In this document: piece by piece, positions 1 to 64,000 of the stretch
Layout of the letters: every line of letters starts with the position of its first letter
Position numbering within the stretch: the first letter of the stretch is position 1
From: Narcine bancroftii
Taxonomy: Eukaryota
Direction of reading: 5' to 3'
DNA length: 64,000 bases
Assembly: GCF_036971445.1 (NCBI RefSeq)
Contig: NC_091470.1
Location: forward strand, 106,702,001-106,766,000
The notes under the pieces: generated by a model
Told to the model about the DNA's origin: nothing
Databases searched by the model: none
Seen by the model: only the letters and a program-made list of their open reading frames with translations
Program-made: the position numbers and the translations under genes

Positions 1-799
1 TGTTGCTCGGAGCGGATTCGGAAAGACCTCGGTCCTCTCTCCATGCACCTAAGCTCCACCGCGCACCATGGCATTTCCCTGCACTCGGTTTTAGATATTT
101 AGAAATATCATGGAGTAAATCCGTCAGTTAAGGAACATCATGATATAATGAAAATTTGAACAAACAATGTCAACTTTCAATACAAATGATGTAAACTTTT
201 AAAAACTTTAAAAAATTTATTTTGCATGAGTGTTACTCTGGGACTCATTTTCCTACATGTTTCACAGAGAAATATTTGTGTTACAGTTTTCGCATCTCCA
301 AAGCTATGTTCATTAATTAGCTAAGAAAACACGTTTTTACAATCTAAACGTTTTTAGCATCTATAGCAATATATATTAAGGGACACAAAGACAGTTAGGG
401 ACGTTAGCCATCTGAATGACACGTCATCTTAACAGCAAAATCTTTGCGATCAGAATGAAATAAAAATACAAGGCGGAGAACAGCTGAGAATGGACATTAT
501 TGGTAAACACAAGGTATAGTGTAAATGGGAAAACAGTGATAACACTCCTGTTAGGTCGTGTTAGGGTAAAAGTTGGGAAACGACAAATCTTGTTCAGACA
601 AAAGAGCATGGAGCAGCGAATGCCCGAAACCTTCCCTTTAACACAGTGAGCATTTGTTTTTAATGGATATAATTAAACATGAACAGTCCAATTTGAGCAA
701 GTAAGCCACCGACCGAGAAGCGCACTCAATATTTCTGTCAAGGAAGGGGAAGGAGATTAAGAAGCAAGGGTTCATGTCTGCCTTAATTTAGGCTCCCAA

Positions 800-1090
800 G
801 TGAAAAGATGGTGAGAGACATTGACCGTGTGGATGTCCAAAAACACAGTCCCATGGCTGAAATGACTAATAACAGGGGGCACAGCTTTTTGTTGCTTGGG
901 CTAATTAAAAGGGGCATGGACGAGGTGAGTTTTGTCACGTAGAATCTGGGGAGTGCAATGAATGATCTATCCGTAAGGATTTCGGGAGGGTCGTGCAATA
1001 AAATAGAATAGACTATTAGATGAGGCCATGGACTGAGAAAAATGAAGGGCGATGCAATAAGGAATCTATCGGCAGTTGTTGGAGGAATGA
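800..1090 (+). mobile_element. CR1-type LINE 3' fragment (also at ~56020-56310)
   Basis: Degenerate translation KMVRDIDRVD..PMAEMTN.RGHSF, the CR1 RT C-terminal motif. Confidence 0.75.
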
Positions 1091-3240
1091 GCTGAAGTGT
1101 TTATTCTAAGCTGGAAAATTATGTTCTATGAGAGGAATCTTCAAAAAAGAGAAAAACAACATCGATAAACACAACGGACTCGGCAGCTCTTGAAAGAAGA
1201 GACGCCCGCAAGAATTGATGGCGCTGGCAGAGCTGCTTTGTCGTCTGCGCTGCCGCCGCTGCCGAACGATGGAATGCGTGGAGCGGAGATACAGCATTCC
1301 CCTCGGGGTCCAAACGCCCAGTGTGACTATTGCGCTGTGGACAAGCTTTACACGGCCTATAAATGGAGCCGACGGTGGTTTTATTTGAAAATCTGGCGCA
1401 CGCGGTGTCTGGCCCAAGATGAAGGCGCCTGTGATCGGCAGCAGCCCCGAGGGGTTGCAGACTCCAGCGAGGCAAACACGAGAAAACGGGAGACGATTCC
1501 CCACGACCCCCCACCCCAACCCCCCGCCTGCCACTCTTCGTTTCGAAGCTGAAGCAGAGTTGACTACCCACAGAAGGGTGACAAGGACGGCGGAACAGAG
1601 AGGAGTTCAGAGTTTGAAGAATACACAGACGACAGTCTGTTGATGATTCAGGGCCAAGAATCTGTGCAGGATGGGGACTGCTGGTGACTTCGGTCGAAGA
1701 TTTCACATCAGCCTACGGACTGCTGAAGACTGGCTCGAGTCTAGCTGAAGGCGCACCCGGTAATAGATCCAGGATGCGAGAGGGTAGGGAGGGCACCAGT
1801 TGTTTCCTGACCGTGTCGGAAGTTCCGAGCTGGAGCTCCGGCTGCGGATGGTTAAGACTGGACTCTGTGTAGCTGCAGGAACACTGGAGAAGACTCCGCG
1901 GACACTCGGGGTCTTTGAGGAGACTCACCTTTGCTTCTCGTTCTCTGACTTTACGAAGTAGAGCTAAGCAAATTGCATGTAATATTTCATATGACGGAAA
2001 GGAATCTTAAGTTATCTTTCGGTCTGTTCTGCTGCCAATTTTGTTTAATATTCACTATTGTTCTGACATCAGATGCCGTTCTCCTGATGAGAATGACACT
2101 GAAGTGTCTATCCAACGATTTCTGCTTCAGTTTATGAAGGACAGAAGAATCCAGTCACCATTTGTCACCAAATTGACTGAACACCTTTCACCTGAATGCA
2201 GCTCGTGGAAAGACATTTGGAGGAAAACTCAAAACAATACTTAAGGTTATTTTCTGCACTAACTCGGGAAGATTAAAACCAAACATTTGTCGCTTTTCTC
2301 CGGGCGCACCAAAGGGCAAACTGGATATTTGATTTGAAACATAATATCATACGTTTGAGGAAAACGGATAACAAATTAAACTCCGCCACTCTTTAGAAAT
2401 GTCAGTGGCACTATCCTCCCAAATGTGCGTTTAGGATTAATCTCTAATTAATGTGAATGATGTGATGATTCTCAATCAGGGTCACATTTAATCATGCAAA
2501 ATGTAAACCTTTCTCAATAATATAATTGTAAATATATTAGTTTAACATCGTCAGTCCCTGCATCGCATGGTGGGTAGAATGAGATCGGACACTAAGTATC
2601 AGTGTGAGGAATGTGTTCACCGAGTCAGTCAGCCGCAGCTGCAGGTTCGGCTCTGTTCTCACACGCTGAGCTTACCCACTCCGGTCTCTGAATTCACTGT
2701 GACCCTGCAATGATTCTCCCTCTACCTCGTATGAACCATCCTATTCGAAGATGATCTCACACAAGTCACCTCTGCGGAATTCCACTCTTGCCAGAAATAT
2801 TGATGGGTATTTAAAATATCACCATCAATGTCAAGAAATCCAAATATTTGTAAAGTCGCCGGTCGAAATGAACAAGCGTATAATAACAAGCAAATCAGTA
2901 AGTGTTTACATGGCCTGAAAAATAGGCAAATCATTTCACTGTCTATTCTCGGGGTCAGGAATTAAATTGGCTTAACGTTCTGATTCTTTCTGTTCTTGTG
3001 CCCTTAATATAAAAGATAAGGCAAATCACCAATTAGATGGGTGAAAGATTCACCGCTCAAGGACATATTTACCGTCCTAAATATATTTCACCACAGTGAA
3101 AACATTCAGAGACAAAAGGAAATGTTGCTTCCTCTGTTTCTCGATGTTCTGTTGACAATCAATTTAAGCGAAGCTAAATTTTAATTATGACAACGTAGCA
3201 AATAAAAACCGGATGCCATCAATATTCATAACAAACTCAC

Positions 3241-3286
3241 AGTTCCAGATGATCAATCTCATCAGTATCAAGAAGGGCCGCAGCAT
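3241..3286 (-). CDS. Candidate leader exon of the adjacent (leftward, off-window) gene copy: MLRPFLILMRLIIWN
   Basis: Paralog of 58462-58507 with ATG and GTGAGT donor intact; one N/I difference. Confidence 0.5.
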
Positions 3287-4134
3287 TCTCCCGGTGGTCA
3301 TTTACTGTGACGGCTTGAACATGATCCCTGAAGCAGTTTCTCCAAGATTTCTGATATTCCACTTCATCTGAGACTGAATTATTTTATAACTGCCTGACCT
3401 CTATCTCATGTTATACCATGACCAATAAAAAAACAATCCTTTGACTGAAATAAGGCGTGAACTGCAGTCTGTATGAATGAACCAATGGGAAACCACCTGC
3501 CAATTCATGGTAATAACAGGGTCATCGTTTTGCTTCCCCCTCTCCTGAGAAACAAATGGCTCGAGTGAGTCTGTGCAGAGACGCGACTTAAACTTGTACC
3601 AAGGAACATACAGAAAGTGAAGCGTACTCTCTTGCAAAGAGTGTATTCAAGGTCTTTTGGGTACTTTCTGTGACTCTCATTTCCCCGTAATACCTCCCAC
3701 CCTTACCTACCGCACTTAATAGCGCTGAATCCCCATCTTGCTATTCTGAACAACCTCTTTCCAACATCTCACAAGGCCGAACGTCGCATTTTGTTACATA
3801 TTCAAGGGGCTTAAAAAAACAAAACAGCAGAAATCTCTCGTTCATTTTATTCTTCTGAATACTTGGATGACGCATCCACTACAGACTGATCTTACATAGA
3901 GCGCGCCGAGTAAAAAATAAATGTAAAGTCCAGGATAAGCACAAATATTTTCGCGACGTTGCTGATTCTTTCGAGGTGGACGGATGATCTCCAGCCCAAG
4001 TAATCCTTCATATTTCTGCTAAAAAAATATTTCCATATAGTGCACATTCTCTCCCACCACCTTTTCTTTTCCCGGTATTGCTATTCCTAACCAGTGCAAT
4101 GAATTTGCTTTATTGACATTTTCCCTGGATCAAT

Positions 4135-4315
4135 GCAGGAACGTGCTGGGGAAAGTCAGCAGGTCACCCAGATTCGATTGCAACCAAAGTCTAACCAACC
4201 TTTCCGGGCTGGGCACTTCGTCATGTCTGATGATGGATTGCCTCAGATGCTGCGTGACCAGCTGAATTTTACTGCACATTTGTCTTGAACTTGAATCCAG
4301 GTTCTGCAGATATTA
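4135..4315. repeat. Short quasi-palindromic interspersed repeat (also ~59355-59535; partial copies ~12545-12680, 33250-33330, 47880-47945)
   Basis: tgctggggaaagtcagcaggtca ... tgaccagctgaattttactgca inverted arms; the same motif recurs across the window. Confidence 0.6.
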
Positions 4316-6339
4316 TTTTTCTTTATCCCGTGGTAGAATTTTCCATGTGCTCAAAATCACTTTTTCATCATTCTTCTTCCTCTTTTTGAGAAAGTGGTGA
4401 AATTCTAGTGTCAATTTCTTATATGTGATGTCGGGGAATTGGCCAACGCGGTCAAACTTTCTTTCATTACAGGAAACTGTATCCAGCTGTCAGGATGCAA
4501 AATAGAGTTCTTTCTGTGTTCTTTCCACTCCACCATGGTTAACAGGCTTCCCGACGTTATCTCACATTTCCCTGTGCTTGGGTAAGTCCGGAAGATGCCC
4601 GTTTGACCACCACTTTCTCCAAAGATATTCAGCCATGCTATTGTGGCAAATCCACTTTCTCATAGGCTAATTGCTTTAAAATCAATTTAAATGTGAAATG
4701 ACACGGACATAACTGAAAATCATCCCAATGTACAAAGAGAACAAATTACCATGATGTAAAACTGCAATGGTAGTAACATACAGCAGGCCAGGAATGCTTG
4801 ATGAATAAAAAGTCTCAAGTCCTTGCCTTTGACTTTCCACTTCCTCCAACAATAGTGCTGACAGTGAATGGATACGAGCTAGTGCTGAGGTAAATGAAAG
4901 GGTAACGGGAGCAGAGACAGAAGGTAAGGAATGTTCATAGTAAGACAGACTGTGTACACTATAGAATGAATAGATGGTCCATTCAATGCATATGGGAGCA
5001 GTGTTTAGATACTGAAAGTTATGAATTCACTGTTGCATCACAAAATATGTGATCAACCATCAGGAATGTAGATGAAAATTATTCCCAGATTATTTTGATT
5101 TTCTTGAAACAGAATATCCTCTCAGTGAAAGTGGGAATGAAATGAAAATGAAAGAGGTATGTTCAGTAGCTGAACAATATTGGGAAAGAAAAGAAGTCGT
5201 GAAAGAAAAGTATGTTATAAATATTGTGGGAAATATCTCAGCCTGTGTCTTAGCTACAGTCAACAGTGACTCTTCCAATTCAATCGGCACCACTTTTCAC
5301 CTTTCCCTTTTCCAATCGGATTCTATTCCAACCTTTCAGAAAAGCAATGGTTTTGTTTTCTCCTCACTGGCCAGTAGGGTCAACCAAATCTCTGGGTGTT
5401 TTTCCAAATGCAATCATGAACACAAATCTCCTCTTCCAACCGCAATGTCTACTGCATTAATGATACTTTCGCAGAAACAGTATTGTTATATTAATTTCAT
5501 GAAAGACTATCTGCATTACAAGGAGCTAAATCTTAGTAAGTATTTGAGCAGATAGAGTATTTCTAAGGAAACAAATGTCAATTTATAACATCAGTGGTGA
5601 ATGCAAAAAAGCTAATCAACTTGGGAAAGGAAGATAATGTTCAATCATTGCATCGTGGATAAATTTATAAAAGAGAACACACAAACATGAAGGTCATGTT
5701 AACTTTTGGAATGATGTTTAATACGTGATTCTTCGTTTGCTTTTTGTGAATTACACTTTATAGAAGACTGAGCAAAAACAGTTCAGGCTAACAATAAAAA
5801 AACATATTTTAGTGATACAGACATTAGAGAAACTGTCCTCTTGAGGTTGACTCAGAGATTCAGTTTATTTTTTTTTACAACGCATTCATTTATATTCACC
5901 AAGACATCTTTTGCTGAGTGATGTTTTATTTCATTAATCCTTCTTCTGTCCTCAACGTGCCGTAGTCTGTGTGTTATTGTGACCACACAGATACATCTTT
6001 CAGACAGGAATTCATTTTCGGTATTGTTGCTGCATTTTCCTATTTGGATTGACCACTTTGTCTATTGTCAGATATATGTGTTTATTCTACTCACACTGCA
6101 ACCAGCATCTGGTATTTTTCCATTGTGGTGATATATTAGCTGAACAGGCACACTCAGAATTACTTGAAAATAACCTTGCCTCATATTTTCCGCATGGTTT
6201 TGGAATCACTGACACGTTTGTAGAAATCATAGTTTTTCAATACCAATGACCTTTAACTTGTCTTCTCTTCAAGCAACTGGAGATGTGCTTCCAAAATAGT
6301 AATTTTTTAGCATTGCACCTAATATCTTAAAACTTACAA

Positions 6340-7675
6340 TAGTTAGTGGCACATACATTGGCCGCTATTTTTCTATCTATTTTTTCAAATCATTTAAATG
6401 TGTAATTGGACAATTCACAATGCAATCTTGAACATGAGGACCAGAATTATGCCAATGATATTCAAAGAAGCCATTAGCAGATGGATAAATAAACAGAAAT
6501 GATAAGGAATATCGACCAAAGATTAGGATTACCAAATCATCTGTTGGAACATCATTAAGAAGAAAGAGCACTGTGGCGGCATAGTAATCACAAAGAGATG
6601 GGAGGCCAAGAAAGGCAACCAATCTAATAACACAGGAATTCTCATAACACCTGTCTGGAAGAGCAGAAGCACACTTCAGGAGACAGGTGTAAATGACTAC
6701 TGTTCACAGAAGGCTTCATGAAAAGAAACACAGAGGTTAATCTGCAAGATCCAAACCATTAATTAATTACTGAAACAGGATGGCCAGTTTACATTTGGCC
6801 AAAAGGTATACAAAAGAGCCAGTAAAAATTTGTGCATAGGTCTTCTGGTCAGAGGAGACAAAGATTAACTGTTTCAGGTGGATGGCAAGTGCAAACTGTG
6901 TAGGCATGAAGGAACTGCCCAAAATCTAAATCAAACCACTTCATCTGTGAAAAATGGTGATGGGGGTGTTATGGGCTGGATATTTATGGCTGCACAAGAA
7001 CTGCCAATGTTACCTTTAATGATTATATAACTTCTGATTGCAATAGCAAAATCAATTCTGAGGTACTTCAAACATCCTATCTGCTCACGTTCGAGCAAAT
7101 GCCTGCATACTCATTCAATGGTCCTACCGAAATACACTGATCCCAAACATATTGCTAAAGCAACAAATGGCTTTTTCAAAGCTAAGAAATGGAAACTTCT
7201 CACTTGGGTCATGAATCAAAAGATAATTGAGCATGCTATGCCAGTCCTGAAGAGAAAATATCAGGAGAGTCGCCCCCAACAGAAGTAGGAGCTGAAGATG
7301 GCCACAGTCGTGGGCTGGCAGAGCATCAACGGAGATGATCTCTGCACCTGGTGATGTCCCTGAATCACAGAACTCAAGCAATCAATTCATGCATGCAAGG
7401 GAGTCAAAACAAAGTACCAGACTGACAACATTAACATGGATATTATTGCCATGACCCAAACTGAATCATGTACTGAAATGAGGAGTTTATGAAGAAAATA
7501 TGCTGTAATTTTGACATAATCATAATGAAATGAACACATATACTCTTTAATAAAATCAGGAATGTGCACTTTAATCACATGTGAATTGTTTGATTACAAA
7601 TGTAAAACTGTGGATCACAGAAGAAAATAAACAAATAAAATTGTGTGTTTCTCCAAACCATTATGGAGTGCACTT
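6340..7675 (+). mobile_element. Tc1/mariner fossil (disrupted transposase); duplicate at ~61565-62897
   Basis: Frameshifted motifs WNIIKKKE, GRPRK, W(S)EETKIN, TTSSVK(N)G(D)GGVM, DPKH(I)AKAT; right TIR-like end ...ccaaaccattatggagtgcact. Confidence 0.88.
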
Positions 7676-7849
7676 TAAAAGTCTCAGTAAAATTTGTTTT
7701 GCAGTTCAGCTGGCAGGAAGCACCTGACATTGTGGTATGAGACATGTTTCTCTTTTATTTGCCTTCTCCCCTGAAACAGCGATATGCTGATATATGTTTG
7801 TTTGCTTGCAGATCTCTGAATCTTCCCAGTTCTACTCCAGACATTTAAT

Positions 7850-8150
7850 CCAAATGCCAAAGTCAATTTTTTCCAGTCTATTGCTGAAGGAATGGCATGA
7901 GGTAAACGACAGTATTTTTTAAATGAGATGCTTTTCACAATTTTAGGCACATCCATTGTTCTTCTCTGATGATCCAGAAACAATAATAAGTGTATGTCCA
8001 ACATGTGCTCACAGCTAATAATGGATAATATAGATAACATCCTTCTGAACCTTGCAATCCGCATATCCTTGTTCCAATGAGTGAACCAGAATTGTTTGCA
8101 ATACTTCCAATGCGCCCAAACCACATTTTGGTACAACATTTATACCCAAT
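7850..8150 (-). mobile_element. CR1 LINE RT fragment (duplicate ~63070-63370)
   Basis: LYQNVVWAHWKYCKQFW is a decayed LYKTLVRPHLEYCVQFW. Confidence 0.7.
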
Positions 8151-8706
8151 GGCTCCACTGATGCAGGAAGGTTTGGCCTCCATTTTGGACATCTTTAACC
8201 CCACCTTTTCAACTAAAGGTTTGAAGAATAAAACATAAGCATTGCAGTGTCCAAAGCAGGAAGTACTAGAGTTCACGTACTTCCCACACGAGTATATTAA
8301 TGGTAAATCTCTTAAAGAACAAAAGGAGGGTGTTTTCTGAAACAGATTGACTCTGCTCAACAGACGATGCATCTCATGTACTCTAAACGAGCAGTTCTAT
8401 TTTCCAGAACTGGTCCTGCCTTTTCTTCTGTTTAGTTATTGATCTCTAGCAACAAGCAGCAACAAACATTTTGCAGTGACTGCAACCTTGAACTGGACAG
8501 AACAGCATAATGTTTGAAAGTGCACATCTTACACAAGGATAATGCAAACAGGAAATCTAAATTTTCCTCGGATCAGACCGAAATATCCCTTAATATTTAA
8601 CAATAGCCAGTTTAACTGCCACCCCCACAGAAGCTAATGTTGGATAACATTTCAGATCAAATCATATCACAACAGATTTATGATGAAGTAATACAAAAGA
8701 AATGTA

Positions 8707-10342
8707 CAGTACCCTGCATAATATTTGGAGAAAAAGACAAGAGTCTCCTTCATTTTCCCTTGGACTTCACATTTTTAAAATTGTAATCAAATAATTCACA
8801 TGTCATTAAATTTCGCATTCCTGTGATTTTGTAAATGGTATTTGTATACATTTAGGATTAAAAGAGAACTCCAGCACATTTTTTGCATAGTTGGCTCATT
8901 TCGGGGCACCAAAACACTTGGGACAGGGCAATGGTATGTAGATTGAAGCAGTCATGTTTAGCATTTTGTTGTATATCCCTTGCATGTAGCGACATCTTGA
9001 AGTCTGTGATTCAAATACATCAACAGGAACAGAGAATCTTCTCAGTTGATGTTCTGCCAGATCTCGTCTCAGCCATCCGCAGCTACTTCTTGCTTTGGTG
9101 GCTTGTTCACTTAAGATTTCTCTTCAGCATAAAACCATAGAAAAATTACAGCACAGAAACAGACCCACCTTAACATCTGGAATGCATGTTGAGATTATTG
9201 GCTGATTAGGCCACTCAATTGGTTTCCTGTTTTCGTTTTGAAAATCTCCCTTGTTGTTTTTGCATAATGTTTGTGATCGTTGTCCAGGTATATAATGGGT
9301 TTGGAGGAATTTGCCTGAACCTGAGCAGTTAAGTTATTTTTTGACTCATCAGAATATATTTTGCTACTGCACTACTGCATTCATCAGTCACATCATCAAT
9401 GAAGATAACTGTGTTAGTACCTTTCATACCATAAATGACCAGGCCATGACATCTTCAGTGCCGTGTTTCACACCTGAAGTGGTTTCTTTGAAACTTGTAT
9501 GTTCTATAATGCTTCCACACTTTGCTCGTGCCGTCATTCTGATAGAGGTTAATCCTAGACACATTTCTCCACAGGACATTTTTCTGAATTCTGCAGACTC
9601 TTTTCTATACTTCTTGGTAAATTGTGATGTGGACATCCTGTTTCACTGATTATCTAATGATTTGGATATTGCAATGCAGCCTCTGTGCTTCTGTGGACAG
9701 TAGTTATTGACACATACACAGCTACCTCATGAAGAGTGTTTCTGGTGTGCCCCACAGTCATTTGGGGAATATTCATGTGATGAGGATTCCTCTGTAATCA
9801 GGGGTGGATGCCTTCCTTGGACAACCACCTCTCTCTGATGACTGAGTTGACCACAATGTTCTTTATTTTTATGATGTTCCAACCTGTTGACTTCGGCCAT
9901 CCTAAGGTTTGGGTGATGTCTCTTACTATTCTACTCCTGTGTTTCAGCCTCATAATGGCTTCTGTGACTAGCATTGGAACAACTCTGGTTCCCTAATTTT
10001 AAAAATAGCCTCTAGCAACTCAAAAGATTATCACAAGTTTAGAAGCATGCCGGATTCCCTTAAACCTGCACCAAAGAAGCAAGTACATATATCTGAGAAT
10101 CACAAACCCCTGTGAAACCAAATGTGGCTAACAGTATGGTGCCCTCGACGAAGGGTCCCTTTATTAAATGTCCTATAATTTCTTCACGTTCAAACAAAAA
10201 TATGTACAAATAAGTATTAAAATAACGTGCAATTTTCACTTTAATTACATATGAATTGTTTTATTTCAATTTGAAGCTCTGGAGTACAGGAGCAAATAAA
10301 GGGGAAATATTGTCTTTGCCTCAAACATGATGGAAGGCCCTG
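8707..10342 (-). mobile_element. Full-length-size Tc1 fossil with degenerate TIRs and TA target duplication (left end duplicated at 63929)
   Basis: TA|cagtaccctgcataatatttgg ... tcaaacatgatggaaggccctg|TA; minus-strand TTSGVKHG..VMAW transposase remnant. Confidence 0.88.
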
Positions 10343-10603
10343 TAATTCTACACGAATATGCATTTCATCTGCCATAAGGCAAACAAATATTCGCCATTTA
10401 CATTCCCCGGCGTCCTCTGCCGATAGACAAAAAAAAACAGAAGAGAAACATACCCATTTAGAATCACTTGTGTCCTCGGCTCGGCTTCCCACCCTCCCGT
10501 TGCCTCTGCACCCGCACTGTACTTCGTTTCCCCTTTGTCCCATCAGGAACGCAATCCATTTTATCAATCTCCGACATCATGAAGTGCCCTTCTGGATCCA
10601 TTT

Positions 10604-11800
10604 TTGCCTTCAGCACCATTATCACTCCCGCTTCCGAAACCTTGATCTCATCTGCCAGTCTCCAGCAGTGCGTAGACTGGTGTGAGTATTTTGACCACAA
10701 GTCTCCAGCAGTCTGCAGCCTGTGTGGGCACTTCGCCCCCAGGCGCCATCATCTTGGGCCCAGATAATCGTTGTTGAACGACAAAACAAGAATAGTTAGA
10801 TGTAAACAAAAAATATTCATCTTAACAGTGACACATTCATCTTCTAAATTATTCGAGTACCAGAAACCTGCGGGGCCTCGTGCATTCAGGACTTGTCTAC
10901 ATTCCATTGTAAATATTTTAAATCCGCAGCCTCATGTCAATGCTGCAATAGTTTGGAGATTTTCTCACATGTGCTGTGTCTGCTATGTGTCTAACAGATA
11001 GCTCTAAATAACACAAACACCATTACCTCATCAGAACTCACCTAGTGTTTGATTAGGTCACAATTGAGATTGTGCCTGCAGTTCTGGACATCACACCACA
11101 GAAAGAAAGCAATGATACTGAATAGGATGAAAAGTAGAAATGCCTGGAGAAAAAAATGTGTGGCATTGTTTCTGTGATACGTAGAGAGGGAACTGACTGT
11201 GTTTTTTAAATCGGAGCAAAAAGGCTGGGCAGGAATACAATAGATTTCTACCACATTATGGATGGTAGATCACAAGAAGCCTGTTCCCCATCGCAAAGGA
11301 ATCTGAGAACAGTCAATGTACCATGTATGTTAATCACCTCGAGTAACATTGCAACATGAAAGTCAAGACCTGGAGAAAGTGAATGGCAAAGACTGCGTCC
11401 CCGCAACACATTAGATGCAACGGGTGGAATACGGGAATCACCAAGGAGTAGCCAGAAATCCACCAAATGCTGTTAAATGGGATAAGTAGAGATGTGTTCT
11501 TGTTCATCCACATTGAAATGTGGGGGCATAGGCCCTGTGTCTGGGATTAGAACTCGATTGCTCGATAATTGCTTTTTTAGTAACTTTGAGTTTGCCCTCA
11601 GCACCATTTTGACTCCCGCTTCTGAAACTTTGATCTCATCTGCCAGTCTCCAGCAGTGCGTAGCCTGCTGTGAGTGTTTTGACCACTAGTCTCCAATAGT
11701 CTGCAGCATTTGTGGGCACTTCTCCCCCAGGCACCATCATCTTGGGCCCAGATAATCGTTGTTGAACGACAAAAGAACAGTGAGATGTAAACAAAAAAAA
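10604..11800. repeat. Pair of ~200-bp direct repeats (10604-10812 and 11591-11800)
   Basis: Shared tttgcc.cagcaccatt...ttgatctcatctgccagtctccagcagtgcgtag...catcatcttgggcccagataatcgttgttgaacgacaaaa. Confidence 0.85.
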
Positions 11801-12989
11801 ACTTTGAGTTTATTTCAACATTTGACATTAAACACTGTTTTATTCATCTACAGCTATTTTCATTTGTATTATTGTAATGCCCTTTCAGCGTTCATACCAG
11901 GCTTTAACATGGGAGGGCAGGCCTAAATGTGACTATCATCTCATGCTTGGACAGAGGAGAGATCCGACCAACTTTTCTTCCTTATTAATCGACTGGACAA
12001 AGTGGGTTGGGAACACAAATTCATAGGAAAGGAGATGGGGCACATATATTCCACTTTAAGAAATGGCTGGGATCACAAGAACAGACACCAAGACTCGACT
12101 GTGAAAATGTTCGTTGTTTTCAGTAGAGTAACGAAATCTGTAGGTCAAAAGTATTCCTCGAGCTGTAGTTATTCGGCATAAATATTCAGATATGTATTGA
12201 ATTTTAGCTACTTTTGAATTCAAATTGAAGAAATTATGAATTAATGAAATTTATCCTCGATTTGACCACATAGTATTAATATTCTGCTCCATGTTCCTTT
12301 ATTTCCCTTCCCATCTCACACTCTTTTCCCATCCCTCTGGCTCATTTCCTCCAACTCACTTTTCTCTCCATTCAGAGGGCTACTCATTTCTTCCGTCACT
12401 TTTCAGTGTCCTGCTCTCGCAGCCATATACCCCTCCACCCTCTTTCCTGTATGCCTGTGCAAATCCTTTCCCGCTTCTTCCCTCCTCTCCTCTACTGCAT
12501 CCATCTTTGTTATAGTTAGGCGCCAACCTGGTTTTTCTTTGGATATTGACGAAGGACTCAAGCCGGAAACTTGCGTGGCCCTTTACTTTCTGTAGCTGAA
12601 CCGTGACGTGTTGTGTTTATGAAGCATTTCAGTGCTCTGCACTGCAATCCAAGCTGGTGCAGACTTTTCTGGTTGACTCGTAAACGACTACCGCTTCAAG
12701 TAGTCCCTGGCGTCCACTTCTGCCTCCAGTGCTCAACAGATAAACCACATCTGCATCACCGAAGAATGAAACCAGATGCAGGATTTTAAAGCCAATGTCA
12801 TTCATTTCCTAAAAAGAGCCAATTTGGGTAATGATTAAACAAATCTTCAGTTGCCACAAAATATTGTGTGCAATTGTTTACATCCATCTGAGCGCCATCA
12901 ATGTATCATGCCCAGTTATTCTGCGAAAGATATCATTATTCAGGTTCAGTCACTGCTTTGCACTCAATTTTAATAATCGTAATATTCAG

Positions 12990-13380
12990 CGTGAATGACA
13001 CCCGCACCCAGTACCTTACGCTGGCCACTCACTCTCGTGACCTTCTGGGTGAAAACATTCATATCTTAACATACCTCTGTCAAATCTCCCGGCATTCTGC
13101 GAAGTTGTGGGGGAAACTGTCCTAACCTAATCATCTATCCTCCAGTCCCGAAAATTCTTGTAGATTCTCCTTTCACCTTTTCAATCTTATTGTTGCTTTC
13201 CCTATAGCAGATGACGAAACGTGCGAAACAAAATACACAAAATATGGCTTGAAAAATGTTTATATTGCTTTAACATAAAATACCAATTCCTGCACACAAT
13301 ACTTTGATTTATGAAGGCCAATGAACCATAACACTCTTTTGGACCCCACCCAGATGTAACGCAACTTTAAATGATTCACA
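12990..13380 (-). mobile_element. Decayed CR1 3' RT fragment
   Basis: Similar to the CR1 at 29237-31004 around atgaaggccaa and the adjacent region. Confidence 0.55.
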
Positions 13381-16300
13381 AAATTCAGTCGCAATTAATG
13401 AAAGACATTAACATCTGATCAGGTTCTGGTGATGGAGATCGCTATTGATTGGTATTTATTGGTAAAACTCGTCATGTGTAACCAAGGGCTTGTTCCCGGC
13501 CTCTATGAATTACTTACTCAATGCAATTACATGAGCGAACTTCATCTGCTTCTATCATCCCTTGTATCCTAATTCCCAAGTATCCTAATTCAGTCCCGCT
13601 GCTTCATTGATCATAAGGTTAATACGATGTTCACAGTTTTCCTGTCCATCTATGTGTGCCATCACACCCCATGTGTTTCCAGAGTGTAGAGCTAAACATA
13701 GCTTTCAGGTCTTAAAATATACTGCGGCAAGGAAAATTAATAACAACACATAAACTAATATGGCAGGATCTGAATAAGATCAATGCCCCTATCTCGCTTT
13801 AGACTGGATTGAATAACACACATACCTACCAGGAAAGCAGTGTGCCTGGAAAAGCTCCTGTTATATTTTGTAGACTGAGGAAACTATTGTGACTGACTTC
13901 CCTCATTAGCATTTTTGGTCATTAATGATTATTTGCTTTTTTTCTGATTCCTTTAAGATCAACGTGATGACTTACTATTCAAGTTTTCTTGCCATCAACA
14001 AAGAAAACTAGTTCTCAGAAATTGCATTCACAGCGCCCTCTTGCCATTTGTTCTAAGAATGCACACCTCCCTTTAACTTTCCAACAACTGAACAGTACCT
14101 GAATTCCCGGCGGGAGAGACCAGCTGTTGGGACTTCATGTTCATTAGCATTTATTTCCCTTGAGAAATCCAAATGGGTAAAGTTTAAAATATTTCCTGTG
14201 GCTACCAAAACGGTGAAGGGGATATTGTGAGGGAGTGTTTAAATCCTCCTGGTACACCCTTTCACAGACATTATGTACATTACTGTGAGGCAAATATCAC
14301 TTTCATTCCTTAACTGAACAAAGGACGGTGTTACGAAGTTTGGTCAACAAGTTAAGTAGCTTTTTTCATCCCCGAGAGACCAGACTTCAGTCTTGCCCTC
14401 ATCTTTTATCTGAGTGGATTTTGCACATATTCCGTGATTTTGATCTGGGTGACCAGCTTTCTCGCCCCATGTCAAAGACCACTGTTTTGCTGGGCTAATT
14501 GACCACTGTCAATTGTCTGTTGTGTGTGGTTGAGTTTCAAAATATGTGTCGATGAGAATGATGGAAAAATAACAATGAATAACATAATTGGGTTTTGCAG
14601 GTCTGTGCATTTTCATTGGGATGTATGGCCTAATTCTATACTGTATGTCTCCTAAGTCTTCTTTAACTGCATTGAATTTGAGTCAGCGATATTTCCAATG
14701 AGATGTCATTGGAATTAATTCATCTCATTGAGAGAGCTGCAGACGCAAAAAAATTGAAATGGGACCGTTTATTGCAAAATGCAGAAAATCTCTCAATTCA
14801 TATGTTGTTAACAATTGCAAAGTGTGAAAACAAATTTAGTTGGCATAACAGTATCATAATTTCTCCTGCTTCACCACGAGTATTTAATACTGCTGATAAT
14901 CCACGTTAATAATTCATGTTTTATTTGAAGTTTTCAGTAACAGACATTCATCATTTTGAAACCTTGCTGAAGGTGGCTTAGTTTATAGTCTACATATTCA
15001 TTACTCTGAAAGCAAAAGGTTGTTTTTAGCTTCCTTTTCAAAGTTCAGTAAGATAGCCATGCTCATGTATTTTCCAATCTGTCTCTATTGATAACTCAGT
15101 GAGAAGATGAGTAATGCAACAGGTTGTTCTTTTTGGTGTATCTTGGATTCGAATGCATTTTGTACAAACTATGAGTATATAAATATATGGAATTCAATAT
15201 GAAACATAAGTGATGTTTCCTTGATTATTACATTTGCAACATCAGCTTTCAACGGTTATTGAAGATTACGCAAACTTAATATATGGATGTAAATAAAGGC
15301 ATCATATAAACAACGAAAATTTAACTTGTTTCCATCAGGTTCCCAGGCATATACATGTGGATATAAATTAAAAGCAAAGGGTAAAAATTCTAATAAATTG
15401 TGAATCCATTTAGTTGAATTTTAAACATTCGTCCAATTTACACGTGAACCGAGCAGGATGAAGATAGTTGCATTCAATTTAAGCGGAAAACTATGAAAGA
15501 AAATTCAGCAACTGTATTTTACATAATATTGCGAGTGATGATAACACACATCATCAGGAAGGACAGGTGTGACACTGAGGTTAGACAGTTTATTGAAGAC
15601 ATTGATGTGCTGAGTGGCACATTATTGGAAATGTTTTTACAATAAGTTGATTTGTAAATTTGAAAAACTGTATGCTGATGTGCATGGAAAGCTGAAAGTA
15701 ATGTTCTAGCCCTGAAATCGGATTTAGAAGAATGAATCAGGATATTAATGCTGGATTTACCTAGAATACAGGAAAAATGTAGGTTTGCATGATATACCTC
15801 CTTACTCTGTTGACAACATTCACTTGCAATTCACTTTATATTTACTTGTGAAACCATGTTGTAATCAATCTGAATATATCAGAGCAAATAAATGGGGAAA
15901 ATAAGGTAGGACATAGTTAGAAAATTGAACAAAATGAAAAAGGCCGTTTTCTTTACATTCCCAGTAACTTGCGTTTTCTCCCTGATGAAGTTTTATTCCA
16001 ATTCATTATCGTTAAATATGAACACCAAGTAGATGTGCACCACGCAAATAGTTTGATCGGTCGCATTCATGGACGCAGACCGTCATGTTTATCAATGCAA
16101 ATCGTTTGATCATTATGCTTGAATTCGTTTGTATTCCGGGCAAAAAGCCTCGTGGTTTTCTTTGTTCCTGTCTCTTCCAGCTCCCCGAGCACTTTCTTCC
16201 AGAAGCAATCAACACTCTGAGTGGTGTACCTTCCCATTCAGACTTTACTTAAACACATCTTGTGTCTTTAAAACGGTGGCCTTTTAATTCGACACCATAA

Positions 16301-16574
16301 CCCTTACAAAATAAGTGTGATTATCTAACATATCCAATAGGTCCATAAATTATGATCCACTTTAAAGGCAGCCTCAGCCTCCTGCGCACCATAGACAACA
16401 GTAGCAGCCTCTCGAAGTCCCACAATTCACATTATGTGACAGATTTCATCTGGTCCCGTGGAAGCTTACAGTGGTTGTCAATCAATATCTCTGAAAACAC
16501 TTTCGCCATACACCCATGGAAGATCACAGATGGACAGATTCGTTGAAACTGGTTTGTCCACTCACGCCTGATAG

Positions 16575-17190
16575 TGATTTTAAGATATTTATAGACTCAT
16601 ATATTCCAAATAAAGCGAACACATTTTAACGAAAAAATAATAATTATCATGTAAATTATATGTTATTTTTTCCATATAAATACAAGACCTCAATTCATTA
16701 TGCCAACGATCTATATTAACCTCGACATTATCTTTCCAAGTAATTGCAACACATTCCCGTGACCCTGATAACGAGAAATGAACAAAAGCTATCTTTAACT
16801 AATCCAACCACAAATCAGTCAAAGAAACCACATAACCCAAAAAAAAATCTTCTGGGTCTAATGGCAATTTAATTTTGTTCTAGATATGTCAAATAAATCA
16901 AGAGATAATCAGCAAATAGATTAATCTTATCTGCGTCATTTGCAATTCTTATCTGATAATATTCTTAGATTGATAATGTTGATCAATGCATCGAGAAAAC
17001 ATCCCAACCAACCAAATGGTAGTTGCGCTTGATGTGGAAAAAGCATTTGATTGGGTTGAGTGTAATTTTTATGGGTGTTGGAGAAGTTTAATTTCCGCCC
17101 CCTATTTACTGGTTAGGTTAAATCATGATATAAAAATCTGATTGCTAGCGTGCTGACGAATGGCCAAACCTCTTTGCCAGTTAAATCATG
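16575..17190. mobile_element. L1/Tx1-type fragment with internal inversion (minus-strand 3' part plus plus-strand RT part)
   Basis: 16580-16880 matches 28040-28340; 16900-17185 reads MVVALDVEKAFDWVE...LEKFNF...VLTNGQTS on the plus strand. Confidence 0.75.
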
Positions 17191-18126
17191 CAGGATTATA
17201 TTCAAATAGTTCATTTGATGATAACTGTCTGTGCCTGTATTATGAACGCTTCTTTTCCTGAAAACAAGAATTTATTTAATTTCTCCCCGAACTTTCCATA
17301 CTTGCTTCTTACTTTTACATGCTCTTTGCTTTGTTCTTCTTTTAGAACTGGCATATCCGCAACCACTCATCTAGCCCGAGCCCATAGGAAATGAAAAGAA
17401 GCAATGGGAGAGTTTTGCTTACCGTCCTCCCAGGGAAACTGTGAATTATGGAAACGGACCGTCATCTCATGTGTGAAACTTTCATTGTGACCATAAGCAC
17501 ATACGTTTGAGGAGCTGTCAACAAGAAAATTTGGGATCTATGAGAGACAATTCTTAAATAGATTATAAATGAGGTTGAATTTTGCCATCAGGGTCAAAGT
17601 CATAGACGGTTAGGGAAAGGAAGCAGAAATTGGGTTCTGAAGTATATAATCAGCAATGTTAGTTGGATATGTTGGCAGAGGATTAAGGGGATGAATGGCG
17701 GACACCCGAAACCTTCTTTACATGATGACGATGATTATCATTACATATCTGACATAATTAAAGAGCCAAGATAATCCCAATTCCTATTTAGAAGGGGATT
17801 TCAACCATCACCGGTATGGATTTAATGCTTCTCAGTTCCACGAAACGCCCCTTTGTTGGGCGCCGATGGTAACACAGAGTTTATGGTCCCCATTGCGGTT
17901 CATGTGCAGGTGGAACGGACAGTTTGAGAGCCCATGAAGAGAACGTAATACCAGTCGGACACGTAGATCATATTGAACTATGGCCCGATTAAGACGAGAA
18001 CAATAGAATCGCCATTCTCGGAAAGGTAAATATTTTTCTATTAAACGTCATTAAACACAGTTTATTCTTTGATGCTTTACTTCAAATATAACTATGTATT
18101 GTGGATGTAACGGAGATATTACTCAC

Positions 18127-18258
18127 AAAAGGTGTTGAGATCACTGTGGACAACCATGAGCATGAGCGAATCAGCGGCCGCACTGCCCGCCCTAAAACGA
18201 CAATCTTGGGAATATATGTTTTTGCTGTCATCACTTTTATCATCGGCAGGGCCCGTAT
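18127..18258 (-). CDS. Duplicated candidate cytoplasmic exon (DTGPADDKSDDSKNIYSQDCRFRAGSAAADSLMLMVVHSDLNTF)
   Basis: ttccacccag/gtgagt; 132 nt, open; 18 nt longer than its paralog, frame preserved. Confidence 0.45.
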
Positions 18259-18391
18259 CTGGGTGGAATTAGAGATTAACAATGGCAAGATAGAGCGAAA
18301 TTCCCACTCGCATGATGCGCAGTTTGATGGATGAAATATCTTGATCTTCATCCTGGATGTTAACACGACGCACAAATACTGCACGCTGATT

Positions 18392-18417
18392 TCACATATA
18401 AATCCCGACAAAGCAGT
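18392..18417 (-). CDS. Duplicated candidate terminal exon (DCFVGIYM-stop)
   Basis: Paralog of 25643-25668 with tttgctcag acceptor. Confidence 0.35.
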
Positions 18418-18640
18418 CTGAGCAAACAAATAATGGTCATTACTTCGTTCCATTCCACTCTTAGTTGCACTCGAGTGAGATGTTTCAAATTCAAACATGT
18501 TCACTGGCTTCTTTTAACATATGTCCATTAAAAATAGTTATATTACCTGTTATTTCGCGACAGACGCATCCGGATAGATTTTGATCACAAACTGATAAAA
18601 TAATATAAGATAAAGTGGAAAGTGCCAAATTGCGTCAAAC

Positions 18641-18751
18641 CATAAACACGGGAATTGTTTCCATGAGGAGGTTCTGGCTCCAGAATTGCAGCATCCGAAG
18701 GGTCGCTCGTGTAATATTCTATTAGATTGATGAAATCAATCGTTCCAGAGG
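18641..18751 (-). CDS. Duplicated cytoplasmic exon 2' (ASGTIDFINLIEYYTSDPSDAAILEPEPPHGNNSRVY); alternative exon or pseudo-exon
   Basis: ccttcag/gtttga intact; 111 nt, open. Confidence 0.55.
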
Positions 18752-20289
18752 CTGAAGGTCAATGCAATTACAGTTATTGTAGAGATTATTTTGGATATTG
18801 AGGCAGTATTCACCATTGATTATTATGAAAATGACGGTATCGGCATATGGCACAAGACATCATTGCAGAAATCCATACAAGACAGCGGGATCATGGAGGT
18901 GGTGATTTTATTTTCGGTCAGTAAATCTTTCTGGTCTTGTCTATCCGTTTAGCCTGTCAACCCCCTATATTGTGGCTTCTAATCTAGTGCATGCATTAGG
19001 GCTAGTATTAATCGGATCATGTGGGTCACTTTTGGGGAATGTATGACCTATTCAAAGAGAATGGATGACACTTGAACCGAAAGGTGTCCAAATTAGTTAA
19101 AACTAATTTGGCACGAGCTTCGATCCAGTGCTTGGGCTGATGATGGGTGAATCAGCTACTGAAATTCCAATATTTGGGACTGTAAGATTTCACGTAACCT
19201 TTGAAATATCCGTGACACCAGCCAGAGGATTGGTCCACAATCAGACAACGAATACCCAATGATCAATGGAACGACGAGATTGGATTATATTCACATAGGA
19301 CAGTGTCTGGAATTTGTTTGAAAGGAAGAAACTGAGGCATAAACATAAACTTTGCGACACCACCTATCAGCACAGTACAGTAGTTGATGAGACAAGCGAT
19401 CCGCCCTGCAGTGCTATGCAGTGTAGCGAATGATTGCATAAATCCCAGCTCCACGTTCTGCACGGATATCACCCAGTATGTATCCAACACGCCACTCTTG
19501 CCACGAATGTCCTCTCGGTGAATTCAATCGTGCGTCCCCTCATTCGTCAATAATTTCTACTCGGTTTTAATGATTTAAAAAAGCATTATACCTACGCATG
19601 AAGGCTAAGTGAATTGAATAATCCAAAAAAGAAGTTTCTCTGAATTGATTGATCTGAACTCGGCACGTGAGAACATTACACCCTACTAAATCTGTAAGTT
19701 ACTATTTGACTTGAAAGCAAGATATGTTCGGATCTCAAAAGTCTGTTTACTCCCTGTTCAGAAAGCCCCAGCCAAAGCACCACCCAGTTTGTGCTCTTCG
19801 AAAGTCACCCGCCGTGAATTAAGGCTGATGTTCAAACGTTACTCGGGTGCATTGAAGAGTGTCTATCCTGCTGTGGTTACCGGCGATCCCCCCTCATGCC
19901 GAGAGATATTTGGCCAGAATTGGGAAATCATGGCTTCAGCAATTTTACTGTGTTCTGGTTTAAGTGGCGAGCAATGAAATCTAAAAGCACCCTGAAAATT
20001 CCAGTGCCTTGTTCTTATTTAATAGTGAATATCAATGGTCCTTCTTGATCATTTTTTAGCAATGTTCATATCAACGAACAATTAAGTATTGATTATCAGC
20101 TTTTTAATTAAAAATACCAAATATAAATTTTGATTCAAAGTATAAATATTGATCATAGGGGGTTACCAAATCTATGAAGGGGATATTGCGAGGGAGTGTA
20201 TTCATCCACACTGGACGCCCTTTCACAGATATTATGTACTTTAATATGAGGAAAACATCACTTTCATTCTTCAACTGAACAAAGGACTG

Positions 20290-20610
20290 TGTTATAATGT
20301 TTGGTGAACATGTAGAGTAGATTTTTTAAACTCCGAGAGACTTGGCTTCAATCTTGCCCTCACCTATTATCTGAGCGAATATTGCACGCTTTCCGTGTTT
20401 TTGCTCTGCGTGACCAACTTTCTCCCCACATGCCAAAGACCAACGTTTTGCTGGGTTAACTGACCACTGTCAATTGCCTGTTGTGTGTGATTGAATTGCA
20501 AAATATGTGCCGATGAAAATGATGGGAAAAGTAACAATGGAATGAATTCCATAATTGGGTGTTGCTGGTCTGTGCATTTTCATTGGGATCGATGGCCTAT
20601 TTCTATACGT
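20290..20610 (+). mobile_element. Decayed V-SINE-like element (paralog 14330-14640; others ~54700-54850 minus, ~55010-55170 plus)
   Basis: Core resembling ttgcacg.ttc.ccgtg...ttcctcccacat.ccaaagac...ttaattg.cca.tgt.aattgcc. Confidence 0.55.
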
Positions 20611-21470
20611 CTCCCAAGTCTTCTTTAACTGCATTGAATTTGAGTCAGCGATATTTCCAATGAGATGTCATCGGACTAACTTCCTCTCATTTAACGAGCT
20701 GCAGGCACAAATAAATTGAAATGGGACCGTTTATTGAAAAATGCGGAAAGATCTCAATTCATAGTTTATTGACAATGCAAAGTGTGAAAATAAATGCCGT
20801 TTACATTATACTTTGCAAATGTAGTTTGATTCATTTCCTGCTTCACCACGAATATTTAATTCTGTTCAAAATCCACATTATTAATGTGGATTCCGGTTTT
20901 AAGAACTATTTTCAAAAGTATAGTTTGAAACCGAATTGTGCTATCCACTGACTTTTTCCATTGCAAGGTGGAGTATTATGGAAACGTATAGTCGAATCTT
21001 TTATACATTTAAACTTTTTATGTGTCATTTGGTAAACAAAAACTTTTGAAATTAACACCAATAAATGAAGAAAGAAGAATTGAAAATATTTGACGTGGGA
21101 TAAGCAGCAAGTGGTGACGTAGTCGACGGACTCTTCTTACATAATTCAACTGCAGACAATTTCAGATCAATTTTGGGAAATAGATTTCCAACTAAGTCAT
21201 TCCTTCTGAATATGGTAGTGTAGTAAAATCGGGATTTGCTTATAGCACCCATTGATCATTGAGTATGTGGCGCTGAATTTCCTTTCCGAAATGTCGGAGT
21301 CAATGATTGAATAATATTTTGTGAGCATTTGGAGAAAGGATTTAGGAGTTACGTGTATTCATGAATTTCTTTCCAGAACTAAGGGGATTTTATTTTATAA
21401 AGGAGCAGAATTAATTGGACTGAAATTTATTTATCCGAGTGCGAAATAGGTGACATGACAACCTCTACAC

Positions 21471-22487
21471 CAGGGAGGGCCAAATTCACAGAGGGCCAAA
21501 ATTAAAAAATTGTACTAAGTCGAGGGCCGAACTAAATATTGATTGAAAATTTTCAACAACATCTGTATGTTTTCTCTTCTTTCAACATATGTATTGTTAA
21601 ACTTTTTCTTATTAAAATAAATGTTTAATAATAGTTTTGGATAAACTCTTTCCAGAAGCATTAACAAATGAAAAATAAAATATTCAATAAATAATATTTC
21701 TCTATAGAGGATTTGTCAAATGTTGCTAGTGTGCTGTCGAATGGTAAAATCTGAGGGCTATTGAGAATGTGGGAGAATAACATCATTCCTGAAACAATCA
21801 AATGGCTATCTGATTGTGGGCATGAACTCTAGCAGGGTTATTAGCCATGCCCTTTTTCCATTGGTATAGATATCCTTTGATTTACACACTTTCAAGTTTT
21901 ATGCCTAATGAGCTTGTATCCAGGTGCAGGACCATTTTTAACCAGGAATATATTTATCACTGTGACATGAAACTATTGGAAGATCGTTTTATCCTGAGAT
22001 TAAAGTTCATAATACTTACTCAGGCCTGTGTGCGGGAGGGCGGGGTTTGCGGGTGATCGGGTTGGACAACGACAGTGGGGGGGCATCTGCTCCCACTGCA
22101 GGGCGACATCTCGGCAGATCAGCGGCCCCGTCACCGTGAGTCGCGGATCGGCCTGCGGCAGGGAGAGGGTGTGGGCAATGGTCCTGGCGAGGTCAGGCCC
22201 GAGGCTCCGGTTCCGGGCGCTGGGAAGAAGCCTTGGCTTCCCCTGATCCCGGCCATGCCCCAAAACCAGAGTCCACAGTGAGACCCTGCAACGTAAACAG
22301 AGGAGGTCGGGGCAATTAGCAGGCTGACGCCAATGCATTCTGGGATTTGTTGTATTGCTGTGCATGCACTATACTGGCGCGGCGGCCAGCGGGCCACCTC
22401 CAATACATTTTTTAAATGATCTTGCGGGACAAATATAATTATATCGGGGGCCAAATTTGGCCCGCGGGCCAGAATTTGACATGTGTG
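21471..22487. mobile_element. Non-autonomous hAT (Charlie-like) DNA transposon
   Basis: Perfect 8-bp TSD ctctacac (21463-21470 and 22488-22495); imperfect TIRs CAGGGAGGGCCAAATTC / CACACATGTCAAATTC; absent from the paralogous block. Confidence 0.85.
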
Positions 22488-23989
22488 CTCTACACCATTT
22501 CGGTTCTGCTGACTATCCAAAGTTATTTTCTGTTCTTCAGCATCTTATTACATTGCAGAGGGAATTTTAGAGATTGAGTCCACAAGTTTAACAAATATTT
22601 AAAATTACTTCAATATGGTATCCTTCAAATTAGAGATCTTCAGTCATTTCTTTTCTAAATGCCAATTCCTCTTACATGTTGCAGAGGCACTTACATTGGT
22701 GACACAAATCATACATCTGTACGGGCATAAAACTGAGGTCAGACATTTTATTGAAGACATTGATGTGCTGAGTAGATCATAAGTGGAAACGTTTTTTAGC
22801 AATAAGTTGATTTGTTTATTTTTATTTGAAGGTTTCAGTAACAGACGCTCATCATTTTAAAACCTTGCACCAGCTGGCGTATTTTACAGTCTATCTATTC
22901 ATTACTCTGAAGTGCAAAGATATTTTCTTCTTCCATTTCAAAGTTCAGAATGAAAGTCGTATTCCAGTCTGTATCTATTGCTCACCCAGTGAGAGAACGA
23001 GTAATGCATTAGGTTGATCTGTTTAGTATATCTTGGATTTGAAAGCATTTTCGCAAACCTATGAGCATATCAATATAAATTTCCATATGAAACATAAATG
23101 ATGTTGCCTCTATTAATACATTTACAATATCAGTATTCCACAGTTACTGAACATGATGCAAACTTAATGTATGACTGTAAATAAAGGCCTCATATAATCA
23201 ACAAACGAATAATTTGATCACATCTGGTGCCTAATCATATATATATGGATATAATTTATATGCAAAGAAAAAAATTCTAATAAATTGTGAATCCATGCAA
23301 TTCGATTTTCATCATTCGTCCAGTTCATGGGTGTAAAGATTGTAACATTCACGTTATGGGAACATTATGAAGTGATTTCAGTAACTGTATTTTCCATAAG
23401 ATTACGAGTGATGATAGCTCAAATCACAAGGCAGAATAGTCGTGACTAAGGTCAGACAGTTTTTTGAAGCCATGAACATGCAGAATGGAACATTATTGCA
23501 TTTGTTTACAATGAGTTGATTTGTAAATTTGAAGAAATATGTGTTCATCTTCATGGAAAGCTGGACATCATGTTCTAGCTCTTATAACAGACTTAGAAGA
23601 ATATATCCGGATATTAATGCTGAGTTTACCTGAAATATAATCCAAATAACAGGACATTTAGCTTGACATACCTCCTTACTTTGTTGACAACATTCACCTA
23701 CAATTCACTTTATATTTAATTGTGAAACCATGGTGTAGTCTATCTGAACACATCAGAACAATTAAATGGGTCAAATAAGGCACGATATTGAAATAAATGT
23801 AAACTTGCGTTTTTCACCCTGATTATGTTATATTGCAATTCATTATAGTTAAATGTGCACACCATGTCGAATGTACACCATGGAAATGGTTTGATCGGAC
23901 GAATTCATGTCCTCCAACCGTCATATCGATCAATGCACATCGTTTCCCAATTTTGCTTGAATTACTTTGCATTCCGGGCACGCATCTTC

Positions 23990-24240
23990 ATCTCTTTCAT
24001 TTTCCCTGCCTCCTCCACGTCCCCGTGCAAGTTGTTCCACAACTTATAAACATCCTGAGTGGAAAATCTTCCCGCTCAGACTTTTCTTAATCATGTCACG
24101 TGTTCACTTAAAAACGGCGTCTTCTTAATTAGTCCACAGAACCTTTGCAAATTAAGTGCGATTATCTAACATATCCAATAGATGCATAAATTTATGATCC
24201 AGTTCAAAGTCACCCCTCAGCCTCCTGCATCCCACTGACA
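23990..24240 (-). mobile_element. CR1 3' fragment (paralog ~16170-16400)
   Basis: RRLRGD...KFM..LD..DN...L.GK.F.Q.V..LWN decayed motif. Confidence 0.65.
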
Positions 24241-25395
24241 GAAGCAACAGCCAACCAAAGTCGCGCAAGTCACACCATGTTACGGATTTCATGTGGCTCC
24301 GTGGAAGTTTCCACTTGATTGTAAATCATTAACTCTGATACACACTTTCCTGATATACACATTGCAGATCGCGCCCCATGGTGTATACAGGCGCGAAGTT
24401 GTCATTCAGGACACCACACCTACTCAGTTCACTGACTTCCACTTTCGTCCTGAAGAGGACCTGGCTATCCATTTGTCTGAAACATATTTAGTAAAAGCTT
24501 TTGGAATAATTTATTGATTGTGCTGACCCAGGCTCCCTTATGCCCACTTCTCATCCACTATAATCTTCAAATAATTAATTTGATGACAATTTTCTGCGCC
24601 TGTCTTACGTAGCCTTCCTTTCCTGAAAACAAGAATTGATTTAATATCTCCGTGAACCTTGCCATCCTTGCTACTTCTTTTTACATGCTCTTTTCTTTGT
24701 GCTTCTTCCAGAACTGGCATATATTCAATCAGTCACTTAGCGCTAGCCCATAGGGAATGGACACAAGCAATGGAAGCATTGTGCTTACCGTCCTCCAAGG
24801 GAAGCTGTGAATTATGGAACTGGACTGTCCTCTCATGTCGGCACTGGTGGTATGAACTTCGCATTGTGACGATTATCACGTGCGTCGGAAGAGCAGACAA
24901 CCAGAAAATTGGGATCTATGAGAGACCATTCATAAATAGATTGAAAATGTAGTTGAATGTTCTGACCAGGGCCAAAGTCATAGAGGGTTCGGAAAAGGAA
25001 GCAGAAATTGGGTAATGAAGTTATATAATCAGCAATGATGGTTGTGTATATTGGCAGAGCATCAAGGGGATGAATGGGGGACACCAGGATATTCTTCACA
25101 TTATGGTGATGATTATCAGTAGATAGTAAGGAGCGAGGATAATCCAAATTCTTACTAAGAAGGGGATTTCAACCATTACCAGTTCCTCGAAAGGGCCTTT
25201 TTTAGGGAGCCGGCAGCAAGATAGATTATCATGACCATTGATGTTGGATCGAACTTGGATCATATTGAACAATCAGAATCGCCATTCTCGCATTTATACA
25301 TTGTTTTTATGAAACTTGGCATTAAACATACTTTATGTGAATGCTTTGTTTCAAAGACAACTATATGATGTGGGTGTAACTGAGACATAACTCAC

Positions 25396-25509
25396 CGTGG
25401 ACAACAGTGAGCGCGAGCGGATCATCGGCAGAACTGCCTGCCCTCAACCGACAGTCTTGGCAATCAATAATTTTGCTCTCATCACGTTGAGAGTCGACAG
25501 GGCCTATAT
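25396..25509 (-). CDS. Candidate alternative or relict cytoplasmic exon (DIGPVDSQRDESKIIDCQDCRLRAGSSADDPLALTVVH)
   Basis: Strong acceptor tctttatttcctcccag and donor gtgagt; 114 nt, open, phase 1-1; paralog at 18127-18258 is also open. Confidence 0.6.
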
Positions 25510-25642
25510 CTGGGAGGAAATAAAGATTGACAATAGCAAGTCAGAGCGAAATTCCCACTCGTGTGATTCACAGTTCGACGGATGAAATATCTTGATCCTT
25601 GTCCTGGATATTAATACCAGGCACAAACACTTCGAGCACATT

Positions 25643-25668
25643 TCACACATCAGTGCCGACAAAGCAGT
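25643..25668 (-). CDS. Candidate terminal coding exon (DCFVGTDV-stop)
   Basis: ttatttgtttgatcag acceptor; TGA at the same position as in paralog 18392-18417. Confidence 0.5.
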
Positions 25669-25890
25669 CTGATCAAACAAATAATGGTCATTACTTCGTT
25701 CCATTCCACACTTAGCTACACTCGAGTGAGATGTTTCAAATTCAAACATGATCACTGGCTTATTTTTACATAATCCCATTAAAATAGTTATATTCACTGT
25801 TATTTCATGACAGACATATCCGGAGAGATTTTGATCACAAACTGATTAAATTATATTAGATAAAGTGGAAAGCTTCAAAATGTTTCAAAC

Positions 25891-26001
25891 CATATAATCG
25901 CGAACTGTTTTCATGAGGAGGTTCCGGCTCAAGAAGTGCAGCATCCGAAGGGTCGCTCGTGTAATAGTCTATTTGATTGATGAAATCAATTGATCCAGAA
26001 G
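25891..26001 (-). CDS. Cytoplasmic exon 2 (ASGSIDFINQIDYYTSDPSDAALLEPEPPHENSSRLY)
   Basis: cctctag/gtttga; 111 nt, phase 1-1, open; length and frame conserved in the paralog at 18641-18751. Confidence 0.8.
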
Positions 26002-26349
26002 CTAGAGGTCAATGCAATTACAGATATTGTAGAGATTATTTTGGATATTGAGGCAGTATTTACATTTGTTTATTATGACAATTACGGTATCGTGATATGG
26101 CACAAAACATCATTGCAGAAAACCATACAACAAGACAGCGGGATCATGGCGATGGTGATTTCTTTTTTGGGAAGAAGTCCTTTCCGGCCTTGTCTATCCA
26201 TTTATTGTGTCAACCCCAACGGTATGGCTTACAAGCTAATGCAAGCCACTGGACTACAAATTATTGGATCATTGGGATCTCTTTTGGGGAATGTATGACA
26301 TATTCAAAAAGAATGGATGACACTTGAGCCAAAATGGTTCCAATATCCC

Positions 26350-27340
26350 GGCGGCCAGGTTTAATAGGGCAGTCATGCAGAGTTTAAACTAAAGGGACAA
26401 GGGATGGGAACCAGCGTGCTTCGGCTGATTATTGGGGGAAAGAGCAGAAGAGAGAAGAAAGTATACAGCAAAGATGACAGGCAGTCGACGAGACAAAATA
26501 ATGTCCAGAGGGATTACACATACCAAGACATTCAAACACTGGTCTGTAAGCATTGTACTGAAATGTGCGAAGCATTCGAAACAAGTGGATGATCTTGATG
26601 TATAGATGCAGGCTGGAGGGTATGATGTTGTGGCCATTACCGATTCGTGGTGAGAGGGAGGATGCCATTGGGAAGTGAACGTCCAAGGATCCATGGAGCA
26701 TCGCAAGGAAAGGAAGATAGATGGAAAGGGTCCCATGTCTCTGCTGGTAAGCAACAATATTAAATAGTTGGAAAGAATGGACATAGTATCAGAAGAGGTT
26801 GATTCATTATGAATTGAGTGAAGGAATCATAAAGGATTAAATACACGAAATGGCAGTAATGTACAGGCCTTTAATCAGCATCCCGAATTTCCATTATAAA
26901 ATACAACTGGAAATAGAAGATGCATGTCAGAAGGACAGTGTTAAGATAATGATGGACAATTCTAACATGAAAGTAGATTGGAAAGATATGACTGTGCGAG
27001 ATATTAAGAGCAAGATTTCGTGAAAAGCCTATGTTATGGCTTTTAAAATAGCTTGTTAATGCGCCCACCAGGGGATAGGCTGTCCAAATTTGGAGCTGGG
27101 TAATGAACCAGAGGTGATTAGAGAGCTAAAAATAAAAGGATCTTTTTGAGGCACTGATCAAAATATGATTGGATTCACTTTGAAATGTGAGAACGTGAGG
27201 CTATATTGCGGTGTGTCGGTATTTCAGGGAATCAAGAGTAAAACGGAGAAAGCCAGGGAGTGGGACTGAGTGGGTGGGTGGATCAGTGCATGATTCGATG
27301 GGCGAATAGGCCAATTACTGCTCCTATATCTTGTCATCTT
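26350..27340 (+). mobile_element. CR1 fragment (APE endonuclease remnant plus 3' tail piece)
   Basis: NVRSIRNKVDDL...YDVVAITDSW motif at ~26560-26650. Confidence 0.75.
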
Positions 27341-27722
27341 GCGACTTTGTCATATTTCCTTCACAAAGAATACGGGAAATTGCAGGAACTGTCAGCGGTT
27401 CAGGATGTGTTTGTGAAGAGGAAAGGGAATTAATAACACAGTTCTACTTTCTCCCACCAAAAGCCGTATAAATCAAACTTCATGCAATTTAAAATTCGGG
27501 GAACAAGGACATGTGTGGCCAATAAATAAAGAGTGTTTTTAATTGGATGAAAAGCTACAGATCGAGAAGAATCAAACTTTTAATGAATTTTGAAGGTAGC
27601 GGGCGGGCACCACCCGGGAAAACATGCGTCAATTCCGGCTTCCTCTTAAACATTTGAATGTGAAATATTTGATCTCCCTTCAAACGCTTGAAGACCTCCT
27701 GTTTCCAGCAACCACAATCTTT

Positions 27723-30700
27723 TTTGCCAAATGAGCAATATTTATTAAAATAAGAATAACAGTTGTTTTTAATTAAATCCAGTCTGATATTCAGAAATGA
27801 TAGATGGAAAAGAATTATCCAATCTCGAAGCCAAAACCTTAGCCAAGAATTTTACAGCAAAATTTTTAACTAATTATTTAAAACTTTTAAAAATAATATG
27901 AAAACATTACGTGAAGAGAAATAGTATAAACAAATCAACAACAAACAACCCTCCCTCCACCTCTCCCCTATCCAGCCCCGCAAGGGGAGCCTAAAAAAAA
28001 CATACTTCAAATAGTTATAAATGTAAAAACAATACAAAATTTTAAGATATTTCTAAACCCATACATTCCAAAGACGGAGATCACATTTTAACAAATAAAG
28101 AATAATTACCATGTAAATTATGTCATTTATATCCATATAAATACAAGATCTCAATTCAGTATGCCAACGAACTATATTTATCTCTATAATTTTTCAAAGT
28201 AATCGCTACTCTTTTTCATACCACTGATAACGGTAAATGATCAAAAGCTATCTGAAACTTATCCAACCCCCAACCAGTCAAATATAAACATATAATGCAA
28301 AAAGAAACTCTGGGTAAAATGGTGGTTTAATTTTAAATAACTTAATGACACATAACTTCACAGTCTTCCTAGGGTATATCATACGTTAAATCAATTTGTC
28401 ATTTATTTCTAGATTTCTCCAAATTTGATTTATCTGCACTCTCTTGCATCAACATAAATAGTTCTGAAACAAAACACCTTCTTGTTATAGAAGAAATCAA
28501 AGACTCAAGTAATCTCATATCCCTTCCATATTTATCCCTTATCAAATCTATAAACTGATAATACACAAACAAAGAATTTACTGGAATTCCAAATGTTTCC
28601 CTCCATCAATTAAAAGAAAAGAACTGTTCCTCTTCACGACAATCCTGAATCACATTTATACCTTCAGGATGCTATGCTTTTAAATACCTGTTAAATATTT
28701 AAAACCAAATAAGCTGATTTTCATATAATTGAGTTTGAATTGATAAATTACTCTTCGTTCCTGTAACAGGATTTCTATTAATCTATATCCTTAATAATAA
28801 CTTTAATGCCGGCATATTTTAAACCTGCAAAAAACTCAAATTCCATTTATATTTAAACTGATGAACATCAGGTTCAAAAATAAAAGCTAATTCCACCTTA
28901 GGTCAACTTGGGGGATGCTTAGTATCCATCATTCTACTATAAACTTTAACCTTGCAGTTTCATAATAATTTTGAATATAAGGAAACCGAAGACCTCCTAA
29001 TACATACTTACACGTCAATGACTGTAAAGCTACTCATGCTAATTATCCCTTCCATAAAAGTTTCCTCACCACTATATTCAAAAATTGAAAAAAGCCCTTT
29101 GGAAGTAAACATGGAATAGACTTAAGTAAATACTGAATACGGGGAAAATATTTCCTTTAATACAATTTACTCGACCTATTCATGTTAATGGGAGATCCTT
29201 CCATTAACTCACATCCATTTTAAACTTTTTCAATAACATAGAAACATGGAAGATAGGAGCAGGAGTAGGTCATTCGACACTTCGAGCCTGCTCTGCCATT
29301 CAACGAGATCATGGCTGATCTTAAAGTTCAGTACCCCGTCCCCGCCTTCTCTCCGTAACCTTTAATACCCTTATACTGAAGAAATAGATCTAATTCCCTC
29401 TTAAATATATTTAATGAACCTGCCTCTACTGCCCTCTGTGGCAATGAATTCCACAGAAAGTAGAACTGCGTTATTAATTCCCTTTACTCTTCACAAACAC
29501 ACCCTGAACTATGAGATCCCCTCTCAATCTTCTAAACTCCAGCGAGTACAATCCAAATTTGTTCCATCTTTCCTCATAAGTCATTCCTGCCATTCCAGGT
29601 ATCCGCCTGGTGAATCACCTCTGCACTCTCTCCATTGCAAGAACATCCTTCCTTAAATAAGGTGTCCAAAACTGCACACAATACTCCAGGTGTGGTCTCA
29701 CCAAGGCCCTGTACAGCTGCAGTAAGGTATCCTTGTTCCTATACTCAAACCCACTTGATATGAAGGCCAACATACCATTTGCCTTTTGGATCGCCTGCTG
29801 TACCTGCACACTCACCTTCAGAGACTGGTGTACAAGTACCCTGGGTCTCTCTGCACTTCCCTATCTCTTAATCTATTGCCATTCAAATAGTAATCTGCCC
29901 TCCGGTTTGTATTACCAAAGTGGATAACCTCACATTTATCCACATTGTAGTGCATTTGCCATGTATCTGCCCAGTCCCTCAATTTATCCAAATCACACTG
30001 GAGCTTCCTGACCCCCTCTTCCATGCACACAACCCCTCCTAGCTTAGTGCTGTCTGCAAATTTGGAGATATTACATCCAATCCCCTCATCCAGATCATTA
30101 ATGTTAATTGTGATCAGCTGGGGTCCTAGTACAGATCCCTGTGGCACCCCACTGGTCACCACCTGCCACTCAGAAAATGAGCCATTTATCCCAACTCTCT
30201 GTCTTCTACCTGCCAGCCAGTTCTCAATCCACATCAATACTTTTCCCCCAATCCCATGAGCCTTGATTTTTGAAGCCACTCGTTTATGTGGGACTTTATC
30301 GAAGGCCTTTTGGAAGTCCAGGTACACCACATCCACTGGCTCTCCCCCATCTATTTTACATGTCACCATCTCAAAGAATTCCAATAGATTTGTGAAGCAT
30401 GATTTACCTTTTGTAAATCCATGTTGACTCTGTCCGATCCCTTCTCTGCTAGTCATATGCTCCACTATTACATCCTTAATGATGGATTCCATCATTTTTC
30501 CCACTACTGATGTAAGGCTCACCAGCTGATAATTCCGCACTTTTCCTCTACCCCCCTTTTTAGATAGTGCGGTAACATTAGCTACCCTCCAATCCATGGG
30601 TACTGATCCTGAGTCTATCGAGTTCTGGAAAATAATTCTTAAAGCATCTTCTATCTGAATAGCCACTTTCTTAAATACCCTAGGATGTAGATTATCAGGC

Positions 30701-32665
30701 CCTTGGGATTTATCTGCCTCTTTCAATCCCATCAATTTCCCAAAGACCATGTCCTTAGAGATACTGATTTCTTTCAGTTCCTCCCTTGCATTAGTCTCTA
30801 TGTTTCCCAACATCCTTGGGAGGTTATTTGTATCCTCTCTTGTAAAAACAGAACTAAAGTAAGAATTTAATTGGTCTGCCATTTCCTTATTCCCCATTAT
30901 ATATTCCCCTGATTCCGACTGCAAAGAACCTACTCTGGATTTCACCAATCTTTTCCTCATGACATATTTATAAAAGCTTTTGCAGTCGGTTTTTATATTT
31001 GCACGGGACATAATTTAATTTACATAAAGATTTATAATCTGCTTTCACAATTCCTCGTAATTTTTAAATTTTATCAGACCATCTTAATTTTATAATGTGT
31101 TTTCACGCTTCATAAATTCCTTTCCAAACATGGCAATATTTCACTCTTATCCAAGTTTACCTTGTACGCAGATAGCACACCAAATTGAATTAAACATTCA
31201 TGTAAATACTTCAAACATCAATGTGGATAATGATCAATTTATGTCTGAGGTTTTTCTACCATTAGATCAGGCTGATGAAAATATTTTGTTTGCAGAGGAT
31301 TTTAATTGTGTTTTTGATTACTGGATAAATCTCCAAAAAGTATAAGGAAACCAAAGATGGTGGTACAATTGGGATCTTTAATGAAGGATTTGAATATAGT
31401 TGAAATTTGGAGGAGGATAAATCAGACAGGAAAAAAAAAGTTCCTTTTAATTTATCCAGGCACGATTTATTTTCTAGAATAGATTTCTTTTTGATTTTGA
31501 CAGATCTTCAAGCTGGAGTTGTGCAGGCTGAATATAAGAGTAGGATTATATCTGATCACTCAATGTTGTTTACTTCTTGTGGTGGATCAGAGGTTATGTA
31601 ATCAACTTATCGGTGGAGATTTAATGTAATGTTATGGAAGAAGCAGGTGTTTATTACTTTTGTTAAGGTACAAATTGTTTTTGACTGAAAATACTAATTC
31701 AGTACGTAGGAGTTTTATTTTATGGGATGCTTTGAAGCATTTTTACGAGGTCAAATTATTAGTTATTCTACAAAAGTTTTAAAAAGTAGTATTTGGTGGA
31801 AAGTTTGGCTTTGTGTAACTGAATAACTGATTTGGAAAAAGAATTTCAGAAGAAGGTGAGAGAACATAAGAAGTCAGCATTACCTAAGTTGAAATTATAT
31901 GATAATACTTTACAAACGTATCAGTATGAGCATCTAATTCAAAGATCTAAGCAATGTTATTATGTTAGATGAAAGGGCTCATAAGGTATTAGCCTAACAA
32001 TTAAAAACGGACCATTTGTCGAGAACTATTAATCCTGTTGAAAAGAATACAATGATTACTTATAAACCTCAGGAAATTAATGACCAATTTTATTCATTTT
32101 ACCAGAAATTATAGACTTCTGAGGGAACTCAGGATGATGGTTCTATTGAATCCTCTTTATCTCAGTTGAATTTACTATATTAGGAGAGGAAGAAGCGAAG
32201 GAACTTGAATCTGCGTTTACAGATTTTGAGATTAAAGAAGCTGTAAGGAGATGCCTAATGGAAAGTCGACAGGAGATGATGAACTTTCAGTAGAATTTTT
32301 TAAGGTGTTTTATGAAGATTTGTGTTCCATATTTATGGATGTGCTTCAGCAAATAACAAATGAACAGTCATTACCAGAATCGTATTCGAGTGCGATCATT
32401 ACAGTTATTCCAAAGAAAGAGAGAGATCCATTGAATTCAGCTTCGTGTCGACCAATTTCTTTATTAAATGTGGACTATAAAATAATAAATAAGGTATTGG
32501 CATTTGATCGGGTTGAGTGGAATTTTTTTATTGAAGGCCTTGGAGAAATTTAACTTCGGCTGTCTTTTTACTGGTTGGGTTAAAGCATTATATAAAAATA
32601 CAAATGAGAGGGTGGTGGCGAATGGTCAAACTTCTTTGACATTTAAATTAACTCGATCAACGCGT
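27723..32665 (-). mobile_element. L1/Tx1-type LINE insertion with 5' inversion, 17-bp TSD and nested CR1
   Basis: TSD cagcaa(c/a)cacaatcttt at 27706-27722 and 32666-32682. Minus strand ~31218 to 27723 is RT C-terminus (YKVNLDKSEILP, GRVNCIK, GGL.FP), AATAAA and a short A-tail. Plus strand ~31219-32665 is EN and RT N-terminus (DFNCV, SRIDFF, ISDHS, RPISLLNVDYKI, TRQ). Confidence 0.92.
29237..31004 (-). mobile_element. 5'-truncated CR1 LINE (RT region, 397-aa open stretch), nested in the L1
   Basis: QHGF.KGKSC.TNL, YLDFQKAFDKVPH, GVPQGSVLGP, FADSTK (catalytic D lost), LVRPHLEYCVQFW; ...tttctatg 3' tail. Confidence 0.95.
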
Positions 32666-32772
32666 CAGCAAACACAATCTTTGATTTCAATATTATTTCT
32701 TACAGTTGGTGCACTATAGAGATGTGAGCGCTATTCTCAGTTGAAGAGTGGTGGTCACATACAAATACGCAC

Positions 32773-32880
32773 CTGAACCATGCAGATGACTGAAATTCTT
32801 TTCGGTCAGCGTGTTGTCAATGTCTTCATAAATTGTTTCGTAAAAGGCAATGGCTGATCCTCTGCCACGCATTAATGCAG
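32773..32880 (-). CDS. Cytoplasmic exon 1 (AALMRGRGSAIAFYETIYEDIDNTLTEKNFSHLHGS)
   Basis: ctctccctcacttgaacag/gtgcgt; 108 nt, phase 1-1; YxxI motifs reminiscent of WC1/SCART tails. Confidence 0.9.
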
Positions 32881-33009
32881 CTGTTCAAGTGAGGGAGAGG
32901 TTTATTCACTGTAATGTTGACAAATATTTGAGGAACGCGCCACAAACAGCAGTTGAAATTACTCATGAACTTTTGGCTATGAAAATGCAGAGTGAAAAAT
33001 AAAACTCAC

Positions 33010-33120
33010 CCCGTCTCCCCGACCTTCTCTGTACTATTGTCATCAGCGCGATTAGCTCAGCGAAGAGGAGGACCCCAAGGGTGATGCATACGGCAACTAT
33101 GATTGAGGGTGTCTTGTCAC
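33010..33120 (-). CDS. Transmembrane exon (GDKTPSIIVAVCITLGVLLFAELIALMTIVQRRSGRR)
   Basis: ~24-residue hydrophobic run followed by a basic stop-transfer cluster; 111 nt, tag/gtgagt. Confidence 0.92.
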
Positions 33121-34603
33121 CTAGCCAGAATATCGACATGAAATATAGATGTACAGCTCCATTTGCAATTGACGCTGTTTTTACACATTTGTACTGAATG
33201 ATTTTGATGGTAAGGCACTAATTGTGTACAATTCCATGTCTCCAACAAATAAAAATGCTGGAAAAACTCAGCAGGTGACGTAGGATCCAAAAGAAGTAAT
33301 AGGTAACGAATGTTTCAGGCCTGGGCCCAAGTATGTCCGGGTGAGTTATTCAGCACGTCCCTCCACTACACTCCACCCAGGCATTCGCAGAATTCCTTTC
33401 AATACACCTTCCAAATACCATTGGTCCGCATTTCCCCAGATCTATGACTGAGCAGATATCAACTCTGAGGTTGTTTTCGAGACAGGCATCATTGTGGATA
33501 AACATACCTTGGAATGGGCATAGCACATTGTACAGGACGCATGATGACTTGTGCCACAAGGATAAACATGTCTTAATTAATTTGTTCCTGAATGCTACTG
33601 AAATCCCTATATTTGGGACTTGAACATGTCACGTAACTTTTGAAATATCCACAACTCCAGCCAGAGCCATAGTCAACCGCCTGCCTAAGTAATTTTTAAT
33701 CATCTATGGAGCAACTGAATTGGATTATATTCACGTAAAACTGTGCCTGGAATTTGTTTTAAAGGAAGTCACTGAGGCATCAACATCATCCTGGGGTATT
33801 CAACAATCTGCATGGAACGGTGGACGATGAGACAAGCGATCCGCCCTGCAGTGCTATGCAGTGTAGCGAAACATTGCGTAGATCCCAGTTCCACATTCTA
33901 CAAGAATATCACCCAGTGTGTGTCCAACACCTGCAATTATGCCGTTAAGTGCACTTCAGACAACACGCATACGCCACCCTTGCCACGAATATCCTATCAG
34001 TGAATTCATTCTTGCGTCCCATCATTAGTCAATAATTTCTCATCGATTTTAAAGGTTTAACAAGGCATTATACCTGCTCATGATGGCTTGGTGAATTGAA
34101 TTATCCAAATAAAAAGACCATTTTCTGAATTGATTGATATGAACTCGTCCGAATTGATTCGGATCGAAAAAGTCTGTTTTTTTCCCTCATCGGAAAGCCC
34201 CAACCAAACCACCACACAGTTTCTGCTCTTTCAAAGACACTCGCCATTCATTAAGGGTGATGTTCAAACGTTACTCGGGAGTCTTGAAGAAAGTCTCTCC
34301 CGCTACGGTTCCCGGCGATTACCTCCTCATCCAGAGAGATATGTGGCCGCAGTTGGGAGATTCTGGCTTCAGCAATTGTACTATGTTCTGGTTTAAGTGG
34401 CGAGCAAAGAAAACTAAAAGTACCCTTCAAATTCCAGTGCCCTTTTCTTATTTAATATTGAATATCAATGGTCCTTATTACTCTGTTCTTATCAATGTTC
34501 ATATCAACCAACAACTAAGTAGTGATGATCAGATTATTATTTAAAAATACCAAATATTAGTTTTGCTTCAAGGTATAAATATATTTTATAACACTGTAAA
34601 TAC

Positions 34604-34639
34604 CTGAATCGGTGGAGCCTGTCTCCGACAAAAATGGAT
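34604..34639 (-). CDS. Stalk exon (DPFLSETGSTDS)
   Basis: catccacag/gtattt; 36 nt, phase 1-1, Ser/Thr-rich. Confidence 0.75.
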
Positions 34640-34756
34640 CTGTGGATGATATTGAATCGCACATTCAGAGACTTCATTCAGTGAGGATTGAGAAAACGAA
34701 ATTACGACATGAAGGGATGGATTGAAGAGAAGGTGGAAATGTGCCAAAACACGTAC

Positions 34757-35068
34757 CAGAGCAAAAGACAATGACGTCTTCCTTATGGTCACAGTCGTGT
34801 TGGCCGAGTTGTGAGGAGGGGCAGCTGGAGAGAAGGGATTCACTTCCTGTGCATTTCACTTCATCCAACAAGATGTCACCGTGGCCGTTGTCAATGGTCG
34901 CCGCTCCTGGGGTCCAACGAGCAGGGCCACAGCGCAACTGTCTGCAGACTACATCTGCATCGGCTAGATCCCAGGAGTCGTCACACACAGTGCCCGAACG
35001 ATCATTCCACAGTATCTCCAACCTCCCGGAGCAACTGTTGCTACCGCCAACCAGCCGTAAGGACAGTT
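34757..35068 (-). CDS. SRCR domain 7 exon (ELSLRLVGGSNSCSGRLEI...DVIVFCS)
   Basis: 8 Cys; 312 nt, ctctcag/gtacgt. Confidence 0.95.
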
Positions 35069-35157
35069 CTGAGAGGAACAGAAAATAAATTATTAAATTA
35101 ATTTAAACTGAGAAATAGGCGAATACATTTCACACAACTTTACATGCACTGAATCAC

Positions 35158-35226
35158 CTGCAATTTCCGATTCTGATTCTTGAAGGCAGACCTTTCCCCT
35201 GTCGGATCCCTCCGGCACTTGGGCTT
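35158..35226 (-). CDS. Interdomain linker exon (EAQVPEGSDRGKVCLQESESEIA)
   Basis: Pyrimidine-rich acceptor cttcctcttgtcaacag and donor gtgatt; 69 nt, open, phase 1-1 between SRCR6 and SRCR7. Confidence 0.75.
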
Positions 35227-35311
35227 CTGTTGACAAGAGGAAGATGGTGACAGATTTATAAATCTCTTCTGTTTAAAATGTCAGCCGCGTTTCATTCCAC
35301 CCTAATGTTAC

Positions 35312-35629
35312 CTTCACAAACAACGGCTGCATCCTCCTTGTGCTGACAGTCGTGTTCTCCCCAAGGGGCTGATTTACATTGCCAGAGGGTCGACTCGTGC
35401 GATGTACAGTCCAGCTCATCGAGCCATATTTGCCCAGAGCCTTCTCCATATTTCACCGCATCAATTTCAAATGATTTTCCGGGTCCACATTTTAGTTGTT
35501 TACAGATCACATCTACAGCCTTCCAGTTCATTCCGTCGGAGCACACTGTTCCCCAGGTCCCATTGTAGAGCACTTCCACTCTTCCTTCACATCGATGCCC
35601 TCCGTTCTTCAGGCGCATTTCTTTGTGCT
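35312..35629 (-). CDS. SRCR domain 6 exon (EHKEMRLKNGGHRCEGRVEVLYNGTW...AAVVCE)
   Basis: 8 Cys; 318 nt, gacag/gtaaca. Confidence 0.96.
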
Positions 35630-37199
35630 CTGTCAACGGAAGTGGTTATGGATATTTCATACCGCCACCAGAAAAAAAATCTGTTTTGACTTATAGATAA
35701 ACAAGAAATACAAACGGAAAATCTTGAAAACACCACAGAAAAAGGCTGATCGGGCGGAGCATTAAAATACTATAAAAGCAGGAGCGCAATCGGCTAAAAG
35801 AGGAAGGTTTGGGTTTAAATGTCTGGAATGTGCATGATTGCTCTGTCTTTGAACTCAATGCGGTGGTGAGAACCGCTCCAGTGAGGTATCCTTTCAAGGA
35901 TTCGCTGTTCTGAAAGATGGTTCCACTGTGCAGCATTTCCAAGGGGTTGTCTCCTTCATGAATCGCTCCACTTCGTCTGTCCGCAGGTTGGGGTACAATG
36001 AGGAAGATGTGACACCATTGCTTTCGAACATTCTCCGACGACTCAAAAAATCCCTGCAGCCGAAATGAGGACGGAACCTCTTCCAATTATTAAATTGCAT
36101 TCTATGTCATAAAATTTTCCGCTCTGTCATGCGTTTGCGGAGCATTGTCCTTCTGTCCGCAAGAATGGACCTGAGCCTATCTTCCGCTTCAAATAACTCT
36201 CCCACTTCAACTCCAATTTTTCCATTGGTGAGGCCCTGTGCTGGTGCATGGAAATATAAACTCAACCTTGCAGAACAACACCATATCTTCTGTCTGGACT
36301 CGTACAAGTTTCAGTTTTCCATAACATTCGCACTTTTGTAAAGTAAATTAAATTTTATTCCAGTTCTAATTGATCACATCTATCTTTTATCGTATCCATT
36401 CAGTTGTTTTCTCCATTAATGTAACCTCTCGGGATCTCCCGCAGCAATATATCACACAAACTCAAACGCAACCGTCACGTTAATGTCCAGCATATTCGAA
36501 ATATTCATTTCATTCTTCCAAACCCACTCCCGACTTTTCTCTATCTCATACAACATGGTTTGTACTCCTTTCCCGAAGTGGCTCGGTCGAGAAACGTGAA
36601 ATCAGCCTCTTTCCAAAATGTATTGCTCTGTTTGTTAATTAATTGGCAGCAATCCTGAATGCACTCCGCAAAATTTAACTCGGGAAAAGCAAGGGGTACA
36701 TCAGCATTGAAAAAATGAACGGTCGTGCTCCTCCCCCTGACCTTTCTAACCTTCACCCCAAAACCTTTCTTCATGTGGCAGCCAGCTTTTTGATCATACA
36801 TTGAAATTAGCTCATGCTCGAAACATTGGTTATACCTATTTTCTTCCTATGGGCGCTGCGAGACCTGCTGAGTCAACCAAGTTATTAGTACTTCGACAGA
36901 ATTTGATGGCAATCAGACTTTCGTATTTCAATGCATTTCTTTCATAAATAGTGTTAAATGGCGATCAGAATCTATAGTGACTGAGCTGAGATGAAGGTCT
37001 GTCTTTGTTAGAGTTCGTAGAATTTGGACTGGACTTAATGATAATCAGAACACTGAGAAAATATCGCTGAATAGTGGACCCAAGGAATGGAAATGTAAGA
37101 GTTAGACATGGTTTGTGTAAGGACGGAAAAGGAATTAAACACCACATAACTATGATAATTGTTATGCGGCAGAAAAGGACACATTTAATGCGCCCTCAC

Positions 37200-37514
37200 C
37201 AGAACATGTTATTGTCACATCCTCTTTATGCGTGCAGTCGTGTTCTCCCCACCTCGCCCTCAGGCATTCCCAGAGATACGATTCGTTCCCCAAACATCTC
37301 ACTTCATCCAACCAAACTGGCCCAGAGCTTCGTCCGCAGTAACGGGGACGGTTCTTCTCCAAAGCAGTTCCGCAACCAAGATGCCTGCAGACCACGTTAG
37401 AGTCAACCGCATCCCAGGAGTCATCGCAGACTGTGCCCCAAGTACCATTGTAATAAATCTCCAGTCGTCCTGCGCATAAATCTCCCCCGTCAGACAGTCG
37501 TACTTGCAAGTGGC
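37200..37514 (-). CDS. SRCR domain 5 exon (GHLQVRLSDGGDLCAGRLEI...DVTITCS), 9 Cys
   Basis: Canonical WGTVCDDSWD...VVCR.LGCG...WLDEV.C; 315 nt, ccacag/gtgagg. Confidence 0.96.
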
Positions 37515-37639
37515 CTGTGGAACAACAAATCAGAAAGGCATTCGCTTCATTACGTCTTGATCACATCACAGAGATAAACTGGACATTGCCGAATGCTGTG
37601 GTGTAGTGCAGTACACATCAATGCAGGATATACACAGCA

Positions 37640-38230
37640 GATCATAACGAATGAATTTAGAAGGGAGGTTATGCTGCAATTGTACAAGGTACTGGTAAGG
37701 CCATATCTGGAACATTGCGAACAATTCTGATCTCATTACTTAAGGGTGGATGTAATGGCACTGGGTGAGGTGCAAATGAGATTCACTAGGTTGATGCTCG
37801 AGATGAGGAGTTAGCCTTTGTGCAGAAATGGAGTCATCTGGGACAGATTTCGCTGGAATTTAGATGAATGACAGGGGATCGTAAAGAAACGTATAACAAT
37901 TATGAAAGGAATGTTTAACATCGATGTATGTTCGTTTTAGTTCCGTTGGTTGGGCAGAGTAGTAGAATTGGGGACGCAGCAACAACATTCAGGACAGAGA
38001 TGATGAGCAACCTCTTTTCCCCGACAATGCTGATTCTTTGGAAGTCCCTGGCATTGAAATAGTGGAGGATGTCGCAGTAAATATATTTAAAACAAGGCTG
38101 CATATATTTTACATAATAGGTGAATTAAGAGATATGGTGGAAATGAGTCTATCAGCAGATAAGCCATGACCTTATTCAAATGCAAAGCAACCGCAACGGC
38201 CGTGGTGGGCTAATCCTCTTCCTATTCATG
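37640..38230 (+). mobile_element. CR1 3' fragment
   Basis: REVMLQLYKVLVRPYLEHCEQF motif. Confidence 0.8.
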
Positions 38231-38289
38231 TTTTCATTCCGTATTCATGGAATGTAAAAGACACTCCATCCTGCAGGATTGACGAAATT

Positions 38290-38760
38290 CTAGCAGAGGC
38301 GAATGTAACAGGGTTGGGTGAGAGATATACACAGGTGCGCGGGAGAGAATGCAGTCGGAAGTTGTTTGGGAATGTGGGCAAAAATGTGTTCTCTAATGGA
38401 AGGAAGAAAATGGGCTGGATATCTGGAGAAGGGGGTCAGAGCGATAAGGGAAACAAGGAGACGGGCAACAGGAGTTCCCAATAAGTAGAATGTCTATATT
38501 TATTCCCTGTCGTCGGAGTCTGTCGAGACGTAATGTAAGGCGCTGTTCCTCCAATTTCCTCGTGGCTTGAACCTGGCAGCACACGTGACCGTAGTAAACA
38601 CGTAAGAATTTCAATCGGGTGTGGAATTGAAATGACACGGGACAGTGCAAGGTCTCAAGAAATGATCTCCCGGTCTTGGTCCGCTCTCCAGGATGCAGAG
38701 TGGGCCGAATAGGCAGCAACAAATGCAATACATGCCCCTTGTACATACACAGGTAAAGTG
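38290..38760 (-). mobile_element. Penelope-like element, GIY-YIG endonuclease C-terminal remnant
   Basis: CQVQATRKLEEQRL.LRL....GINID matches the fish Penelope C-terminus (RKLEEQHLIFRLG.LQP.G.N). Confidence 0.75.
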
Positions 38761-39961
38761 ATGCTTAGGGCTGTTTTCGACTGCATTGTTTCGCTGTGTT
38801 CACTTCTATCCAAGCTCGAACTTCTTTCTATTGGATAATGAAGTTTCTGCTCTAATTGTGACTTACCGACAGCCAAATCTGAAATAGTACTTGAAGCGTA
38901 ATTGCTGCTCTTTCCCATCTCCTTCCCCGAAATAGTAAAGCTTGAGCTGTCTCATGCCGTCATTTCTAAAAGAAATGACAGATGTTTCATTGGACAAGCA
39001 GCAATGACGCCTTGGTCTGGTAGGGATATGCCAATTGCATCCCATTCGTCAGCACTGAGTTTGATCATATTGTGTTTAGCATTTACAAAGCTATCCTGAC
39101 GGATTTTGGGGAACCCTACAACAGTTCGGTTTTTAAAATATAATCACATTAAGTTTTTTTTAACATGTGAAATTTTTCTTCCTCAACCCCCACTTCATAC
39201 AGGTGGCCAATGCTGCCAGCTCGAAATTGGACTCCACTTTAAAATGGGAAATGCAGCAACGGTTTTGAAATTTGACTTTTTTTTTCATGAGAGAATTGAT
39301 TGTCCAAACTTTGATTTATCTAACATATATACTCTGAAATGGATTCATTTAAACACATTCCTCTACATCAAAAATATCATGAAGAAATCTGCTTTCGGAC
39401 TTCCCGGGTGTACTAGTTCCGAGATGGATTTGCTTCATCCGTCATTTTAACAGTCCCGAATAGGAAATATACTTTCTGGTGTCTCTCGATATCCAACATT
39501 GACGATGTTCGCCATAATTCCCGGACATTCCATCCACACATCTACCTGTTTTGATTTCTCATTTTCTTATTCACAATTTTTTGTTTACCTTTTATAGAAA
39601 TGTCTTGAACACATTTAAGAAACCCTGTTTCTTATGGTTTATTTAAAGCACAGCAAATATATTAATATATTTGTTTCGTTTTTGACTCTTCAATTGCGAC
39701 CCATGATTTTATTTAATGTGACCAGAGGACAAAATATTTGGCCACTGTAATTTTACCCTGAGGTGGTGGTGTTTGTGGAGAGCTGTGCCCAGAACAAAAT
39801 AAGTTTTGTGTACGTTTTAGGCCATTTCCTGAATGTGCAAGAACGGGAAGACACGAGATTTTATTATTATGTGGTTCCGATGTTCTTTACTCATCATCAA
39901 CCTTCCCAGCAGCTTGCCATTTCCCAGGTGACATTTTGTGGCAATGACATTACTTCCTCAC

Positions 39962-40276
39962 CTGAACACAGGACCCCAACGCCTCTGCTATTGCTGGAAA
40001 AATAATTCAACGCGAATGTGTTGCAATTACGGAGCTGCGATTCGGTTCCTTCACACTGGACTTCATTCACCCACACCGGCCTTTCACTCTCTCTATATAT
40101 TGAGGAGTTGTAGGCTGATATAGCAGAGCCGCAACCCAGCTCTGCGCACACTACGTTGGAATCATTGATACTCCAGACGTGATCCTGCACTCTCCCCCAG
40201 CTGCCATTGTGGTACACCTCCACTCGGCCGTCGCAGCGGCTTCCTCCGTTGGTCAGTCTGAGAGACCAACTTTCAT
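39962..40276 (-). CDS. SRCR domain 4 exon (DESWSLRLTNGGSRCDGRVEV...VGVLCS), lacks C2/C7
   Basis: 315 nt, tttgcag/gtgagg; six Cys. Confidence 0.95.
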
Positions 40277-41043
40277 CTGCAAAACCAAATATGTTGGGTG
40301 AACCGGTTAAAGTGAAACCAAAATATCCAATCAATTGTAAACTTTTGTCTGGGGAGCTGGCGGGTCTTTTTTTCCGCAGCACTAGGCTGCAAGTCATTTA
40401 GGCGGACCTACTTCATAGGTGACCTATCCGTGTCCAAAGTCAAACCAATTCCGATCAGTTTCTCTGCCCGATCTCGGATAATCCATTTAACAAGGGCCAG
40501 ACAGTCGATAGAACATAAATAGATTTTAAAGTCTTCTCGAAGTTTTCACAAATATTTGTTTTTTTCTAATATCCCGCAACACTTAATGATATTTATAAAC
40601 CAACCGTTTCCCATTCTGTTCCACTCCCCCTTTAAATGTTGGAACATTTTTTCTCATTGACCCAATGCACACTTCGTAGCAACATTTCAGTGGTAACGCT
40701 TACTTCAGCAACAGTCATTGCCTTGCCTTGCCTCTCTTAATAATAACCATATGACAATAGTGTGCAAACAATATCCAGTTCACCCAATCGCAATTTCTCT
40801 ATACCCTTCGAGACATGGCTTATTTCCCGACTTTACATGTTGGCTACAGATAGCAAATAAGAATTCCAGGCACTCAACCTACTTCAACAAAGAAGTAGAG
40901 CCTTTCACCTTTCATTGAGATGCAAAACACAAATAAGTTACACAATAGGACTATCAAATAATAGTTTCAAAGAAGTAGCTTGAATGCTCCTTCGACTGGA
41001 AAACACTTTCATTATTTCAAATCTACTAACTATGGCGACTCAC

Positions 41044-41358
41044 CTGAGCAGATGAGTCCAGAAATGTTTCCACGTGAACATCTAACATTATCCAAGGGTG
41101 AAAACGGGCAATCGGCAATTCGGGACTCGTTCCCCTGGCAGCGGTAGCCCTCCTTCCACATAGGTCCGGTTTCCTCACCAAATTGGGCACCTGATGGAGT
41201 TCCGATGACTGCACCGCACTGCAGCTGTTCACAGATCACGCTCGCACCTTCTAAACTGAAGTGCGCCTCACAAAGGGTCCACCACTGGTCTCCGTGTAGA
41301 ATTTCCACCCTTCCTGAACATCGGTTTTTCCCGCCAACTAGTCGAGGTCCATGGTTCC
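41044..41358 (-). CDS. SRCR domain 3 exon (GNHGPRLVGGKNRCSGRVEI...SGLICS)
   Basis: 8-Cys group B pattern; 315 nt, aaacag/gtgagt. Confidence 0.95.
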
Positions 41359-41529
41359 CTGTTTGAGTAAGGAATGAACCAGAAAACAATCCTTAAAATG
41401 GGAATGAATGAAAATTCAGATAGGTATTGCTTGATTTTTTCACTTTCTATTCGACGATTTTCCATGTATTACTGTTGAATAGGATGGTCTCTGGTTCCAT
41501 CTTGATCGTTTTCCTGAGATTGTTTTGAA

Positions 41530-44500
41530 TTTCTTTTTTTTTATTTAATTGTATTTCCAAATGCAAATTTATCACGACTTACTTCATTAAATATTTCATG
41601 TTGCCTTTCATAGACTCAATAAATTTTAAGCACACAAAACAATCCCTTCCAACACCAGTATAACAAATATATTCCATTTCTATTCCCCCCTTATCCCCTT
41701 CGAAACCTACCTCACCTCGCCCGCCCCTTCCCTGATACCACTCAAATTAAAGTATGTAAATTATACAGATACGAAAACCAGAAGTACTGGTGGGTCAAGA
41801 CCCCAACAACAACTAGGAAAAAGTCATAGAGAGAGAAAACAAATCACCAAAGGTAAGGGATAGTAATAAAAAAAAAGAATAATAGAGCACATCGTCTGCG
41901 CCACCTCTCTTTTCCTTGATCCTGTTCGTTTCTCTGTTGAGTCAGAGTTTTTCAATGTTCTTGTCCGTGGGGGGAATAGTCGTATCTGCAAACCAATATA
42001 ATTCAGATATGGTTTCCACACTGACTAATGTCATATTTCCTTCTTCAATTGTATGTTGTTTGCTCCAGGCGAAATCAAACTTTCCATTTCCATGTTCCAT
42101 CGTGTAAGGTTAATTTGACAGAATTCACCCTGACTGCTCTACATTTCCTGGCTACCGCCAAGGCGACCTTCCCAGGCTAAATTTTCTTCTTGGGTAGTAT
42201 AATATACACGTGCATAATCTTCCCCAAATGTATAATTCCGGATCTTGTGGAAAATCCACCTTCGTAATTTTTTTCAAAATATCCCCAGGTCCTCCCAGAA
42301 GCATTTCGCCTTTGTTCACAGCCAGGTTGAATGGATAATGGTTCAGTCGCAACGGCATACCAGAAGCACATTACTGAGATTTCTGTTTTAGTTTTATGTC
42401 GTTTTTGAGGTGCGAGGTGCAGTTTATGCAGAAACATGAAATGCCCCAACTTGTACCTGGCATTAATAACAGTTGTCATGCTGTCCAGACCCATATCTGA
42501 CCAGCACTGATCATGAATCATGATCATGAATTTTTGTGCTCAACTCCGATTCCCAACTTTCCCTTGACTTGTGTAAGATCACCTTTGTCCCTCACTTTGG
42601 AATATGAAATAGATCTTAGAAATAAACACACACATTGAATTTCGAATTAGTATCTCCATGTCACTACATATGGGCGTGGTCATAGATGGTCCCAATATAT
42701 TCATCAAAAATTACCTTAGTTGCAGATAGCAGAAAAACGTATGACAAATTATATTTATTTCTCAATTGCTCGAATGACATATGCTGCTCTCATTTGTAAC
42801 AATATGAGATACATCTGGTTCCTTTCTTGCACCAGGTGGCCAAGATAATATTGTGTATATTCACGGTTATTAAGTTTTTCTGAGTCAAGGACGCTTTGGG
42901 AGATCCCAACCTTAAATCCAATACATTGATTTATTCTATGCCATGTCTGAAGTACATGCTTTAATTTGGGTTTATCGGTTTTCTTTGAGATTAGCATAGT
43001 TGTCCCATTTATACATAAACTGCCTTGCTATCTTTTCACCTCCTGCATGTAGTCAAATTTGAGTCCATGAGGGAGACCCCTTCCTCAAAAGATGAGGCAA
43101 TAAACCTCCCCTGGACTGCCCAGTAATCGTTTTTTTCTCTTTGGGACATTTTATACACACCAATTAGTAATCCCAAGTCAATTTTACAATGGAGATTATA
43201 GCCACTTTACCATTCCACTGGAACGTACTGACACATCCGCTGGACATTGTAAATAACCCCTGGGACAATGGAATAGGTAATCACAGAAATAGATATTGTA
43301 GCTTTGGTATCACCTTCACTTTAGCACAGTTAACTTTGGTCACCAAAGTTATGGGCGAAGTTCTCCATCTACCAAGGTCCACTTTAATTTCCAGTGTACA
43401 AGGAGATAATTGTGTTTGAATAAGTTGCATAAATCCTTGTCTACTTTAAACACAGATACCTAATGTCTTCTTGTGGCCATTTGAATTAGCTTTCCAGTTG
43501 GTGTAATCGAAAATCCCCCTTTGCCAGAGGTGTGATCTCACGCTTGTCCAGTTTTATCTCATAGCCCAATACCAGTATGGCCATAAGCCTGACCAATGAT
43601 CTATTATGTGTCCAGCAAATATGCTAACACATGATCGGTGAATAGCTGATTTTCTGTTTCATCTGGCCCAGCTTGAAACCCTTAATGCCTGGACACCACC
43701 AAATGGCTTCTGCCCGTGACTCAATGGCTAACATGAACAGCGTTGGAGAAAATGGTCAGCCCTCTCTACTGGACCTACTCAACTGAAACACGGAGACATC
43801 TGCCCAATGGTAATAACTTAAGCTTGGGGTTTATAGACGAGTATACTAACCCAAATAATAAATGTTTGTCCCAGTCCATATTTCTCCAGTCCCTTGATCA
43901 GTAATTCTCATTCATTTCTCTTAAATGTCTTGTCAACATCCAGCGCTATGGCCACTCCTGAATCCATCCCTGAAAGTCCCAGATAGTAAGCAATCAAGCT
44001 ATGTTGCTTGCGGATTCCTCCACAAATCCAGCTTTATATGGATTCATTCTATTCAGCATTCTCTGTTGGTATTTTATTTCCTATTTCAGCTATTTCTTCT
44101 TCCAAATTATTGATCACCTTTATCTGCTTTGTTTTGAAACCGTTGGTGTATTCAAATAACTGGACCCTTAAATAAGCTTTCAATGCATTCATATTAGGAA
44201 ATTATCATCAGTAGAGGAGCGTTTCGTCTCACAGAAAAAATAAATCTATCTGAGTCCTAACAAAGCTATAAAGTTTTGGTTTACCCAACACAAGCTAGTT
44301 CAGGTGCCATCTGTACACTATGACCTGCTTATCTGGCATTATGAAGGATATAGCCAAGGGTCAATGGTCTTGCAGCAATTTCCCCCTTCCTTCTAATATT
44401 CTGATACTCATCTTCCTTCCTGTTTGTCTTCCATAGATATCTGGTAGAGAATATTGTGATCCAAACAAAACCTAAATCAACTAAAATATTATTGAGCAAA

Positions 44501-46230
44501 TAATTCAGAGAAATCCAGAACATTCCTCCAATTAATCCTTTCCCCTTCCCTTCTGTCCTGTGATCTACCACAGAACCTTGTCGGCACCAATCCCCAAAAT
44601 ATTACCACCAAATCTCCAGATATATTGGGGTGCGCCCATCTCACTCTTACCCTAGTCTCTCCACTTTTCTTCGAACTCCCTGTAATAATTCATCCTTTAA
44701 CATAACCATTATTCTATAGATAGTAACAGATTAAAATACAATGAAATATACCCCTCAATCATAACAGTTAGAGCATATACAATCAATAATTCAACCAACT
44801 ATCTATTTATATTTAGACCAGGGAAGGCGGCAGGGTTTCCACAAAATCCAATGCCTCCCGAGGGTCTGGAATAAGAAACCCCTCTTCTTCCCAACCACCC
44901 CCACTTAATATCTTTAAAATTGTTGGGTGAAGGAGGGTAAACTCAGTCCTTTCTTTCCTAAGATTTCTTTTAACCAAGTTGAATCCCCTTCTATTTGGCT
45001 AAACGAGTTCAATCGCTCCTGCATACTCCATAGGACCCCCCTCTCTCCTTCGCTTCCCTCGCCACCGCCCGTCAAATCCTACCTATGTTGTTGTTGCGAA
45101 GGAAGCTAACCAAAGCAGGTCTGGATCATTGGGTGGGGTGCAGGAGACCGGTGGGCCTACTCCATCTCCAGATTATTCTCAAATTTCTCCCTCCTCGACA
45201 GCTCAGGTCCCACCGGGTCTCTTTCCTCTGTATCCCCAACAACTCAACGATTTTAATATTGTTTCTCCTGCTACAAATTTAGAGAGCATCCATTTCCTCC
45301 CATATGCTCTCTTTCTCTTTCCACACACGTCCATCTCTCTTTACCCTTTTTTTTCCAACCTATATACTACTCTTTCTATTCTTTCCTCTGTGGATTCCAC
45401 CATTTCAGTTAAATTGTCTAGTCTCTCTTGGATGGCATCTTCCTTCTTCCATGCCACTAATTTTAATGTATTCTTCATCTAGTGGATAGCATCAATAATG
45501 TCTCTGGTCGAGGACACAGACCTCTGCCTCCATTTTCTTTGACTTTCTCTTTTGTTTCTTTCTTTCCACCTCCTCCTCCTTCCATTCGGACTCCTCCACT
45601 TCTTCTTCCGAAGTCTTCTCTGCCGTCCTCTTCATCCCAGCCCCTCCCTGGTCATGTAGCCCGACGTCTCGCGGGCCCATCGCCGCCGCCATCTCCTGGT
45701 CCCCACAGGGATCTGACTTACCAGGTGAGGGGTTCCCCCTTGTCGCCGCCGCCGCCGTCTTCACTGCCTCTCCAGGATGTGCTGCCCGCTGGCCTCCGCC
45801 GAACCTCCGTGGACCGCCCGACGTTATCTCGGCCTCCTCGCTCACGGCCCTCCCCAGGTAGCCTCGTCTTCCCTTTCCTACAGCTGCATGGACTTGTGGC
45901 CGGTCTCTTTCTCGCTTCCACCAAGAGGCGATCTTCTCTCGTTTTCTCTTCTGTCTTGATTCAACCCTTTTTCGTTCATCCCATTTTCTCTTGTATCTTC
46001 ATTATTTCTTCCGTGCTTTCATTCTTTACGTTTTTTAAAGGGGGTCTTCTTTTTCCTGTCTTTCCTCTGGGGAGCTCTGTTTGCCACCTACTGCCTCTCC
46101 GACGCCACCTTACACCATCTTTCGATTTCCTAATAATATCCTTATGTTTCTGTGCAGCATTTCGTTTTTCATTTATACTGAAACTTTGGAGTTCAGCAGA
46201 GCTCTGTTAGTAAATCATTTTCATTGCTTT
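41530..46230 (-). mobile_element. Degraded, internally deleted L1-type LINE filling the SRCR2-SRCR3 intron
   Basis: ORF1 motif RRNNIKIV at ~45245-45275; RT remnants (FQLSRSSR.G..FSP.LF.LAIE) at ~43700-43800; INARYKL..F.FLHKL 3' region; T-rich tail near 41530. Confidence 0.75.
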
Positions 46231-46539
46231 CTATTGGCGATCGCTTTGAAGCTCAGACGACTTTGCCTTGGTGGCAGATGGTTCGTTAATCGGTTGGAGG
46301 TCGTTTAATGTGGGTATTTTTAATTTCATACTTCTGAACATTCAATGAACAGTGTTGGCCAAAGAAACATGTTACATTATTAAGTTTTTATACCCAGGAC
46401 AATATGATATCAATAATACATAGCAATTTATTGTATCGATGCATTTTATGAAAATTTTATAACAGAAAATTATGGATGACCGAATGCTTTGTGCACGATG
46501 AAAGCCAAATACAGCAATATTTAGAAATCTGTTACTCAC

Positions 46540-46845
46540 CAGTACAGATCACATCGACACCATTTCTTTGACTGCAATGATGGGTTCCCGCAGAAAGTGG
46601 ACAGTCCGACAAAAATAGTTCTTCGCCATTACATTCCAAGCTCCTTTTGGACGCAGTTCCCTCTTCAAAATAAGCTCCGCTTTGCATAGATACGGCAACT
46701 CCGCATTGAAGATGACGGCACACCACATCAGCATCATCCATATCCCAGTGAGCGTCACATATCGTGTACCAGGTATCAACAAACATCACCTCCAGTCTTC
46801 CCGAGCAGCGATCATATCCGGATACTAATCTTGGTACTCTGTGTT
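46540..46845 (-). CDS. SRCR domain 2 exon (EHRVPRLVSGYDRCSGRLEV...VDVICT)
   Basis: 8-Cys group B pattern; 306 nt, ttctcag/gtgagt, phase 1-1. Confidence 0.95.
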
Positions 46846-47099
46846 CTGAGAAAGAAATGAACCACAGTCATGATAACACAAATTGTAAAGTCGGCTTACA
46901 GACGAGATCAGAAAATGCTGTGCTGAAATTAATGATGCTTCGGTCTGGACTGCTGCCGATGAGATTTCTCATCCTCATTCTTCCATTGAATTTATTTTTT
47001 GCGGGTGGAATAATTTTGACGCCCAAACGCATAGTTTCCTCTCCTTTTTTTTTCCCAAACTGAGATTATATTAAAAGAAAATACATAGCAAAGTCTCAA

Positions 47100-47500
47100 T
47101 AAAGGATACTATAATCCCATTCTAACAACCTCTGCCTCAGGGACACCTTTCCCACTTTATCCATTTCCATTAGGGTATAAGAGCTGTCCAATAACATTTC
47201 CTCCCTTCCTCATTCATTAAAGTCTGATCAAACGATGTCGAATTCTTCCCATTATTTCATGCTATCACCTCCATTATAAACCCTCTGGATTCGCTGGAAG
47301 AATGAAATTTACGTTGGGATAAACTCTGGCCACATAGGCTCAATTTTCCTGAACAAGTCTCCACTGGAGTCCAGTCCCATACAATCACACCTTATCTGAT
47401 AATATGCTGCGAACAGTTTTTCCCTCATTGTCATTTTCTTCCCAGATTCCGTCCCTCTCTTCCTTCCTTCCAATGTCTGCCAGCTCACATTTCCGGCGAC
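47100..47500 (-). mobile_element. Decayed CR1 fragment (EN-adjacent region)
   Basis: Decayed YRPPNS..E, GDFNFP.I.W and LDL.LGNE-like words. Confidence 0.5.
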
Positions 47501-50149
47501 AACTCTTGATTCCACCCATTCCCTGCAGTAATGAGCCTCCTCACCACATTTGGCTTTTAATTAGTGGCTCAGGGAGTATATGATGAGAGGTTGGCTCCAT
47601 GAATATTTTGGGTTTTGTCTCCAGGAAACACAGGAAGAAAGTTATTAAATCAGGGCGCCTAATAGTGTTCCCTGTTCAAATGAACTCCACCGATCAGCTG
47701 AAGTAAAGTAATCGATTTAAACACGAAGTAAAGTAATCGATTTAAACATCCTGCTGTATAAATTTGAATAAATATGAAATGTTGACACTTCTTACGAGAA
47801 TGTAACAGAAATAATTTCGACAAAGACTATGTCGGACGAAGTTCAAAAGGAAAGTCTGCAGGAGTTGTGATTGTCGTGCAATACACAGAAATGCTGGAGA
47901 CACTAAGATGCTGCGTGACCTGTTGAGTTTCTCCGGCAATTTCACGTCTGGGGATGATATATTTACAATATCTCCGGACAGAAATAGGCCCAAGTTAAAT
48001 TCTATGCCCTCTATTTCTCCTTCATTAAGTCAATCCCTGTAAATACTGGGGAAGTTAAAGAACTCACCTCTACAACAATATTGTCCGAAAATCTGCCATT
48101 AATTTGATTGTTGATATTTATTTATTTTTTAATTCGGCTGATTGAGAGGGCTCGGATCAAAACCTAGCGCAGTGATCGACCCTTTCTATCTTCGAGCAAT
48201 CTGTATCATCTGTCGTGATGTTCGTGTACATTGGTCTGTTGACGCGGATATCATTTATTTAAGCCCCCATCACGTTTGAAATTTCGATAATCTGGTCGGG
48301 TCTGCCTAATCTATGGCAAAAAGGGAACAACGAGGCCACTTATGATCTGAAGGAATCACAAGTAAACCCACTGCCCTGTTGAACTGAATATGAATCGAGA
48401 CTACAGCTCGCACTCAGGAATCCCGACTTGTTAACGTGTGAAACCCTGTGTATGTATAGGTATATTACCGGAAGCTTATTTGAAACCCCATTTTGAGATC
48501 TGGATTCGGCCTGTTAAAATCATCTTTGTTTTCCATATAATAGGAGATGGTTTGCTGTATAATGTTTTGCCTGCGATAAGGGAAATAGAAAGGAACTCTG
48601 TGGTGACCTGAACGAGAGTGGTTATCATCTGGAAAATACTGATGGGGCAAATTTCTTCGGCAAGACTGAAGTGGCTGATGGTAAGGAATCTGTTTTTAAG
48701 TGTCCAACGAACAAAACAATCTCTGAAAACCAAGCGGTAACCATTTACATTTCAAGCACCAAAGTCTCGTGAAGATTCATAAATTTTAAATCTATGCACA
48801 GTATAACAATTGCCTGATACCGGTAAACTTGGAGAAGTGGGAAATGAGTTTGAACTGTGAATCAAATATCTTTTCTGAATTTACACATACATACACATTA
48901 CATACACATTTGCTTAGATCTAAAAGGGTTTAACTTAGGTTAAGTTAAGTTCATAATAATAATTTAAGGTTTGATCCTGTTTTTATGTTTAAAGCTATTA
49001 AAATTTGTCTTGGTGCATTTCTATCGCTGCTGGGTTTTGGGGTCCTCTGGACCCTTAAAACATGGTGTAACCCAGTAGGATTCCTCCCAATAACCTCGCA
49101 CAATATAACTTTTAATCTTCAGCACCTATCGACGTTAACGCCGGTGCCAATTGAGTAGTATGTGTGCAGATTCCCAATGACTGAGAAGTCATATATAAGT
49201 CAAAGACTTCTCTCAATCAATTTCCTCTCTAACTGTCCTTTGTCTAATTGGTGCCTGCTCAGGACGTCCTGATGCAAACCCTCGATCCGGACAGCAAACT
49301 CAAAACCTTTGCTTCCACACCTGCTGTTTATAAGATGGGACATCTGATTTTGGAACCATAGCTTAATGGAACAGACACAGGCCCTGCAGCTCATCTAACT
49401 GTGCCAAATATTGTTCTGCCTAGGCTCATTGCCAGTGTGCGGACCATAGCACGTCAGTGCTTTACTTAGAATTACCAGGCAGAACAGTTGGTGAGGGTAA
49501 CAGAAAGATTGTTTTTGCTTGTACACACACCAAATGGGAATGTCTTCCAGAAGAATCATCTTTCCGGGTTCTTCTCACAGAGTCCTTCTCTTCTTAGCCA
49601 CACCAGGAAGACTAGACACCGCTCCTGGTTTCCACAGAGAATAAACTCAGACTACCATTTGAGAACCCTGCTAAGCAGCATATTCAGCAGTCTAATCGTC
49701 TGTCTAGCATTTTCTCACACTCCCCTATGCTACCAGCTCCCTCTCTAATTCTCTGCCCTTTTCCTTCCTGAGGTACCAGGCACCGTTCTTTTTCTTTCAG
49801 TTTGTAAATGTTGTAGTTTCAAGGCTTTTCAAAAAACACATGGACTCAACTCTCTGGAAATGATTCAGTTTCGGGGATGTGCTTGAACATGTTTGTGAAG
49901 CACAGATCTTTCTGTTTGCACCTGCCCTTGGAAATTTTCAAGACTTTGTTTTGTCTGTGAACTGCATGCAACCAAACAGCTAACCAACTTCTAATCCCTT
50001 TCATAAGCATATTTTTAATTAATCCATTGTATCACAATACAAGGTTCATCACAATGGTCGATAAGTTCACTGGGGGTCGATCTTCCATCGATTCATGACT
50101 TTACTGGGATCACAGCCATAAATTGGGCTCAATGGATTCGAGAAATCAC

Positions 50150-50532
50150 TTCTATCCAGCACATATCATCTTTGACCCACCCAACCCTCTTCATGGACCT
50201 CCGCAACAGACTCTACTCGCTGGCACCCCCTCTACCAACCCAACACAACGGACACCTGTCGAACATCCTCAAAGAGCTGGCCTCATCGGATTTCATTTTC
50301 TTCCAGCGTTGCCCGCATTCGTCCCCACTGAAGCGCCCGCATGAGGGTCGTATAAAGTCCTGCAGCGTTCAGGAAAGACTTTTACTTTGGACATTGCGAG
50401 GACGGCGGAATTATTTACAACAGATAGACTAAAACTAGCTCACGTGTATCTGGAACAACCAGAGAGGAGGGCTCAACATAAAGGGAGGGGTCGGACGCCC
50501 AAGCGGCGTAAGCCGGTTCTGGGGGCGGGGGT
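50150..50532 (+). mobile_element. Gypsy LTR retrotransposon 3' end (integrase C-terminal GPY/F region and PPT)
   Basis: PLKRPHEG..KVL..SGKTFTLDI...TDRLKLAHV...GR.PK, then purine tract gggggcggggg immediately before TG. Confidence 0.85.
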
Positions 50533-50785
50533 TGTGCGGTGGCGAAAGTGTCCTGCGGCGAACACGCTCCGCTTGTAATACCGCGCAGGCGGGGAACTCC
50601 AGGCAGATGGCGCTGTCGGGGCTTACTGATTACCGGGTGCATGAGGCCATTGCTCGCGCCCCGAACAACGCGATGACGTCATAGCCACGTGGGGCCGAAC
50701 TGCCGTTGGCCTTAAAGGCGCGCGCGCGAAATTCAAATAAACGGTTGTCCTGAGGTGTTTCTGTGTGTGAAGCAGCCGGTGCACA
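50533..50785 (+). mobile_element. 3' LTR of the Gypsy element
   Basis: Begins TGTGC right after the PPT and ends GCACA; contains ATGACGTCAT (CRE palindrome), ttaaa and AATAAA. Confidence 0.8.
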
Positions 50786-51073
50786 GTCCGACCTCTCACA
50801 GGAAGGACCGCAAACGGACTAGATTAAAGGGACCAGCGGAGGCCCCTCCGTCACGTGACCCTGACATGCAGATATGTTCTTGCTACTGTATCATCTCTCT
50901 GTATAAATCAGAGAAAATACTCAGTAAAAACCCACGGGAAAAGTGGAGATGGGGGGGGTGGTTGGGATTTCTGTTCATTTTGGGGACCCGCGAGACAGCA
51001 GATGCTGGAATCTGAAAAACACCACAAATTACAGAACTAACTCCAACTGTCAAGGATTCAGGCGGACGGTGGG

Positions 51074-51271
51074 NNNNNNNNNNNNNNNNNNNNNNNNNNN
51101 NNNNNNNNNNNNNNNNNNNNNNNNNNNNNNNNNNNNNNNNNNNNNNNNNNNNNNNNNNNNNNNNNNNNNNNNNNNNNNNNNNNNNNNNNNNNNNNNNNNN
51201 NNNNNNNNNNNNNNNNNNNNNNNNNNNNNNNNNNNNNNNNNNNNNNNNNNNNNNNNNNNNNNNNNNNNNNN
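51074..51271. other. Assembly gap (N run) in the SRCR1-SRCR2 intron
   Basis: 198 N bases. Confidence 1.
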
Positions 51272-51505
51272 NGTTTGTGTTTTGGTCCGTACGAACATGG
51301 TGCCGATTATTTACCGGTTCTCGGCGTCGAATTGAAACTGGAGCGAGTTCTCTAACACACATTGTGATCGCAATATAACAGTAATAATTCCCGTCAGAAA
51401 CTGGGTGTAAATTCACATCAGTCGCGATCAGTCGGTGGTTTTACATCGCGGTGTCGCGGAAATATTCAAGCGGTGGGACAGAAGTGAGTAAAGGCGGATC
51501 TTTAC

Positions 51506-51820
51506 CTGAGCAGATAACGCCGACATCGTAGTTGTGTGACCATCCATATAAACCCCATTGGTACGATGGACATTTCCGCAGAGCGGTCTCTCTCCCGGTG
51601 CACCGAACATTCAACGTCACGACTGGTCCGGTGCCCGGTCCAAAGTGAGCTTTGCGTGGGGCTTTCAGCGCGGACCCGCAGCCCGTCTGCCGACACACCA
51701 CAGCCGCATCGTTCATGTCCCAGCCGTCATCATCCACAGTTCCCCAGACACCCTGGTGGGAAACCTCCACTCTCCCGGCGCACGGACTTCCCCCATTCAC
51801 CAGCCTCAACACGTCGCTCT
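51506..51820 (-). CDS. SRCR domain 1 exon (ESDVLRLVNGGSPCAGRVEV...DVGVICS), 6-Cys variant
   Basis: SRCR signature GRVEV..WGTV.DD.WD...A.VVCRQ.GCG; 315 nt, AG/GT, phase 1-1. Confidence 0.95.
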
Positions 51821-52377
51821 CTGAAACAAAACAGAAACGTTAGGACCCGGCTCGCCCGCGGCTCATCCCCCCTCTCGGCGCCCCGCGCTCCCAGCTCACA
51901 CCCGCTCACACACTCAACGTTCACACATCTTCCACGGCAGTGCCAGTCTGTGGTATAGCCCGAATAAACTGCCTAAAGTGTCGAGAACAGGCAGTCTGGT
52001 GAATGTCCTGAGAACCGCGTATCTCCCGGTTATTCCAGGGGAGAAGGCGGCCCCCAGGACGAAAAGAGCGTGGCCGTTTGCACACGATGGAAAGCGTTTC
52101 GGTTGTAGCCAGATCCGATTGACCTGTAGTGGACCCGACACGTGGTGGTTGCGTGATCGGATTAAGGGAATTGGGCATCAAAGCGTCGGCCTGTCTTCAA
52201 AAGGACCAAGGTGGGCTGAACTGTGCGAGTTCATTTGGTCAGCGGGGCAATAAGGTCCGGGCAGTGCACCGCGCCGTTTAAGAATGTCACCCAGGTGAAG
52301 GTCTCCGCTACAAATCCCCAGTAAGAACCAGTCTCAACAGCCCCAAACTAAACACAGTGAAGATTAAAAGACATTAC

Positions 52378-52410
52378 CTGACCGGTCAGCCAAACAGTTC
52401 CTGAGGCGAT
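52378..52410 (-). CDS. 33-nt exon (x-RLRNCLADRS), probable signal peptide C-region/cleavage site
   Basis: tttctcattgcag acceptor and gtaatg donor; phase 1-1, in frame with SRCR1; CLA|D resembles a cleavage site. Confidence 0.75.
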
Positions 52411-55400
52411 CTGCAATGAGAAATTCAGATTTAAATTGGAGCGACCTGTGGGTTTGGGAGGTGGGAATGAGGACTTCATAGGGCGGCAGTCAACAATTTA
52501 ATGAAACTGAACGGAAATAGAACCGACGGCAAATGAAGAGTCTCTTTGGAACCATTTTGCAGAAAATGGTTTGAGATTCGCACCTGTTTTTTCTTTGTTT
52601 ATGTAACTATAATCAACCCCCGGTAACTAATAATTCAGATCCTCCCTTAATATAAAACGAAAATAGATTTCAGATCTGCTGACACCAGGAAGGTATTTCT
52701 CCCGTGAGTGGATTAGTTTTCTACAGTGCGGCTGGTAATGAATCTGCTGCTGCCATCGTCATGGGACAATTTGCTGCATTAGTGGGATTTCGGCCCGTCG
52801 AGATATCAGCTAGATTTGTGATCGATCAGTTGAGGACATCGACATTCGCCTTTGCCCGTTTATCTGGAAAGTTGCTGTAATGCCTTTCTATTTATTCCAG
52901 TGGAAATTGCCTGGTGGAGAAGAACCCCTCTTTCCCTCCTCCACTGTTGATGTTTCTGGCGCTCATTCTCTTTCGAGCTGAGATTCTCATTTTAATTTGA
53001 AATCCAATAAGCCAAGTTCCATATGGCACACGTTAATTTTAAGGGTTCTGCTTCCTGCTGTTGAATTCTAAGGGATGAAGAGCAAGTTAATTTCACGGAG
53101 ACGTACAGCACGGAAGAGCTCGCTCGGCTCAACACATTCAGGCGGAACAAGTTGGCAATTGTGCTCGGTACCTTTTGCTGGCAATTCGTCAGCCGTTCCT
53201 GTGCATGTTCCTGTCCAAATGTCTTTTGCACGTAAACAAAATACCGCTTCTACAGTCTCTTTAAGCACCGTTCCAGGCAGGGACGGTCGTCCGAGTGCAG
53301 AGTTCCCCCTCAGGTTCCCTTTAAACCTCAGCCTGAACCCCTGGCCTCCAGTTCGAGATTCGTCTATTCAGTGATAAAAGGACTGTGAGCATTCACTTTA
53401 CTAATGCTCCTCGTGAATGTCAGGTCGCCTCCAAGGCTCCTTTGCTCGTGGAACAAAGGCACAGCGCATCTAACATATTACTCTGTCTTTTGCCCTCTTG
53501 TCCATGCACCTTCCTCGTGAATCTCCTTTGCATTTTCACGAAGATTTTCTTGTTCTTCCTGCAAATAAACAACCAGAATTCTTGTCTCACTCACATCTTG
53601 TACAACTAGACTATGTGGACTCGACTTTGGACGGACACTGCACCCATGCCTGCCTGACTCCTCCATTCGCAGTCCACCAATCAGAACTACACCCAAACAC
53701 CAAGCAAGACTGTCCCATTCCTCCAAAACCAATCTTGATTCCAACCAGACAACTCCTCTGTTCCCGAGATCTAGCCTCCCAGACGAAGCTGCCATATAGG
53801 ATTTTGTCAAAGCCAAAATATACAACATCCACTGCACAGCGCTTGAACGTCTTCGCCACATTTTCCAAATATATCTTCTTTCCTCAACATTATCTTCTAC
53901 AGAATTATTATTTTTCCATGTCCGGCTATCTGAATGTGGAAACTGAGGTTACGTTGTATTTTCGGATTTACTTGCGGAAAATTCGTGAACACTATTACAA
54001 GGATTTGACAAAGTGGGTGCATTTTTGCAGCTCGGTCTCATGGATCGGAAGGGCCTGTTATTGGGTTGTTATCTCAAAATTTATATTTCAACGTGTACAC
54101 CTTTTTTCTGTCCCAGATTATCCGAAACGGATAGGAACAATTTGCACGCAGGCTTGAGTGCTCTTTCAGACGTTGCTCAGGTAATAGGCGCTTACTCTCG
54201 AAATGTCATTTTCTTTTGGTTCTGTGGGAAATACTAGTTTTATTTTACAACTTCAAGGCCTTTGTTCACTTTTTCCCTCCTATCATATATACTGATTATA
54301 TTCGCTCAGAGAGATTGAACAATGAGTTACTGACTGCTAAAATACAGACACTCTTTATTTTAGAGACTAATCTCACTCCAGAATGATATGTACATGTCAG
54401 ACCCATCCCCACATTGGAGAATATATTTTGTCTGGCGTGCTTCACGATTCTATTAAAATTTCAAGCATGTTAAATCAATATTATTCCATCTCTGCGATTT
54501 TGTAACATTATAAGATTCTAATTATTTACTCGTAACGATTGAAATTGGACTGATCAGCACTTTGGGTCGAGACAGAGCCAAGAGTCATCACATTTGTTTT
54601 ATTTAACCGCTCGTTATATCCCTTCATCCAAACACTCTCCACGTATGTCCATCAACTCTCCCTTGTTCTTTTTCGCGCTTCCAATAAACAGTCATTGATG
54701 GCAACCAATTAGCCTCCCGACTCGCAACCTATTGCCTGTGGGTGGAAGCCACGGTACCCGGAGACACCTGCAAGAACAGCGGGAGAACCTCGGAGGTTCG
54801 CGCACAGTACACAGCGCCGGAGGTTAACATTGGATCAGAATCGCTACAACATGATTGAGGGGTCAGGCCCGACACTGTGGTTACCCGTCACTCGCCATGG
54901 ATGTTGCATAACCTGTTGGGTTTCTCCAGCAGTATTCCTATTACATTTCACGCGACATCGAGTTCCCGGTGCAGCATTAATAAAATTGAAAAGAATTTAA
55001 ATGTAAGAGGTCTGTTCGTTACGGAGAGCTGCAGCCTGACCCAGTTGTAATCCTGTGGTCAATTGATGTCTGGAGGTTGCACGTGCTCCCTTTGACAGCG
55101 CTGGTACCCCCTCACGCAACAACGATGAGCACGAAGATAGATTAATTGGGCAATGTAAATTCTCCTTCCTCTGGTAGAAAGAGTTTACCTGAATATTATT
55201 GATATTAATCGTGAAATGCGTGACTGTTGCTCGGAGCGGATTCGGAAAGACCTCGGTTCTCTATCCATGCGCCTTAGCTCCACCGCTCACCACGGCATTT
55301 CCCTGCACTCGGTTTTAGATATTTAGAAATATCATGGAGTAAATCCGTCAGTTAAGGAACATCATGATATAATGAAAATTTGAACAAACAATGTCAACTT

Positions 55401-58400
55401 TCAATACAAATGATGTAAACTTTTAAAAATTCATTTTGCATGAGTGTTACTCTGGGACTCATTTTCCTACATGTTTCACAGAGAAATATTTGTGTTACAG
55501 ATTTCGCATCTCCAAAGCTATGTTCATTAATTAGCTAAGAAAACACGTTTTTACGATCTAAACGTTTTTGGCATCTATAGCAATATATATTAAGGAACAC
55601 AAAGACAGTTAGGGACTTTAGCCATCTGAATGACACGTCATCTTAACAGCAAAATCTTGGCGATCAGAATGAAATAAAAATACAAGGCGGAGAACAGCTG
55701 AGAATGGACATTATTTGTAAACACAAGGTATAGTGTAAATGGGAAAACAGTGATCACACTCCTGTTAGGTCGTGTTAGGGTAAAAGTTGGGAAACGACAA
55801 ATCTTGTTCAGACAAACGAGCATGGAGCAGGCAATGCCCGAAACCTTCCCTTTAACACAGTGAGCATTTGTTGTTAATGGAGATTAACATATAATTAAAC
55901 ATGAACTGTCCAATTTGAGTAAGTAAGCCACCGACCGAGAAGCGCACTCAATATTCCTGTCAAGGAAGGGGAAGGAGATTAAGAAGCAAGGGTTCATGTC
56001 TGCCTTAATTTAGGCTCCCAAGTGAAAAGATGGTGAGAGACATTGACCGTGTGGATGTCGAAAAACACAGTCCCATGGCTGAAATGACCAATAACAGGGG
56101 GAACAGCTTTTTGTTGCTTGGGCTAATTAAAAGGAGCATGGACGAGGTGAGTTTTGTCACGTAGAATCTGGGGAGTGCAATGAATGATCTATCCGTAAGG
56201 ATTTCGGGAGGGTCGTGCAATAAAATAGAATAGACTATTAGATGGGGCCATGGACTGAGAAAAATGAAGGGCGATGCAGTAAGGAAACTATCGGCATTTG
56301 TTGGAGTAAAGAGCTGAAGTGTTAATTCTAAGCTGGAAAATTCTGTTCTATGAGAGGAATCTTCAAAAAAGAGAAAAACAACATCGATAAACACAACGGA
56401 CTCGGAAGCTCTTGAGAGAAGAGACGCCCGCAAGAATTGATGGCGCTGACAGAGCTGCTTTGACGTCTGCGCTGCCCCCGCTGCCGAACGATGGAGTGCG
56501 TGGAGCGGAGATACAGCATTCCCCTCGGGGTCCAAACTCCCAGTGTGACTATTGCGCTGCGGACAAGCTTTACACGGCCTATAAATGGAGCCGACGGTGG
56601 TTTTATTTGAAAATCTGGCGCCCGCGGTGTCTGGCCCAAGATGACGGAGCCTGTGATCGGCAGCAGCCCCGAGGAGTTGCAGACTCCAGCGAGCACGAGA
56701 AAACGGGAGACGACTCCCCACGACCCCCCCCCCCCCCCCTCCACCCAGCCTCTCTTCGTTTCGAAGCTGAGGCAGAGTTGACTACCCACAGAAGGGTGAC
56801 CAGGCCGGCGGAACAGTGAGGAGTTCAGAGTTTGAAGAACACACAGACGACAGTCTGTTGATGATTCAGGGCCAAGAATCTGTGCAGGATGGGGACTGCT
56901 GGTGACTTCGGTCGAAGGGTTCACATCAGGCTGCGGACTGCTGAAGACTGGCTCGAGTCTGGCTGAAGGGACAACCGGTAATAGATCCAGGATGCGAGAG
57001 GGTAGGGCGGGCACCAGATGTTTCCTGACCGTGTCGGAAGTTCCGAGATGGAGCTCCGGCTGCGGATGGTTTGGACTGGAATCTATGTAGCTGCAGGAAG
57101 GCTGGAGAAGACTCCGCGGACACTCGGGGTCTCTGGGGAGATTCACCTTTGCTTCTCGTTCTCTGACTTTACGAAGTAGAGCTAAGCAAATTGCATGTAA
57201 TATTTCACATGACGGAAAGGAACCTTGAGTTATCTTTCGGTCTGTTCTGCTGCCAATTTTGTTTAATATTCACTATTGTTCTGACATCAGATGCCGTTCT
57301 CCTGATGAGAATGACACTGAACTGTCTATCCAACGATTTCTGCTTCAGTTTATGAAGAACAGAAGAATCCAGTCGCCATTTGTCACCAAATTGACTAAAC
57401 ACCTTTCACCTGAATGCAGCTCGTGGAAAGACATTTGGAGGAAAACTCAAAACAACACTTAACGTTATTTTCTGCACTAACTCGGGAAGATTAAAACCAA
57501 ATATTTGTCGGTTTTCTCCGGGCGCACCAAAGGGCAAACTGGATATTTGATTTGAAACATAATATCATACGTTTGAGGAAAACGGATAACAAATTAAACT
57601 CCGCCACTCTTTAGAAATGTCAGTGGCACTATCCTCCCAAATGTGCGTTTAGGATTAATCTCTATTTAATGTGAATGATGTGATGATTCTCAATCAGGGT
57701 CACATTTAATCATGCAAAATGTAAACCTTTCTCAATAATATAATTGTAAATATATTAGTTTAACATCGTCAGTCCCTGCATCGCATGGTGGGTAGAATGA
57801 GATCGACACTAAGTATCAGCGTGAGGAATGTGTTCACCGAGTCAGTCAGCCGCAGCTGCAGGTTCGGCTCTGTTCTCACACGCTGAGCTTACCCACTCCG
57901 GTCTCTGAATTCACTGTGACCCTGCAATGATTCTCCCTCTACCTCGTATGAACCATCCTATTCGAAGATGATCTCACACAAGTCACCTCTGCGGAATTCC
58001 ACTCTTGCCAGAAATATTGATGGGTATTTAAAATATCACCATCAATGTCAAGAAATCCAAATATTTCTAAAGTCGCCGGCTGAAATGAACAAGCGTATAA
58101 TAACAAGCAAATCAGTAAGAGTTTTCATGGCCTGGAAAGGAGGCAAATCATTTCACTGTCTATTCTCGGGGTCAGGAATTAAATTGGCTTAACGTTCCGA
58201 TTCTTCCTGTTCTTGTGCCCTTAATATAAAAGATAAGGCAAATCACCAATTAGATGGGTGAAAGATTCACCGCTCAAGGACATATTTACCATGGAAAAGA
58301 TATTTCACCACAATGGAAACATTCAGAGACAAAAAGAAATGTTGCTTCCTCTGTTTCTCGATGTTCTATAAGTTAACAATCAATTTAAGCGAAGCTCAAT

Positions 58401-58461
58401 TTTAATTATGACAACGTTGCAAATAAAAACCGGATTCCATCAATATTCATAACAAACTCAC

Positions 58462-58507
58462 AGTTCCAGTTGATCAATCTCATCAGTATCAAGAAGGGCC
58501 GCAGCAT
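58462..58507 (-). CDS. Candidate first coding (leader) exon of the SRCR receptor: MLRPFLILMRLINWN, phase 1
   Basis: ATG, hydrophobic stretch, then a GTGAGT donor. It is 46 nt, in phase with the 33-nt exon at 52378-52410, and has a TATA-like box ~96 nt upstream. The h-region is weak, and linkage to the SRCR gene is inferred. Confidence 0.55.
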
Positions 58508-58602
58508 TCTCCCGGTGGTCATTTACTGTGACGGCTTGAACATGATCCCTGAAGCAGTTTCTCCAAGATTTCTGATATTCCACTTCATCTGAGACTGAAT
58601 TA

Positions 58603-58617
58603 TTTTATAACTTCCTG
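58603..58617 (-). promoter_or_regulatory. Putative core promoter: ETS-type CAGGAAGT abutting TATAAAA
   Basis: Minus strand reads GGTCAGGAAGTTATAAAA ~96 nt upstream of the candidate ATG; a CCAAT lies ~30 nt further upstream. Confidence 0.4.
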
Positions 58618-61600
58618 ACCTCTATCTCATGTTATACCATGACCAATAAAAAAATAATCCTTTGACTGAAATAAGGCGTGAACTGCAGTCTGTATGAATG
58701 AACCAATGGGAAACCACCTGCCAATTCATGGTAATAACAGGGTCATCGTTTTGCTTCCCCCTCTCCTGAGAAACAAATGGCTCGAGTGAGTCTGTGCAGA
58801 GACGCAACTTAAACTTGTACCAAGGAGCATACAGAAAGTGAAGCGTACTCTCTTGCAAAGAGTGTATTCAAGGTCTTTTGGGTACTTTCTGTGACTCTCA
58901 TTTCCCCGTAATACCTCCCACCCTTACCTACCGCACTTAATAGCGCTGAATCCCCATCTTGCTATTCTGAACAACCTCTTTCCAACATCTCACAAGGCCG
59001 AACGTCGCATTTTGTTACATATTCAAGGGGCTTAAAAAAACAAAACAGCAGAAATCTCTCGTTCATTTTATTCTTCTGAATACTTGGATGACGCATCCAC
59101 TACAGACTGACCTTACATAGAGCGCGGCGAGTAAAAAATAAATGTAAAGTCCAGGATAAGCACAAATATTTTCGCGACGTTGCTGATTCTTTCGAGGTGG
59201 ACGGATGATCTCCAGCCCAAGTAATCCTTCATATTTCTGCTAAAAAAATATTTCCATATAGTGCACATTCTCTCCCACCACCTTTTCTTTTCCCGGTATT
59301 GCTATTCCTAACCAGTGCAATGAATTTGCTTTATTGACATTTTCCCTGGATCAATGCAGGAACGTGCTGGGGAAAGTCAGCAGGTCACCCAGCATCGATA
59401 GGAACCAAAGTCTAACCAACCTTTCCGGGCTGGGCACTTCGTCATGTCTGATGATGGATTGCCTCAGATGCTGCGTGACCAGCTGAATTTTACTGCACAT
59501 TTGTGTCTTGAACTTGAATCCAGGTTCTGCAGATATTATTTTTCTTTATCCCGTGGTAGAATTTTCCATGTGCTCAAAATCACTTTTTCATCATTCTTCT
59601 TCCTCTTTTTGAGAAAGTGGTGAAATTCTAGTGTCAATTTCTTATATGTGATGTCGGGGAATTGGCCAACGCGGTCAAACTTTCTTTCATTACAGGAAAC
59701 TGTATCCAGCTGTCAGGATGCAAAATAGAGTTCTTTCTGTGTTCTTTCCACTCCACCATGGTTAACAGGCTTCCCGACGTTATCTCACATTTCCCTGTGC
59801 TTGGGTAAGTCCGGAAGATGCCCGTTTGACCACCACTTTCTCCAAAGATATTCAGCCATGCTATTGTGGCAAATCCACTTTCTCATAGGCTAATTGCTTT
59901 AAAATCAATTTAAATGTGAAATGACACGGACATAACTGAAAATCATCCCAATGTACAAAGAGAACAAATTACCATGATGTAAATCTGCAATGGTAGTAAC
60001 ATACAGCAGGCCAGGAATGCTTGATGAATAAAATGTGTCAAGTCCTTGCCTTTGACTTTCCACTTCCTCCAACAATAGTGCTGACAGTGAATGGATACGA
60101 GGTAGTGCTGAGGTAAATGAAAGGGTAACGTGAGCAGAGACAGAAGGTAAGGAATGTTCATAGTAAGACAGACTGTGTACACTATAGAATGAATAGATGG
60201 TCCATTCAATGCATATGGGAGCAGTGTTTAGATACTGAAAGTTATGAATTCACTGTTGCATCACAAAATATGTGATCAACCATCAGGAATGTAGATGAAA
60301 ATTATTCCCAGATTATTTTGATTTTCTTGAAACAGAATATCCTCTCAGTGAAAGTGGGAATGAAATGAAAATGAAAGAGGTATGTTCAGTAGCTGAACAA
60401 TATTGGGAAAGAAAAGAAGTCGTGAAAGAAAAGTATGTTATAAATATTGTGGGAAATATCTCAGCCTGTGTCTTAGCTACAGTCAACAGTGACTCTTCCA
60501 ATTCAATCGGCACCACTTTTCACCTTTCCCTTTTCCAATCGGATTCTATTCCAACCTTTCAGAAAAGCAATGGTTTTGTTTTCTCCTCACTGGCCAGTAG
60601 GGTCAACCAAATCTCTGGGTGTTTTTCCAAATGCAATCATGAACACAAATCTCCTCTTCCAACCGCAATGTCTACTGCATTAATGATACTTTCGCAGAAA
60701 CAGTATTGTTCTATTAATTTCATGAAAGACTATCTGCATTACAAGGAGCTAAATCTTAGTAAGTATTTGAGCAGATAGAGTATTTCTAAGGAAACAAATG
60801 TCAATTTATAACATCAGTGGTGAATGCAAAAAAGCTAATCAACTTGGGAAAGGAAGATAATGTTCAATCATTGCATCGTGGATAAATTTATAAAAGAGAA
60901 CACACAAACATGAAGGTCATGTTAACTTTTGGAATGATGTTTAATACGTGATTCTTCGTTTGCTTTTTGTGAATTACACTTTATAGAAGACTGAGCAAAA
61001 ACAGTTCAGGCTAACAATAAAAAAACATATTTTAGTGATACAGACATTAGAGAAACTGTCCTCTTGAGGTTGACTCAGAGATTCAGTTTATTTTTTTTTT
61101 ACAACGCATTCATTTATATTCACCAAGACATCTTTTGCTGAGTGATGTTTTATTTCATTAATCCTTCTTCTGTCCTCAACGTGCCGTAGTCTGTGTGTTA
61201 TTGTGACCACACAGATACATCTTTCAGACAGGAATTCATTTTCGGTATTGTTGCTGCATTTTCCTATTTGGATTGACCACTTTGTCTATTGTCAGATATA
61301 TGTGTTTATTCTACTCACACTGCAACCAGCATCTGGTATTTTTCCATTGTGGTGATATATTAGCTGAACAGGCACACTCAGAATTACTTGAAAATAACCT
61401 TGCCTCATATTTCCCGCATGGTTTTGGAATCACTGACACGTTTGTAGAAATCATAGTTTTTCAATAGCAATGACCTTTAACTTGTCTTCTCTTCAAGCAA
61501 CTGGAGATGTGCTTCCAAAATAGTAATTTTTTAGCATTGCACCTAATATCTTAAAACTTACAATAGTTAGTGGCACATACATTGGCCGCTATTTTTCTAT

Positions 61601-64000
61601 CTATTTTTTCAAATCATTTAAATGTGTAATTGGACAATTCACAATGCAATCTTGAACATGAGGACCAGAATTATGCCAATGATATTCAAAGAAGCCATTA
61701 GCAGATGGATAAATAAACAGAAATGATAAGGAATATCGACCAAAGATTAGGATTACCAAATCATCTGTTGGAACATCATTAAGAAGAAAGAGCACTGTGG
61801 CGGCATAGTAATCACAAAGAGATTGGAGGCCAAGAAAGGCAACCAATCTAATAACACAGGAATTCTCATAACACCTGTCTGGAAGAGCAGAAGCACACTT
61901 CAGGAGACAGGTGTAAATGACTACTGTTCACAGAAGGCTTCATGAAAAGAAACACAGAGGTTAATCTGCAAGATCCAAACCATTAATTAATTACTGAAAC
62001 AGGATGGCCAGTTTACATTTGGCCAAAAGGTATACAAAAGAGCCAGTAAAAATTTGTGCATAGGTCTTCTGGTCAGAGGAGACAAAGATTAACTGTTTCA
62101 GGTGGATGGCAAGTGCAAACTGTGTAGGCATGAAGGAACTGCCCAAAATCTAAATCAAACCACTTCATCTGTGAAAAATGGTGATGTGAAAAATGGGCTG
62201 GATATTTATGGCTGCACAAGAACTGCCAATGTTACCTTTAATGATTATATAACTTCTGATTGCAATAGCAAAATCAATTCTGAGGTACTTCAAACATCCT
62301 ATCTGCTCACGTTCGAGCAAATGCCTGCATACTCATTCAATGGTCCTACCGAAATACACTGATCCCAAACATATTGCTAAAGCAACAAATGGCTTTTTTA
62401 AAGCTAAGAAATGGAACCTTCTCACTTGGGTCATGAATCAAAAGATAATTGAGCATGCTATGCCAGTCCTGAAGAGAAAATATCAGGAGAGACGCCCCCA
62501 ACACAAGTAGGAGCTGAAGATGGCCACAGTCGTGGGCTGGCAGAGCATCAACGGAGATGATCTCTGCACCTGGTGATGTCCCTGAATCACAGAACTCAAG
62601 CAATCAATTCATGCATGCAAGGGAGTCAAAACAAAGTACCAGACTGACAACATTAACATGGATATTATTGCCATGACCCAAACTGAATCATGTACTGAAA
62701 TGAGGAGTTTATGAAGAAAATATGCTGTAATTTTGACATAATCATAATGAAATGAACACATATACTCTTTAATAAAATCTGGAATGTGCACTTTAATCAC
62801 ATGTGAATTGTTTGATTACAAATGTAAAACTGTGGATCACAGAAGAATATAAACAAATAAAATTGTGTGTTTCTCCAAACCATTATGGAGTGCACTTTAA
62901 AAGTCTCAGTAAAATTTGTTTTGCAGTTCAGCTGGCAGGAAGCACCTGACATTGTGGTATGTGACATGTTTCTCTTTTATTTGCCTTCTCCCCTGAAACA
63001 GCGATATGCTGATATATGTTTGTTTGCTTGCAGATCTCTGAATCTTCCCAGTTCTACTCCAGACATTTAATCCAAATGCCAAAGTCAATTTTTTCCAGTC
63101 TATTGCTGAAGGAATGGCATGAGGTAAACGACAGTATTTTTTAAATGAGATGCTTTTCACAATTTTAGGCACATCCATTGTTCTTCTCTGATGATCCAGA
63201 AACAATAATAAGTGTATGTCCAACATGTGCTCACAGCTAATAATGGATAATATAGATAACATCCTTCTGAACCTTGCAATCCGCATATCCTTGTTCCAAT
63301 GAGTGAACCAGAATTGTTTGCAATACTTCCAATGCGCCCAAACCACATTTTGGTACAACATTTATACCCAATGGCTCCACTGATGCAGGAAGGTTTGGCC
63401 TCCATTTTGGACATCTTTAACCCCACCTTTTCAACTAAAGGTTTGAAGAATAAAACATAAGCATTGCAGTGTCCAAAGCAGGAAGTACTAGAGTTCACGT
63501 ACTTCCCACACGAGTATATTAATGGTAAATCTCTTAAAGAACAAAAGGAGGGTGTTTTCTGAAACAGATTGACTCTGCTCAACAGACGATGCATCTCATG
63601 TACTCTAAACGAGGAGTTCTATTTTCCAGAACTGGTCCTGCCTTTTCTTCTGTTTAGTTATTGATCTCTAGCAACAAGCAGCAACAAACATTTTGCAGTG
63701 ACTGCAACCTTGAACTGGACAGAACAGCATAATGTTTGAAAGTGCACATCTTACACAAGGATAATGCAAACAGGAAATCTAAATTTTCCTCGGATCAGAC
63801 CGAAATATCCCTTAATATTTAACAATAGCCAGTTTAACTGCCACCCCCACAGAAGCTAATGTTGGATAACATTTCAGATCAAATCATATCACAACAGATT
63901 TATGATGAAGTAATACAAAAGAAATGTACAGTACCCTGCATAATATTTGGAGAAAAAGACAAGAGTCTCCTTCATTTTCCCTTGGACTTCACATTTTTAA

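Follow-up and report, generated by a model that had tools for sequence, protein, structure and literature searches.

Does the gene named 'DMBT1-like' on this stretch of the electric ray genome encode a DMBT1-type agglutinin, or a signalling receptor related to WC1? The window, which is the whole 64-kb stretch of DNA analysed here, had been predicted from its letters to come from a cartilaginous fish and to hold a WC1-like receptor gene with seven SRCR domains, part of a recently expanded family. The source is indeed a cartilaginous fish, Narcine bancroftii. We examined the gene model, its transcription and copies, its relatives, and the features that bear on its function.

Gene structure, transcription and tandem copies

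The gene product was 100% identical to RefSeq XP_069774011 (P0040), auto-named 'DMBT1-like', which is encoded by 16 exons on the minus strand and is 973 aa long. All the parts that had been predicted were present in the expected order (leader, SRCR1-6, linker exon, SRCR7, stalk, transmembrane (TM) segment and tyrosine-motif tail), with AG/GT sites and phase-1 junctions throughout. The 15 exons of the original prediction joined to exactly 911 aa, with tail exon 2 read from 26001 and a last exon at 25668-25643, but this last exon was wrong: the correct model starts at ATG 58522 and ends with exons 25509-25396 and 24915-24833. These two 3'-end exons, which are alignable to shark and skate tails, rest on that alignment and on the RefSeq identity, RNA junction support spanning 32600-52500. 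The features of the window are as follows.

58462..58522, minus: exon 1, leader (RefSeq ATG 58522; originally predicted ATG 58507)
52378..52410, minus: exon 2, end of the leader (RNA runs X5 and X7 contain the joint 51820-52378, DNA run X1 does not)
51506..51820, minus: SRCR1, a-like, 6 Cys (C2 and C7 missing), hypervariable between paralogues
51074..51272, unstranded: assembly gap of 199 N within intron 3; spliced RNA contigs span it (joint 46845-51506)
46540..46845, minus: SRCR2, b/c-type
41044..41358, minus: SRCR3, b-type (105.6 bits against human CD163 SRCR5, next best 84.8)
39962..40276, minus: SRCR4, 6 Cys, groups with the turtle domain that lies between c and d (called 'n' from its position)
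37200..37514, minus: SRCR5, d-like by position, 6/6 cation-site positions acidic
35312..35629, minus: SRCR6, e-type
35158..35226, minus: interdomain linker exon, 23 codons, spliced in RNA
34757..35068, minus: SRCR7, d'-like by position, 6/6 cation-site positions acidic
34604..34639, minus: stalk exon
33010..33120, minus: TM exon, encoding a conserved Cys followed ten residues later by a Glu
32773..32880, minus: tail exon 1, tandem tyrosine motif YETI-YEDI
29821..31014, minus: remnant of a LINE reverse transcriptase, lying in the intron that follows tail exon 1 (PF00078, 89 bits)
25891..26001, minus: tail exon 2, conserved YYTS motif
25396..25509, minus: tail exon 3, absent from the original prediction; counterpart of the YDDV-bearing shark exon, with no such Tyr in Narcine
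24833..24915, minus: last coding exon with TGA, as in P0040; replaces 25668-25643
17186..20149, minus: relic of an older copy, 74-81% identity; its stalk-TM intron runs straight into homologues of tail exons 2-4, with TM and tail exon 1 missing
1..8778, minus: head of the next tandem copy (its 5' region plus exon 1, with ATG 3286), 147 substitutions relative to 55225-64000; its leader variant matches RefSeq P0009

The exon 1 leader is orthologous to those of Heptranchias, Mustelus and Mobula members of the family and is as hydrophobic (best 8-mer 2.57, compared with 2.05-2.64). All seven SRCR exons scored above the Pfam PF00530 cut-off (83-113 bits) with one exon per domain, the format of group B SRCR proteins (domains of 6-8 Cys, each on a single exon); SRCR1-7 contain 6, 8, 8, 6, 9, 8 and 8 Cys respectively.

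The gene is transcribed: all 11 testable junctions within 32600-52500 were spliced with GT-AG ends in contigs of runs taken as RNA by inference (X5 and X7, which carry no record of RNA type or tissue). Ten of these are in the joint table, the SRCR4-5 junction coming from one contig, and 0/10 tabulated joints occurred in DNA run X1. Contig depth was excluded as a gauge of copy number or expression. RNA contigs of both X5 and X7 spliced SRCR1 straight to SRCR2 across the 199-N gap, and one X7 contig spanned SRCR1-4 with 1 mismatch; because SRCR1 is joined directly to SRCR2, a hidden exon in the gap is ruled out for that X7 transcript. The gap itself (51074-51272) had gone unmentioned in the original prediction.

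The 5' region recurs nearly identically 55.2 kb away, as had been proposed: 1-8778 and 55225-64000 are 97.9% identical, and the leader ATG at 58507 has a counterpart at 3286, 55,221 bp apart. Divergence between the duplicates is 3.3% in 1-3500 and 0.57% beyond, in the distal 5.3 kb. The proposed tandem array of about 55 kb was borne out in part, since the duplicate is real but the window holds just 8.8 kb of the second copy, from its 5' end; a low-stringency tblastn detected no further SRCR exons in the 64-kb window, and the rest of the array comes from RefSeq models. For Narcine, RefSeq lists at least three genes that are almost identical, plus a fourth, at 56-81%, on a 376-Mb contig, which together with the duplicate in the window confirms that the gene is multi-copy. 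Amino-acid changes over the seven domains number 13 for P0009 and 34 for P0038. The Narcine copies are thus recent, as predicted, but the family is old: the same seven-domain layout was found in 20 species of sharks and rays, so that it is not a new Narcine expansion, and tail homologues occur in bony vertebrates.

An assembly artefact, in which two haplotypes of one polymorphic gene were joined at the N gap, would account for a gap lying inside the gene and for the allele-like divergence of the distal 5.3 kb. We consider it very improbable, because the gap-free segment 1-51073 alone contains the tail of one copy and then the head of the next, RefSeq places the four genes as described, two X7 contigs over SRCR5 differ at 14/234 bases, and other elasmobranchs have many copies as well.

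Relationship to WC1, CD163 and DMBT1 proteins

An HMM of the TM and tail, built from 8 elasmobranch proteins and containing no SRCR sequence, was searched against 1.84 billion proteins and gave 43 matches. Twenty-two of these were named: 6 elasmobranch, 3 coelacanth, 4 teleost, 4 turtle and 2 alligator proteins, tenrec and camel WC1(-like) proteins, and 1 unrelated protein. Camel WC1.1 and the tenrec, turtle, alligator and coelacanth WC1-like proteins matched with E values of 5e-13 to 4e-4. The HMM reached further than a word-index search with a shark tail, which gave 12 of 888 candidates, elasmobranch proteins only.

In a domain tree of 77 rows (a 98-row set minus 21 long-branched or redundant rows), SRCR2 and SRCR3 fell inside the b/c clade (support 100/97), SRCR4 grouped with turtle n (99/97), SRCR6 with e (93/85) and SRCR1 with WC1 a (97/94). 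When the C2 and C7 loop columns were dropped (57-row tree), the b/c and e groupings were stable (SRCR6 with e, 95/85; SRCR4 with turtle n, 98/95), and the grouping of SRCR1 with WC1 a collapsed. In view of this control we did not adopt strict orthology between SRCR1 and domain a of WC1; their likeness may be convergent, because it is broken by loop-column removal and because an a-like turtle domain retains 8 Cys. SRCR3, rather than SRCR2, is nearest to b, so the order of the b/c-type domains is unlike that of WC1. The 'n' label is given by position through the turtle proteins, because the tree contains no labelled CD163c-alpha reference, and the d and d' labels of SRCR5 and SRCR7, to which the tree gave no firm place, are likewise positional.

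The gene very probably belongs to the WC1/CD163c-alpha (SCART) branch of group B SRCR proteins, judging from its predicted type I membrane topology, homologous tail, Y-(Q/E)-(D/C/E)-(I/L) motif, b/c and e domains and interdomain exon. The names DMBT1 and CD163A are wrong, because the TM and tail profile finds WC1-like proteins and because SRCR2-4 and SRCR6 group with WC1/CD163c-alpha types; tail homology and domain tree thus agree with the WC1-like identity first proposed, and the per-domain phylogeny recommended as a check gave no one-to-one grouping with CD163A. The automatic names imply either an agglutinin of DMBT1 type or a haemoglobin scavenger that is the one-to-one counterpart of CD163A; this reading is largely refuted and almost certainly incorrect. 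Against DMBT1 domains SRCR1 and SRCR7 do score at least as well as against those of CD163, but none of SRCR1-7 grouped with DMBT1 or with CD163A h/i/j/k in the 77-row tree, and true DMBT1 (P0173, P0254) gave no match to the tail profile. With CD163A (M130) and DMBT1/SALSA the gene shares the group B fold, the single exon per domain and the cation-binding face. CD163A is a single-copy gene with domain k, an h-i-j-k-b-c-d-e-d' layout and a YREM tail, whereas the Narcine gene is multi-copy and has neither k nor that layout or tail; DMBT1/SALSA has SRCR repeats that are almost identical, with CUB and ZP domains after them, whereas the Narcine domains are just 29-50% alike, CUB and ZP are absent, the Pfam entries of P0009 are SRCR only, and the protein has a TM and a tyrosine tail instead of being secreted.

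Artiodactyl WC1 (P0251 of Bos javanicus, P0193 of alpaca, P0123 of camel) resembles the Narcine family in its six-Cys hypervariable distal domain, its tandem multigene array with diversity focused in that domain, and its homologous TM and tail (YEE-L/I, YY and YDD motifs). It differs in layout, having 11 domains (a-b-c-d-e-d-b-c-d-e-d') or 6 and no n, compared with 7 including an n-type in Narcine, which also has a TM Glu and no YDD tyrosine. CD163c-alpha and SCART1-2 share the n-d-e-d' cassette, matched by position, and the YEDI-type motif (bovine CD163c-alpha has YEDI, PMC2906472); the Narcine gene differs in being multi-copy, with a variable tip and an acidic TM. In that paper (Herzig et al., 2010), the hybrid WC1/CD163c-alpha genes of chicken and platypus have an N-terminal variable a-like domain, b/c-type domains, an n-d-e-d' cassette (matched by position), an interdomain exon, a Y-E-D/E-I motif and a multigene array, all as in Narcine, which differs in b/c-type order, acidic TM and an extra Tyr four residues before the motif. 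Predicted 'WC1.1-like' or 'M130-like' proteins of coelacanth, turtle, alligator and teleosts (P0133, P0119, P0233, P0111) have a homologous tail, the coelacanth model also having the same seven positions with the linker ahead of the last domain, but the TM is neutral in all of them.

Tail, transmembrane residue and variable distal domain

Shark tails have a YDDV-type motif, which is missing from the Narcine tail. This motif resembles the SLP-76 site of CD6. Tail exon 1 of Narcine encodes YEDI (YEEI in most relatives), with a second Tyr four residues before it. YEDI fits the Y-(Q/E)-(D/C/E)-(I/L) consensus of WC1/CD163c-alpha given in PMC2906472.

An acidic TM residue was present in 43/49 elasmobranch TMs (24/25 distinct), Glu being replaced by Asp in carpet sharks, and at that position in 0/61 TMs of others; an acidic residue at this position is elasmobranch-specific. 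A neutral-TM sister subfamily occurs alongside acidic-TM members in the same shark genome. The Narcine Glu lies in the cytoplasmic half of the TM, and the TM acid of CD3 and DAP12 is more central. The acidic residue points to a putative membrane partner. Together with the hypervariable face of SRCR1, it is one of the two most distinctive features of the gene, both of which had been missed in the original prediction.

SRCR1 is the most divergent domain between paralogues. Its mean paralogue difference, calculated from predicted gene models that are mutually non-independent, was 11.2% in Narcine (SRCR2-7, 0.6-5.1%), 18.3% in Rhinoraja (0-6.5%) and 2.6% in Heptranchias (0.2-1.6%). We compared the 22 columns around the six cation-ligand positions of DMBT1 (PMC7043408) with the 82 columns elsewhere: variable SRCR1 columns were 10/22 compared with 7/82 in Narcine (p=2e-4), 13/22 compared with 14/82 in Rhinoraja (p=2e-4) and 8/22 compared with 10/82 in Heptranchias (p=0.013). 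A weak in-site excess was also seen for Narcine SRCR5 (3/22 compared with 1/82, p=0.03). SRCR1 variation is concentrated on the predicted canonical ligand-binding face. In WC1, the distal a domain likewise holds most of the diversity (PMC3511184).

SRCR1 has lost most of the acidic cation ligands, which would suit a lymphocyte co-receptor that resembles CD5/CD6 and recognises a polymorphic self ligand in adhesion or allorecognition, SRCR1 variation tracking a host partner instead of microbes. The CD6-like YDDV motif of shark tails points the same way. So does the CD6-CD166 contact, which is Ca-independent and uses the same SRCR surface (PMC7043408). We nevertheless regard a self ligand as doubtful, since recurrent tandem expansion and tip diversification in three lineages fit a pathogen arms race better, and the closest relatives bind bacteria (PMC8356672).

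Possible function and significance

On balance, we lean towards a hybrid role for this spliced, multi-copy type I receptor, by analogy with WC1: on lymphocytes, and most likely on T cells of gamma-delta type, it would both sense microbes and act as a signalling co-receptor. WC1 binds Leptospira, and Src-family kinases phosphorylate it when it is co-crosslinked with the TCR (PMC8356672). In Narcine, SRCR1, free of the C2-C7 disulphide, would give each paralogue its own ligand specificity, and SRCR5-7 may bind microbial surfaces via Ca2+ bridges. Ligand-driven clustering beside the antigen receptor would then allow Src-family kinases to phosphorylate YETI-YEDI, which would recruit SH2 proteins and boost activation, as for WC1. 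The TM Glu would probably either mediate self-association or form a pair with a basic residue in the TM of a partner chain; this would anchor the receptor in a complex more tightly than is the case for mammalian WC1.

As an alternative, which we judge unlikely but worth weighing, a receptor of the same WC1/CD163c-alpha descent would sense microbes or scavenge on its own, with no TCR partner, on macrophages, granulocytes or epithelium. All six acidic cation-site positions are kept in SRCR5 and SRCR7, a pathogen-driven variable tip is compatible with any cell type, and expression of CD163-family genes is not confined to gamma-delta T cells (PMC2906472). However, the tail is of WC1/SCART and not CD163A type, domain k is missing, WC1 ligated alone gives no activation (PMC8356672), and a CD163-like SRCR gene is a T-cell marker in cod, a tcrg/tcrd cluster included (PMC9276791).

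A bolder version of the co-receptor reading, which we put forward as a speculation with a low chance of being right, is that in sharks and rays the ancestral WC1/SCART receptor became a built-in subunit of an activating complex. As in CD3 or DAP12, its TM acid would form a pair with a basic residue, here in a TCR chain (gamma-delta or NAR-TCR) or in a chain of another receptor, hard-wiring the germline-diversified, microbe-sensing tip and the two-tyrosine tail to the antigen receptor. If true, sensor and adaptor would be combined in one chain, which is not known in other vertebrates.

Searches of the openly accessible literature gave no account of the family in cartilaginous fish. The accessible portion of a fish-immunity review (PMC6795676) does not mention WC1, CD163 or scavenger; these genes are not mentioned in the text of a chicken atlas (PMC13346766) or of a nurse shark paper (PMC10529500), which reports that CD4 was not found in sharks. 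The WC1/SCART co-receptor idea has been traced to chicken and platypus in PMC2906472, in the accessible part of which 'fish' has 0 occurrences. If the hybrid co-receptor reading is right, the jawed-vertebrate ancestor would already have had this family, with its tail and variable tip, which would make it as old as gamma-delta T cells, and the gene would provide a candidate surface marker and co-receptor for shark gamma-delta T cells, hitherto concealed by the wrong name 'DMBT1-like'.

Gene structure and splicing

All seven SRCR exons, on the minus strand, scored above the Pfam cut-off, and the exons of the gene have canonical splice sites and phase 1 joins. The 15-exon join of the original prediction was reproduced by translation (911 aa). 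Its last exon is very likely wrong, because a 16-exon model starting at 58522 and ending with exons 25509-25396 and 24915-24833 encodes 973 aa identical to RefSeq XP_069774011 of Narcine bancroftii, and because these two exons can be aligned with the tails of sharks and skate. An assembly gap (199 N) separates SRCR1 from SRCR2. Splicing was compared over the 19.9 kb that hold exons 2 to 13 of the 16: all 11 predicted junctions within this stretch, with GT-AG ends, were seen in contigs of three presumed RNA runs, and none of the 10 tabulated junctions was present in the DNA run. A single contig of the presumed RNA run X7 spans SRCR1-4 with one mismatch.

Other features were observed in the introns:
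50457-50642, minus strand: CpG-rich part of intron 3 (GC 0.57, CpG o/e 1.0), start of RefSeq isoform P0039, which has neither leader nor SRCR1; covered by a contig of X5, another presumed RNA run
50951-51483, minus strand: X5 contig, ~7% diverged, depth 206, joining 51064 to 51383 across the N gap with 5 letters between
48536-49199: intron 3 repeat of very high copy number (contig depths of the DNA run add up to 115,149; high in RNA runs too)
29821-31014: reverse-transcriptase ORF (scanned)
31100-32700 and about 42200-46000: pieces that we take to be decayed LINE-like fragments

The frame of SRCR1, extended into intron 3, reaches a stop ~20 codons on; the gap-spanning contig may come from a paralogue by intron read-through, which would yield a secreted form with SRCR1 alone, or else be pre-mRNA.

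Tandem array

The predicted recurrence of the gene's 5' region as a tandem copy was recovered: 1-8778 matches 55225-64000 with 97.9% identity (147 substitutions; 84 transversions, 63 transitions). The part around exon 1 and intron 1 (1-3500 versus 55225-58720) diverges by 3.3% and the part further upstream by 0.57%, a sixfold contrast that may point to tracts of gene conversion or to a diverged promoter. Inverted repeat copies upstream of the gene (6422-10009 and 61646-62899) are old (64-68% identity) and likely the remains of a DNA transposon. Between the two copies lies an older element:
17186-20149: relic of an older duplicate, without TM exon and tail exon 1

Its counterparts of tail exons 2 and 3 have open frames and the counterpart of the last exon stops early; use as an alternative tail is conceivable.

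It is unlikely that the array is a haplotype artefact of the assembly: the gap-free part of the window by itself contains the tail of one copy, then the head of the next; RefSeq has further Narcine genes, namely P0009 (whose leader is that of the second copy), P0038 (a third close gene) and P0028 (more distant, partial); and SRCR5 is represented in X7 by two contigs that differ at 14 of 234 bases.

Family placement and age

RefSeq already has these genes, but the names given to them there are generic and for the most part wrong. The literature searched, subscription papers being outside its reach, gave no account of a family of WC1/SCART type in cartilaginous fish, and neither did passages from PMC6795676, PMC10529500 (Table S4 excluded) and PMC13346766.

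A TM and tail profile devoid of SRCR sequence had 43 matches in 1.84 billion proteins, DMBT1 not among them. Twenty-two are named: one is unrelated and 21 are elasmobranch members or WC1-like or M130-like proteins, those outside elasmobranchs being from coelacanth, teleost, turtle, alligator, tenrec and camel. The Narcine YEDI motif conforms to the consensus that WC1 and CD163c-alpha share and CD163A lacks (PMC2906472). A domain tree of 77 rows placed SRCR2 and SRCR3 inside the b/c clade (supports 100/97); SRCR1 grouped with WC1 a (97/94), SRCR4 with a turtle domain in n position (99/97) and SRCR6 with e (93/85); SRCR5 and SRCR7 had no resolved grouping, and no Narcine domain joined CD163A h/i/j/k or DMBT1. 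When the C2 and C7 loop columns were removed, the b/c, n and e groupings persisted and that of SRCR1 with a dissolved; this last link may therefore be convergent. Chicken hybrids, with an a-type tip and a c-n-d-e-d' cassette, have the closest layout. The tail matches and the b/c, n and e groupings agree with the WC1-like assignment first proposed; judged by sequence, the gene belongs to the WC1/CD163c-alpha branch and is not a strict WC1. Tail and domain results speak strongly against a DMBT1 identity, and domain placement and the YEDI-type motif against a CD163A identity.

An SRCR3 query retrieved 37 proteins, 29 from elasmobranchs (56-100% identity) and eight others (37-43%). Together with matches from the tail search and from look-ups of clusters, this places the family in 20 shark and ray species, and many full-length elasmobranch models have the order 1-2-3-4-5-6-linker-7-TM-tail. 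Because of this distribution and shared layout, the family as a whole is considered old and re-expanded in each lineage; of the recent expansion originally proposed, only the Narcine copies are recent. Neither chimaera nor squamates occur among the 22 named of the 43 tail matches, and squamate SRCR membrane proteins (P0003, P0004, P0138 and P0152; lizards, snakes) gave no WC1-type tail match. Squamates are not known to have gamma-delta T cells; the coincidence is weak, since 21 of the 43 matches are unnamed.

Membrane anchor, SRCR1 tip and proposed role

The Narcine TM has a Glu ten residues past a conserved Cys. In a motif-anchored scan, 43 of 49 elasmobranch TMs (24 of 25 distinct) had an acid, Asp in carpet sharks, versus 0 of 61 bony vertebrate TMs at that position (two have Glu at the outer edge). 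The elasmobranch exceptions are a neutral-TM sister subfamily of Heptranchias; P0017 and P0074 also lack the acid and, the motif being absent, stand outside the count. Acidic TM residues are a hallmark of CD3, DAP12 and FcR-gamma, where they pair with basic residues of partners. The Narcine residue shares this character but lies closer to the cytoplasm, and its role could be self-association rather than pairing. The Heptranchias perlo sister subfamily (P0106 and P0127-P0132, same 53-Mb contig) shares SRCR1-4, has diverged SRCR5-7 and carries a single YQEI motif; the acidic and neutral subfamilies resemble a paired-receptor arrangement.

Among the paralogues of each of Narcine, Rhinoraja and Heptranchias, no domain differs as much as SRCR1. 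Counted as amino-acid differences (not dN/dS) between predicted proteins, the variation of SRCR1 is concentrated no more than two residues away from the six DMBT1 cation ligands (PMC7043408): 31 in-site versus 31 outside, compared with 16 versus 71 in other domains (p=5e-5), Heptranchias SRCR5-7 being omitted as one row there is of the other subfamily. Acidic ligands are mostly lost in SRCR1, and all six are kept in SRCR5 and SRCR7. X5 contains a further SRCR1 variant (24 differences in 317 bases), its SRCR2 and SRCR7 contigs having one difference each. WC1 is similar, its diversity being greatest in the distal domain (PMC3511184 and PMC5949365).

A YDDV tyrosine kept in sharks is lost from the Narcine tail. 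A CD163-like gene is a marker of T cells in cod, a tcrg/tcrd cluster among them (PMC9276791). A myeloid receptor is an improbable reading, and a receptor for self ligands slightly more so. Binding to Leptospira, clustering with the gamma-delta TCR and phosphorylation by Src-family kinases are documented for WC1 itself (PMC8356672). By analogy with WC1, the role that we somewhat favour is that of a microbe sensor and co-receptor on lymphocytes, which would bind microbes, cluster with the gamma-delta TCR and be phosphorylated by Src-family kinases.
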